From a virus: a stretch of 50,781 nucleotides of DNA. Positions within the stretch are counted from its first letter, which is position 1; the number at the start of each line of letters is the position of its first letter. A model generated the notes under the pieces. The model was given only the letters and a program-made list of their open reading frames with translations. It made no database searches and had not been told where the DNA came from. The translations under genes and the position numbers were made by a program. Of this stretch, positions 1 through 50,781 are shown piece by piece. The stretch is taken from IMG/VR virus record IMGVR_UViG_3300033075_000810; one strand, given 5' to 3'.

Positions 1-597
1 ATGCCAGAGCATCTCGATCACCTTAGGCTTATCCCTTAGGATGTCGAACAGCCAGGATTCGATCAGCTTGCCCGTCTTGATGAACTCCTGGGGCAGGAAC
101 ACCTCGTACAGCGTGTCCACGTCGGCCCCGAACACCTGGCAGTCCAGTTCGCGGTCGTGGCCCCAGTGCCGCCCGATGTAGACGGCCCCGGCGTCACGCA
201 TCTTCCTGATCGAGTCCTTCACCATATAGGGGTCATCGAAAAGGATGTCCTCGGCGGACCAGAACAGGCTCTTGTAGCCCTTCACCTTGGCGTACTCGAC
301 CGCACCACGGATGGCGAAAGCCTGGCCGGCCTGGTGGCCGCAGTTGTCCCTCATCGAGATCACGTCGGCCAGGTTGTACACCTGCCAGACGTGGTAGCGT
401 TCCTCGTCGTTGACGATGTCCATCACGCTGAAGCGGTTGGCACTCACAAGGACATCGAACTCGCCGTCCGGGTTCACGTTCTTGATCGCCTCGATCAGCA
501 TCTGCTGGTGGGGGATCTGGGGGATGTGCCCCTCACGCATTTTGTGGTGGTCGCCGGTGTAGGCCAGGGCGATCAGAGTCTCGTTCTTGGGTGCCAT
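1..597 (-). CDS. hypothetical protein (C-terminus lies beyond window start)
   Basis: Reverse-complement of 1..597 reads MAPKNETLIALAYTGDHHKMREGH... with no stop before the window edge. Listed ORF 157..642(+) is its antisense. ATG at 597..595. Confidence 0.5.
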   Translation of the reverse strand, partial: MAPKNETLIALAYTGDHHKMREGHIPQIPHQQMLIEAIKNVNPDGEFDVLVSANRFSVMDIVNDEERYHVWQVYNLADVISMRDNCGHQAGQAFAIRGAVEYAKVKGYKSLFWSAEDILFDDPYMVKDSIRKMRDAGAVYIGRHWGHDRELDCQVFGADVDTLYEVFLPQEFIKTGKLIESWLFDILRDKPKVIEMLWH

Positions 598-612
598 ACC
601 CCTATTGTAGGG

Positions 613-640
613 TTGACAACGCTGGCTGCTTCCCTAATCT
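613..640 (+). promoter_or_regulatory. sigma70-like promoter (-35 TTGACA 613-618, 16-nt spacer, -10 TAATCT 635-640)
   Basis: Consensus -35, canonical spacing, TAnnnT -10, then AAGGAG 8 nt before ATG 665. Lies in the divergent intergenic region 598..664. Confidence 0.45.
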
Positions 641-664
641 GACTCTGTACCCAAGGAGAACCAG

Positions 665-1063
665 ATGTCCCAGAACAAGATTTGCTCGATCATGCCGTAC
701 AAGTTCGGCAACTCATGGGTCTTCGATGACCCCCAGCGGGGCCTCAAGCGGGAGGGCCTGGTCGGCGGCGTGCCGGCCATCATCGTCGCGGCGTGCCAGA
801 AGTTCGGGATCAAGCGGCCCGAGCTAGGCGTCACCTTCCTCTTCTCCGACGAGCCGTTCCCCGACGCCAACGTCGTGCTGACCAAGGTCGGCCCCGATGG
901 GTCCGGCACGATCTACCAGTGGGATGGGACCGAGATGAAAGGCTGGCTCTGTGCCAACCTGAGGCTCTACTTCCACCCGCCGCCCGAGAAGATTTACGTC
1001 AGCCTCCAGCAGGTCCAGCACTCGTACTGGACCCAGCTAGGCGGCTGGATCAACGGTTACTGA
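665..1063 (+). CDS. hypothetical protein
   Basis: 132-aa ORF with AAGGAG SD upstream. Plus strand, divergent from gene 1..597. Confidence 0.55.
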   Translation: MSQNKICSIMPYKFGNSWVFDDPQRGLKREGLVGGVPAIIVAACQKFGIKRPELGVTFLFSDEPFPDANVVLTKVGPDGSGTIYQWDGTEMKGWLCANLRLYFHPPPEKIYVSLQQVQHSYWTQLGGWINGY

Positions 1064-1077
1064 TGCCTACATAGGGC

Positions 1078-1425
1078 ATGAGATTCAAGACCTGGCTGGA
1101 GATGGCCGACGAACTTCGTGCCGCCTGGCAGCACACCAAAGAAAACCAAGGCGTCTGCCAGTTCAACCCGAGCATGGGTTGCCATGATTTCGCCATCGAG
1201 TTGAAAAAGAAACTCGACGGGGCGAAAACCATGACCGTCGCCATCTCCCACAGGGGGCATGAGTCTTATGCCCAGCACTCCTTCGTAGAGTATGGCAATC
1301 GGTACATCGACGCTTCAGGGTTCTATCGATCTCCAGAAGAGCTTGTGAAGAACTACTGTGCCGTCAGCCGCATCCCCTACGACAGGAGTGCGTGGTCAAT
1401 CGTCAACGTCGATGACCTCGATTAG
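1078..1425 (+). CDS. hypothetical protein (N-term MRFKTWLEM motif)
   Basis: 115-aa ORF. N-terminus carries the recurring F-K-x-W-L-E motif. Confidence 0.5.
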   Translation: MRFKTWLEMADELRAAWQHTKENQGVCQFNPSMGCHDFAIELKKKLDGAKTMTVAISHRGHESYAQHSFVEYGNRYIDASGFYRSPEELVKNYCAVSRIPYDRSAWSIVNVDDLD

Positions 1426-2246
1426 GCCACCGAAGGCTGCTTGCCGGGCTTCACCCTGTCCGGCTTGCCTAATCTCGGCTGCTGCCAGTTGGAGGTCATA
1501 CCCGACAGGGAACCTATCTTCTGGGCCAGGTCACCCCTAACCCACTTCGTGCCGCTGTTGGTCTGATACCCCAGCGACCCTAGGGTCTTCTTGGCGAGGA
1601 CGGCGTAGTTCCTTTGGAGCTTGTCGTCCACCGGATGCCACAGGACCACTTCCGGCTGCAACACCTGGGCGAACTGACACAGAGTCCCGAATACCGTCGT
1701 CAGCGTCGTCAGGGGCTTGCCCATCTCTGTCCTGGCGAAGTTCTCGCCCTGGTTCACCCTTGCAACCGGGTCCAGGCCCAGACGATTCCTCACTTTGCCC
1801 ACGAAGCCGGTCGCCGGTTTGATCCTATTCCCGCTGCCCCGCTCCGCGTTGAAGCGAACGTCATAGACGTTGACGCCCTTAAAAGGACTGAGGCCGTAAG
1901 TGTCCCCTGACTCCACGCGGTGGACGAAGGCGGCATAGAACGGCTGGCCCTCGATTGCAAAGTAGGCCATGTAACTCATGTGCCTGCCAGGTGCCGGCGG
2001 ACCCGGCTCCCAGGTCGTATCCTGTGGTGCCCCGCAAGTGACATCGAAGATTTCGTTGAGGATCTCCTCGCTCAGGGCCGGATCTCTCAGTTGCAGGTAT
2101 TCGGTGAACTTCATGCCGGTATCTACGGCATCCTGGCGATGTCTTCTGGCATCCAAGTGCCGCGTGGGGGAGTCGAACCCCTCCTGCCAGGTGTGAAAGA
2201 CCTGTGGCCTCACCGGAAGCACTAACGCGGCGTAAGAGTACCGCAT
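1422..2246 (-). CDS. hypothetical protein
   Basis: 274-aa ORF. True start may be the internal MKFTEYL at 2114. Confidence 0.45.
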   Translation of the reverse strand: MRYSYAALVLPVRPQVFHTWQEGFDSPTRHLDARRHRQDAVDTGMKFTEYLQLRDPALSEEILNEIFDVTCGAPQDTTWEPGPPAPGRHMSYMAYFAIEGQPFYAAFVHRVESGDTYGLSPFKGVNVYDVRFNAERGSGNRIKPATGFVGKVRNRLGLDPVARVNQGENFARTEMGKPLTTLTTVFGTLCQFAQVLQPEVVLWHPVDDKLQRNYAVLAKKTLGSLGYQTNSGTKWVRGDLAQKIGSLSGMTSNWQQPRLGKPDRVKPGKQPSVA

Positions 2247-2315
2247 AGGGGTTACGCTCCCCTCTGTCCTGGGTGAAGGCCAGGTGACCTCACTAGAAGT
2301 CTAATGCGGCGTCAG

Positions 2316-2386
2316 TGGAGCTTAGGGGAATCGAACCCCTATCCCAACCTTGCAAAGGTCGTATCTTCCCGTTAGACGAAAGCCCC
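2316..2386 (-). tRNA. tRNA-Ala(TGC)
   Basis: Hand-folded cloverleaf GGGGCUU..AAGCUCC-A. G3:U70 Ala identity pair. Anticodon loop UUUGCAA. T-loop TTCGATT. Confidence 0.8.
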
Positions 2387-2722
2387 GTCATCATGGTGAA
2401 GTATCCTGTGGCAGTTGGCACAGAGTACTTCGCACTTTTCTATCTCCCTGAGTATCCTAGCCTTGGAGTGACCAAAGCTAACCATCTCTGAGACACACCC
2501 CTCTTTCAGAGTCTCGTCTCTGTGATGGAAGTCGAGTGCGGCTGGGTGGGAGAAAGAACACCTCTGGCACTTGAGAGACTTCTTCAATTCAAAGAACCAA
2601 CTCCTCAGTTCCTTCCTTCGTTCAGCAGTTCTTGCGATCAGCCGTTCTTTGTTCTGCTTGTACCAAACAGCCTTGTAGGTCTTGTTGTAGGCTGCCGCTG
2701 TTTCTTTGTCTTTGAAGGCCAT
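2372..2722 (-). CDS. HNH endonuclease (paralog 1)
   Basis: CxxC...DFHH...CANCHRILH HNH motif. 3' end overlaps the 5' end of tRNA-Ala by 15 nt. Confidence 0.8.
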   Translation of the reverse strand: MAFKDKETAAAYNKTYKAVWYKQNKERLIARTAERRKELRSWFFELKKSLKCQRCSFSHPAALDFHHRDETLKEGCVSEMVSFGHSKARILREIEKCEVLCANCHRILHHDDGAFV

Positions 2723-2766
2723 GCCCTAACAGAGCGTTGCATCCTTGGTTTTTGTTGCAAGCCCCG

Positions 2767-3063
2767 TCAAACCTGACCAAGCATCATCTCAAGGCTCTTG
2801 ACCTGCATCCAGACCTCGGGGTCTTGGTGCAGCTTCAGCATGTTCAAGAGCTTCCTGAGCCTCTTCTGGGCGTCCCGGCTCAGGTAGCCGCTTCGCACCA
2901 CCTTGGTCAGGTAGGTGAGCTTGGCGGTCATCTCGTTGGGCGAGAGCATCTGGTGCTGGCCCGCGATCTGGTCGATCACACGGCCAGCGATCCCGTCCGG
3001 GTCGCCGCCCAGCCATCCCTCGTCCTGCTCCATCAGGAGCAGCATGTCGTAGAACTCGCCCAT
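2767..3063 (-). CDS. hypothetical protein
   Basis: 98-aa ORF in the operon orientation. Confidence 0.4.
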   Translation of the reverse strand: MGEFYDMLLLMEQDEGWLGGDPDGIAGRVIDQIAGQHQMLSPNEMTAKLTYLTKVVRSGYLSRDAQKRLRKLLNMLKLHQDPEVWMQVKSLEMMLGQV

Positions 3064-3079
3064 GACCTTATGTAGTAGC

Positions 3080-4003
3080 TTACCTACACCTCTTCTCGCG
3101 GCGGACCATCCACTCGCGGAAGCTCTCGGCAGCCACCAGCGGCTCCGCGAAGTTCACCTTGCCGAGGCCGATCTGGCTCACCATGCCCATCGTGTCGCCC
3201 GTCTGGGGCATGAAGTCACGCGGAGGAGCGTTCACGACCGGCTGGTTGTTGGCCTGCATCTGGCTGACCGCCCAGGCCATGTACTCACCGGCTGCCTGCC
3301 GGATGTCACCGTTCTGCTTGATCCGGTCCCACGTCGCGTTGCCCTGGGCCGCTTCAAACGCCTGGACCGCCTGGTCCGAGGCCGTCTTGGCAACGTACTC
3401 GGCAACCACCTGGGGGTTCGTGTTCAGCAGGTTGACGCCCTTGGCCGCAGACTGGGGGACGTTGCCCTTGATGCCCGCGATTGCCATCTGGGTGACCTTC
3501 AGGGCCTGCATCGGGTCCGTCAGGCTCACCAGATCGATGGCGTCGATCATGCCCTCGGGGTTGAGGCAGAAAATCTGGCTCCAGCGGTGGTGACCGTCAA
3601 TGATGAAGGAGCCGCCGCCCGTCAAGATACTGCCGATGTTGTAGTAGCCCGTCTCGATGATCGGCTTGATCATCCCGACGTACTTGGTGATCGGGTTCTT
3701 CAGCGAGTTCTCAAAGCCGATCTCGTTCTGGGTCGGCTTGAGCCGCGTCACCGGGATGCGTACCTTGCGGACCTGCACCTTGTCGTCGCTCGGGTCGCCG
3801 TCGAGGAGGCCCGACATGATCAGCTTGCGGATCTTCGGGTCGTTGACGTTCTGCTGAAGCTCGCCCACGAAAGTCTGGTAGTCCCTCTCGTTGAAGATGG
3901 ACTTCAACCTCTGAGCGGCCTCCCCGTATTCTGCGGAGTTGACAGCCGCATAGGGATCGCGTGGGTCCTTCGACTCCATGAAGGTCTTGAAGGATGTGAT
4001 CAT
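3080..4003 (-). CDS. ParB/Srx-like nuclease domain protein
   Basis: IIDGHHRW motif typical of the ParB N-terminal domain. N-term MITSFKTFMES motif. Confidence 0.55.
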   Translation of the reverse strand: MITSFKTFMESKDPRDPYAAVNSAEYGEAAQRLKSIFNERDYQTFVGELQQNVNDPKIRKLIMSGLLDGDPSDDKVQVRKVRIPVTRLKPTQNEIGFENSLKNPITKYVGMIKPIIETGYYNIGSILTGGGSFIIDGHHRWSQIFCLNPEGMIDAIDLVSLTDPMQALKVTQMAIAGIKGNVPQSAAKGVNLLNTNPQVVAEYVAKTASDQAVQAFEAAQGNATWDRIKQNGDIRQAAGEYMAWAVSQMQANNQPVVNAPPRDFMPQTGDTMGMVSQIGLGKVNFAEPLVAAESFREWMVRREKRCR

Positions 4004-4419
4004 GCCGTATGTAGGCTAGACATCCCTTTGCTGTTGCCGATTGTGGTGTGGAAGCATTTCACGAACCCCTCAGGGGGCAGCGTGTACTGGCTGCTCACCG
4101 GCAGCCCTAGCTCCACCCGGATCTCCTCCAGGCGGACGCAGAACACGTTCAGCCACCAGTAGACCGTGCCACGCTTGATCTCGCTGTCGTAGACGAACTC
4201 GATCTCCTCGCCCTCGTACTTGCCCCAGGCGTCCGGGTTCGCCGGCGTCTCCTTGCGGACGACGCTGACGTGGGCACCGTACCTCTGGCGGTTCACATGG
4301 TAGTACTTGGGGATCAGGCTGCGGTAGTAGTCCGCCAAGTCCTGCTCGATCTCCAGCACCAACTTGTGGCCGTATTCGGCCACCCCGTATCGGAGGATGC
4401 CGGCTGCTTTGTAGAGCAT
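4000..4419 (-). CDS. 2H phosphoesterase-like protein (LigT/CPDase family candidate)
   Basis: Two H-x-T/S-x motifs (AHVSVV, FHTTIG) in a 139-aa protein. ATGA overlap with the downstream gene. Confidence 0.4.
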   Translation of the reverse strand: MLYKAAGILRYGVAEYGHKLVLEIEQDLADYYRSLIPKYYHVNRQRYGAHVSVVRKETPANPDAWGKYEGEEIEFVYDSEIKRGTVYWWLNVFCVRLEEIRVELGLPVSSQYTLPPEGFVKCFHTTIGNSKGMSSLHTA

Positions 4420-4438
4420 TGGTCATCTCCTCGTTCAG

Positions 4439-4511
4439 AGGCTGGGGTGGGAATCGAACCCACGTCGGGCACTTTAACAGAGTGCTGCTCGGCCTTCTGA
4501 GCTACCCAGCC
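4439..4511 (-). tRNA. tRNA-Asn(GTT)
   Basis: Cloverleaf GGCUGGG..CCCAGCC-U. Anticodon loop CUGUUAA. T-loop TTCGATT. Confidence 0.8.
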
Positions 4512-4842
4512 AGATTTCATCCTCGACCTCAAAGTGACAGTTGGCACAAAGTAAGTCACACTTCTCGGCCTCTGCCACACACTTCGCCCACGACTTGCAG
4601 TCGCCGCTGCCGATCCCGAATGTCTTCTGACCACGGTCCTTGTGGTGGAACTGCAAAGCCTTCTTGCACTTGTCGTAGCCGCACCTCTGGCACTTGCCGC
4701 CGAAGTGTTCGACCAGCCGAGCCTTGAGCCGCCTACGCGACTCGGACACCTTCTCGACATTGCACCTCTTGCACTTCAGGTGTCCTTCCTTGGTATGGTA
4801 ACCCTCGGTCAGTCCGTGGTGCTTGCAGTTCTTGGTGAGCAT
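4474..4842 (-). CDS. HNH endonuclease (paralog 2)
   Basis: Zn-ribbon CxxC pairs plus FHHKD...CANCH. 3' end overlaps tRNA-Asn by 38 nt. Confidence 0.8.
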   Translation of the reverse strand: MLTKNCKHHGLTEGYHTKEGHLKCKRCNVEKVSESRRRLKARLVEHFGGKCQRCGYDKCKKALQFHHKDRGQKTFGIGSGDCKSWAKCVAEAEKCDLLCANCHFEVEDEIWLGSSEGRAALC

Positions 4843-4920
4843 AGCCTAGTAGAGCTATGCTGCATCAACTTCGACATAGTTGCGTGCTAACCGTTACACT
4901 ACAAGTCCATTCTACTTCAC

Positions 4921-5472
4921 TTAGCCGCCGCCGGGCAACTTGACTCCCAGGCGGTTTGCGGCCTGCATGACCACCGTCTGGTGCTGTTCAGGAGGCACGT
5001 CCCTCAGGATTTCGGCCACCTTCTCGGCACCCGGCTTCAGGCCGCTCTCACCCATGCCCAGGTAGGGCTTCAGGGCGTTCACCAGCCGCTCCAGGGCCGA
5101 CATCAGCATCTCGGCGTCAATCGTCTCCATCGGCCAGGCGTTGGTGCCGGCGTCCCAGCCCTCCTTGCCCATCTGCCACGCCTTCTTGACCGAGTTGATC
5201 GCCATGCCCACCAGGGCACCGAAGGGGCCGTTCTCGCGGCCCGACCAGTCACGACGCTTGGGGTCGTCCTTGCTCACCACGCCGCCGACTCCGGTCGCAG
5301 CACCCCAGCCGGCCCCCAGGACCGCACCCAGCAGGGCACCGGCCACGCCCAGCGTGCCGTTGATGCCGACGCCCAGCGAGAAGCTCAGAGGCCCCTCGGA
5401 GACGGGCTTCTTGGTCTTCGACTCAAAGAAGGAACCGTGACGCTGTTCCATCCACTCCCTGAAGTTCATCAT
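4921..5472 (-). CDS. glycine-rich hypothetical protein
   Basis: ORF 4921..5514 trimmed to the MMNFREWMEQ start, because tRNA-Gly occupies 5507+. Gly/Ala-rich hydrophobic core. Confidence 0.45.
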   Translation of the reverse strand: MMNFREWMEQRHGSFFESKTKKPVSEGPLSFSLGVGINGTLGVAGALLGAVLGAGWGAATGVGGVVSKDDPKRRDWSGRENGPFGALVGMAINSVKKAWQMGKEGWDAGTNAWPMETIDAEMLMSALERLVNALKPYLGMGESGLKPGAEKVAEILRDVPPEQHQTVVMQAANRLGVKLPGGG

Positions 5473-5506
5473 GCTCCTAGTTAGGAGTGGCGGTCGCTGT
5501 TTTGAG

Positions 5507-5581
5507 TGCGGCATGAGAGAATCGAACTCTCACCTTCTCGTTGGCAACGAGACGTGCAGGGGACCACTACACCAATGCCGC
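5507..5581 (-). tRNA. tRNA-Gly(GCC)
   Basis: Cloverleaf GCGGCAU..AUGCCGC-A. Anticodon loop UUGCCAA. 11-nt D-loop. Confidence 0.75.
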
Positions 5582-5700
5582 GTGTGAGAGAGCTTGCAGT
5601 AGCCTAAGTCGCGTTGCTCTGCCTTCCGCCGGTTGCCCGGCCCCCTAGCCCTCATCGGAGTGCTGCCCCGCCAGCCACGACGCCAACGGGACCATTCGCC

Positions 5701-6000
5701 TCAATCTTCTGAGTGGTTCTTCCTGTGGCAGTTCGCACACAGGATTACGCACTTCGCTATCTCTTCCTTCAGCCTCTTTAGGCCCCAGTTTCTCGCCGCC
5801 CTGGATATCGCCATCACCTTGTCAGCTTCATGGTGGAAGTCGAGACACCTTGGATGGTTCTCTGGGCAGTTCTGGCACTTGAGTGTGCCCTTCAGGCTGT
5901 CGATGTATTCCCTGTTCTTAGCCCGCTTTCGCCTCTGGGCCTCAGCGTACTTGTCCTTGTTTCGCTGATAGTACTCTTGGTGCCACTTCTTGTCCTTCAT
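5701..6000 (-). CDS. HNH endonuclease (paralog 3)
   Basis: CQNCPENHPRCLDFHHEADK...CANCHRKNH. Confidence 0.8.
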   Translation of the reverse strand: MKDKKWHQEYYQRNKDKYAEAQRRKRAKNREYIDSLKGTLKCQNCPENHPRCLDFHHEADKVMAISRAARNWGLKRLKEEIAKCVILCANCHRKNHSED

Positions 6001-6042
6001 GGACTAAGATAGTAGTTCAAGTCCCATCTTGGGATTAAAACG

Positions 6043-6124
6043 TCCTCCACCGGGGACTTGAACCCCGAATGCCTTTCGGCGTCCCGTTAAGAGCGGGGGG
6101 CTGTGCCACTACAGCTTGTGGAGG
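6043..6124 (-). tRNA. atypical tRNA-like (CTT anticodon loop, 82 nt, extended variable region)
   Basis: Good acceptor, D-arm and T-arm (CGGGG-TTCAAGT-CCCCG). Anticodon loop CUCUUAA with a 27:43 mismatch. 14-nt variable region forming a GCC-GAAA-GGC hairpin. Confidence 0.45.
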
Positions 6125-6602
6125 TCAATCTGACATATCCTCTCGTCCGATTCGCCAGCGACTCAAGGGGGCCAAGGTCCAACCTTCTGGGGTCTTCTAC
6201 AATCAGCAGCCCTGCATGGACTTTCCGGTGACAGTTGCTGCAAAGCACTTCGCACTTCTCAGCCTCGGCCAGGATCTTGGGCAGAGCATACACACAACGT
6301 GCCAGGATGAACTCTTTGTCCTCGCCATCGATATGGTGCATGTCTAAACAAACAGAGCATCGCTCATCGCAAAATCTACACCCCGCCGAGGTTTTAATTG
6401 CATTCAGGGCTTCCGCGATTCGTTTTTGCCTGGATGCGGCCCTTTTGCCGTGCCTATCCTTCTGCTTGGTGGCATGGTAGTAAGCCTTGGCCTGCTCCCT
6501 GTTGCAGATAATGCACTTCGCCTGAAGCCCATCTGAGCGACTTCGACAGACCCCGAACTCACTCAGAGGTTTGTCCTGCTTGCACTTGTTGCACTTCTTC
6601 AT
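6087..6602 (-). CDS. HNH endonuclease (paralog 4)
   Basis: Start moved to MKKCNKCKQDKPL because tRNA-Lys occupies 6636-6706. CxxC...DMHHIDGEDKEF...CSNCHRKVH. 3' tail overlaps the tRNA-like gene by 38 nt. Confidence 0.7.
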   Translation of the reverse strand: MKKCNKCKQDKPLSEFGVCRSRSDGLQAKCIICNREQAKAYYHATKQKDRHGKRAASRQKRIAEALNAIKTSAGCRFCDERCSVCLDMHHIDGEDKEFILARCVYALPKILAEAEKCEVLCSNCHRKVHAGLLIVEDPRRLDLGPLESLANRTRGYVRLTSTSCSGTAPRS

Positions 6603-6635
6603 GGTGTTAAGAGAGTGATGTGCATTCGATTTCAG

Positions 6636-6706
6636 TGGGACCGGAGGGAATCGAACCCTCATAGGGCGGATTAAGAGTCCGCTGCATTCCAATCTGCCAC
6701 GATCCC
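6636..6706 (-). tRNA. tRNA-Lys(CTT)
   Basis: Cloverleaf GGGAUCG..CGGUCCC-A. Anticodon stem GCGGA/UCCGC. Loop CUCUUAA. T-loop TTCGATT. Confidence 0.75.
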
Positions 6707-6708
6707 AG

Positions 6709-7104
6709 TCATGTTGTCATCGGGGCTGGGCCGGACATCGAGTCGCCGGCGTTCTGGTAGGCCCCCGTCTCCTGCTCGGCGTCGATCCTCTGGATGCCCT
6801 CGTAGGGGGCCGAACTGTAGGCCAGAACCTTCTTCCGCCCCGTCGCGTCGTGCTGCACCGAGAAGGTGTCCAACCTGCTGCTGGTGATGACACCGGGGCC
6901 GTCCTTCGTGTTCACCCTGACGCCGACCAATTCCCTGAAACTGGAGACGCCCATCAGGCGGTTGAACCTCTCGCGGGCACGCTTCTTCCAGCCCAGCGAC
7001 CTCAGGTTGGCCCTGTCCGCCTCGGAGGGTGTCGGCTGGGCTACTGGCGTCTCAAGGCCCTCTCGGAGGACCATCCACTCGGTGAACGTCTTGTACTGGC
7101 TCAT
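6709..7104 (-). CDS. hypothetical protein (N-term KTFTEWMVLRE motif)
   Basis: 131-aa ORF. Confidence 0.5.
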   Translation of the reverse strand: MSQYKTFTEWMVLREGLETPVAQPTPSEADRANLRSLGWKKRARERFNRLMGVSSFRELVGVRVNTKDGPGVITSSRLDTFSVQHDATGRKKVLAYSSAPYEGIQRIDAEQETGAYQNAGDSMSGPAPMTT

Positions 7105-7112
7105 GCCAGTAT

Positions 7113-7397
7113 CTATGACCCGCCGCCCGTCTCTTTGAAGTACTCTGCCTTCTCGGCCTCGCTCATGTTGGCGACGAACTCCTTGTGTTCGACGTGCGGG
7201 TCGGTCTGGCGTTTGATCATCCTCAGCAGGTCGGGTTCGACCTTCGTCCAGCGGGTCGTCTCCCTCCCCTGGGGCGTCCTGAACACGAAGCCCAGGTGGT
7301 CCTCTCTGCCGGGGTCCAACTTGAGCATGAGGCCGAAGACCTCAGTCGTGAACACCTGCGGCTTCCGCTTCTTCTGCGGCTGTCTCTGTTGTGCCAT
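7113..7397 (-). CDS. hypothetical protein
   Basis: 94-aa ORF, basic N-terminus. Confidence 0.4.
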   Translation of the reverse strand: MAQQRQPQKKRKPQVFTTEVFGLMLKLDPGREDHLGFVFRTPQGRETTRWTKVEPDLLRMIKRQTDPHVEHKEFVANMSEAEKAEYFKETGGGS

Positions 7398-7680
7398 CGG
7401 CCTGACCCCATTCGTAGCCTTGCATGAACTGTCGGGCTGCTTCCCCCTGGATCTCGCCCACTTTCTGATTGTGTTCGCACCAGCAGTTCTTGAGCAGCAG
7501 GTGGAAGGCCCCGTCGTCGGGGTTGCTGCACTCCCTGAAGATCGAGATGCTGGCCCCGCAGTCGTAGAAGCTCCTGAGGCCGACCTTCATGTGGGTGCCG
7601 GGCAGGGCGTGCCCGCCGATCCACCTGGCCCCACAGCAGAGGCACGTCTCAGGAACCTTGGGCGTCAGGTAGTTCATCAT
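7342..7680 (-). CDS. hypothetical Cys-containing protein
   Basis: ORF 7342..7848 trimmed to MMNYLTPKVPETCLCCGARW. ATGA overlap with the upstream gene. Confidence 0.45.
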   Translation of the reverse strand: MMNYLTPKVPETCLCCGARWIGGHALPGTHMKVGLRSFYDCGASISIFRECSNPDDGAFHLLLKNCWCEHNQKVGEIQGEAARQFMQGYEWGQADGTTETAAEEAEAAGVHD

Positions 7681-7991
7681 CGGTCCCAGTAGTCCGTGGA
7701 AACGTGCTGCCTGGTCAGGCCCATCGTCACCAAGTGCCCGCAGCCGTCCAGTGGGCAACGGATGCTGAGGTAGTCGCCGTCGCGTGGGTCCGAGTTGTAG
7801 TCGGCCTCGCCCTGCTTGAACCTGAACCGCGTGTGGCAGTGGCCGCACGACGCCTCGTAAACCTTCTCGCTGGGCAACTGGCCCTTCCTGATGATCTCGA
7901 CCACGGCGTCACCTCCTGTAAGCTGCCTGTCAGGGCAACTGAATCTTTCCGGCGTGCAGCTTCCTGTGGCAGTTAGAACAAACGCATGCAC
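7677..7991 (-). CDS. hypothetical Zn-ribbon protein
   Basis: CGHCH...CPLDGCGH motifs. Start uncertain, since 62 nt would overlap the HNH tail. Confidence 0.4.
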   Translation of the reverse strand: MHAFVLTATGSCTPERFSCPDRQLTGGDAVVEIIRKGQLPSEKVYEASCGHCHTRFRFKQGEADYNSDPRDGDYLSIRCPLDGCGHLVTMGLTRQHVSTDYWDR

Positions 7992-8343
7992 ATTTGGCTA
8001 TCTCCTCAAGGATGCGGTCCCAACTGTACCCCATGCTTGCCACCCTGCCAATCTCAAAATCCTTGCCATCGGGGTCAAGGTGGTGAAACTCAAGACAGCA
8101 GGGTTCGCTTTCTGGACACAGGGCACACTTGCACCCCATCTTGAAGTCCCTAAGCATCTCCTGCAACTGCTTCCTATGAAGTCTATTCCTCTGCCGTATG
8201 TCCTGGCAGTTTTTCAGGTAGTTGTCCCGACTCAGCTTGCTGCTGCAAACCCTACACTTGGTTTGTAGTCCATCTCTCCTCTTGGCGTCCTTGTTGAAGT
8301 CTTCAGCCGGCTTCTCGATCTGGCACACCGAACATTTCTTCAT
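7930..8343 (-). CDS. HNH endonuclease (paralog 5)
   Basis: CSVCQ...CRVC Zn ribbon. CLEFHHLDPDGKDF...CSNCHRKLH. Confidence 0.8.
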   Translation of the reverse strand: MKKCSVCQIEKPAEDFNKDAKRRDGLQTKCRVCSSKLSRDNYLKNCQDIRQRNRLHRKQLQEMLRDFKMGCKCALCPESEPCCLEFHHLDPDGKDFEIGRVASMGYSWDRILEEIAKCACVCSNCHRKLHAGKIQLP

Positions 8344-8378
8344 GCTCTAGCGTAGTCTGACTATGTCAATTTTCAGAA

Positions 8379-8449
8379 CTGCCGACCAGGGAATCGAACC
8401 CCGGTTTCTTCGTTCAGAGCGAAGCGTCTTACCATTAGACGAGTCGGCA
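8379..8449 (-). tRNA. tRNA-Gln(CTG)
   Basis: U1:A72 and G73 (Gln-type). Anticodon loop CUCUGAA. Perfect stems. Confidence 0.75.
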
Positions 8450-8453
8450 AAAA

Positions 8454-8524
8454 CTGCGGGACTAGGAATCGAACCTAGACCAAGAGGGTCAGAGTCTCTT
8501 GTGCTACCACTACACCATCCCGCA
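8454..8524 (-). tRNA. tRNA-Gln(CTG)-like (second copy, divergent sequence)
   Basis: U1:A72, G73. Anticodon loop CUCUGAC with A31:C39 mismatch. Separated from the previous tRNA by 4 nt. Confidence 0.6.
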
Positions 8525-8593
8525 TCGGTTACGCATCGTTGATCAATAGGTAGATCAACACCGCCCCGATCACGATCAGCAGGTCCGCTTCCA

Positions 8594-8860
8594 TCAGTCG
8601 CCCTCTGGCTTGGGTCCGAACATCTGCTCGACCGCCGCCGGAAACTTCGCCCTGAAAGCCTCCAGGGCACCCCTCATGTACTCCAGCAGGGTCCGCACTT
8701 GCAGGCCCTCGGAGGCTCGCAGCTTCATGCCGCCGTCGCCGGCGGCGTGGTTGTTGTACTCGCCCTTGCCGTACATGATCACGCCCTTGAAGGACTTCCG
8801 GCTCATCAGTTCGTTGACCAACTCGTCGTTGGTCATGAACTCAGGGTCCAGCTTACTCAT
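8594..8860 (-). CDS. hypothetical protein
   Basis: 88-aa ORF. Confidence 0.4.
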   Translation of the reverse strand: MSKLDPEFMTNDELVNELMSRKSFKGVIMYGKGEYNNHAAGDGGMKLRASEGLQVRTLLEYMRGALEAFRAKFPAAVEQMFGPKPEGD

Positions 8861-9398
8861 CGACCGGCTCCCCCAGGATGATCTCGCAGATGTCGTCCTC
8901 CAGCTTGTCGTAGTCGGCCACCGTCATCCCCTGGATGGCCGCGTCGAGGGCCGGCTCCCTGACGAGCCGGTTGATGATCGCCTCGCACACGTCGGCTGGG
9001 TCGGCCTCGGAGCCGCAGACCTGCTCGTCGCCGCCGGCTTCCTCGTCGTCCTTGAGGAACCTCAGGACCATGTAGGCCGCTTGCTCGCTGGCGAACGATC
9101 CGTCCTCATGTCTGATCTCAAAGGGCGACTGGCACTCCACCGTCCAGCCGTGCCTCTCCAGCAGTGCCTCGTCCTTCATCGTCTCCTCCTTGGACCCTAA
9201 CTCAGGGTAGCTCTGGAGGAGCCAGAGTAGCTCTTTGGCGTTGACCTCGTCAAGCACAAGTTCGTGTGTGCTGCCCGCCTTGCAGCAGATGAAGGTTAGG
9301 TGGTAGTCGCTGCGGACCTGACCTGAGGCGTCGAGGTGGTGCTTGCGGTTCGACACGATGTTGAACCGGCAGAAGCGGGTGTCGGTCGTGGTGTTCAT
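8853..9398 (-). CDS. hypothetical acidic protein
   Basis: 181-aa ORF. ATGA-type overlaps at both ends. Confidence 0.45.
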   Translation of the reverse strand: MNTTTDTRFCRFNIVSNRKHHLDASGQVRSDYHLTFICCKAGSTHELVLDEVNAKELLWLLQSYPELGSKEETMKDEALLERHGWTVECQSPFEIRHEDGSFASEQAAYMVLRFLKDDEEAGGDEQVCGSEADPADVCEAIINRLVREPALDAAIQGMTVADYDKLEDDICEIILGEPVDE

Positions 9399-10078
9399 GA
9401 CGTAAGAGAGAATCGGTCGCCCGAGTTGTACTTCTTCACGTTGCCGTTCTTGTCGCAGTAGGTCGCCCCGCCTTTCAGCACAGTGACCTCGTCGTCCACC
9501 ATCAGGATGCCGCCGCCCTCATCGACCCCCAGGCCGCTCAGTCCGGGGTGTTTGTCGAGCAGCTTCTTCAGGCGGTCCAGCCGATCCCTGGCGTCAAAGT
9601 GCTGGTCCATGACGACATCGGTCATGCCGAAGCCCACCGACTCAGTATCCTCGTAGATCATTACGTCGCTCATGGCCGAGCAACCTGCGGACGTTCCGCC
9701 CATCAGCACCCCGCTCTCCGACATCCTCTTCAGCTTGCCTTTTAGAGGCCCTAGGGCGTCCACCAGCCGCTTCTGATCGCCCCCGCTGAACCAGACTCCA
9801 CTCGCGTCATCGAGGTCTTCCTCGCTGCTGTAGACGACCACGTTGGGCCTCCCCAGCCAGGGGGTCACCGCCTTTTCAGGCTCGCTGGAGGCCAGGGGAA
9901 TGATCACCACCTTGCCGCCGGCCATTCGGATGAACTCACCCCTGTAATGGTCGGGCATCTCGCCGCCGCCCCAGAGGTAGAATCGCTTCGGTGTCGCCGG
10001 CTTAGGCGGGCAACAAAGGGTCAGGCAGAGTGCGAAGATGCCGGCCAGCAAAACCAGTTTCATGATGTCAGTCCTCAT
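9395..10078 (-). CDS. peptidase S51-like (cyanophycinase/peptidase E family) lipoprotein
   Basis: Signal peptide with lipobox-like LTLCC. GGTSAG nucleophile motif. Confidence 0.5.
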   Translation of the reverse strand: MRTDIMKLVLLAGIFALCLTLCCPPKPATPKRFYLWGGGEMPDHYRGEFIRMAGGKVVIIPLASSEPEKAVTPWLGRPNVVVYSSEEDLDDASGVWFSGGDQKRLVDALGPLKGKLKRMSESGVLMGGTSAGCSAMSDVMIYEDTESVGFGMTDVVMDQHFDARDRLDRLKKLLDKHPGLSGLGVDEGGGILMVDDEVTVLKGGATYCDKNGNVKKYNSGDRFSLTS

Positions 10079-10114
10079 CAGGGGTAGGTACGCCCGTCAG
10101 AGTCTAACACGAAG

Positions 10115-10186
10115 TAGGCAAGGAGGGAATCGAACCCACACCCTTCGGCTTGTAAGACCGACGCTCCACCATTGAGCTACTCGCCC
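10115..10186 (-). tRNA. tRNA-Val(TAC)
   Basis: Anticodon stem UCGGU/GCCGA. Loop CUUACAA. A73. One U:U mismatch in the T-stem. Confidence 0.65.
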
Positions 10187-10422
10187 GCATCTTCCTCGTA
10201 GTGCAACTTCCTGTGGCAGTTGGCACACAAGATGTCGCACTTGGCGATCTCGTCCAAGATCCTTTGTCTGCTGAGTTTCTGCCTGACCATGTAGGAGACG
10301 ATCATCTCCTTGCCTTCCCTGTGATGGAAGTCGAGGCAGGCCGGGGTGTCACTCTCGATGACTAATCGCCCCTGAAGGAATCGAACCTTCGACTTCTGCG
10401 TGTGATGCAGGCGTGATGCCAT
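10177..10422 (-). CDS. HNH endonuclease, N-terminally truncated (possible decaying copy)
   Basis: LDFHHREGKE...CANCHRKLH, but no Zn-ribbon region and no ATG start; the upstream ORF runs into tRNA-Val(CAC). 3' end overlaps tRNA-Val(TAC) by 10 nt. Confidence 0.4.
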   Translation of the reverse strand: MASRLHHTQKSKVRFLQGRLVIESDTPACLDFHHREGKEMIVSYMVRQKLSRQRILDEIAKCDILCANCHRKLHYEEDAGE

Positions 10423-10436
10423 TTCACCAAGGGGCG
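10366..10436 (-). tRNA. tRNA-Val(CAC)
   Basis: C1:G72 acceptor CGCCCCU/AGGGGCG. Anticodon loop AUCACAC. T-loop TTCGATT. Confidence 0.65.
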
Positions 10437-10442
10437 GGGGAG

Positions 10443-10513
10443 TCGTCCGTGAAGGAATCGAACCTTCAATACCAGCGTGTCATGCTGGCGTGATACCATT
10501 TCACCAACGGACG
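10443..10513 (-). tRNA. tRNA-Val(GAC)
   Basis: Paralog of the previous gene. Perfect anticodon stem CCAGC/GCUGG. Loop AUGACAC. Confidence 0.7.
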
Positions 10514-10609
10514 GTGGCTGCCAGGGGGGTGGTTGCACATCCCCATTTGCCTTGTACTTTGGCCGACTTTCTTCGTCCCCTTACGGGTCCGCTTAGTCCA
10601 CCTGGCTAG

Positions 10610-10683
10610 TCAGAGAGACAGGAGTCGAACCTGCGATCTCTAGGTTCCCGACCTAGCGGCCACTCCACCTGGCCCACTCCCTG
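10610..10683 (-). tRNA. tRNA-Pro(GGG)-like, C33 in anticodon loop
   Basis: C1:G72 plus A73 (Pro identity). Anticodon arm CUAGG-UCGGGAA-CCUAG. T-arm GCAGG-TTCGACT-CCTGT. Confidence 0.55.
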
Positions 10684-10885
10684 AATAGATACCCCTCATG
10701 GAAGAGGTCAAACAGCACTGGGACGCCCGCTTGCAGATGGCGTCCGTCCTCCGCTACTACGATGAGGAGCGGCTGTTTGCCACGCTCCACTACTCCTCGC
10801 CCTCGGGTGAGGAGTTGCTCTTCATCGCCTTCAAGTTCATCGACGGCTGGGAGCCGGTGAAGGCCACCGCGTCGATCTCGCTGAG

Positions 10886-10959
10886 TCGGGCTGAGAGGAT
10901 TTGAACCTCCGATCTCTAGTCCCCAGACTAGCGGCCACTCCAAACTGGCCCACAGCCCG
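10886..10959 (-). tRNA. tRNA-Pro(GGG)-like with 8-nt anticodon loop
   Basis: C1:G72, A73. T-arm GGAGG-TTCAAAT-CCTCT. Anticodon arm CUAG-UCUGGGGA-CUAG, one nt short of a 5-bp stem, so the loop is 8 nt. Confidence 0.5.
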
Positions 10960-10988
10960 ATGTCGCCCCGCCAAGGCGGGGGCTTGCT

Positions 10989-11432
10989 TCACTTCTTGAT
11001 AGCGACCATGCACACCACGCAGCCGCTCTCCTTGTCATCCAGTTCCATCGAGTGGACCTTGGTGTGGTCGAACTCGTAGACGATGCCGACGCCGACCTCC
11101 GTCCAGCACTCCTCGGCGGTGATGATCGCCCTGCCCGTCTTGGGGAGGATCAGAGGGATCACGAAGGTCGTGTCCTCAAACTTGGCCGGGAGCTTGTCGG
11201 TGTGAGGCTCGGCTCCCTGACAGGCCGAGAAGTAGACGTAATTGAGTTTGCTCCTGGGCTGGCCGATGACCGCCGCCAGTTGCTCCATCAACTCCTCGCC
11301 GCCCCCCTCCTTCTCCAGCTTACGGATCTGGAACTTCTCGGGGGTGTTCACCTTGTAGTTCTCGTACTTCACCTTGTCGGCGTTGTCGAGGACCGACTGA
11401 GGAATCATCACCACGCCGCGTGTCTTGATCAT
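10989..11432 (-). CDS. hypothetical protein (possible 2OG-Fe oxygenase-like HxD...H)
   Basis: ATG at 11432 with strong AAGGAGG SD. Listed ORF start 11480 is a TTG. Confidence 0.45.
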   Translation of the reverse strand: MIKTRGVVMIPQSVLDNADKVKYENYKVNTPEKFQIRKLEKEGGGEELMEQLAAVIGQPRSKLNYVYFSACQGAEPHTDKLPAKFEDTTFVIPLILPKTGRAIITAEECWTEVGVGIVYEFDHTKVHSMELDDKESGCVVCMVAIKK

Positions 11433-11476
11433 TTTGGGTTCCCTCCTTGCCGGGCGAAGCACGGATGGTAAGGCGG

Positions 11477-11932
11477 TCAACCCGCTTTGTCAACAGTGAG
11501 CCTGAACATCATGTTCTCGTCTACGACCGCTCGCCCGGCGTGGAGTTTCCTGTGGCAGTTGGCACACAGGATGACACACTTCTCCATCTCCTTCACCACG
11601 CGGGACCACTTCCACCCGCAGCGTATCCCATCGGCTATCTGCTTGTCCTTGTCTTGCACATGATGAAAATCAAGGCAAGCAGGGTCGGCCTCAGGGCACA
11701 AAGAGCATTTGGACCTGCTTTTGATCTCTTGGTAGAGCCGGGAATTGGCCTCCACGGTCGCCAGCTTCCTTGAAATGGCCGAGGCGATATGCTCTTGGCG
11801 GTTTTCTTGGTAGTACTGCCTCATGCGTTCTTTGTTGCAAACCTTACAGTAAGACTGCAACCCTGAACCGCTCTTGTTGAACTCCGATTTAGGCTTGTCT
11901 AGCCGACAACAACTGCATCTCTTGGTGTCCAT
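11477..11932 (-). CDS. HNH endonuclease (paralog 7)
   Basis: CSCCRLDKPKSEF...CKVCN. CLDFHHVQDKDK...CANCHRKLH. Confidence 0.8.
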   Translation of the reverse strand: MDTKRCSCCRLDKPKSEFNKSGSGLQSYCKVCNKERMRQYYQENRQEHIASAISRKLATVEANSRLYQEIKSRSKCSLCPEADPACLDFHHVQDKDKQIADGIRCGWKWSRVVKEMEKCVILCANCHRKLHAGRAVVDENMMFRLTVDKAG

Positions 11933-11970
11933 GACCTAAGAGAGTGTCAATCTGGAGGTTCGTTTCAAAA

Positions 11971-12038
11971 TTGCGGGCCAGAGGATCGAACTCTGTGCGG
12001 CTTGCTTCAAAGGCATGCCTGTGTCCAACACTCCCGCA
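11971..12038 (-). tRNA. atypical tRNA-like (TTG anticodon loop, 68 nt, truncated D-arm)
   Basis: U1:A72 acceptor with one mismatch. Anticodon arm CAUGC-CUUUGAA-GCAAG. T-arm CAGAG-TTCGATC-CTCTG. The D-region is only 14 nt. Confidence 0.4.
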
Positions 12039-12065
12039 GTCAGTCCCCTGCCGAGGGCCAGGCCG

Positions 12066-12308
12066 TCACTTCGTCTTGTGGGGAGGCATCTGATACTCGA
12101 TGCAGCAGGAGGTTTCCCAGCTACCGCACGAACACAGGTAGACCTTGGCGATCACCCGCCTTTTGCAGGTTGGGCACCTCACCCTCAGCCTCTTGTACTT
12201 GGGGCCGGGCTTCACGTCGAGCTTGCCGGCGTGGCCTGTGGGGTTGGTACACCATTCACCCTTGGGCTGGGCCTGCTTCCTGCTCTCCCTGCGTTGAGGG
12301 TTCCTCAT
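12066..12308 (-). CDS. small basic Zn-ribbon protein
   Basis: CPTCKRR...CSCGSWETSCC. Confidence 0.35.
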   Translation of the reverse strand: MRNPQRRESRKQAQPKGEWCTNPTGHAGKLDVKPGPKYKRLRVRCPTCKRRVIAKVYLCSCGSWETSCCIEYQMPPHKTK

Positions 12309-12618
12309 CTTCCACCTCCACCTCGCTCAGATCCCATCGACAGGACCGGCAGCGGCCCTCGTCATCGTACAGCAGGCCGTCCGGCCCGACGTAGCAGTCC
12401 TCATGGAGGCCGCTTGAGCAACCCCAGTTCAACTTGCCGTCAGTCGGGTGGGCCTTGTAGCACAGGTGGCTTGCTTTGACGGCTACCCAGCCGCTATCGC
12501 TCACCTGGCCGTGCATCCTGAGGACCATCTCGCTCGCCACGAAGCCCCTGGCGTGAGCCGCCTCAAGCTCGGCAACCACCTTCCTGGCCTCTTCCAGATT
12601 GATCGTCAAGTGGTTCAC
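12256..12618 (-). CDS. hypothetical protein
   Basis: 120-aa ORF. Overlaps the previous ORF by 53 nt in another frame. Confidence 0.4.
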   Translation of the reverse strand: MNHLTINLEEARKVVAELEAAHARGFVASEMVLRMHGQVSDSGWVAVKASHLCYKAHPTDGKLNWGCSSGLHEDCYVGPDGLLYDDEGRCRSCRWDLSEVEVEDEEPSTQGEQEAGPAQG

Positions 12619-12678
12619 GGTGTCCTCCTACCCCAGGCCCTTGCGGGCACTGGGCGGCTTCATGAAATCGCTTCCTTG

Positions 12679-13107
12679 CTAAGGGAGTCGGGCGAGGGTT
12701 AGTTTGCCAGCATGCACTTTCCGGTGGCAGTTACTGCACAAAACGCAGCACTTGGTAATCTCCTTGGCGATCCTGTCGGCAGATAGTTGTCGCCGGACGC
12801 CGTCCGCTACATTGAAGTCCTTGCCTCCATCTAGGTGATGGAAATCAAGACAGCAAACCTCCGATTCTCCGCAAACCTGACAGCCTTTGCTTTTGGCACT
12901 TTTCAAAATCGATGACAGGTATCGCCTCGTCCTTTTGGCGTTCTCCCTCACCTTCTGTCTGCGTCCATTCTTTGGCTCCCGATAGTACTCTCGGTCGCGT
13001 GCCCTGGTACACTCACGGCAATATGCCTGAGTGCCCCTGCGGCTATCCTTGTTCCACTCTGAGAGTGGTTTGTCGAGGTTGCATCGTCGGCAGTGTTTAG
13101 TCTCCAT
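12679..13107 (-). CDS. HNH endonuclease (paralog 8)
   Basis: ATG at 13107 (METKHCRRCNLDKPL); the listed start 13155 is TTG inside a tRNA. CLDFHHLDGGKDF...CSNCHRKVH. Confidence 0.75.
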   Translation of the reverse strand: METKHCRRCNLDKPLSEWNKDSRRGTQAYCRECTRARDREYYREPKNGRRQKVRENAKRTRRYLSSILKSAKSKGCQVCGESEVCCLDFHHLDGGKDFNVADGVRRQLSADRIAKEITKCCVLCSNCHRKVHAGKLTLARLP

Positions 13108-13147
13108 GCCATAGGAGAGTGAGATGCTTCGGAAAATCCGAAGCAAG

Positions 13148-13220
13148 TCGGGCAACCCGGAGTCGCACCGGGAACCCCCCGCTTCCGACGCGGGAATGCT
13201 TCTATCCGCACCCTTGCCCG
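13148..13220 (-). tRNA. tRNA-Pro(CGG)
   Basis: C1:G72 CGGGCAA/UUGCCCG, A73. Perfect anticodon stem. Loop GUCGGAA. Unusual T-loop TGCGACT (G at position 55). Confidence 0.65.
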
Positions 13221-13283
13221 TTGCTTCGGTTTTCGGGATTAAGGATCGCTCCTAGTCCCAGGATCACCGTCACCAACCTTAGG

Positions 13284-13358
13284 TCAGAGAGACAGGGGTC
13301 GAACCTGCATGATAGCCTGCCTCCAAAGCAGGTGGCTTGCCAATTAGCCCACTCTCTG
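13284..13358 (-). tRNA. tRNA-Pro(TGG)
   Basis: C1:G72 CAGAGAG/CUCUCUG, A73. Anticodon arm CCUGC-UUUGGAG-GCAGG. 7-nt variable loop. Confidence 0.65.
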
Positions 13359-13435
13359 ATTTGACTGGAGACATAGACGAACAGAGATAGTTTCGCCGCG
13401 TGCTACTGTTACACTACCCCTTGAGAGCTTGGGCT

Positions 13436-13515
13436 TGGTCAAGGGGGCAGGAGTCGCACCTGCACTTCGTCCTCCGAATGGAATGAAGTAGCCCTGTCCT
13501 GCACCTTCCAGTCAG
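13436..13515 (-). other. orphan tRNA 3'-fragment: T-arm (GCAGG-TGCGACT-CCTGC) + CCCCTTG + ACCA, no pairing 5' acceptor
   Basis: 80 nt abutting the 3' end of tRNA-Asp. Internal hairpins, but no complement to the 3' acceptor strand exists within reach. Confidence 0.4.
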
Positions 13516-13588
13516 CGGCCTAAACGGGGGTCGAACCCGCACACTTCCGGTTGACAACCGGCTGCTGTCCCAACTCAGCTTCTAGGCC
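13516..13588 (-). tRNA. tRNA-Asp(GTC)
   Basis: GGCCUAG/UUAGGCC acceptor, G73. Loop UUGUCAA. T-arm GCGGG-TTCGACC-CCCGT. Confidence 0.7.
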
Positions 13589-13672
13589 GTGTTTTTGGCT
13601 AAGTCTTTGGTCGGCATGTCGGCACCCCCACAATCGTAAGGGGCCTGTCACCAAGCGACCACTGGTGACAAG

Positions 13673-13745
13673 CGGACTTGACGGGAGTCGAACCCGCTCC
13701 CCAACCTCGACAGGGTTGTGTGCTATGCCGGTACACTACAAGTCC
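13673..13745 (-). tRNA. tRNA-Asp(GTC) (second copy)
   Basis: GGACUUG/CAAGUCC, G73. Perfect anticodon stem CAACC/GGUUG. Loop CUGUCGA. Confidence 0.7.
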
Positions 13746-13858
13746 ATTTCCTTCCTGATGCGGGAGCGACCCGTTTCTCCTTCGTGTGCAGGAAGGTCAC
13801 ACTATCCTCAACCCCACCCAAAGGCACGCAGGCCCTTGGGCATTGAAGAGGCTGGTAG

Positions 13859-13930
13859 CTGCCTCGGGAGGGGTCGAACCTCCATAGCCGACTTAACAGG
13901 TCGGTGTCCTACCAGTTGAACGACAAGGCA
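13859..13930 (-). tRNA. tRNA-Asn(GTT) (second copy, U1:A72 G73)
   Basis: UGCCUUG/CGAGGCA acceptor. Perfect anticodon stem CCGAC/GUCGG. Loop CUGUUAA. Confidence 0.75.
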
Positions 13931-13951
13931 GTGAGTTGTTGCTTAGGTGAG

Positions 13952-14024
13952 TAGCCCCGTAGGGTAACGATCCCTCTTGACCGGATTAAAAGTCCGGGCC
14001 TCATCCACTAAAGGTGTCGGAGCC
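13952..14024 (-). tRNA. tRNA-Lys(TTT)-like with degenerate T-loop
   Basis: Anticodon arm CCGGA-CUUUUAA-UCCGG. Acceptor GGCUCCG/CGGGGCU (two G:U pairs). T-loop ATCGTTA is non-canonical. Confidence 0.35.
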
Positions 14025-14090
14025 ATTGATGATGGACTCCGTGCGTTTATGCGTCATCTTGAACTCCTTCCTTTGTTGGTGACCTAAGAG

Positions 14091-14161
14091 AGCCGGTGGG
14101 GGGAATCGGACCCCCATTTCCTGTTTACGAGGCAGGCGTCTTACCACTAGACGACACCGGC
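14091..14161 (-). tRNA. tRNA-Thr(CGT)
   Basis: Perfect acceptor GCCGGUG/CACCGGC. Loop CUCGUAA with a C31:A39 mismatch. T-loop TCCGATT. Confidence 0.6.
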
Positions 14162-14443
14162 TAACATCAGTGCCTTGTAGTATCCCCGCTCTTTCGCGGT
14201 CTTGATCCTATGGCACTTCACGCATCTAACGTCGCACTTGGCGATCTCAGCCTTGATCGACTCCAGGCTGTGGCACCTCATCGCGGCCACGTCGTGGATC
14301 TTCCCGTCGCGGTGATCGAAGTCTAGGACAATCGGGTTGTCCTCTCCGCACTCCACACAGGGGTGTGCCTTCAGGTATTCATGATGGCTGCTCGCCTTTT
14401 GGGACTGGAGGCGTAGTGCCTCTTGTCCTTTTCCCTGCCACAC
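14147..14443 (-). CDS. HNH endonuclease-like (paralog 9, start uncertain)
   Basis: [19 protein letters not shown]...CVKCHRIK. Listed ORF 14147..14722 runs through two tRNAs, so it is trimmed to the GTG at 14443. 3' end overlaps tRNA-Thr by 15 nt. Confidence 0.5.
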
Positions 14444-14514
14444 ACCTTGCAGTAGTCTTGCTTGCCGTCTGGCTTCATGCCCTATCAGAGTCGTAATCGC
14501 CAGAAAAGTACGAG

Positions 14515-14588
14515 TCGGGGTGGTGGGAATCGAACCCACTCGATGTCCTGGCCCCAAACCAGGCGGCTTGCCTTTAGCCCACACCCCG
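14515..14588 (-). tRNA. tRNA-Pro(TGG) (second copy)
   Basis: C1:G72 CGGGGUG/CACCCCG, A73. Anticodon arm CCUGG-UUUGGGG-CCAGG. 7-nt variable loop. Confidence 0.7.
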
Positions 14589-14662
14589 TCGCCTGTGGGG
14601 ACCGGAGTCCCCTTCGGGCTTTCGCCCAGGCCGCATTGACCTGCCTTTTCCCCTAAGGGAAG

Positions 14663-14737
14663 GGTGGACGAAGGGAATTGAACCCTCACCTTCTCGCTCA
14701 CAACGAGTCGTGCAGAAACCACTACACCACGTCCACC
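14663..14737 (-). tRNA. tRNA-His(GTG) with encoded G-1
   Basis: Extra 5' G pairing with discriminator C73. Loop UUGUGAG. T-loop TTCAATT. Confidence 0.75.
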
Positions 14738-14930
14738 ATAACTCGACCGACTAGCGGATTCCCCGTTTTCAGGTCACGCCGGTCAGATGACCACTCAGTT
14801 TCTGGATATCTAAGCTACAGTCTGCTCCACCCAGGTCTTCGTTTCAGAGATCGGTCGGAATCCGCCAACCCTCCACTACTCGTCCTGCCCTACCGAGGAT
14901 TACAACAAGGCTTGGGCCGGCTTTCGTGAG

Positions 14931-15003
14931 TACCCCGAGAAGGAATCGAACCTTCACCTCTGCCTTATCAGAGCGGCGTGCAGAGCCACTACACCATCGG
15001 GGT
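14931..15003 (-). tRNA. tRNA-Ile(GAT)
   Basis: A1:U72 and A73 as in bacterial tRNA-Ile. Loop CUGAUAA. One C:A mismatch in the anticodon stem. Confidence 0.65.
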
Positions 15004-15053
15004 ATGATGCCTGGGTACGATTCCAGGCAGCCCGGCTTTTGATCACCAGGCAG

Positions 15054-15124
15054 TGGAGCCTAGGGGAATCGAACCCCTATTTCAAGCATGCCATGCTTGC
15101 GTCTTCCCGTTAGACGAAGGCCCC
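15054..15124 (-). tRNA. tRNA-Ala(GGC)
   Basis: GGGGCCU/AGGCUCC with G3:U70, A73. Perfect anticodon stem. Loop AUGGCAU. Confidence 0.8.
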
Positions 15125-15195
15125 GGTCAGTCCCCTAATCCCTCCCGCCCTAGTATACGTCAGGCGGTCAGACGATTCGTGCCCTTACACCACAG

Positions 15196-15290
15196 TTGCG
15201 AACTGACCGGGAGTCGAACCCGGAACCTCACCGTGGGACGGGGACTGGTAATCTAAACTGCTCTGATGAGACAGAGCAAGGTCTGCAATC
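15196..15290 (-). other. tRNA-like fragment (T-arm CCGGG-TTCGACT-CCCGG plus hairpins, no complete cloverleaf)
   Basis: Canonical T-arm with GCUCUG-UCUCAUC-AGAGC hairpin upstream. No 5' acceptor strand found. Overlapped by the 3' end of HNH paralog 10. Confidence 0.3.
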
Positions 15291-15719
15291 CTCAACATTT
15301 CTCAAACCTCTCTCGACCAATCTGTGACACCTGGCACAGAGGACGATGCACTTGTTGACCTCCTGGGCCACTCTGTCTGACGAGTCGAAATAGACCGCTT
15401 GAGCTAAGTTGAATCCCTTCAAGTCTTTGTCCAAGTGGTGAAAGTCGAACTCACATGGGTGCCCTGGCCTCTTGCAGATTTGGCAGCCGTATTCGACCTT
15501 GATCTCGTCTAACCTCAAGGCTATTTGCTCACGCCTTTGGCGACGACGATCATTGGATTTCGCGGCAGCCGCTTTGGGATTCTTGCGATAATGGCGGCGA
15601 GAGCATTCCTTACTGCATGGCCGACAGATAGTGTTCAAGCCATCTGCTTTGGCTTTATTCTTGTTGAAATCGCTCAGTGGCTTGTCCTGTTTACAGGATG
15701 TGCATCTCTTGGCGTCCAT
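15228..15719 (-). CDS. HNH endonuclease (paralog 10)
   Basis: CTSCKQDKPLSDF...CRPC. CEFDFHHLDKDLKGF...CARCHRLVE. Confidence 0.8.
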   Translation of the reverse strand: MDAKRCTSCKQDKPLSDFNKNKAKADGLNTICRPCSKECSRRHYRKNPKAAAAKSNDRRRQRREQIALRLDEIKVEYGCQICKRPGHPCEFDFHHLDKDLKGFNLAQAVYFDSSDRVAQEVNKCIVLCARCHRLVERGLRNVEDCRPCSVSSEQFRLPVPVPR

Positions 15720-15760
15720 GAACTAAGAGAGTATTCGCACCACGATTTTAGACAAGAAAG

Positions 15761-15831
15761 TGGAGCCTATGAGAATTGAACTCATGTCTTCAGCATGCGA
15801 AGCTGATGTTCTCCCGCTGAACTAAGGCCCC
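15761..15831 (-). tRNA. tRNA-Ala(CGC)
   Basis: GGGGCCU/AGGCUCC with G3:U70, A73. Loop UUCGCAU. T-arm AUGAG-TTCAATT-CUCAU. Confidence 0.75.
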
Positions 15832-15832
15832 G

Positions 15833-16462
15833 TTATCTGTATCTCTCTCCTCTAGGGGTGATCTCCTTGTCGTCTCCCCTCATGATTTTGGCGATCCTTT
15901 GCCCGCCATCCTGCCACGTCGGCTTGCCGAGCGGCTGGCCGCTACTCTTCAGGTACTTGACCAGATCCTTCCTCACGAACACCTGGCCGAAACCGTAGAC
16001 CTTGCCGAGGTCCGCGTAACCGGGCAGGCCGACCTTCTTTGCCAACTTCTCGTACAGGCGGCTCAGGTCGCCGTCCATGCCGTTCCACCCGAGGGCCTCG
16101 GGCTTCTCCGTCTTCAGGAACGTCTTGACGATGCTGGCGATCTTCTTGAGTAGGGGGATCACTCTGTTCTTGCCGGTCCTCTTGTACTTGGCGTCGTCAT
16201 CCCCCCAGAGGTCTTCCTCAGGCTCCAAAAGTCTGGTCTGGGACGGGTAGAAGGTGACCGTCCAGTAAGGCAGCGACTTGCCGTTGATCGTGTAGGTCTG
16301 GCCCAGTGACATCTTGTCGAACTGAACCGCATACCAAGTGCCGTCGTCGTCCTTGAAGGACGCCACGTCGCTGACACCTTTCCTGCCCCAGAATGTGCCC
16401 GCCGGGGGCTGGGATGAGATGTCGTCAAACACCTCGTTCATGTAGTCCTTGAAGCCTTCCAT
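15833..16462 (-). CDS. hypothetical protein (N-term MEGFKDYMNE motif)
   Basis: ORF 15833..16579 trimmed to ATG 16462, because tRNA-Glu lies upstream. Confidence 0.5.
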   Translation of the reverse strand: MEGFKDYMNEVFDDISSQPPAGTFWGRKGVSDVASFKDDDGTWYAVQFDKMSLGQTYTINGKSLPYWTVTFYPSQTRLLEPEEDLWGDDDAKYKRTGKNRVIPLLKKIASIVKTFLKTEKPEALGWNGMDGDLSRLYEKLAKKVGLPGYADLGKVYGFGQVFVRKDLVKYLKSSGQPLGKPTWQDGGQRIAKIMRGDDKEITPRGERYR

Positions 16463-16489
16463 GCGGTATCTAGGCAACGCACCTAGAAA

Positions 16490-16560
16490 TGACCCGTAAG
16501 GGAATCGAACCCTCCTTTGCTGGTTGAGAACCAGCCGACCTCCCAGAAGTCGAACGGGCC
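16490..16560 (-). tRNA. tRNA-Glu(CTC)
   Basis: GGCCCGU/ACGGGUC. Perfect anticodon stem GCUGG/CCAGC. Loop UUCUCAA. Confidence 0.7.
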
Positions 16561-16650
16561 GAGACAGGTGGGGCGGCATGGGCGTGTCGCCCCACCTGAA
16601 TTGCCGTGTTGCCGGATTGTCAAAGAACTAGAGGCACTTTCAAGCCTCAG

Positions 16651-16709
16651 CGGAGCCGGCGGGAGTCGAACCCACCCAGGGTGCATGCTTGCCCTGACCA
16701 CTAGACTCC
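16651..16709 (-). other. 59-nt mini tRNA-like element (acceptor + one hairpin + T-arm GTGGG-TTCGACT-CCCGC)
   Basis: Too short for a cloverleaf. Acceptor GGAGUCU/CGGCUCC pairs at 6 of 7 positions. Single internal hairpin CAGGG-10nt-CCCUG. Confidence 0.3.
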
Positions 16710-16740
16710 AGATGTCACCAACACTCACCAGCCAGGAAAC

Positions 16741-16787
16741 AGAAAAAGCTCGCCTCAGGCTTGGGTGCCTGAGGCGAGCTTTGTGTA
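16741..16787 (-). terminator. bidirectional intrinsic terminator (15-bp perfect stem, A-run before, T-run after)
   Basis: AAGCTCGCCTCAGGC-ttgggt-GCCTGAGGCGAGCTT. On the minus strand it is followed by TTTTTCTGTTT. Confidence 0.5.
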
Positions 16788-17052
16788 CCCGGTTAGGGTG
16801 TCCAGCTTCGGCTCAGGCTTACCCTGAGCCGCGAGGCTCAAGGTGTTATGGAATATCGACGGCGGGCTTATTGGCTCGCTCGGTACGCACGATGGTACGA
16901 CGCGGCTGTTCAGCCGTTTTCGTCGTATGCCATGCTTGAGTACCGATGAACGTCATGATTCGGAACACCTTTCCTGTCTTGAAGCAGGGGGCCTTACGGT
17001 CCCCCGCCACCTGTCGTCGCTTCCCGCACGCTGCGGGTCGCTTCTGGTGAGT

Positions 17053-17123
17053 CTCGGGGGCAGGATTTGCACCTGCGATCTCAAGGTTATGAGCCTTGCG
17101 AGTTACTACTTCTCCACCCCGAA
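17053..17123 (-). tRNA. tRNA-Met/Ile2(CAT) type, atypical (3-bp D-stem, T-loop TGCAAAT)
   Basis: Perfect anticodon stem CAAGG/CCUUG. Loop CUCAUAA. U1:G72. Confidence 0.55.
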
Positions 17124-17124
17124 G

Positions 17125-17196
17125 TGCGGGAGGCTGGATTTGCACCAGCGATCTTCAGGTTATGAGCCTGACGAGTTACTACTTCTCTACTCCCGT
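17125..17196 (-). tRNA. tRNA-Met/Ile2(CAT) type, atypical (tandem paralog)
   Basis: Anticodon arm UCAGG-CUCAUAA-CCUGA. A1:C72 mismatch. T-loop TGCAAAT. 1 nt from the previous gene. Confidence 0.5.
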
Positions 17197-17313
17197 CCAT
17201 CTGAGGGCTGCCGTCACCGGAGTGACGACTGCCTTACACTATCATAGACGCTGCGTTTTCGTTTTTGTGACGGCTATTCCGATTTTTTCTCGGATTTCTC
17301 CAGCGGTCACAGG

Positions 17314-17490
17314 CTCAGATGTATCTGGGGCCATGCTTCTCCTCCCACTCGCGTTCCTTCTGGTCGGCCTTCTCTCCTTCGACAGCCCTCTCCCAGAGAA
17401 GGTTCAGGAGAATCTCGACCGCGTCTCTGCTGAAGGTCTGTTTGTCCTTCGGCATGTGCTTCTTCATGAACTGTTCAAGTCGGTAGTCCA
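17314..17490 (-). CDS. small hypothetical protein (58 aa)
   Basis: Unlisted ORF MDYRLEQFMKKHMPKDKQ... found by reading the minus strand. Confidence 0.3.
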
Positions 17491-17499
17491 TACCAGACT

Positions 17500-17847
17500 C
17501 TAAGCACCACGACGCCGGCTGTCAACCCTTTCCTTCTTCCTCGGCCTCCCCTGGGACTTCACCACGCGGACGACCGCCCGCTTCTCGTACCGGCGTTCCC
17601 GTTCGATCCACTTCTGCTCCATGCACCCGTAGGTGGGCGAGCAGGGGTTGGTCGTCTCATGGTTCCCCGACGCCACGCGGTGGGCCAGGTTGTTACGGAT
17701 GTAGACACGGCCCGCCGCTTTCGGGTTCGCGGTGCGAATCCGCATTTCGTCGTAATGGAACCCGTCGAGGGGTTGGTCCGACACGGTCACGACCGGGTCC
17801 ATGTTCTCCCACGTCAGGTAGACATACCACAGTGTCGTGCGTGCCAT
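17500..17847 (-). CDS. hypothetical protein
   Basis: ORF 17500..17892 trimmed to MARTTLWYVYLTW. Confidence 0.45.
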   Translation of the reverse strand: MARTTLWYVYLTWENMDPVVTVSDQPLDGFHYDEMRIRTANPKAAGRVYIRNNLAHRVASGNHETTNPCSPTYGCMEQKWIERERRYEKRAVVRVVKSQGRPRKKERVDSRRRGA

Positions 17848-18053
17848 GACTATCTCCTTGCTCAGTAGTTGACGTGCATCTGCTCGCCGCACGTCTCGCA
17901 GATAACTAGACCCCCACCCTGGAAGTCGTAGTGGTTGACTTCGTGGCCCTTCTCTTCGTGTTCCTTGCGGAACTTATCGACGTAGGGCCACCTGCTTGCG
18001 GATCGTCTCCGCGAACAGTTCCATCTCGTAGACCTCGGCATTGCTCATGTGGT

Positions 18054-18404
18054 TCACTCCCCGGTGAACTTGTACCGCCAGGGGCGGCTGTCTTTCGGGT
18101 GATTGTACATCTTGATCTTCACACCTGGGGCGAGGTTCTTGCGGGCCTTGCCCTCGCCGCCGTAGGCAATCTCGTCACGCCCGAGGACCATCTCCTCGCC
18201 GGTGTCGAGACGCCGGACCTTGAGGCGGAAGCCGTCCGAATACCACCGCCGCTTACCGTTCCGCCGGCTGAGGATGGCGAACTCCTCGGGGGTGACCGGC
18301 TTGAGTTCCTGGGCGATGCGGAGGATGCCGGACTTGTAGGCGAGGATCTCGTAGCTGATCACCTCCGCATAGACTTTCGGGTAGCTCGCCTTCTGCTTCG
18401 CCAT
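18054..18404 (-). CDS. hypothetical protein
   Basis: 116-aa ORF. Confidence 0.5.
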   Translation of the reverse strand: MAKQKASYPKVYAEVISYEILAYKSGILRIAQELKPVTPEEFAILSRRNGKRRWYSDGFRLKVRRLDTGEEMVLGRDEIAYGGEGKARKNLAPGVKIKMYNHPKDSRPWRYKFTGE

Positions 18405-18405
18405 G

Positions 18406-18651
18406 TCAGATCCCCTTCAACTTCTCTTTCGCGTCATCCAGGGCACCCTGGAGGTTCGGGAACGGCCCCCTCAGGTTCTTCCGGCGGGCGTTGCCCCGAT
18501 CCAAGGTCCAGTGGAACCCATCCTTCTTCTCCCAGACAAACACCGTCACCGACGTGTTCGTGGGGACGCCGTCGATGTGGCCGGTGGCAGGCCCCATCTC
18601 GGGGATGAACTGACCAAAGACGTGCCTCTGGACCATCTTCATCAGTAGCAC
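18406..18651 (-). CDS. hypothetical protein
   Basis: 81-aa ORF. Confidence 0.45.
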   Translation of the reverse strand: MLLMKMVQRHVFGQFIPEMGPATGHIDGVPTNTSVTVFVWEKKDGFHWTLDRGNARRKNLRGPFPNLQGALDDAKEKLKGI

Positions 18652-18848
18652 CCCTCCCGCTCAAGCTCACGCCGCCACTCATGGTCGGCATGGCGGGTGT
18701 CCGCCTTTTCCTCCTGCCAGCACTCCCAGCAGAGGTGGTCGGGCGAGTAGTCCACCGAACAGACCGGGCTGCCGCACTCGCACAGCGGGAAGCCCCGGTG
18801 GTCGAGCGGTCGGCCCAGGTGGTCACGCTTGCGGTCGTCAGGCATCAA
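18642..18848 (-). CDS. small Cys-rich protein
   Basis: CECGSPVCS...CWECW. Confidence 0.4.
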   Translation of the reverse strand: MMPDDRKRDHLGRPLDHRGFPLCECGSPVCSVDYSPDHLCWECWQEEKADTRHADHEWRRELEREGCY

Positions 18849-18928
18849 TCACCTCGTCGTTGGATCGGGCGAACCCAGGAATGTCATCTTAGGGGAATGT
18901 GCTTAGGGCGTCAAGGCCAATCCTAAGA

Positions 18929-19318
18929 TCAGCCTGGGAATCCCCGCTTCAGCTTGAAGCCCTTCTCCTTCGCGGCCCGCTTGAAAGCGGTGTAGAAGGT
19001 GGCGGCGTACTGGTCGTCGGAGCCGTTGCAGGGCCAGTGCCAGTACTCCATCGGGCGGAAGATCATGCTGTCCTGCACCGCCGGCGGGCCGGGGAGGACC
19101 ACCTCGATCACCGCCATGATCAGGTAGTCGCGGGTGTAGGTGTCGAGCAGGGCGGCCTCGCGGACGCCCCGTAGCTCGTCCCTGAGGGTGTCGTCCGCCG
19201 CGATCACCTGGCGGGCCTGGTCCTCGTTGAGCAGCACCCCGAAGTAACGATTCGCGGTGTTGATCACCGAGTCGAGGCGAGCCTGGGTGACGCGGAGGGC
19301 TTTCGCCTTGGTAGTCAT
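18929..19318 (-). CDS. hypothetical protein
   Basis: 129-aa ORF. Confidence 0.5.
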   Translation of the reverse strand: MTTKAKALRVTQARLDSVINTANRYFGVLLNEDQARQVIAADDTLRDELRGVREAALLDTYTRDYLIMAVIEVVLPGPPAVQDSMIFRPMEYWHWPCNGSDDQYAATFYTAFKRAAKEKGFKLKRGFPG

Positions 19319-19328
19319 GTCATCCTCC

Positions 19329-19769
19329 TCAGGACGTGAACGTGCCGGCGTTGAACGCCTTCTGGACCATCGTCATGAAGCCACGGTAGGTGACATCACG
19401 CTTGCATGCCTTGCGGATGAAGTCGATCACGTCCTGCCGGATCGAGGTTTCGCCCTCACCGAAGTCGAGGTCGATGTCGAGGTCGTCGGGGGAAGCCGCA
19501 CCCACCCGGAACCACTTCTTCCCCTGGAAGTTGTGGATCGGGGTGACGAAGACGAGGCCCTGGGGCATGCCGTAGTTGAACTCGCCCTCGGCCAGGCCGA
19601 CCGGGAAGTACAGCGTGCTGTCCGGCGTCGGCTGGGGTGGCCGACGACGCTCACGCCGGGACTTCTTCCTGGGCGGCGGGCCTTCCTCGCGGAAGCACTC
19701 CCCAATCATCGCCACCCGCTCCTGTTCGGGGAGCCGGTAGAAGTCGAAGTGTGACTTGAGGGTCTTCAT
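19329..19769 (-). CDS. hypothetical protein
   Basis: 146-aa ORF. ATGA overlap with the upstream gene. Confidence 0.5.
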   Translation of the reverse strand: MKTLKSHFDFYRLPEQERVAMIGECFREEGPPPRKKSRRERRRPPQPTPDSTLYFPVGLAEGEFNYGMPQGLVFVTPIHNFQGKKWFRVGAASPDDLDIDLDFGEGETSIRQDVIDFIRKACKRDVTYRGFMTMVQKAFNAGTFTS

Positions 19770-19954
19770 GCTTGCCCCTGCGGGAACCGCTTTGCCTTCG
19801 ACCGGGGGCGGGTGATCTTCACCGTGAGGGTGAAGACGCCCTGGCTGTCCCCCGACTGCTTGACCACAGGCTTGCCGGCCTGGAGTGCCTTGAACTCTTC
19901 GGCGGTGAAGCTGATGGTGCCCTCGCCGGTGTTGCCGTTCTTGCCCAACGTCAT
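19766..19954 (-). CDS. small hypothetical protein (62 aa)
   Basis: In-frame tail of the spurious ORF 19766..20644, with its own GGAGG SD and ATG 19954 (MTLGKNGNTGEG...). Confidence 0.4.
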   Translation of the reverse strand: MTLGKNGNTGEGTISFTAEEFKALQAGKPVVKQSGDSQGVFTLTVKITRPRSKAKRFPQGQA

Positions 19955-20163
19955 CACTCGTCCTCCCCGATACTGTTCGTGTAGACCTTCAGGATGGTGT
20001 AGTTCGTCTCGGGCCGGGTAGGGGCCGGGAGCGGGGGCATGTTGTCCCTGACCCACTGCTCGGCTTCCGCCTCGGTCTTGGCGATGAACTCCAGATTGAA
20101 GCGGCGTCGGTCGCTGTCGTCGTCCACGAAGTGGATGGACATGATGTGGTACTCGATCTTCAT
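19954..20163 (-). CDS. small hypothetical protein
   Basis: 69-aa ORF. TGATG overlap with the downstream gene. Confidence 0.4.
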   Translation of the reverse strand: MKIEYHIMSIHFVDDDSDRRRFNLEFIAKTEAEAEQWVRDNMPPLPAPTRPETNYTILKVYTNSIGEDE

Positions 20164-20166
20164 CGC

Positions 20167-20883
20167 TCAGACCCTCACCTGGGAGATGCGGTAACCCTCG
20201 ATCTCGTAGACCTCGCCGGCCACCTCGACCTTGACCTTGCCGCTGCGGCGACCGTCCGACTCGACCACCTTGCCGGGAACGTAGAAGTTGCCGCTGGTCG
20301 TCTCGCGGCGACCCGTCACCTCGCTGTCGTAGCTGAAGTGCCGCTTGCCGAACTCGATCCGAGCCTCGACGCCGGGGACGACCCGCTTGCCGTAGTTGCG
20401 GCTGTCGATGCTGACGCCCCAGTTCCGCTCGTAGCCCGAGTGGCCCTCGGCGGACTCGATCACCTTCTGAACGCCCTGGGGCAGGGAGCCGAGTGCCTTC
20501 CGCCGGCCCTCCGCGTACTTGCGGGACTGGACCTCCGTCGCGGCCTTGAACGCCTCGACGTGGACCCGCTGCTCGGCGGCGTAATTGAGAGCCTCGGGGT
20601 AGCGGTCGGTCTTGACGACCGTCTCGCCGTCCAGGGCGAGCCACCCCTTGTGGATCATCTCAGCCAGGGCAACGGCATAGAACAACTTCTGATACCAGTC
20701 GGGCCGGTAGGCACCCTCCACGATCTGGTCCACGGTCAGCGGCAGGGGGTTGCCCGCCTCAAACCACTCGACCGTGACCATCGCCACGTTCGTGACCGAG
20801 TAGTTCCGCTGGCCCAGGCTGGCGGTTCGGGGGAACTTGGCGAAGCGGGCAGCCTCATCACGCACGACGTTAACGTAGCTCAT
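20167..20883 (-). CDS. hypothetical protein
   Basis: Arg-rich N-terminal 190 aa of the listed ORF is out-of-frame read-through. Start set at MSYVNVVRDE with a GAGGTG SD. Confidence 0.5.
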   Translation of the reverse strand: MSYVNVVRDEAARFAKFPRTASLGQRNYSVTNVAMVTVEWFEAGNPLPLTVDQIVEGAYRPDWYQKLFYAVALAEMIHKGWLALDGETVVKTDRYPEALNYAAEQRVHVEAFKAATEVQSRKYAEGRRKALGSLPQGVQKVIESAEGHSGYERNWGVSIDSRNYGKRVVPGVEARIEFGKRHFSYDSEVTGRRETTSGNFYVPGKVVESDGRRSGKVKVEVAGEVYEIEGYRISQVRV

Positions 20884-20987
20884 CAGGGACACCTCAGGAA
20901 GCAGGCCGAGGAGGGCGGAACCCCCGCCCTCCTCTATCATCTTAGGGACTTTCCCTAAGGTGTCAAGGCCAACCCTAAGATTTTTCC

Positions 20988-21935
20988 TTAGGCAGCGTCC
21001 TGAGTCTCCGCGAACGCCTCGCCCGGCATGATGCTGCGGAGGAAGGCCATCATGTCCTCGTCCTTGACCTTGCCCTGGATGAACCAGAGCATCCGCTCGC
21101 ACCAGAGCCGCAGATCCTTGGACTCCTCGGGGCCGGACAGGCTGGTGAGGAACTCCTTGATCTCCTTGATGGTGCGAGGCTCGGCCCCGCCGGCCTCGAT
21201 CTTCTTGACGCGGGTCTTCTTCCGCACCGTCTCGGTGGTGACCTCGCCACCTTCCTGCTTGATCGACTCGATCACTTCCTTCTGCTCGCCGCTGGGCAGG
21301 GCGGTGAGGTCCAGGGCGGCGTCCACCGCCAGTTCCTTGCGGTGGATCTTCATCTGGATGTCGAACGGCAGGCCGGGGATCTTCTCCAGCTTCTCGACCT
21401 GCTTGACCGACATCTTGTAGAAAGCGGCGATCCGCTCGTTGTCCCACCCATGCTCCTCGCGGAAGGTCCGCTGGTTGTGGGCGTCATCCACCGGGCTGGT
21501 CCAGCTACGGACGCGGTTCTCGACCACGTTCCGACGCAGAGCCTCCTCGTCGTTGCAGGTGACGACCTTGGCCCGCAGCTTCATCGGGGCCTCGGGGTGC
21601 AGCTTGTTGAACAGGCGTGCCCCGAGCAGCCGGCGGTAGCCCAGGACCAGTTCGACCTTGTTGCCGGCGACACGCCGAACCTCGACGGCCTGGAGTTGTC
21701 GCTTCTCGTCGCGGAACGACTCGTACATCTCCTCGACGGAGTCCGGCCCCGTCTCGGGGTGCGGCTGCCAGCGACCGTTCTTGCCCAGGATGATGTCTTC
21801 CGGGGCGATCAGGAACTCGTTCTGCCGGGTGAAGTCCACGTCGAGGTTGATGTGGTCCTTCTTCACCGGGGTCTGCGGGGCCTCAGCCGCCTCGTCGGGG
21901 GCGTCGGCCTTCTTGCGGGGGGTCTTGGTCGCCAT
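20988..21935 (-). CDS. ParB-like nuclease/partition domain protein
   Basis: GYRRLLGARLFN ParB-box-like motif. AGGAGA SD. Confidence 0.5.
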   Translation of the reverse strand: MATKTPRKKADAPDEAAEAPQTPVKKDHINLDVDFTRQNEFLIAPEDIILGKNGRWQPHPETGPDSVEEMYESFRDEKRQLQAVEVRRVAGNKVELVLGYRRLLGARLFNKLHPEAPMKLRAKVVTCNDEEALRRNVVENRVRSWTSPVDDAHNQRTFREEHGWDNERIAAFYKMSVKQVEKLEKIPGLPFDIQMKIHRKELAVDAALDLTALPSGEQKEVIESIKQEGGEVTTETVRKKTRVKKIEAGGAEPRTIKEIKEFLTSLSGPEESKDLRLWCERMLWFIQGKVKDEDMMAFLRSIMPGEAFAETQDAA

Positions 21936-21977
21936 CTCGATATCTCCTGGGACGTGAGGGTACGGGGACAGACTAGC

Positions 21978-22607
21978 CTAGGTCTGCTTCTTGACAAGCC
22001 GGAAACCTAAGCCGTCATTCTGTTTCTCAAGGATGTTCCTGAAGCGACGGAGACGACCGCCCAGCCAGGCCACCGAGTCCTCCAGCGTTTCCGCCCAGGC
22101 AACGTCGTTGCTCCAGAAGAACTCGTCGGCCAGGATAGCGAACGGGTACATCTCGACCAGGCAGCGGTGCCAGTGGTTGCAGATCGGCCCACCTGGGTCG
22201 CCGGCGACCGGCGAGTACCAGTACCAGCCCAGGCTGCCGTGGGCCGGCTTGTCGCCCCAGGGCTGCCTATAGGGCACCCTAGCCGCAGCCGCGTGCCAGA
22301 CCGGGGTGGACACCATCAGGGGCGTCAGGCCGCTCTGGTGCATCCAGCGGAGGCCCAGGGCTGTGTCGGGTTTCTGGCCCCGCTCGTCCAGCCAGTCGGC
22401 CAGCACGGAAGCGACGGCCAGATCCGGCTTGGTGTCAGGCAGGATGGTTCGCAGGTGGACGACGGTGTTCAGGGACGCCCACATCGCCTTGTCTTCTGGC
22501 ATCTTCGCGGCCTCGATCTCGGCTGGGCATGCCCCGCAGTCGGGGCATGAGTTGGCCGGCCTCTTCTTGATCTTCCTCTTGCAGCGGGGGCACACAGGGA
22601 AGGTCAT
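21978..22607 (-). CDS. hypothetical protein with N-terminal Zn ribbon
   Basis: Trimmed to MTFPVCPRCKRK...CPDCGACP. ATGA overlap with the upstream gene. Confidence 0.5.
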   Translation of the reverse strand: MTFPVCPRCKRKIKKRPANSCPDCGACPAEIEAAKMPEDKAMWASLNTVVHLRTILPDTKPDLAVASVLADWLDERGQKPDTALGLRWMHQSGLTPLMVSTPVWHAAAARVPYRQPWGDKPAHGSLGWYWYSPVAGDPGGPICNHWHRCLVEMYPFAILADEFFWSNDVAWAETLEDSVAWLGGRLRRFRNILEKQNDGLGFRLVKKQT

Positions 22608-23686
22608 GCTGCCAACGCCTCCTTCCTGGCGAGCCTGACAAGGGCCAGGCCGTGGAAGTTCTTCGTCTCGCCGGCCCGCTCGTAGCCCATAAGCGGCTGG
22701 TCGTACCAGCGGCTGACCCGCTCCTGCTCGGAGGCGGGGAACTGCGTGTCCCTGGTGGCCTTGTCGTAGTTGCACCAGATCCGCCTGGCAAGGCTGGCTC
22801 CCTCGGTCAGCCACAGGTCACGCCCTGGGAAGGTGGCCGCGAAACGGCCCAGGACGTGGTCGAAGAGGCCGGCTGGCAGCTTGTAGAGCCAGCGGTTGCC
22901 CTTCTTGGCCTTGAGTTGGATCTGCTGCACCAGCACGTCGCAGGTCATGCAGAACGGGATCAGTTTTTTGCTGCCCCGACCCTCCTGAGTCCATTTCTTG
23001 CCAGGGCACTCGCAGACGAACACCATGTCGTCGCTGTAGCTGACGTTCTCAAAGATCGCCATGTGCCCCTGGGGGCAGCGGTAGTTCCAGGGGTGCATGT
23101 CCCAGATGCGGTCGTAGTCTGCCACGTCGCTGGGGCCGACCAGTCCGCCGACGTAGCCGCCGCTGTCGCCGGTCATGTAGCCGTGGCCGGGGTCGCCGCC
23201 GGGCACGCCGGTGATAACGACCTTGTCACCGGCCTTGACCAGAACCCCGCCGTCCGGGTCGCCGGGCATCTCCAGCAGGAAGTCGCGGACTGCGACCGTC
23301 TCGACCGGCTCCTTGAGGGTGAGCCAGCCATGCTCGTCCACGCCCTCGGGGCGGGACACCGGCACCGGGTCCGGCTCGTAGTCATGGTAGACGTAGGGGA
23401 AGTCCAGGCGGCGGTCGAGGAGCCGCTTGGACTGGTAGTCCATGCCGGCCAGCCACACCTCGTACTCGACCTTCAGCTTGGCCTCGTCCGCCAGGGCGTC
23501 TCCCAGTTCCTTCCGCATCAGGGCGGCGGTGGCACCGGCCAGCCCACCGTCCTGCTCGTCCTGAAGGATCTCGCCGGGGGACTGGTACTCGTAACCGCTG
23601 CCGGGGGCCAGGCGGGCACCGCACATCTCGGAGTGCCGCTGGGCCAGCAGCATCGCGTGGTACTTCTCCAGCTTCGTCAGACGCAT
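22604..23686 (-). CDS. hypothetical protein
   Basis: 360-aa ORF. Confidence 0.5.
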   Translation of the reverse strand: MRLTKLEKYHAMLLAQRHSEMCGARLAPGSGYEYQSPGEILQDEQDGGLAGATAALMRKELGDALADEAKLKVEYEVWLAGMDYQSKRLLDRRLDFPYVYHDYEPDPVPVSRPEGVDEHGWLTLKEPVETVAVRDFLLEMPGDPDGGVLVKAGDKVVITGVPGGDPGHGYMTGDSGGYVGGLVGPSDVADYDRIWDMHPWNYRCPQGHMAIFENVSYSDDMVFVCECPGKKWTQEGRGSKKLIPFCMTCDVLVQQIQLKAKKGNRWLYKLPAGLFDHVLGRFAATFPGRDLWLTEGASLARRIWCNYDKATRDTQFPASEQERVSRWYDQPLMGYERAGETKNFHGLALVRLARKEALAA

Positions 23687-24011
23687 CGCGTATCCTCCTC
23701 AGGGCACTATCATCTTAGGGAAGCACCTTAGGGATGTCAAGCCATTTTCTTAGGGTCGATGACGTGGCAGGCCGGGGTGTCGTCGCCCAAGCCCCAGTGT
23801 CCGAACTCGTCGTCTACGTCGGCTGGGTCGGTGTAGAACTCGTCCCAGGAAGCGTCACGCATGCTACTGTCCTCCAAGGGCAGGTTAGCACGGATACGGG
23901 TTTGTCAAGGGGTAAAAAGAGCGGCGGCAGTCAGGCTGACTGCCGCCGCGTTCGATGGGGGTTCAAGCGGAAATGACCCCACCATCGAGGAAGGGTACAC
24001 TAATGGAGTGG

Positions 24012-24470
24012 TCAGTCGTCGTTTTTCGCGGCGGCAGCCCAGATTTGCTTGCCGTCGAGTTGGTTGCGGTCGCCGTCCTTCTGGCTGTCCCAGGCATTCC
24101 TGATGCCAGCGTCGGTGGGGAAGCCCTGGGGGAATGCCTGGACGAGGTCTGGGACGCGGACGGCACGCCCCAGACGTTCGTGGAGGTGCTTGAGGGTGTA
24201 GGCCCACAGGAGGAGGTGCTGGTGCCTGCCGACGCTCATGTAGGCCGCGAACAGGGCCGAGGGGAGGCTGACCTCGACGCCGGCCCAGGACAGTCTCTGA
24301 CACAGGACCATGCCACGGTTGCCCATCTCCTCGGCCTCGGCGTCGGAGAACGCACGATATTCGTGCATGTCTGCGATCCAGCAGCGGGAGAGGAGGTCGA
24401 GTTCGGTCTTGTTCAGGGGCCGGACGTTGTCGCCGGCCAGGTCAAGGAGGGTCATCATGTTCGGCCTCAT
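24012..24470 (-). CDS. hypothetical protein
   Basis: 152-aa ORF. Confidence 0.45.
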   Translation of the reverse strand: MRPNMMTLLDLAGDNVRPLNKTELDLLSRCWIADMHEYRAFSDAEAEEMGNRGMVLCQRLSWAGVEVSLPSALFAAYMSVGRHQHLLLWAYTLKHLHERLGRAVRVPDLVQAFPQGFPTDAGIRNAWDSQKDGDRNQLDGKQIWAAAAKNDD

Positions 24471-24471
24471 G

Positions 24472-25386
24472 TCACAGTATAAGAGGATTACCCCTCATGA
24501 AGTGCCGGGCCGAAAAGAGCGAAGCCATGCGGTTGGCGACGGAAGCCGCCTGGTAGATCCACTGTTCCTGTGCCTGGTATAACCTCACTTGGGCAGGCTG
24601 GCGGGGGGCTGGAGTACTTTCGTCGGGGTGCTGTCCTGCATCCACTGGTAACATCAACGCAGCGGCTACTGCCGGTGCCAGCCAACGGCCATCCTCCAAT
24701 ACTTGCCTGTCCTTAGCGTAGTGCTGAACAAAAGCCCTAGCGACTGGACGCAACCTCACGTCCAATTCCATGCCAGAGCCTGGCCGCGACAGGGCATCCA
24801 TTACCTTGTCCGCTTGGCCCTCCAACCTGCCCAGGAGGTATGTCAACTGGTCCGCGTAGCCCCTGGCCTCCATGACGTGGCGTGCGTACAGTTCCATGTC
24901 AACCCTCAGAAGGTCTGAGGGTGAAGGCTGAGTCCGGTCGTGGTTGCCGGTGGCCCAGTCGTGTGCGTGTCTCAGTTCGTGGACGATGACGCTGTGGAGG
25001 AGGATCTCCATCTCTCGGTCGAACAGCATCGGGGGGTGCCGGACGAGGATGTCGCCGGTGTTGCGTCCCTCCATAATGAAGGCGAAGCGGGCCGGCCTGG
25101 GCCAGGCCAGGACGCCCATGCCCTCGCCCAGGTGGCCGGTGTCGTCCTTGAGCAGGTTGCCGTCGATGTGTTCCTCGTAGACGGGGTTGTACACCTCACG
25201 CCCGAGGGCCACGATACCCAGAAGCTCCTCCGCGATGTCGGCCAGGGCGTGCCGGCTCGCCCACTCGGCAACCGCCTGCTCGTTGTGGACGGACTCGGCG
25301 GGGGCGTTGGCGATCCATTGGGACGCCACCCCCTGGGAATCCATCTCTCTCAGTGCCAGCCAGTTCTTGAACGACTTCGCCATCAC
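24472..25386 (-). CDS. HExxH metallopeptidase-like protein (N-term KSFKNWLALRE motif)
   Basis: VIVHELRHAHD zinc-binding motif. Confidence 0.5.
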   Translation of the reverse strand: MMAKSFKNWLALREMDSQGVASQWIANAPAESVHNEQAVAEWASRHALADIAEELLGIVALGREVYNPVYEEHIDGNLLKDDTGHLGEGMGVLAWPRPARFAFIMEGRNTGDILVRHPPMLFDREMEILLHSVIVHELRHAHDWATGNHDRTQPSPSDLLRVDMELYARHVMEARGYADQLTYLLGRLEGQADKVMDALSRPGSGMELDVRLRPVARAFVQHYAKDRQVLEDGRWLAPAVAAALMLPVDAGQHPDESTPAPRQPAQVRLYQAQEQWIYQAASVANRMASLFSARHFMRGNPLIL

Positions 25387-25388
25387 CC

Positions 25389-26204
25389 TTAGTTAGAGGG
25401 AGGCTGGAGCTTTTGCAGGGGGGCTGGCCGCTTCACGTCCGCCGATTCCTGGGCCATAAACTCCTGGCCGATGGGCATCTGCATGAAAGCCTCCTGGCTG
25501 AAGCCGGGCTTCGGCACGAAGTCCTTGCCGACCACCTCAAAAAAGTTGTTCAGCGGGGAGTCGGGGGCCAGTCTGCCGACCCGCCAGTGGTCGAAGTCCC
25601 TCAGGATGACCGCCTTCTGGGGCGGGAAGTTGCCGTAGACGTAGTAGAAGGAGGTCTGGCCGACGATCTCCGTGAACAGGATCGCCGCCTCGGGGCAGCG
25701 GCCCGCCGACAGACCTGGGGTGTCGCAGAGGGTCTTGAGGTGCCTGAGGTAGGCACCGTACTCGCCTCGGGCCGAAAAGGGGTGGTTGCCGGCGAGGTGG
25801 GCGATGGCGTCGTGGACGCCCCGGAACATGACGTTCTGGTCGTTGGAGAGGAGTGGGTGCCCCTGCTGTGCCGGCTCGCCCTCAGGGCCTGGCGGCTCCG
25901 CGTAGACGTACATATCGGCCCGGCGGTTGCCGCCGGCCCTCTGGGCGTCCACGCTCTTCCTGAGTTGCTTCAGGCTCTTGTAGTGGTCCCCGGAGTCGGG
26001 GATGAAGTTGTAGTCGTGCCTGAGGAACTGCTGCTGCCTGGCGATCTTCTTCGCCAGGCTCCGGTACAGAGGCTCGGCCTCCGGTTCCGCCGCCGGGGCG
26101 ATCTTGTACGCGGCGGCGACGAGCCTCTGGAAGAGGTTGCCCTTGTAGCTGCCCCTCAGGGCGTGTCCCTCGGAGTAAAACCATTCCTTGAAGTTGAGTC
26201 GCAT
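25389..26204 (-). CDS. hypothetical protein (N-term LNFKEWFYSE motif)
   Basis: 271-aa ORF. Confidence 0.5.
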   Translation of the reverse strand: MRLNFKEWFYSEGHALRGSYKGNLFQRLVAAAYKIAPAAEPEAEPLYRSLAKKIARQQQFLRHDYNFIPDSGDHYKSLKQLRKSVDAQRAGGNRRADMYVYAEPPGPEGEPAQQGHPLLSNDQNVMFRGVHDAIAHLAGNHPFSARGEYGAYLRHLKTLCDTPGLSAGRCPEAAILFTEIVGQTSFYYVYGNFPPQKAVILRDFDHWRVGRLAPDSPLNNFFEVVGKDFVPKPGFSQEAFMQMPIGQEFMAQESADVKRPAPLQKLQPPSN

Positions 26205-34640: not shown

Positions 34641-35173
34641 TTCGTCTTGCGGAGTACCACCAGCAGATCGTCCGACCGGCCCTTCACGCCCCTGAGGTCG
34701 ATCAGTTCAGCATTGGGGAAGACGGAGAAGCGGTTGAACGTCTTCTCGTCCTGAATGTCCTCCACGATGTACAGACCGCCCGACTTGAGGTGCGGCCACA
34801 GGTGGAAGACGCCCATCACCTGCGAGACGGGCTGGTGGTTGCCGTCATCGATGATGATGTCGTACTGTATGCTTAGTGCGTTGCACAGGCTCGTCAAATC
34901 CTTAGCCAGGTTCTGGTCGCCCTGGTAGGTGTAGATGCGTGGCTCGGAGAAGACCGTCTCGGCACGGTTGTCCATACCGATCACCACGGCATGCTTGAAG
35001 TACTCGCGGAACGCACGCAACGAGGCCCCCTTCTCAACCCCGATCTCAAAGACGTACTGGGCAGTGTCCCGGTACGGCTTGAGGAGGGCCTCAAGGGTGT
35101 CCCCGTAGCTGTGTGCGTTGTTCTTGTCGGTCGGGTAGCGAGAGAGGATCTCGACTAGCGTCGTCTGTTCCAT
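34637..35173 (-). CDS. class I SAM-dependent methyltransferase (CmcI/TylF-like)
   Basis: VFEIGVEKGASL motif I, DIIIDDGNH. Trimmed from the Arg-rich spurious N-terminus to MEQTTLVE with GGAGG SD. Confidence 0.55.
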   Translation of the reverse strand: MEQTTLVEILSRYPTDKNNAHSYGDTLEALLKPYRDTAQYVFEIGVEKGASLRAFREYFKHAVVIGMDNRAETVFSEPRIYTYQGDQNLAKDLTSLCNALSIQYDIIIDDGNHQPVSQVMGVFHLWPHLKSGGLYIVEDIQDEKTFNRFSVFPNAELIDLRGVKGRSDDLLVVLRKTK

Positions 35174-35199
35174 AGGTGCCTCCATGCACCTAGGTAGAG

Positions 35200-35526
35200 T
35201 TAAGGCGGGCCGATCTCCCAGCCGCACCCCTGCCTGTAGGTCAACCTCGTCAGGGCGTCGTAGATGATCTCCCCGTAGTCCAGGCAGAGGAGCATGACGA
35301 GGGCGTCCTTGGCCTCGGGCCGGTGTGCCAGCAACTCCATCATGGCGAAGAAGTTGCGGAAGACCGCCGCGTGTCTGCCGGCGTCGTACTTCAGCCTGTG
35401 CGGCGAGTCGGGATCGACCCCCAGCGTCTTCGCCCACTCCTTGGGCGACCGCTTGGAGGAGAGCTTGCTGATCAACTTCGCCGCCAGGCACTCGTTGAAG
35501 ATTTGCTCTGCTGCGTCCATCGTCAC
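35200..35526 (-). CDS. hypothetical protein
   Basis: 108-aa ORF. Confidence 0.45.
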   Translation of the reverse strand: MTMDAAEQIFNECLAAKLISKLSSKRSPKEWAKTLGVDPDSPHRLKYDAGRHAAVFRNFFAMMELLAHRPEAKDALVMLLCLDYGEIIYDALTRLTYRQGCGWEIGPP

Positions 35527-35527
35527 C

Positions 35528-36154
35528 TCAGATGTGGGCGTGGCCTGCTTTCAGGGTCATGAACTCGCGGACCTCGGCCATGCTCCAGGGTCGCCAGCGG
35601 TGGTCGGCCATCGGGCCGTCCTCGCGTGCCCAGGGGCCGTCCACGCCCACGTCGATGCTCTTGATCCTCTCCCAGACCTTCTTGAAGTCCGGGTCGTGGC
35701 CCATGCGACCGTGGACGTGTCCGAAGGCATGCCACACGTTCTTGTAGGAATGCTCCCAGGCCAGGAGCGGGTAGTGCTTCAGCCGGATTTGCTGATGCTC
35801 CACCCTCACCAGTAGCTCTTCATGGACCTCGGTGAACTGGTACTTCACATCCCTGAGGTTGTCGTGGTTGCCCAGGATGAGAACCACGTTCTGGCAGTTG
35901 ATCCTCTCGCGGTACTCGCCATGTTTCCTCCAGGCGAAGTCGCCCAGGTGGTACAGCGTGTCGTTCTTGCCGACGACCGCGTTGATGTTGTCGAGGATAG
36001 CGTCGTCCATCTTCCTGACGGACTCCTCGGAGACGCGGAACTGCTTGCCAGCCTGGGCCAGCGGCATCTCGGCGTCGTTGAGCCAGGGCCGGCAGCAGAA
36101 CCGGAGGATGTTGCCGTGCCCGAAGTGCGTGTCGCTTATGAAGTAGGTCGCCAT
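35528..36154 (-). CDS. metallophosphoesterase (calcineurin-like)
   Basis: ISDTHFGH, GDF and GNHD motifs. Confidence 0.7.
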   Translation of the reverse strand: MATYFISDTHFGHGNILRFCCRPWLNDAEMPLAQAGKQFRVSEESVRKMDDAILDNINAVVGKNDTLYHLGDFAWRKHGEYRERINCQNVVLILGNHDNLRDVKYQFTEVHEELLVRVEHQQIRLKHYPLLAWEHSYKNVWHAFGHVHGRMGHDPDFKKVWERIKSIDVGVDGPWAREDGPMADHRWRPWSMAEVREFMTLKAGHAHI

Positions 36155-36155
36155 G

Positions 36156-36386
36156 TCAAGTGCCCGCGTCGGGGTTCCTCCTGCACCATTCTGCCGCCAG
36201 GACGCCCAGGGCCACGGCGACGATGCCGCCGATGAAGATGTGCCCCGGAGTCACGCCGGTGCCCACCAGGCCGGGGGCCGGCCCGGCGAACAACTCGATC
36301 ACGAACAGCAACGCCCCGCAGGCCGCTGCCAGGAAGCCGAAGAGGACCGTGATCATCACCGGGATCATTCGCCAGTCGAACCACAT
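36156..36386 (-). CDS. small membrane protein (2 TM)
   Basis: Hydrophobic 76-aa ORF. Confidence 0.4.
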   Translation of the reverse strand: MWFDWRMIPVMITVLFGFLAAACGALLFVIELFAGPAPGLVGTGVTPGHIFIGGIVAVALGVLAAEWCRRNPDAGT

Positions 36387-36396
36387 GATCGGCTCC

Positions 36397-36702
36397 TTAG
36401 GCTAGATCCTTGAGGATGGCCTCGATGGACTCCTGCTTCTGCACGCCCAGGATAGACCGCACCTGAACGCCGTCCTTGAAGACCTTGATCGTGGGCACCG
36501 CCGACACCGCGTTCTGCTCGGTCACGACCGGGCACTCATCGATGTTGACCTTGCCGAACTTGATGCTCGGGAAGTTCGGCTCGACCGCCTCCAGCACCTT
36601 CTTCAGGCTCTGGCAGGGCCGGCACCACGGTGCCCAGAAGTCAGCGACGACGATGCCCTCTTTGATCTCCTGAGCAAACGTCTCGTCGGTGAAGTCAATC
36701 AT
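36397..36702 (-). CDS. thioredoxin (WCRPC active site)
   Basis: FWAPWCRPCQ...VPTIKVFKDG. Start MIDFTDETF with GGGAGA SD. Confidence 0.7.
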   Translation of the reverse strand: MIDFTDETFAQEIKEGIVVADFWAPWCRPCQSLKKVLEAVEPNFPSIKFGKVNIDECPVVTEQNAVSAVPTIKVFKDGVQVRSILGVQKQESIEAILKDLA

Positions 36703-36744
36703 CTTCGTCTCCCTTGTTGTTCCATTCCCAGTGGATTTGAGACG

Positions 36745-36912
36745 GCGATGTAGTTCAATGGCGTTGGGTATCTTGACCTTCAACTCCATCGCCGCTTTCT
36801 TCTGAGCCAGACCCCAATTATAGGTAAACCTCGCAGCACCAGCATGTTGCAGACACGCCGTCTTCTGCTTGTTGTTCAGGTCTAACTCCGTCTTGTAGCC
36901 TCTTTGGACTTT
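36745..36912 (-). pseudogene. N-terminal remnant of an IS200/IS605-family TnpB (OrfB)-like gene
   Basis: RGYKTELDLNNKQ...TACLQHAGAARFTYNWGLAQKK matches the characteristic TnpB N-terminus (YKxxLxPxxxQ...C.RFVYNxxL). Reading frame fused upstream of trx. No RuvC or zinc-finger part present. Confidence 0.4.
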
Positions 36913-37673
36913 CAATGCCCCTCCACGCTCGCCACGATGTTCGTCATCAACGCCTGTTCCTTCTCGTTCCACTCAGTCTTCCACTTACCGTCCTTCACAG
37001 GACCGCACAGTGAGTAGATGGTACTCCTGTTGCCTTTGCCATCATGGTAGTCAATCTTGTAGAACAACTCCTGCACGTCACCCATACGCTCTGGCTTGCA
37101 GTCCTCACGATGAACCGTGAAGTGGTACTTGTCTTTGGAAACAGTGTGGTCGAACACCCACTTACGCTCCTCCCACTGCGTCTTCTCGGTCATCCCGACC
37201 GTGCGTCCGGTGTCAAAGACGCCCTTGTTGCCCATCACCCCGCTCTTGGTGAGGATAAGCGTTTCTGCCATCTCCACTTCGCCCCACACTCTGATAGGCT
37301 TCATGGTCTTGGGGTGAAGCAAGTATTCGGCATCTTCCTTGTTGATCCAGCACTTCCCATGTCGCCGCATGAACTTGGTCAGACGACACACCGGACCTTC
37401 ATCGGCAAAGGTGCTGTTGTTCCCGACGTACTCGTACTCCATGCCCATGATCTCATCGGTATTGACGAGTTCACGCACAATCCTCTGGCATGTCACCGGG
37501 ACTGTGAACCTCGTCCTCTCAGTGGACGTTCTCTTGTACCATGTGTCCTCACCGACTTCTCGCCGGTACTGTGCGACCGGCAGTGACTTGTTCTGGACAG
37601 CACCAACCGTCAGTCCTACGACGGGGATGGTGGCAACGCCACCGATGACCTTGAGTGCATCTCGCCTGTTCAT
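36912..37673 (-). CDS. secreted hypothetical protein with twin-arginine (Tat) signal
   Basis: MNRRDALKVIGGVATIPVVGLTVGA. Lies in the low-GC islet. Confidence 0.5.
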   Translation of the reverse strand: MNRRDALKVIGGVATIPVVGLTVGAVQNKSLPVAQYRREVGEDTWYKRTSTERTRFTVPVTCQRIVRELVNTDEIMGMEYEYVGNNSTFADEGPVCRLTKFMRRHGKCWINKEDAEYLLHPKTMKPIRVWGEVEMAETLILTKSGVMGNKGVFDTGRTVGMTEKTQWEERKWVFDHTVSKDKYHFTVHREDCKPERMGDVQELFYKIDYHDGKGNRSTIYSLCGPVKDGKWKTEWNEKEQALMTNIVASVEGH

Positions 37674-37674
37674 T

Positions 37675-37851
37675 TCAGTTCTCCTTCTCTTCACGGACGA
37701 CGTACACAGTGCCGTCGCCTTCCAGCGTTACGACTGGCTTGTTGCCGGTGCAGACGTTACACAGGCACTCGCTGATCGGCTCTCCTGTGCCTTCGCACAG
37801 TTCTTCAACCTCACAGACTTCCACGTTCACGATTTTGCCCTTGTTCCACAT
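37675..37851 (-). CDS. small Cys-rich protein (58 aa)
   Basis: Unlisted ORF MWNKGKIVNVEVCEVEELCEGTGEPISECLCNVCTGNKP... with GGAGAAG SD. Confidence 0.35.
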   Translation of the reverse strand: MWNKGKIVNVEVCEVEELCEGTGEPISECLCNVCTGNKPVVTLEGDGTVYVVREEKEN

Positions 37852-38048
37852 CACTCTTCTCCTCTAACCATTTTTGCACCTTCTCTGGCTCTGCGATCCG
37901 CTTGTACTTGGCGTGATACATCCCTCCCATCCACGCTACCCATTCCGCAGATTTCCGAAGATTTTTGCCCAACTGTTCAGAACCCCTTCAGTGCGTCTAC
38001 GTTCATACCATAGATGAGTCTGTGGGGACAGAGGTCTTGCCCAAAGAA

Positions 38049-38675
38049 TCACAGTTTCTCGCAGTAGTCCCTGAACCACGCCTCATGGCGGCAGTTGACC
38101 AGCCGCGTCAACCAGGGGCCGTAGATAGGCTCGTTGCAGAAAGCCTCAGTGAAAACGGTTTGTAGATGGGGGTGTTCCCTTAGGAACTTCTGGAAAGTGG
38201 CACCGGCCACCCTGCGGAGGCGGCTGTCGTTATGCGGGTCGATGAGGACGGCCACCGACTCCTTCAGGGCGTCGTTGCCGTGGCGGGAGATCCAGCCGTC
38301 GAAGCAAACGGCGAAGGCCATCGCCGCCCCACGGTGCTGGTCCAGGGCGAAGACGCCGTCCGGCAGGCCGCAGACCCAGTCCAGCAGGAACTCCTCGTAC
38401 TCGTCCCACTCCCACTTGTGCCTCTTGGAGACGTGGAAATGGCCGGTCGAACGGATGCCGCCTTGCATCCCCTTGTACGAATTGTGGAAAGGGCAGCACT
38501 CATCGACCACGAACATGGGCGGGCCGGCCCCCGAGTCATCGGTCCAGATAGACAACAGACGTATCGGGGGCCGCTGGGTTCGGTCGTAGAGGTAGGTCTG
38601 GGTACGGCGGGAGTAGTTCACCACCGGGACATCGACAACCGAGTGACGCAGGTAGTACTCTTCAAGGAGGTACAC
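38049..38675 (-). CDS. hypothetical protein
   Basis: 208-aa ORF. Confidence 0.5.
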   Translation of the reverse strand: MYLLEEYYLRHSVVDVPVVNYSRRTQTYLYDRTQRPPIRLLSIWTDDSGAGPPMFVVDECCPFHNSYKGMQGGIRSTGHFHVSKRHKWEWDEYEEFLLDWVCGLPDGVFALDQHRGAAMAFAVCFDGWISRHGNDALKESVAVLIDPHNDSRLRRVAGATFQKFLREHPHLQTVFTEAFCNEPIYGPWLTRLVNCRHEAWFRDYCEKL

Positions 38676-38960
38676 TCAGGCGTCCTCCTTGCCCACCAAC
38701 GCCTCGGCCCTGAAGAGGTCTTCGGTCTGACGCCAGCAGTGGTTGGCGGCGTCCCAGGTGATGGGCAACTCGCTCGGAGCAGCCTCAAGGATGTCGAACA
38801 GGTCGCCCATCCCCGAGGCACGCTCCATCGAGCGGTGGAAGACGAGCGGGTGAAGGTGCGAGTACCTCTTCCTGAGGGCCTCGATGGCCTGTTGGTGCTT
38901 CTCCTGCTTCCAGTACGGCACCTTCACTTCACTCTTCTTCTCAGTCATCGCAGAACTCAC
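38676..38960 (-). CDS. hypothetical protein
   Basis: 94-aa ORF. Confidence 0.45.
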   Translation of the reverse strand: MSSAMTEKKSEVKVPYWKQEKHQQAIEALRKRYSHLHPLVFHRSMERASGMGDLFDILEAAPSELPITWDAANHCWRQTEDLFRAEALVGKEDA

Positions 38961-39459
38961 TTTCCCGGTCGGCCCACCAGTCCCTCAGCTTGGAGACGGA
39001 CTGGGTGAAGATTTGATGCACTCGCGTCTGACTCACCCCTAGTTTAGCGGCGATGTCAGCCAGAGTGCAATCCTCGACGTAGTACATGAGTACAACGTCA
39101 CGCGACCTGGCGGGCAACTCGCCCGTCAGCACGTCAACGGTGTCGTCGTGCTGAACGTCCTGAGTGTGCCTCTCATGCTCCTCTCCCAGGGTGAAGCGGG
39201 TCAGCCTGTTGGAGCGACTCCCCCAGCATAGGGTTCGGAGATAGTCCTTGATCTCCCCGTAGATGCGGTAGCTGGCGAAGGTGTCGAAGTCCCCGCCGTT
39301 GTACCTGTTCGCGGCGTCCACCAGCCCCATGTAGGCGGCTGACTTTAGCTCGTCCAAGTCCACGGAGCGGACCCCCATCCTGCGGTACTGATTCTTTGCG
39401 ATGCGGTCAGCCAGTTCCATGCGGTTGACGATCAGCGTGTTGCGGTCGGCCACAGTCAT
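38941..39459 (-). CDS. sigma-70 family sigma factor (regions 2 and 4)
   Basis: DLDELKSAAYMGLVDAANRY...FDTFASYRIYGEI. C-terminal HTH TLADIAAKLGVSQTRVHQI. Confidence 0.65.
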   Translation of the reverse strand: MTVADRNTLIVNRMELADRIAKNQYRRMGVRSVDLDELKSAAYMGLVDAANRYNGGDFDTFASYRIYGEIKDYLRTLCWGSRSNRLTRFTLGEEHERHTQDVQHDDTVDVLTGELPARSRDVVLMYYVEDCTLADIAAKLGVSQTRVHQIFTQSVSKLRDWWADRESEFCDD

Positions 39460-39537
39460 GTTTCGATCCGTTCTTAGATGGTTGTGAAAGTTACCCTAAT
39501 ATAGGGTCGCACCACCCAGAAAAACCACGGATCGGGG

Positions 39538-40551
39538 CTACAAATTGACCTCTGACGGGGCCACTTTGATGAACGATAAAGCCGGTCCCCACATGGAGTT
39601 AAGTTCTAAGTTGGCCTCACACCTGAGGGCCTCATCTGGGGAGTGGAGCATCAATCTTCTGAGGAGCCAGTGCTTCAGTTGGAAACAATCCTCGTCCAGC
39701 ACCGCGAAACCACTTTCGTGGGTGAGGCCGAGGGTGGACAGGGCGTCCTTCAGACCGACCGCGACGGGCCTGGACTGGAAAGGCAGTGAGGTTGACCTTT
39801 CGATAAGCCTGAGCAGCAGGCGGGGCCAGTTGAACACGTCGTTCTTGTTGAGGCTGCCCTCTGGCAACCTCAGTTCGACCGTCATGCGGGCGTACTTGCC
39901 CTCCCTCTCCAGGCCAATTTCAAAGTTCACCCAGTTGATGGCGTACCGCCGCCAGGGGTTGTGGTGGGGCTTGACTTCGCGGGGGCGGAACGCCTCATAC
40001 ACCTCCTCGGGTGCATCGAAACGCTTCCGCTTGTCGATGAGGGACCGGCAGGGCCGGCAGTGGAGGTTCGTCCTCCTCCTCTCGGGAACCGCGTGGAACA
40101 CCAGACGCTCAAGCCTCAGCCACTGGGCCATGAACATCCCGGCCTGTTCCTCACGCCAGTCCTTGATCTCGGCGTGGACGTGCAGGCCGCAGTTGCCGTT
40201 GACCATCAGCCCGTCCTGCTTGAGGCACTCAGCTACGGCGGCGTAGTGCCTGAGGTCTTCTGCCGACTGGCCGATGGGCGTGGCGACCTCCCAGCCGTGC
40301 GGGCGACCGTATCCGCCGCACGTCACGTCCTTCTTGACATGCCAGTGGCGGTTGCAGAAAGACTGTGCCCAACCCGCCTTCGACCGGATGTCCCGGTCAG
40401 AGTGGAGGCCGATGACCCTGTGTATCCAATCACAGTCGTACTCGCCGCCCACCTCAAGTTCGATACCGAAGCGGCGTGAGTGTTTGAAGCTGTGAAGGAT
40501 GATGGTCGGCCAACGGGGCGGGCCGTGGCCGACCGGGAACCTCGTCGGCAT
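39538..40551 (-). CDS. amidoligase family protein (GS/GCS-like)
   Basis: GIELEV and GLHVHAE motifs, which resemble the phage amidoligase family. Confidence 0.5.
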   Translation of the reverse strand: MPTRFPVGHGPPRWPTIILHSFKHSRRFGIELEVGGEYDCDWIHRVIGLHSDRDIRSKAGWAQSFCNRHWHVKKDVTCGGYGRPHGWEVATPIGQSAEDLRHYAAVAECLKQDGLMVNGNCGLHVHAEIKDWREEQAGMFMAQWLRLERLVFHAVPERRRTNLHCRPCRSLIDKRKRFDAPEEVYEAFRPREVKPHHNPWRRYAINWVNFEIGLEREGKYARMTVELRLPEGSLNKNDVFNWPRLLLRLIERSTSLPFQSRPVAVGLKDALSTLGLTHESGFAVLDEDCFQLKHWLLRRLMLHSPDEALRCEANLELNSMWGPALSFIKVAPSEVNL

Positions 40552-40576
40552 GGTAACTCCAGGCGGCTGCTACATC

Positions 40577-40828
40577 CTAACCCTCGTTCGGGGACCGGAC
40601 GATATCTTTCGGCATGTCGTAGGTCACCGGAGGCGTGTCAACGTCCATCAGACCCTCGCCCTCGATCATCTGACCACGCCGCCTCTTCTTCCTCTTTTTG
40701 GGGATGACCTCGCCTTTCTTCAGGCTGTCGATCATGCGAACGGCCAGGGTAGCCATTGCGATCAGGATGACCAAGTTCAGGATGGAGGCCAAGGCCCCCA
40801 GGAAGAGGACCATGTATACGAACCACAT
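40577..40828 (-). CDS. small membrane protein with basic tail
   Basis: Trimmed from ORF 40577..41236 to MWFVYMVLFLG... GAGGTG SD. Sits directly after the stop of the repeat protein. Confidence 0.4.
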   Translation of the reverse strand: MWFVYMVLFLGALASILNLVILIAMATLAVRMIDSLKKGEVIPKKRKKRRRGQMIEGEGLMDVDTPPVTYDMPKDIVRSPNEG

Positions 40829-40836
40829 CACACACC

Positions 40837-42807
40837 TCACACGTTCGCTAGAATCATCGGGGTCAGGTTCAGCGTGGGACCGTTGGCCGGGAACGGCAGG
40901 GTCTGGACGCCGAGCATCAGCACCGGGTTGTTCGTCCACCGCCCACCGAAGAGGCCGATCTCGTCCGAGATGATCTGCGTGTCCAGATCCACGTCGTAGT
41001 TGACAACCGGCCTGAACTCCTGCGTGAGGGTGTTGACCTGGCAGTGGAAGTTGAACCTGTCCGGCCTGGCACACATGGTGCTGCTGGTTACCGTGAGCAG
41101 CACGCGGCTCGTCTCCGTGTAGGATCGGTCGGCGGCACGACGGACGACGTAGACCGACAGCTTCCACATGGCGGTCGCGGACGGGCTGAGGGTGCCGAGG
41201 CTGCCCATGCAGCCCCACTCGTACACGATGTCCCACCGCTCGTTGATGCCACGGTCGCCCAGGCCCTCAAGGTGGACATTATGTTGCCACGCCTGACTGC
41301 GTCTGTTGTAAATGAGTGAGGCCCGCGTCCCCATGCTCAACCTGTTGCGGTCAAGGAAGGAGCCGAGGACCACCGTGTTCGGCAGGTTGGACGACCAGAA
41401 CAACTGATTCGGCAGCAGGCAGACGCAAGAAGTTCCCTGGGAAGCGGTCGCAGCCTGGAGTGTGTTCTCCACGGCGACCGTACCGAATTGAGCCTCAAAA
41501 TCTTCGACCACCACGTTGACCACCATCTCGTCCTCAAGGTCGTAGAAGTTGGTCCTGGCTTCCGCCTCGCCGCCCAGGGTGATGCCGCCCGAGCCGGTGT
41601 AGTGGTATCCCTCGCCGCTGGCCCCGCCCTCGCCGCCAAGGATGATGCCGCCCGAGCCGACGTAGCTGTAGATGACCCGGACACCGGCCTCACCACCCAG
41701 GGTGATGCCGCCCGAGCCGACGTAGTTGGGCAGAACGAAGCCGCCCAGGGTGATACCGCCCGAGCCGACGTAGCTGAATGCACTGCTAACGATGCCGGCT
41801 GAACCTCCTAGGGTGATGCCGCCTGAGCCGGTATGGCTGTAGTGGGAGCATGCCACGCCCGCCTCGCCGCCCAGGGTGATGCCGCCCGAGCCGACGTAGC
41901 GGTAAACGGTTATGGCTGCATCTGCGGAACCTCCCAGGGTGATGGCCCTGAAATCGGGCGGGTTGGTGCTGTTGCCAACCGGGGCGTACTCAAGAACCAC
42001 CCCAGACTCGGCCTCGCCCCCAAGAACGATGCCGCCTGAGGCGGTGTAGTGGTGGCTGGGGGAGACGACGGGGGCCTCGCCGCCCAGGGTGATGCCGCCC
42101 GAGCCGATGTAGCTGTAGTGGGAGCAGGCCACCTCGGCGGAACCGCCGAGGGTGATGCCTCCAGACACAGGGACCGTGAAGGCACTGCTGACGATGTCGG
42201 CGGACCCTCCCAGTGTGATGCCGCCCGAGCCGACATAGCTTTGCGTCGGCACGACCCCCGAGCCGCCTAGTCTGATGCCGCCCGAGCCGGTGTAGCTGTA
42301 GACCGGGAAGACGCTGCCGAAAGCCTCCATCACCATGTGCTGGACGCCCTCGCCGTTGACGCCGTAACCCAGGCAGTCGTAGACAGACCGCCAGTCCTCG
42401 ACCTCCTCAAACGTGTTGCATGGGTCTTCGGGGTCCAGCGGTGCGAAGGCGGGGATGGAGGCAACACGGATGCGTTTGATACGGTGGTTGAAACGCATCT
42501 CCCTCAGTCGCACGCAGAGTTGTGCCAACGACTGGGCCGAGACGTACACTATCGAACACATCGGCTGCGACGTTGGGCCGCAGGGGAACGTGTCGCAGAC
42601 CTCGTTGCTGAGGATGGGCATCCCCTCAACGACGTACCAGCGTAGGGGCAGGTCGCCCACGTTCCACAGGAAGTCCATGTCCACCTCAAGGGGGGCCTGG
42701 ATCTGCCAGGTGAAACTCTGGTCGATGTTGTAGTGGTACTGCACCGGAGTAGGGTCGAACGGGTTCGACCCTACGACGATGCCGCCGTCTCCGGTGTAGC
42801 TAGGCAA
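40837..42807 (-). CDS. repeat-rich structural protein (tail-fibre-like candidate)
   Basis: 656 aa with ~16 tandem copies of the ~16-aa unit Y-x-Y-x-G-S-G-G-I-T-L-G-G-E/S-A. Confidence 0.55.
   Translation of the reverse strand: MPSYTGDGGIVVGSNPFDPTPVQYHYNIDQSFTWQIQAPLEVDMDFLWNVGDLPLRWYVVEGMPILSNEVCDTFPCGPTSQPMCSIVYVSAQSLAQLCVRLREMRFNHRIKRIRVASIPAFAPLDPEDPCNTFEEVEDWRSVYDCLGYGVNGEGVQHMVMEAFGSVFPVYSYTGSGGIRLGGSGVVPTQSYVGSGGITLGGSADIVSSAFTVPVSGGITLGGSAEVACSHYSYIGSGGITLGGEAPVVSPSHHYTASGGIVLGGEAESGVVLEYAPVGNSTNPPDFRAITLGGSADAAITVYRYVGSGGITLGGEAGVACSHYSHTGSGGITLGGSAGIVSSAFSYVGSGGITLGGFVLPNYVGSGGITLGGEAGVRVIYSYVGSGGIILGGEGGASGEGYHYTGSGGITLGGEAEARTNFYDLEDEMVVNVVVEDFEAQFGTVAVENTLQAATASQGTSCVCLLPNQLFWSSNLPNTVVLGSFLDRNRLSMGTRASLIYNRRSQAWQHNVHLEGLGDRGINERWDIVYEWGCMGSLGTLSPSATAMWKLSVYVVRRAADRSYTETSRVLLTVTSSTMCARPDRFNFHCQVNTLTQEFRPVVNYDVDLDTQIISDEIGLFGGRWTNNPVLMLGVQTLPFPANGPTLNLTPMILANV
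41532..42294 (-). repeat. 48-nt coding tandem repeat array (GGTGATGCCGCCCGAGCCGACGTAGCTGTA-type units)
   Basis: The periodicity is visible at both DNA and protein level. Confidence 0.6.
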
Positions 42808-42820
42808 TGGGTTCTCCTAC

Positions 42821-50781: not shown

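What the first reader, a model, noticed from the sequence alone, without database searches (positions are those of the whole stretch)
2316..17196. Array of ten paralogous HNH endonuclease genes interleaved with ~29 tRNA genes; HNH 3' ends overlap tRNA 5' ends
All ten HNH genes and all tRNAs are on the same strand. For five pairs the HNH stop codon lies 10-38 nt inside the next tRNA: 2372/2386 Ala, 4474/4511 Asn, 6087/6124 tRNA-like, 10177/10186 Val, 14147/14161 Thr. A sixth pair (15228) runs into a tRNA-like fragment. Two HNH copies look decayed, at 10177 and 14147. The HNH genes have no visible Shine-Dalgarno sequences. This looks like a mobile HNH-tRNA cassette that has built or expanded the array, with endonucleases that may recognise tRNA-gene DNA. 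I do not recognise it as a described arrangement.
Basis: partly seen in the sequence, partly recalled or inferred. Interest (0 to 1): 0.8.

Follow-up and report, generated by a model that had tools for sequence, protein, structure and literature searches.

The report
Homing endonuclease genes wedged between phage tRNAs
An uncultured phage carries ten copies of one family of selfish HNH nuclease genes packed between the genes of its tRNA array, several of them running into the next tRNA; this is an unusually crowded example of an arrangement already known from phages T4 and T5.

Summary
On the minus strand between 2157 and 17196 there are 27 ARAGORN tRNA calls, 25 of them confirmed by Rfam. Ten ORFs belong to one HNH family (PHROG 2255/3106): eight are intact, one is a C-terminal remnant and one is frameshifted. 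Five HNH stop codons lie 10-38 nt inside the next tRNA or tRNA-like gene.

The overlap is not chance and not unique to this phage. Across IMG/VR, 23 of 38 family clusters that sit upstream of a tRNA end inside it, against 9 of 46 control ORFs (p = 2e-4). RefSeq phages KIL1, KIL4 and T5 (hegC, hegD) show the same overlap.

The best explanation is that free-standing homing endonuclease cassettes have colonised the inter-tRNA spacers. Each cassette is co-inherited with the tRNA it abuts. In KIL1 versus KIL4, the HNH plus a divergent tRNA-Thr allele form one variable block between flanks that are 93-100% identical.

The ten copies are not a recent in-situ expansion. T4 SegB and the T5 heg genes are clear precedents, including the idea that tRNA processing truncates the nuclease mRNA.

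Verdict: a new, extreme member of a known kind. An unexplained 13-nt motif replaces the Shine-Dalgarno sequence. Interest is moderate.

The parts
2157..17196 (-). tRNA gene array. It holds 25 Rfam-supported tRNAs, 2 non-canonical ARAGORN-only tRNA-like genes and several tRNA fragments, interleaved with 10 HNH genes and about 17 other small ORFs.
2372..2722 (-). HNH1. Short form, 116 aa. Its stop TAA falls at nt 13-15 of tRNA-Ala(TGC) 2315-2386, a 15-nt overlap.
4474..4842 (-). HNH2. 122 aa, with a degenerate C-terminal motif (CANCHFEVE). Its last 38 nt are the 5' half of tRNA-Asn 4438-4511, and the stop is anticodon base 36 plus A37 and A38.
4866..4908 (-). 5' two-thirds of a tRNA-Asp, 84% identical to tRNA-Asp 13672-13745. 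It is truncated after the anticodon stem by the HNH2 cassette.
5701..6000 (-). HNH3. Short form, 99 aa. It starts 41 nt after the Lys-like tRNA and does not overlap a tRNA (119 nt to tRNA-Gly).
6087..6602 (-). HNH4. Long form with an N-terminal zinc ribbon, 171 aa. It starts 32 nt after tRNA-Lys 6635-6706 and ends 38 nt inside the Lys-like element 6042-6124.
7930..8343 (-). HNH5. Long form, 137 aa. It starts 34 nt after tRNA-Gln 8378-8450. The AF2 model has pLDDT 88.
10177..10365 (-). HNH6. C-terminal remnant with no start codon. It is fused directly to the 3' end of tRNA-Val(CAC) 10366-10436. Its stop TAG is nt 8-10 of tRNA-Val(TAC) 10114-10186.
11477..11932 (-). HNH7. Long form, 151 aa. It is preceded by a degenerate Gln-like tRNA at 11972-12038.
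12679..13107 (-). HNH8. Long form, 142 aa. It starts 39 nt after the non-canonical Pro-CGG-like tRNA 13147-13220.
14147..14478 (-). HNH9. Frameshifted pseudogene: the N-terminal frame from the ATG at 14478 stops after 35 codons, and the HNH domain lies in another frame. The stop TAG is nt 13-15 of tRNA-Thr 14090-14161.
15228..15719 (-). HNH10. Long form, 163 aa, with the motif N replaced by R. It starts 40 nt after tRNA-Ala(CGC) and is followed at once by a tRNA 3'-half fragment at 15197-15227.
11933..11945 (-). Best copy of the 13-nt motif ACTCTCTTAGGTC, which abuts the ATG. Equivalent copies lie at 2723-2735, 4843-4855, 6001-6013, 6604-6616, 8344-8356, 13108-13120, 14479-14491 and 15720-15732. 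A solo copy lies at 14081-14093.
16745..16782 (-). The only strong intrinsic-terminator-like hairpin on the array strand (16-bp stem plus a T run). The rest of the array has none, which is consistent with long polycistronic transcripts.

Best explanation
The tRNA array of this uncultured phage (source contig about 115 kb) has been colonised repeatedly by free-standing homing endonuclease genes of one widespread HNH family, PHROG 2255/3106. The family is a CxxC/CxxC zinc beta-beta-alpha-Me nuclease, often with an N-terminal zinc ribbon.

Each gene is a minimal cassette. A 13-nt non-SD motif abuts the ATG, followed by the ORF. The cassette is wedged into an inter-tRNA spacer so that it starts about 32-41 nt after one tRNA and ends against the next. 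Because no spacer is left, the ORF reads on into the tRNA until a tRNA-encoded stop: U8-A9-G10, the D-loop, or anticodon base 36 plus A37-A38.

Inferred steps:
1. The nuclease cuts or nicks the cassette-less allele of a co-infecting relative.
2. Recombinational repair copies the cassette together with the physically overlapping tRNA, so that HNH plus tRNA travel as one unit and bring in foreign tRNA alleles.
3. The array is transcribed as long precursors. RNase P cleavage at the tRNA 5' end would therefore remove the HNH stop codon and hold nuclease expression down, as was proposed for T4 SegB.

Shown here: family membership, anatomy, the statistical enrichment of overlaps, and block polymorphism in cultured relatives of the family. 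Not shown: nuclease activity, target sites and RNA processing.
For: - Anatomy.
- The family is common in tRNA arrays. 51 of 115 IMG/VR clusters lie in tRNA-bearing loci. In 23 of 38 clusters with a downstream tRNA the stop lies inside that tRNA, against 9 of 46 control ORFs.
- In the overlap group the tRNA starts a median of 29 nt after the CxxCH motif. That is inside what is a 13-23 aa tail elsewhere in the family.
- Same family in cultured phages: KIL1 gp157 and KIL4 gp166 each overlap a tRNA by 10 nt, and the family also includes wV8 gp051 and PaoP5_050.
- Polymorphism: KIL1 and KIL4 flanks are 93-100% identical, but HNH plus tRNA-Thr allele (70% identical between the two) form one variable block. 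KIL4 also has a 1284-nt block of three tRNAs, an HNH and a tRNA that KIL1 lacks. Only 22 of 327 Felixounavirus records keep the wV8 HNH block.
- The relative L082 has a different ORF that also ends 10 nt inside tRNA-Val(TAC).
- Every window HNH has a better external than internal BLASTP hit.
- Same-anticodon tRNA pairs are only 58-69% identical.
- A truncated tRNA-Asp and an HNH6 remnant fused to tRNA-Val(CAC) mark past rearrangements at cassette borders.
- Precedents: PMC2330249, PMC13096335, T5 annotation.
Against: - No cleavage data exist for any member of this family.
- For the window's own lineage there is a single short relative (3 kb). A second assembly is 100% identical to the window. 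Homing polymorphism in this phage is therefore inferred from other phages.
- Control ORFs also overlap tRNAs 20% of the time, so overlap partly reflects general tight packing.
- Five intact HNH genes do not overlap a tRNA, so overlap is not required.
- The shared upstream motif is specific to this phage, which implies long residence or in-lineage spread rather than ten fresh imports.
Confidence: 0.7

Rival explanations
1. In-situ segmental amplification. One ancestral HNH-tRNA unit was tandemly amplified inside this genome, as SegB does for tRNA-Tyr in T6, and the copies then diverged. On this view the array was 'built' by duplication rather than by import.
For: - All nine HNH genes that keep a start share the same phage-specific 13-nt upstream motif, whereas homologues elsewhere use TATAAATA plus SD.
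- HNH genes sit between isoacceptors: Lys/Lys-like, Val/Val and Ala/Ala.
- Some tRNA pairs are in-situ duplicates: Val-CAC/GAC 82%, Ala-TGC/GGC 83%, Met/Met 83%.
- tRNA-Val(CAC) abuts a broken HNH6.
- SegB amplification uses homology between the 3' end of segB and the 5' end of the tRNA (PMC13096335).
Against: - The paralogues are only 29-43% identical, and each has a higher-scoring relative in unrelated viral contigs. HNH1 scores 116 bits externally against 66 internally, and HNH2 scores 74 against 44.
- HNH similarity does not track the similarity of adjacent tRNAs.
- Same-anticodon duplicates are at background identity.
Confidence: 0.15
2. Domesticated function. The HNH proteins serve the phage, for example by degrading host DNA or host tRNA genes, by maintaining or rearranging the tRNA array under pressure from tRNA-targeting defences, or by aiding packaging. 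They would then be retained by selection and not as selfish elements.
For: - Eight of ten ORFs are intact with conserved catalytic and zinc ligands.
- SegB has been shown to aid escape from Septu, OLD and ToxIN (PMC13096335).
- In KIL and PaoP5 phages the tRNA-HNH region lies next to the terminase gene.
Against: - Two copies are decayed, and others have altered motif residues (HNH2, HNH9, HNH10).
- Copies are dispensable and variable among near-identical cultured phages.
- A distant relative, L166, has a 20-tRNA region without any member of the family.
- Ten divergent paralogues are hard to explain by a single function.
Confidence: 0.1
3. Packing artefact only. The overlaps carry no meaning. 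Any ORF that lies directly upstream of a tRNA in a compact, GC-rich genome runs on until a tRNA-encoded stop, and the HNH genes are simply the commonest ORFs there.
For: - 20% of non-HNH ORFs upstream of tRNAs also overlap them.
- The HTH ORF in L082, T5.069 and T5.057 overlap tRNAs too.
- The overlap lengths are those expected from random reading frames meeting conserved tRNA stops, with a mode of 10 nt = UAG at positions 8-10.
Against: - The overlap is three times more frequent for this family than for controls (p = 2.4e-4).
- The tRNA begins within the usual C-terminal tail, a median of 29 nt after the catalytic motif.
- The HNH and the overlapped tRNA are inherited as one block.
Confidence: 0.05

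Closest known systems
T4/T6 SegB, a free-standing GIY-YIG homing endonuclease in the tRNA gene cluster
   Same: - It lies on the same strand inside a tRNA array.
- In RefSeq it starts 41 nt after tRNA-Ile and ends 5 nt before tRNA-Arg.
- It spreads together with its flanking tRNA genes (PMC2330249).
- Its authors proposed that expression is limited by tRNA maturation cutting the mRNA at its stop codon.
- It can amplify adjacent tRNA genes through homology between the 3' end of segB and the 5' end of the tRNA (PMC13096335).
   Different: - It has a GIY-YIG fold, not HNH.
- There is one copy per genome rather than ten.
- Its cleavage sites are mapped experimentally, in the T-psi-C motif of tRNA genes. 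Nothing has been mapped here.
T5 hegA/hegC/hegD (F-TflI, F-TflII, F-TflIV), HNH endonucleases in the T5 tRNA region
   Same: - They are HNH-superfamily nucleases scattered through a same-strand tRNA array.
- In RefSeq, hegD overlaps tRNA-Gln2 by 23 nt and hegC overlaps tRNA-Ser2 by 14 nt.
- Pseudo-tRNAs and tRNA-like RNAs lie next to them.
   Different: - They belong to different HNH subfamilies (HNH plus NUMOD4, or HTH plus HNH). The profile of the window family does not detect them.
- There are three copies rather than ten, and they have normal translation signals.
Same protein family in cultured phages: Felixounavirus wV8 gp051 / Felix O1, Pakpunavirus PaoP5_050, Flaumdravirus KIL1 gp157 and KIL4 gp166
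   Same: - They are true homologues (HMM E 1e-23 to 1e-41).
- They sit in tRNA arrays.
- KIL1 gp157 and KIL4 gp166 each overlap the next tRNA by 10 nt.
- They show presence/absence polymorphism as HNH-tRNA blocks.
   Different: - There are one to a few copies per genome.
- The genomes are AT-rich, and the genes have ordinary promoter-like sequences and SD.
- The papers on those phages do not discuss the HNH-tRNA linkage.
HNH genes in tRNA clusters of mycobacteriophages and mycobacteria
   Same: The literature notes HNH genes inside large tRNA clusters and suggests that they spread or diversify tRNA sets (PMC6409571; PMC6582537).
   Different: I did not examine sequence relationship or ORF-tRNA overlap for those cases. 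The mentions in the literature are brief.

Membership tests
HNH / His-Me finger (beta-beta-alpha-Me) nuclease superfamily | Conserved catalytic motif (His general base, Asn, metal-binding His), here framed by two CxxC zinc pairs | tested here: met
   Alignment A1 has invariant H67, C97, C101, C104 and H105 (HNH1 numbering), with C52, C55 and H66 nearly invariant. The motif is LDFHH...CxxLCANCHRKxH. HNH2, HNH9 and HNH10 deviate at N or at the last H.
HNH / His-Me finger (beta-beta-alpha-Me) nuclease superfamily | Significant match to curated family profiles | tested here: met
   All ten copies hit PHROG 2255/3106 'HNH endonuclease' at E 1e-17 to 1e-34. Pfam PF01844 matches only below its gathering score. 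A PDB sequence search finds only the McrA motif at E 0.047.
HNH / His-Me finger (beta-beta-alpha-Me) nuclease superfamily | beta-beta-alpha-metal fold | tested here: inconclusive
Free-standing homing endonuclease genes | Intergenic location, not inside an intron or intein | tested here: met
   Each copy lies between tRNA genes or small ORFs and has its own start codon.
Free-standing homing endonuclease genes | Presence/absence polymorphism with sharp borders among close relatives | tested here: inconclusive
   The feature is met for homologues in KIL1/KIL4 and in Felixounavirus. For this phage there is only one 3-kb relative, in which two HNH slots hold other genes. The second assembly is identical to the window.
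Free-standing homing endonuclease genes | Site-specific cleavage of the cassette-less allele and biased inheritance in mixed infection | not testable with these tools
   This requires purified protein and phage crosses.
SegB-type tRNA-cluster homing system | GIY-YIG catalytic domain | tested here: not met
   The proteins are HNH. The window system works like SegB but is not a member of that family.
SegB-type tRNA-cluster homing system | Gene embedded co-directionally in a tRNA array, abutting the downstream tRNA, and co-inherited with flanking tRNAs | tested here: met
   Anatomy. Co-inheritance of an HNH with its overlapped tRNA is shown for the homologues KIL1 and KIL4.
SegB-type tRNA-cluster homing system | Recognition of conserved tRNA-gene sequence as the cleavage site | not tested
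   No target could be inferred from sequence alone.
T5 heg (F-Tfl) HNH endonucleases | Sequence homology to hegA, hegC or hegD | tested here: not met
   hmmsearch with the profile of the window family finds none of them at E up to 10.

The most novel reading that the evidence does not exclude
This HNH family may be a dedicated lineage of tRNA-cargo homing elements. Reading into the next tRNA would lock nuclease and tRNA into one inseparable mobile unit. Such units would import foreign tRNA alleles and so assemble and diversify phage tRNA arrays by accretion. The overlap would also couple nuclease dosage to RNase P processing, through non-stop mRNA. In addition, this phage may express its copies from a private 13-nt signal as (near-)leaderless mRNAs.
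Probability: 0.3. Interest if true: 0.6.

Novelty: new member of a known kind. Interest (0 to 1): 0.4.

Why it matters
How phages assemble, exchange and diversify large tRNA sets is still debated, and tRNA-targeting defence systems give the question new weight. This window is a very dense natural example: ten nuclease genes in 15 kb. Together with the survey made here, it shows that one common HNH family is physically fused to tRNA genes and moves with them. The KIL1/KIL4 pair of cultured Pseudomonas phages offers a tractable system to test whether such units drive tRNA allele replacement. The principle itself, homing endonucleases in tRNA clusters that spread neighbouring tRNAs, is already established for T4 SegB and T5.

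Tried and rejected
- Close cultured relatives. Megablast of the array against INPHARED found nothing. The DNA ligase is under 33% identical to any phage record.
- Relatives through the S51 peptidase. An IMG/VR scan was empty. An exact look-up failed because the called start differs. A homologue search gave one identical protein and one useful relative, L082. The Logan contig L081 is 100% identical to the window, so it carries no polymorphism information.
- Metagenome scan with orf147. It gave only two distant loci of different GC content.
- L082's 216-aa ORF. By eye it has a LAGLIDADG-like 'LICGLYWGEGAK', but Pfam and PHROG detect only the HTH domain and the PDB search finds nothing. I do not call it a homing endonuclease.
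- The upstream motif as a sigma-70 promoter. Consensus sites are not enriched, with 7 found against 3.8 expected, and the spacing does not fit.
- The upstream motif as a T7-type promoter. The resemblance (HNH9 ACGACTCTGATAGGG) is confined to one copy, and no phage RNA polymerase is visible in the window. I keep it only as a weak lead.
- A link between pseudo-tRNAs and HNH neighbours. Five of six fragments are HNH-adjacent against about 10 of 25 good tRNAs. This is suggestive but not significant.
- Artefact or chance ORFs. I rejected this because of the PHROG E-values and the conserved motifs.

Full report

ARAGORN tRNA genes between 2157 and 17196, all on the minus strand. Rfam's tRNA model confirms 25 of them with the same ends. 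The calls at 6042-6124 (83 nt, anticodon CTT, extra arm) and 13147-13220 (Pro-CGG-like, odd T-loop) are ARAGORN-only, although both fold as cloverleaves.

Further tRNA debris is present:
- the 5' two-thirds of a tRNA-Asp at 4866-4908
- a degenerate Gln-like tRNA at 11972-12038
- a T-arm plus acceptor fragment at 15197-15227
- another tRNA-like piece at 16652-16709
.

Ten minus-strand ORFs carry the motif CxxC...LDFHH...CxxLCANCHRKxH. All ten hit PHROG 2255 and 3106, 'HNH endonuclease', at E 1e-17 to 1e-34. Pfam's HNH model matches only below threshold.

Five copies (HNH4, 5, 7, 8, 10) have an N-terminal KxCxxC...GLQxxCxxC zinc ribbon. HNH1 and HNH3 lack it. HNH2 has only a diverged version of it. 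HNH6 is a C-terminal remnant joined directly to the 3' end of tRNA-Val(CAC). HNH9 is frameshifted.

**2. The overlaps**

The HNH stop codon lies inside the next tRNA in five cases:
- 15 nt into tRNA-Ala
- 38 nt into tRNA-Asn
- 38 nt into the Lys-like element
- 10 nt into tRNA-Val(TAC)
- 15 nt into tRNA-Thr

The stops are tRNA-encoded. They are U8-A9-G10 (Val), D-loop TAA or TAG at nt 13-15 (Ala, Thr), and anticodon base 36 plus A37-A38 (Asn, Lys-like). The sixth case, HNH10, ends right before a tRNA 3'-half fragment and does not overlap it.

A more regular relation lies on the other side. HNH3, 4, 5, 8 and 10 start 32-41 nt after the preceding tRNA or tRNA-like gene, and HNH9 starts 35 nt after one.

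**3. Translation and expression signals**

None of the nine HNH starts has an SD-like sequence of 4 nt or more. Fifteen of 22 other genes in the window do. Instead, a 13-nt motif of consensus ACTCTCTTAGGnC abuts every HNH ATG.

Weaker versions of the motif abut the ATG of orf181 (9399-9411) and orf98 (3064-3076). Solo copies at 14081-14093 (fused to the 3' end of tRNA-Thr) and at 45447 (+) are each followed by an SD-led ORF.

Homologues in other phages carry TATAAATA-type sequences plus an SD in the same place. The motif therefore belongs to this phage and not to the family. I read it as a promoter that gives (near-)leaderless mRNAs. This is inference only.

The array strand has a single strong terminator-like hairpin, at 16745-16782. 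Long precursor transcripts are therefore plausible.

**4. Is it more than chance, and is it particular to this phage?**

Scans of IMG/VR with the two HNH alignments returned 160 loci. A profile search found 168 HNH ORFs in them, which collapse to 115 clusters at 80% identity.
- 51 clusters lie in loci that contain tRNAs.
- 38 clusters have a same-strand tRNA within 300 nt downstream.
- In 23 of those 38 (61%) the stop is inside the tRNA. The overlaps run from 2 to 45 nt, with a mode of 10.
- Five more clusters leave a gap of 0-10 nt.
- Non-HNH ORFs of 100 aa or more upstream of tRNAs in the same loci overlap in 9 of 46 cases (20%). Fisher p = 2.4e-4.

In the overlap group the tRNA starts a median of 29 nt after CxxCH. 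Family members away from tRNAs have tails with a median of 16.5 aa after that motif. The tRNA therefore sits inside what would otherwise be the C-terminal tail.

**5. Cultured phages**

The same family occurs in the tRNA arrays of Felixounavirus (wV8 gp051), Pakpunavirus (PaoP5_050) and Flaumdravirus (KIL1 gp157, KIL4 gp166), with HMM E 1e-39 to 1e-41. RefSeq itself annotates KIL1 gp157 as overlapping tRNA-Thr by 10 nt and KIL4 gp166 as overlapping tRNA-Gly by 10 nt.

KIL1 and KIL4 are 93-100% identical on both sides of the locus, but they differ in two ways:
- KIL1 has gp157 plus a tRNA-Thr allele that is only 70% identical to the tRNA-Thr of KIL4, which has no HNH at that position.
- KIL4 has an extra 1284-nt block (tRNA-Asn, tRNA-Pro, tRNA-Leu, HNH, tRNA-Gly) bounded by an 8-nt repeat.

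In Felixounavirus, only 22 of 327 records cover at least 80% of the wV8 tRNA-HNH-tRNA segment. AYO145A lacks a 497-nt block made of a pseudo-tRNA plus the HNH. Alf5 has another family member inserted about 140 nt away.

For this family, then, the HNH together with an adjacent tRNA is the unit that comes and goes.

**6. This phage's own relatives**

The source is a JGI contig of 114,781 bp. A Logan assembly is 100% identical to the window over 17.8 kb.

The only real relative, L082, is 3 kb long and 70-75% identical at the nucleotide level. Its order is: orf147 homologue, a 99-aa ORF, tRNA-Val(GAC), a 216-aa HTH ORF ending 10 nt inside tRNA-Val(TAC), then the S51 peptidase. The window has tRNA-Val(CAC) plus the HNH6 remnant in that slot. 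It has HNH7 where L082 has an unrelated 105-aa ORF.

The slots are therefore variable, but the sample is minimal. A distant relative, L166, has a 20-tRNA region with no family member.

**7. Was the array built by duplicating one unit?**

The evidence is largely against it.
- The paralogues are 29-43% identical.
- Every one has a better BLASTP hit in unrelated viral contigs than inside the window. The difference is large for HNH1 (116 bits against 66) and HNH2 (74 against 44).
- Same-anticodon tRNA pairs (Asn, Gln, Asp, Pro-TGG) are 58-69% identical, against a background of 57 +/- 4% for unrelated tRNAs.
- The HNH-linked tRNA-Val(TAC) and tRNA-Asn are unrelated to their isoacceptors.

A few pairs are local duplicates: Val-CAC/GAC 82%, Ala-TGC/GGC 83%, Met/Met 83%. 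The junction of tRNA-Val(CAC) with a broken HNH6, and the tRNA-Asp truncated by HNH2, show that rearrangements have happened at cassette borders.

The shared upstream motif argues for long residence or for some in-lineage spread. I therefore give in-situ amplification a minority probability.

**8. Mechanism**

Shown:
- a zinc-bearing HNH nuclease family
- compact cassettes wedged between tRNAs
- enrichment of ORF-tRNA overlap
- block polymorphism in homologues

Inferred:
- The enzymes cut cassette-less alleles, and repair copies the cassette together with the overlapping tRNA.
- RNase P cleavage of precursor transcripts removes the stop codon of overlapping copies and so limits nuclease synthesis.

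The SegB authors proposed this second idea for segB and tRNA-Arg, and by extension for the T5 enzymes (PMC2330249).

**9. Comparison with what is known**

- T4 segB (GIY-YIG) sits 41 nt after tRNA-Ile and 5 nt before tRNA-Arg. It recognises the T-psi-C motif of tRNA genes and drags neighbouring tRNA genes with it. In T6 it amplifies tRNA-Tyr through homology between the 3' end of segB and the 5' end of the tRNA.
- T5 hegD and hegC overlap tRNA-Gln2 and tRNA-Ser2 by 23 and 14 nt in RefSeq. They belong to other HNH subfamilies.
- HNH genes in mycobacterial and mycobacteriophage tRNA clusters have been noted in the literature.
- The papers on Felix O1 and on the KIL phages do not discuss the HNH-tRNA link.

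The window is thus a member of the HNH superfamily and of PHROG 2255/3106. It works like SegB and the T5 heg genes but is not a member of either family.

**10. Verdict**

This is a new and extreme member of a known kind. Two points go beyond the literature I could search. One is the family-wide statistical link between this HNH family and ORF-tRNA fusion. The other is the private non-SD motif. Interest 0.4.

Noticed in passing
window 27615-30615 (- strand): A 650-aa TROVE-domain (Ro60/Rsr-like) protein at 28663-30615 (Pfam E 2e-20) is followed by a second cluster of tRNA-like genes. Three of them are ARAGORN calls with abnormal anticodon loops (27615-27695, 27789-27860, 28115-28190). There is also a weak YrlA (Y RNA-like) match at 27912-28009 (28.9 bits, below the gathering score). 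This looks like a phage Ro-Y RNA module. Phage wV8 also has an 'RNA-binding protein' directly upstream of its tRNA array.
   Followed up: partly
window 42821-44536 (- strand): The PhoH-like ATPase (571 aa) is interrupted at about aa 30-400 by an intein-like insert with a LAGLIDADG homing endonuclease domain (Pfam LAGLIDADG_3 E 7e-11, Hom_end E 4e-5). This is a second class of selfish nuclease in the same genome.
   Followed up: partly
window 10885-10959 (- strand): This tRNA is 78% identical to tRNA-Pro(GGG) at 10609-10683 but has a 6-nt anticodon loop (ARAGORN 'tRNA-???', Rfam 51.6 bits). It is either a decaying copy or an anticodon-loop variant.
   Followed up: no
window 4000-4419 (- strand): A 139-aa ORF inside the tRNA array has a weak 2H phosphoesterase match (Pfam 2H-SAK E 5e-4; PHROG 12204 E 7e-20). 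It may be an RNA-repair or RNA-end-processing enzyme sitting among the tRNAs.
   Followed up: no
window 2109-2125, 4004-4020, 7105-7121, 16463-16479 (- strand): Four non-HNH genes in the array (orf228, orf307, orf131, orf209) also lack an SD. They share a different context that abuts the ATG, roughly TAGATACYGGC-ATG. A sizeable set of genes in this region seems to use non-SD initiation.
   Followed up: no
L163 (KIL1) 2498-2986 and L170 (KIL4) 1446-2729: Cultured Pseudomonas phages KIL1 and KIL4 are 93-100% identical around the locus. They differ by an HNH plus tRNA-Thr allele block and by a 1284-nt block of three tRNAs, an HNH and a tRNA, bounded by an 8-nt repeat. This explains the 5 versus 9 tRNAs reported for these phages, and it gives a ready experimental system.
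   Followed up: yes
L082 1339-1989: In the only relative of this phage, a 216-aa ORF with an N-terminal HTH_23 domain and an unassigned C-terminal domain occupies the slot upstream of tRNA-Val(TAC). It also ends 10 nt inside that tRNA. Its nature (another homing endonuclease?) could not be settled.
   Followed up: partly
window 9395-10078 (- strand): A Peptidase_S51 (cyanophycinase / peptidase E-like) gene with a predicted N-terminal hydrophobic segment is embedded in the tRNA array. This is unusual cargo for a phage.
   Followed up: no

Follow-up and report, generated by a model that had tools for sequence, protein, structure and literature searches.

Five proline-type genes within a phage tRNA array

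The window analysed here, a viral stretch of 50,781 nucleotides (IMG/VR record IMGVR_UViG_3300033075_000810), carries a phage tRNA array at 2157..17196 on the minus strand, in which ARAGORN and Rfam recognize 27 tRNA genes with small open reading frames interspersed. The array spans about 15 kb, all 27 tRNA genes lie on the minus strand, and the gene context is phage-like, including NAD ligase, PhoH with an intein and a TROVE protein. An HNH homing-endonuclease gene (11477..11932, minus strand; PHROGs phrog_2255, "HNH endonuclease") is accompanied in the array by paralogues at 10177-10422 (truncated), 12679-13107, 14147-14500 (truncated) and 15228-15719; the five match phrog_2255 with E values from 1e-33 to 5e-17 and correspond to direct-repeat family D2. 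A comparison with 50,697 cultured phage records gave no close relative, and the metagenomic ones, two to four in number, are distant. A conserved 148-aa protein (10989..11435, minus strand) served as the synteny anchor in finding them; its homologues share 69% identity in locus L002 and 57-59% in L003 and L004.

Five proline-type tRNA genes, proposed in a first-pass annotation of this DNA, are indeed present, all on the minus strand, with ARAGORN calling all five and Rfam four. We name them by their minus-strand 5' ends in window positions. The 10683 gene (10610..10683) is a tRNA-Pro(GGG) of a phage "CAGGG-type" lineage (Rfam tRNA, 50.8 bits); the 10959 gene (10886..10959), which lies just downstream of the gene for the 148-aa protein, is a bacterial-type tRNA-Pro(GGG) derivative (51.6 bits), reported by ARAGORN as "tRNA-?(Pro|Pro)(gg)"; the 13220 gene (13147..13220) is a tRNA-like gene with anticodon CGG, called by ARAGORN only; and the 13358 gene (13284..13358; 50.7 bits) and the 14588 gene (14515..14588; 54.3 bits) are tRNA-Pro(UGG) genes with a CAG-type and a CGGG-type acceptor, respectively. 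Four of the five thus pass the Rfam tRNA model (RF00005), whose gathering score is 29, with 50.7-54.3 bits, and the 13220 gene does not. The combination of C1:G72 and A73, taken by the first-pass annotation as a mark of proline identity, occurs in all five genes; it is not proline-specific in the window, being found also in the Val-CAC and Val-GAC genes and in one Lys-CUU gene. All five carry C1:G72, A73, G35 and G36 of the bacterial-type tRNA-Pro identity set (reviewed in PMC9976931).

The anticodon loops are more heterogeneous. G37, the substrate of TrmD for m1G37, is present in the 10959 and 14588 genes, and A37 in the 10683, 13220 and 13358 genes. The combination of a 7-nt loop, U33 and a purine at position 37 is found in the 14588 gene, whose loop UUUGGGG (U33, G37) is canonical, in the 13358 gene (UUUGGAG; U33, A37) and in the 13220 gene; it is broken by the 10683 gene, with C33, and by the 10959 gene, with a 6-nt loop. 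It is doubtful whether the 13220 gene works as a tRNA. Its loop GUCGGAA (A37) is combined with G8 and with G55 in the T-loop (UGCGACU), a search of 131 nt gave no Rfam tRNA match even at E<=10, and G55 is found in none of 162 viral tRNA-Pro genes, while G8 and G55 occur together, as they do here, in only 1 of 1056 viral tRNAs.

The suggested over-representation of proline is marginal (5/27, binomial p ~0.05-0.07), and Lys, Gln, Asp, Asn and Met isoacceptors are likewise duplicated in the array, although multi-Pro arrays do recur in other large phages. Among the proline codons of the phage, estimated from a crude set of 64 minus-strand ORFs, CCC accounts for 38% and CCU for 15%, or 53% together.

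A one-base deletion in the anticodon loop of the 10959 gene

The 10959 gene contains the letters CUAG-UCUGGGGA-CUAG, which had been read as an arm with an 8-nt loop, the architecture of +1 frameshift suppressors. Such a loop needs a 4-bp stem, and the arm, CUAGU-CUGGGG-ACUAG, is only 16 nt long, not 18, the canonical length being 17. ARAGORN and Infernal both model it as a 5-bp stem with the 6-nt loop CUGGGG, and the Rfam alignment places a deletion within the loop. Folding energies point the same way, at -2.5 kcal/mol for 5 bp + 6 nt versus -1.1 for 4 bp + 8 nt, with an ensemble probability of 0.998 for the U31-A39 pair. The nearest bacterial homologues likewise have U-A at 31-39, and the sister gene has G-C.

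The closest match of the gene is an Acidimicrobiia tRNA-Pro(GGG) (L036, 66/74 identity), and the best six matches are all from Acidimicrobiia. In a comparison set of 109 bacterial/proviral tRNA-Pro genes matching its acceptor and T arm, picked by one common 3' half and so not randomly drawn from bacterial tRNA-Pro genes, the anticodon arm is 17 nt (5+7+5) in every case and the GGG loop CUGGGGG occurs in 75. A 6-nt loop is found in 0/109 of these genes and in 0/162 tRNA-Pro genes of our viral comparison set, which comprises 136 viral loci and 1056 tRNAs. A 533-kb viral contig from IMG/VR, L141, holds an intact counterpart, CAUGG-CUGGGGG-CCAUG. Since the loop CUGGGG is one G short of the CUGGGGG of its homologues, the phage gene has lost one G. 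Outside the loop all stem pairs are intact, some with compensatory changes relative to the bacterial homologues. The 10959 gene is most likely an impaired redundant copy heading toward a pseudogene; its intact body would fit a very recent lesion and, equally well, a tolerated or useful variant. Loops of other than 7 nt occur in 4 of 31 window tRNAs versus 10 of 1056 viral tRNAs (p=4e-4), three of the four in a separate cluster adjoining a Ro60-like gene, an enrichment which hints that such loops may be more than decay. Orthologues of the two GGG genes occur in no close relative; in L002, the one that is syntenic, an ORF stands in their place together with a peculiar tRNA-like element of 97 nt.

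Because the 10959 gene differs from its homologues by exactly one base, inside a G run, the missing G might be taken for a homopolymer error of sequencing or assembly in a normal tRNA-Pro(GGG); the first-pass annotation had raised sequencing error as a possible source of the loop size. Such an error is an unlikely source of the loop size, and a normal gene hidden behind it very improbable: the JGI assembly and a separate Logan assembly (SRR32380200, possibly from the same sample) are 100% identical over 17,779 nt (17.8 kb) covering the five Pro genes, no indel noise shows in the genes of the window and of L001, which are intact and closely packed, and a run of four to five bases is not error-prone with short reads. 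The +1 suppressors sufA6 and sufB2 carry an inserted base, so that the loop counts 8 nt, the stem the usual 5 bp and the arm 18 nt. A suppressor of this kind with an expanded loop is scarcely credible for the 10959 gene, even if its arm can be drawn with 8 nt in the loop and has a run of four G, like sufB2-type loops. One base has been lost and not gained, so that the arm is one below the normal length where those of suppressors are one above; the 8-nt drawing requires an energetically disfavoured 4-bp stem; and the GGGG is what a bacterial tRNA-Pro(GGG) has natively, anticodon GGG followed by G37, in a loop that there counts five G. With 5 bp + 6 nt, the gene falls outside a suppressor class defined by an extra loop nucleotide.

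A functional tRNA with altered decoding appears improbable as well, if less starkly so. It might read a doublet and cause -1 frameshifting, as six-membered loops reportedly did in vitro in the work of Bruce, Atkins and Gesteland from 1986, or it might open the U31-A39 pair and read CCC/CCU normally through C32-U33-GGG-G37-A38, a near-normal loop closed by a stem of 4 bp. Consistent with either, the remainder of the molecule is intact (51.6 bits), the U33-GGG-G37 core is kept, and tRNAs with 6-nt loops make up ~0.6% of those in viral arrays, with two in L003. However, no bacterial or viral homologue in the comparison sets shares the short loop, the opened 8-nt form is the least stable, and none of the natural odd-loop tRNAs cited in PMC5009743 is known to mediate frameshifting.

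The C33/A37 loop of the 10683 gene and its phage lineage

The 10683 gene reads CAGGGAG...UCGGGAA...A73, without an encoded CCA. Its anticodon arm, CUAGG-UCGGGAA-CCUAG, has C33, anticodon GGG, A37 and A38, so the abnormal C33 noted in the first-pass annotation is real; in the main array of 27 tRNAs no other gene departs from U33. We define the CAGGG-type C33/A37 lineage by an acceptor starting with CAG, A73 and the loop Y32-C33-NGG-A37-R38, all of which the gene displays. The identical loop UCGGGAA recurs in L141 (865-940) and in the cultured Phaeobacter phage MD18, on stems that differ and yet are complementary. Across 16 C33 Pro genes, the 10683 gene among them, compensatory changes affect 17 of 21 base pairs, including all five pairs of the anticodon stem.

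Such loops are a recurrent feature of the viral set. C33 is present in 21/162 viral Pro genes (13%), compared to 33/884 other viral tRNAs (p=1.5e-5) and 0/109 genes of the bacterial set chosen by its common 3' half; A37 is present in 93/162 (57%) and in 0/109, with G37 in all 109 bacterial genes. As a pattern, divergence of phage tRNAs in the anticodon loop is hence borne out. We found no paper describing the CAGGG-type C33/A37 tRNA-Pro lineage. By its sequence, the 10683 gene is a member of a widespread, undescribed phage tRNA-Pro lineage with an unusual C33/A37 loop.

Two proposed proline sets and their parallels in known systems

Collectively, these results lead us to propose, with a probability of roughly 0.6, an HNH-rich phage tRNA array whose Pro genes form two sets, partly redundant with each other, in which the 10683 gene works and the 10959 gene is crippled. 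The two sets appear mosaic in origin: in alignment A2 the 10683 gene agrees with the 10959 gene in the D arm, the anticodon stem and the variable loop, and with the 13358 gene in the acceptor stem and the T arm. The five genes may have been assembled by duplication and exchange of tRNA halves. One set would represent the phage lineage, with a CAG(G/A)GAG acceptor and A37, and comprise the 10683 (GGG, C33) and 13358 (UGG) genes. The other would be bacterial-like, with a CGGG acceptor, and comprise the 10959 (GGG-derived), 14588 (UGG, canonical) and, marginally, 13220 (CGG) genes; the 10959 gene would closely copy a tRNA-Pro(GGG) of the Acidimicrobiia type, less one G of the G34-G38 run. Jointly, the anticodons GGG, CGG and UGG would serve all CCN codons. 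Since the Pro genes lack an encoded CCA, the host would process the transcripts, add CCA and charge them, presumably through recognition of G72, A73, G35 and G36 by its ProRS. The 10683 gene probably works and would read CCC/CCU, the commonest Pro codons of the phage; its expression, charging and decoding are inferences, as is the loss of function in the 10959 gene.

Less probably, the C33/A37 loops, and possibly the short loop, might also be countermeasures against a host nuclease or modifying toxin acting on the anticodon loop, or might make decoding independent of TrmD (m1G37), with proline decoding kept while host tRNA-Pro is attacked or under-modified. C33 and A37 are conserved in the phage lineage and absent from the bacterial homologues, and a bacterial-like G37 set is kept alongside the A37 set both in the window phage and in L141. 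Escape of phage tRNAs from host anticodon nucleases is a published hypothesis (van den Berg et al. 2023, PMC10264068), precedents are reported for other isoacceptors (PMC11555353, PMC12409363), and m1G37 is important for prolylation and frame maintenance (PMC8643618, PMC9976931). Against this, the window yielded no gene for defence or repair, and C33 at 3.7% in other viral isotypes may be tolerated drift in phage tRNAs. For the presumed host group, to which the closest bacterial tRNA matches, Acidimicrobiia, give only a hint, no Pro-specific nuclease of the anticodon loop is known to us. On a broader reading, less likely than not, large phages would carry a dedicated, conserved Pro set with A37, and often C33, alongside or replacing bacterial-type U33/G37 copies, which would render CCN decoding TrmD-independent and/or resistant to a host factor acting on the canonical tRNA-Pro anticodon loop; the 10683 and 13358 genes would be its members and the 10959 gene a discarded bacterial-type copy. 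Such a countermeasure would add a layer to the explanation by duplicate sets, and the two are compatible.

Few positions of tRNA-Pro are as conserved as U33 and G37, m1G37 being the standard guard against slippage to +1 at CCC. Even so, of the viral tRNA-Pro genes sampled, 13% carry C33 and 57% carry A37, on covarying stems and with members in the cultured phages MD18 and A511. C33/A37 loops therefore offer a cheap and concrete experimental handle on why phages carry tRNAs, namely on whether they make proline decoding TrmD-independent or resistant to host tRNases. For the window itself a tempting claim is removed: a one-base deletion in a redundant gene takes the place of a natural frameshift-suppressor tRNA.

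The 10959 gene resembles sufA6 and sufB2 in its proline identity and in having a run of G about the anticodon, but these suppressors have an insertion and an 8-nt loop on a 5-bp stem, whereas the 10959 gene has a deletion and a 6-nt loop on a 5-bp stem. Compared to the tRNA-Pro(GGG) of the m1G37 type in Acidimicrobiia and further bacterial phyla, with loop CUGGGGG, its acceptor stem, T arm and U33-GGG-G37 core are identical; it lacks one loop G and has compensatory changes in the D-stem and in one anticodon-stem pair. Nuclease-evading phage tRNAs (van den Berg et al. 2023; T5 tRNA-Tyr and tRNA-Lys versus retron and PARIS) also carry loop changes outside the anticodon, although those cases concern other isoacceptors, and the comparison for the window Pro genes is with bacterial homologues. 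The tRNA-Pro genes of MD18, Listeria phage A511 and L141 share with the window genes the CAG acceptor start, A73 and covarying stems, and the loop UUUGGAG of A511 is identical to that of the 13358 gene. The lineage pair G4:C69 is replaced by G4:U69 or A4:U69 in the window, and, unlike its relatives, the 10683 gene is a mosaic whose D and anticodon domain is common with the bacterial-type gene. Finally, the array as a whole resembles the tRNA regions of jumbo and T4/T5-type phages, in which dozens of tRNA genes on one strand likewise include duplicated isoacceptors and interspersed HNH genes, and it has in common with known phage arrays an anticodon set matching the codons preferred by the phage.

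Proline-type genes of the tRNA array

The window encodes an NAD-dependent ligase, a PhoH protein and a TROVE/Ro60-like protein (Pfam), its best protein matches to cultured phages are only about 30% identical, and megablast of positions 10400-14700 returned no match among cultured phages; it is a phage-like contig without a close cultured relative on these comparisons. The PhoH-like ATPase gene (42821-44536, minus strand) carries a LAGLIDADG/Hom_end intein-type insertion at residues ~250-340. Almost all window genes lie on the minus strand, as do all 31 tRNA genes found by ARAGORN, 28 of them confirmed by the Rfam tRNA model; 27 make up the main array (2157-17196, minus strand). The five proline-type genes noticed in the first-pass annotation are indeed present, but on the minus strand, and are named here by their 5' ends: a tRNA-Pro(GGG) with a C33/A37 loop (10683-10610), a tRNA-Pro(GGG)-derived gene with a short loop (10959-10886), a tRNA-like gene with anticodon CGG (13220-13147), and two tRNA-Pro(UGG) genes (13358-13284 and 14588-14515). 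All but the 13220 gene, called by ARAGORN only, are recognized by both ARAGORN and Rfam (50.7-54.3 bits), and none of the five encodes CCA. A separate Logan assembly (run SRR32380200) is 100% identical to the window over 17,779 nt covering all five.

The over-representation of proline noted in the first-pass annotation holds only marginally (5 of the 27 genes in the main array, p about 0.05-0.07), with isoacceptors for Lys, Gln, Asp, Asn and Met also duplicated. C1:G72 with A73, taken as the mark of these genes, is found in them but also in Val-CAC, Val-GAC and one Lys gene; since both Val genes have it, the signature is not proline-specific in this phage. The two Val genes form an 83%-identical tandem duplicate (10366-10513, minus strand).

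Alignment of the five genes reveals a mosaic of common arms and acceptor types. The two GGG genes (10683 and 10959) have the D arm, anticodon stem and variable loop in common, 10683 and 13358 the acceptor stem and T arm, and 10959, 14588 and 13220 the acceptor type. The alignment thus points to two sets, A, a phage-type set with A37 (CAG acceptor; 10683 and 13358), and B, a bacterial-type set (CGGG acceptor), whose two well-formed members, 10959 and 14588, have G37. The same two-set pattern occurs in L141, a viral locus from the IMG/VR scans. Interspersed with these tRNAs are five paralogous HNH endonuclease genes, two truncated (recognized by PHROGs, not by Pfam), and repeats in the region are limited to tRNA bodies and HNH genes, which together fit endonuclease-driven shuffling of the region. 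An orphan T-arm and 3' acceptor fragment (15197-15223, minus strand), which resembles Asp tRNAs (repeat family D6) and abuts the stop of an HNH gene (15228-15719), may be what an endonuclease insertion left of a tRNA.

The Rfam tRNA model does not recognize the 13220 gene, even when a 131-nt search is run at E<=10. G8 and a G55 T-loop occur in it together, as they do in 1 of 1056 viral tRNAs but in none of the Pro genes. A weak SpF41 sRNA hit over this gene was rejected (25-31 bits against a threshold of 52). G55 by itself occurs in 2.7% of sampled viral tRNAs, most often Met, and the tandem tRNA-Met(CAU) pair of the window (17051-17196, minus strand) has T-loop UGCAAAU (G55) and a D-loop lacking GG, yet scores ~60 bits.

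Relatives of the region are scarce. Exact-pattern scans of viral contigs gave 0 hits both for the D-arm and anticodon-stem motif common to the GGG genes and for the 3' half of the 10683/13358 type, and a viral-contig search for related loci with two neighbouring proteins found none. The sole syntenic relative found, the distant metagenomic relative L002 (JGI 3300059965 contig), lacks both GGG genes, and a further relative, L004, contains no tRNAs. The slot of the GGG genes in L002 (1115-1211) is filled by a 99-aa ORF and a 97-nt tRNA-like element, not recognized by Rfam, with the D arm GGCC-AGGUG-GGCC of the window GGG genes, T-loop UGCGAGU and a long extra hairpin. A scan for promoters and terminators was uninformative, its counts lying near those of shuffled sequence, and Pfam scans of 30 further window ORFs detected no tRNA repair, modification or defence genes.

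The C33/A37 proline tRNAs

The unusual C33 of the 10683 gene is real: its arm reads CUAGG-UCGGGAA-CCUAG, giving C33, anticodon GGG and A37, and it is the only gene without U33 in the main array. A shifted register (U33-CGG-G37) was rejected, since the sister loops UCUGGAG and CCUGGAA give a Pro anticodon only in the standard register; the former occurs in a CAGGG-acceptor tRNA-Pro(UGG) on the 342-kb contig of a distant relative (L003). A viral-contig scan directed at such genes added more C33/A37 Pro genes, located in phage tRNA arrays. L141 (865-940) has the identical UCGGGAA loop on a different complementary stem, CCAGG/CCUGG, and cultured Phaeobacter phage MD18 has it on CUCGG/CCGAG, annotated simply as tRNA-Pro. 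The 13358 loop, UUUGGAG, is identical to that of the tRNA-Pro of Listeria phage A511.

A second scan, with the anticodon arm left unconstrained, yielded 112 unique CAGGG-type Pro genes, C33 being present in 16 and A37 in 80. In the 136 viral loci concerned (L128-L264), with 1056 unique tRNAs in total, C33 occurs in 21 of 162 viral Pro genes versus 33 of 884 other viral tRNAs (Fisher p=1.5e-5), and in 0 of 109 bacterial Pro genes, a comparison set picked by one common 3' half; A37 is found in 93 of the 162 versus 0 of the 109, all 109 having G37. When 16 C33 Pro genes, 10683 included, were aligned, 17 of 21 pairs, among them all five anticodon-stem pairs, changed in compensation, which argues that these genes encode constrained, functional RNAs whose C33 loop is conserved rather than decaying. 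Among other isotypes in the same viral loci, C33 is common in tRNA-Ile (9 of 40 unique genes) and infrequent in tRNAs for Thr, Val, Arg and Asn. In several GenBank records, CAGGG-type homologues in Listeria phages LMSP-25, LP-048, LP-039 and others are labelled "tRNA-OTHER" or left unannotated, which suggests that annotation pipelines stumble on these loops.

The short anticodon arm of the 10959 gene

The anticodon arm of the 10959 gene, CUAGUCUGGGGACUAG, has 16 nt versus the canonical 17. The 8-nt loop drawn in the first-pass annotation (4 bp + 8 nt) is its least stable form (-1.1 kcal/mol); 5 bp and a 6-nt loop are favoured (-2.5 kcal/mol, U31-A39 pairing probability 0.998), ARAGORN labels the gene "tRNA-?(Pro|Pro)(gg)" and gives it a 6-nt loop, and the Infernal alignment places a deletion in the loop. 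When genomes of 185,579 species were probed with the 22-nt 3' half of the gene, >120 loci matched, mostly in Acidimicrobiia and some in Spirochaetota and Planctomycetota. These loci, together with one proviral locus from a viral-contig scan with the same probe, gave the comparison set of 109 full-length tRNA-Pro genes with the acceptor stem and T arm of the 10959 gene; chosen through a single 3' half, the set does not sample bacterial tRNA-Pro at random. All 109 have a 5+7+5 arm, 75 with the GGG loop CUGGGGG. The closest match, from a Ca. Poriferisodalaceae MAG (66/74 identity; the top six are all Acidimicrobiia), differs by compensatory substitutions in the D-stem and in a single anticodon-stem pair and by a few loop bases, and exactly one G of its G34-G38 run is absent from the 10959 gene. 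Since the homologues are all 5+7+5 and the best match differs by one missing G, the short loop reflects a 1-nt deletion, and the four-G run is just the native GGG anticodon and G37. L141 carries an intact counterpart (acceptor CGGGGTG, arm CAUGG-CUGGGGG-CCAUG), and a 6-nt loop is absent from all 162 viral and 109 bacterial Pro genes examined.

The comparison with +1 frameshift suppressors does not survive this result. Classical suppressors such as sufA6 and sufB2 carry a 1-nt insertion in the anticodon loop, whereas the 10959 gene, with its 16-nt arm, has lost a nucleotide. Two points speak against calling it simply a "pseudogene": the structure is otherwise perfect, and non-7-nt loops are over-represented in the window (4/31 versus 10/1056 in other viral arrays, p=4e-4), although not significantly in the main array by itself (1/27).

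Odd loops occur in other settings. In L198 (IMGVR_UViG_3300002448_000056, 4522-4943), five consecutive CAGGG/CTGGG-type tRNA-like genes encode CCA. The anticodon loop is 8 nt long in three of them, and the one with UUGGGGGA on a Pro-type scaffold has, unlike the 10959 gene, a true sufB2-like architecture. L141 (IMGVR_UViG_3300049215_000771, 533 kb; 172-5697 and 11921-12015) holds six tRNA-Pro genes of both acceptor types within 6 kb, together with a 95-nt tRNA with the 8-nt loop CUCUUGUG. In the window (27615-28389 and 28663-30615, minus strand), four tRNA-like genes whose anticodon arms are abnormal come directly after the TROVE/Ro60-like gene (Pfam PF05731, E=2e-20): one with the 6-nt loop GUUUAA (27789-27860, 59.7 bits), one with a 20-nt arm (28115-28190, 55.7 bits), one with a 15-nt loop (27615-27695) and a 94-nt "Arg" gene. 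This cluster, which also gave weak YrlA (27912-28009, 28.9 bits versus 69) and tRNA-Sec-like (27973-28074) hits, may represent a phage Ro60/Y-RNA module.

Proposed proline tRNA supply and comparison with known systems

Counted over a crude set of 64 minus-strand ORFs, CCC accounts for 38% of Pro codons, CCG for 34%, CCU for 15% and CCA for 12%, so that a GGG anticodon, serving CCC and CCU, would cover 53% of them; the whole array agrees with the C/G-ending codon preferences of the phage. The explanation we favour, in four parts and with a confidence of about 0.6, is that the array would supply Pro-tRNAs during infection, with 10683 as a working member of a phage C33/A37 lineage, 10959 as a redundant bacterial-type copy probably crippled by the lost G, and 13220 as a doubtful gene.

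Collectively, the initial observation is partly confirmed, and the window genes belong to known kinds, namely, a phage tRNA array, a phage-type tRNA-Pro lineage and a mutated bacterial-type copy. Most interest attaches to the C33/A37 lineage, which is testable in cultured phages. Our literature searches, one of them on C33 or U33 in phage tRNAs, turned up no description of C33 or A37 in a phage tRNA-Pro, yet such genes are present and annotated in public phage records. Universal G37 in tRNA-Pro is established knowledge (m1G37; PMC9976931, PMC8643618). According to a review, non-standard anticodon loop sizes are rare, with "tRNAs in a phage" among the few exceptions, and none of the odd-loop examples cited there is known to mediate frameshifting (PMC5009743). 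As a pattern, though not as a mechanism, the proposal that phage anticodon loops diverge to escape host nucleases is supported. In its published form, the hypothesis builds on loop positions that differ between phage and host tRNAs and that are known sites of cleavage (PMC10264068). The pattern here, phage loops differing from bacterial ones, fits it, and nuclease escape would be one possible cause.
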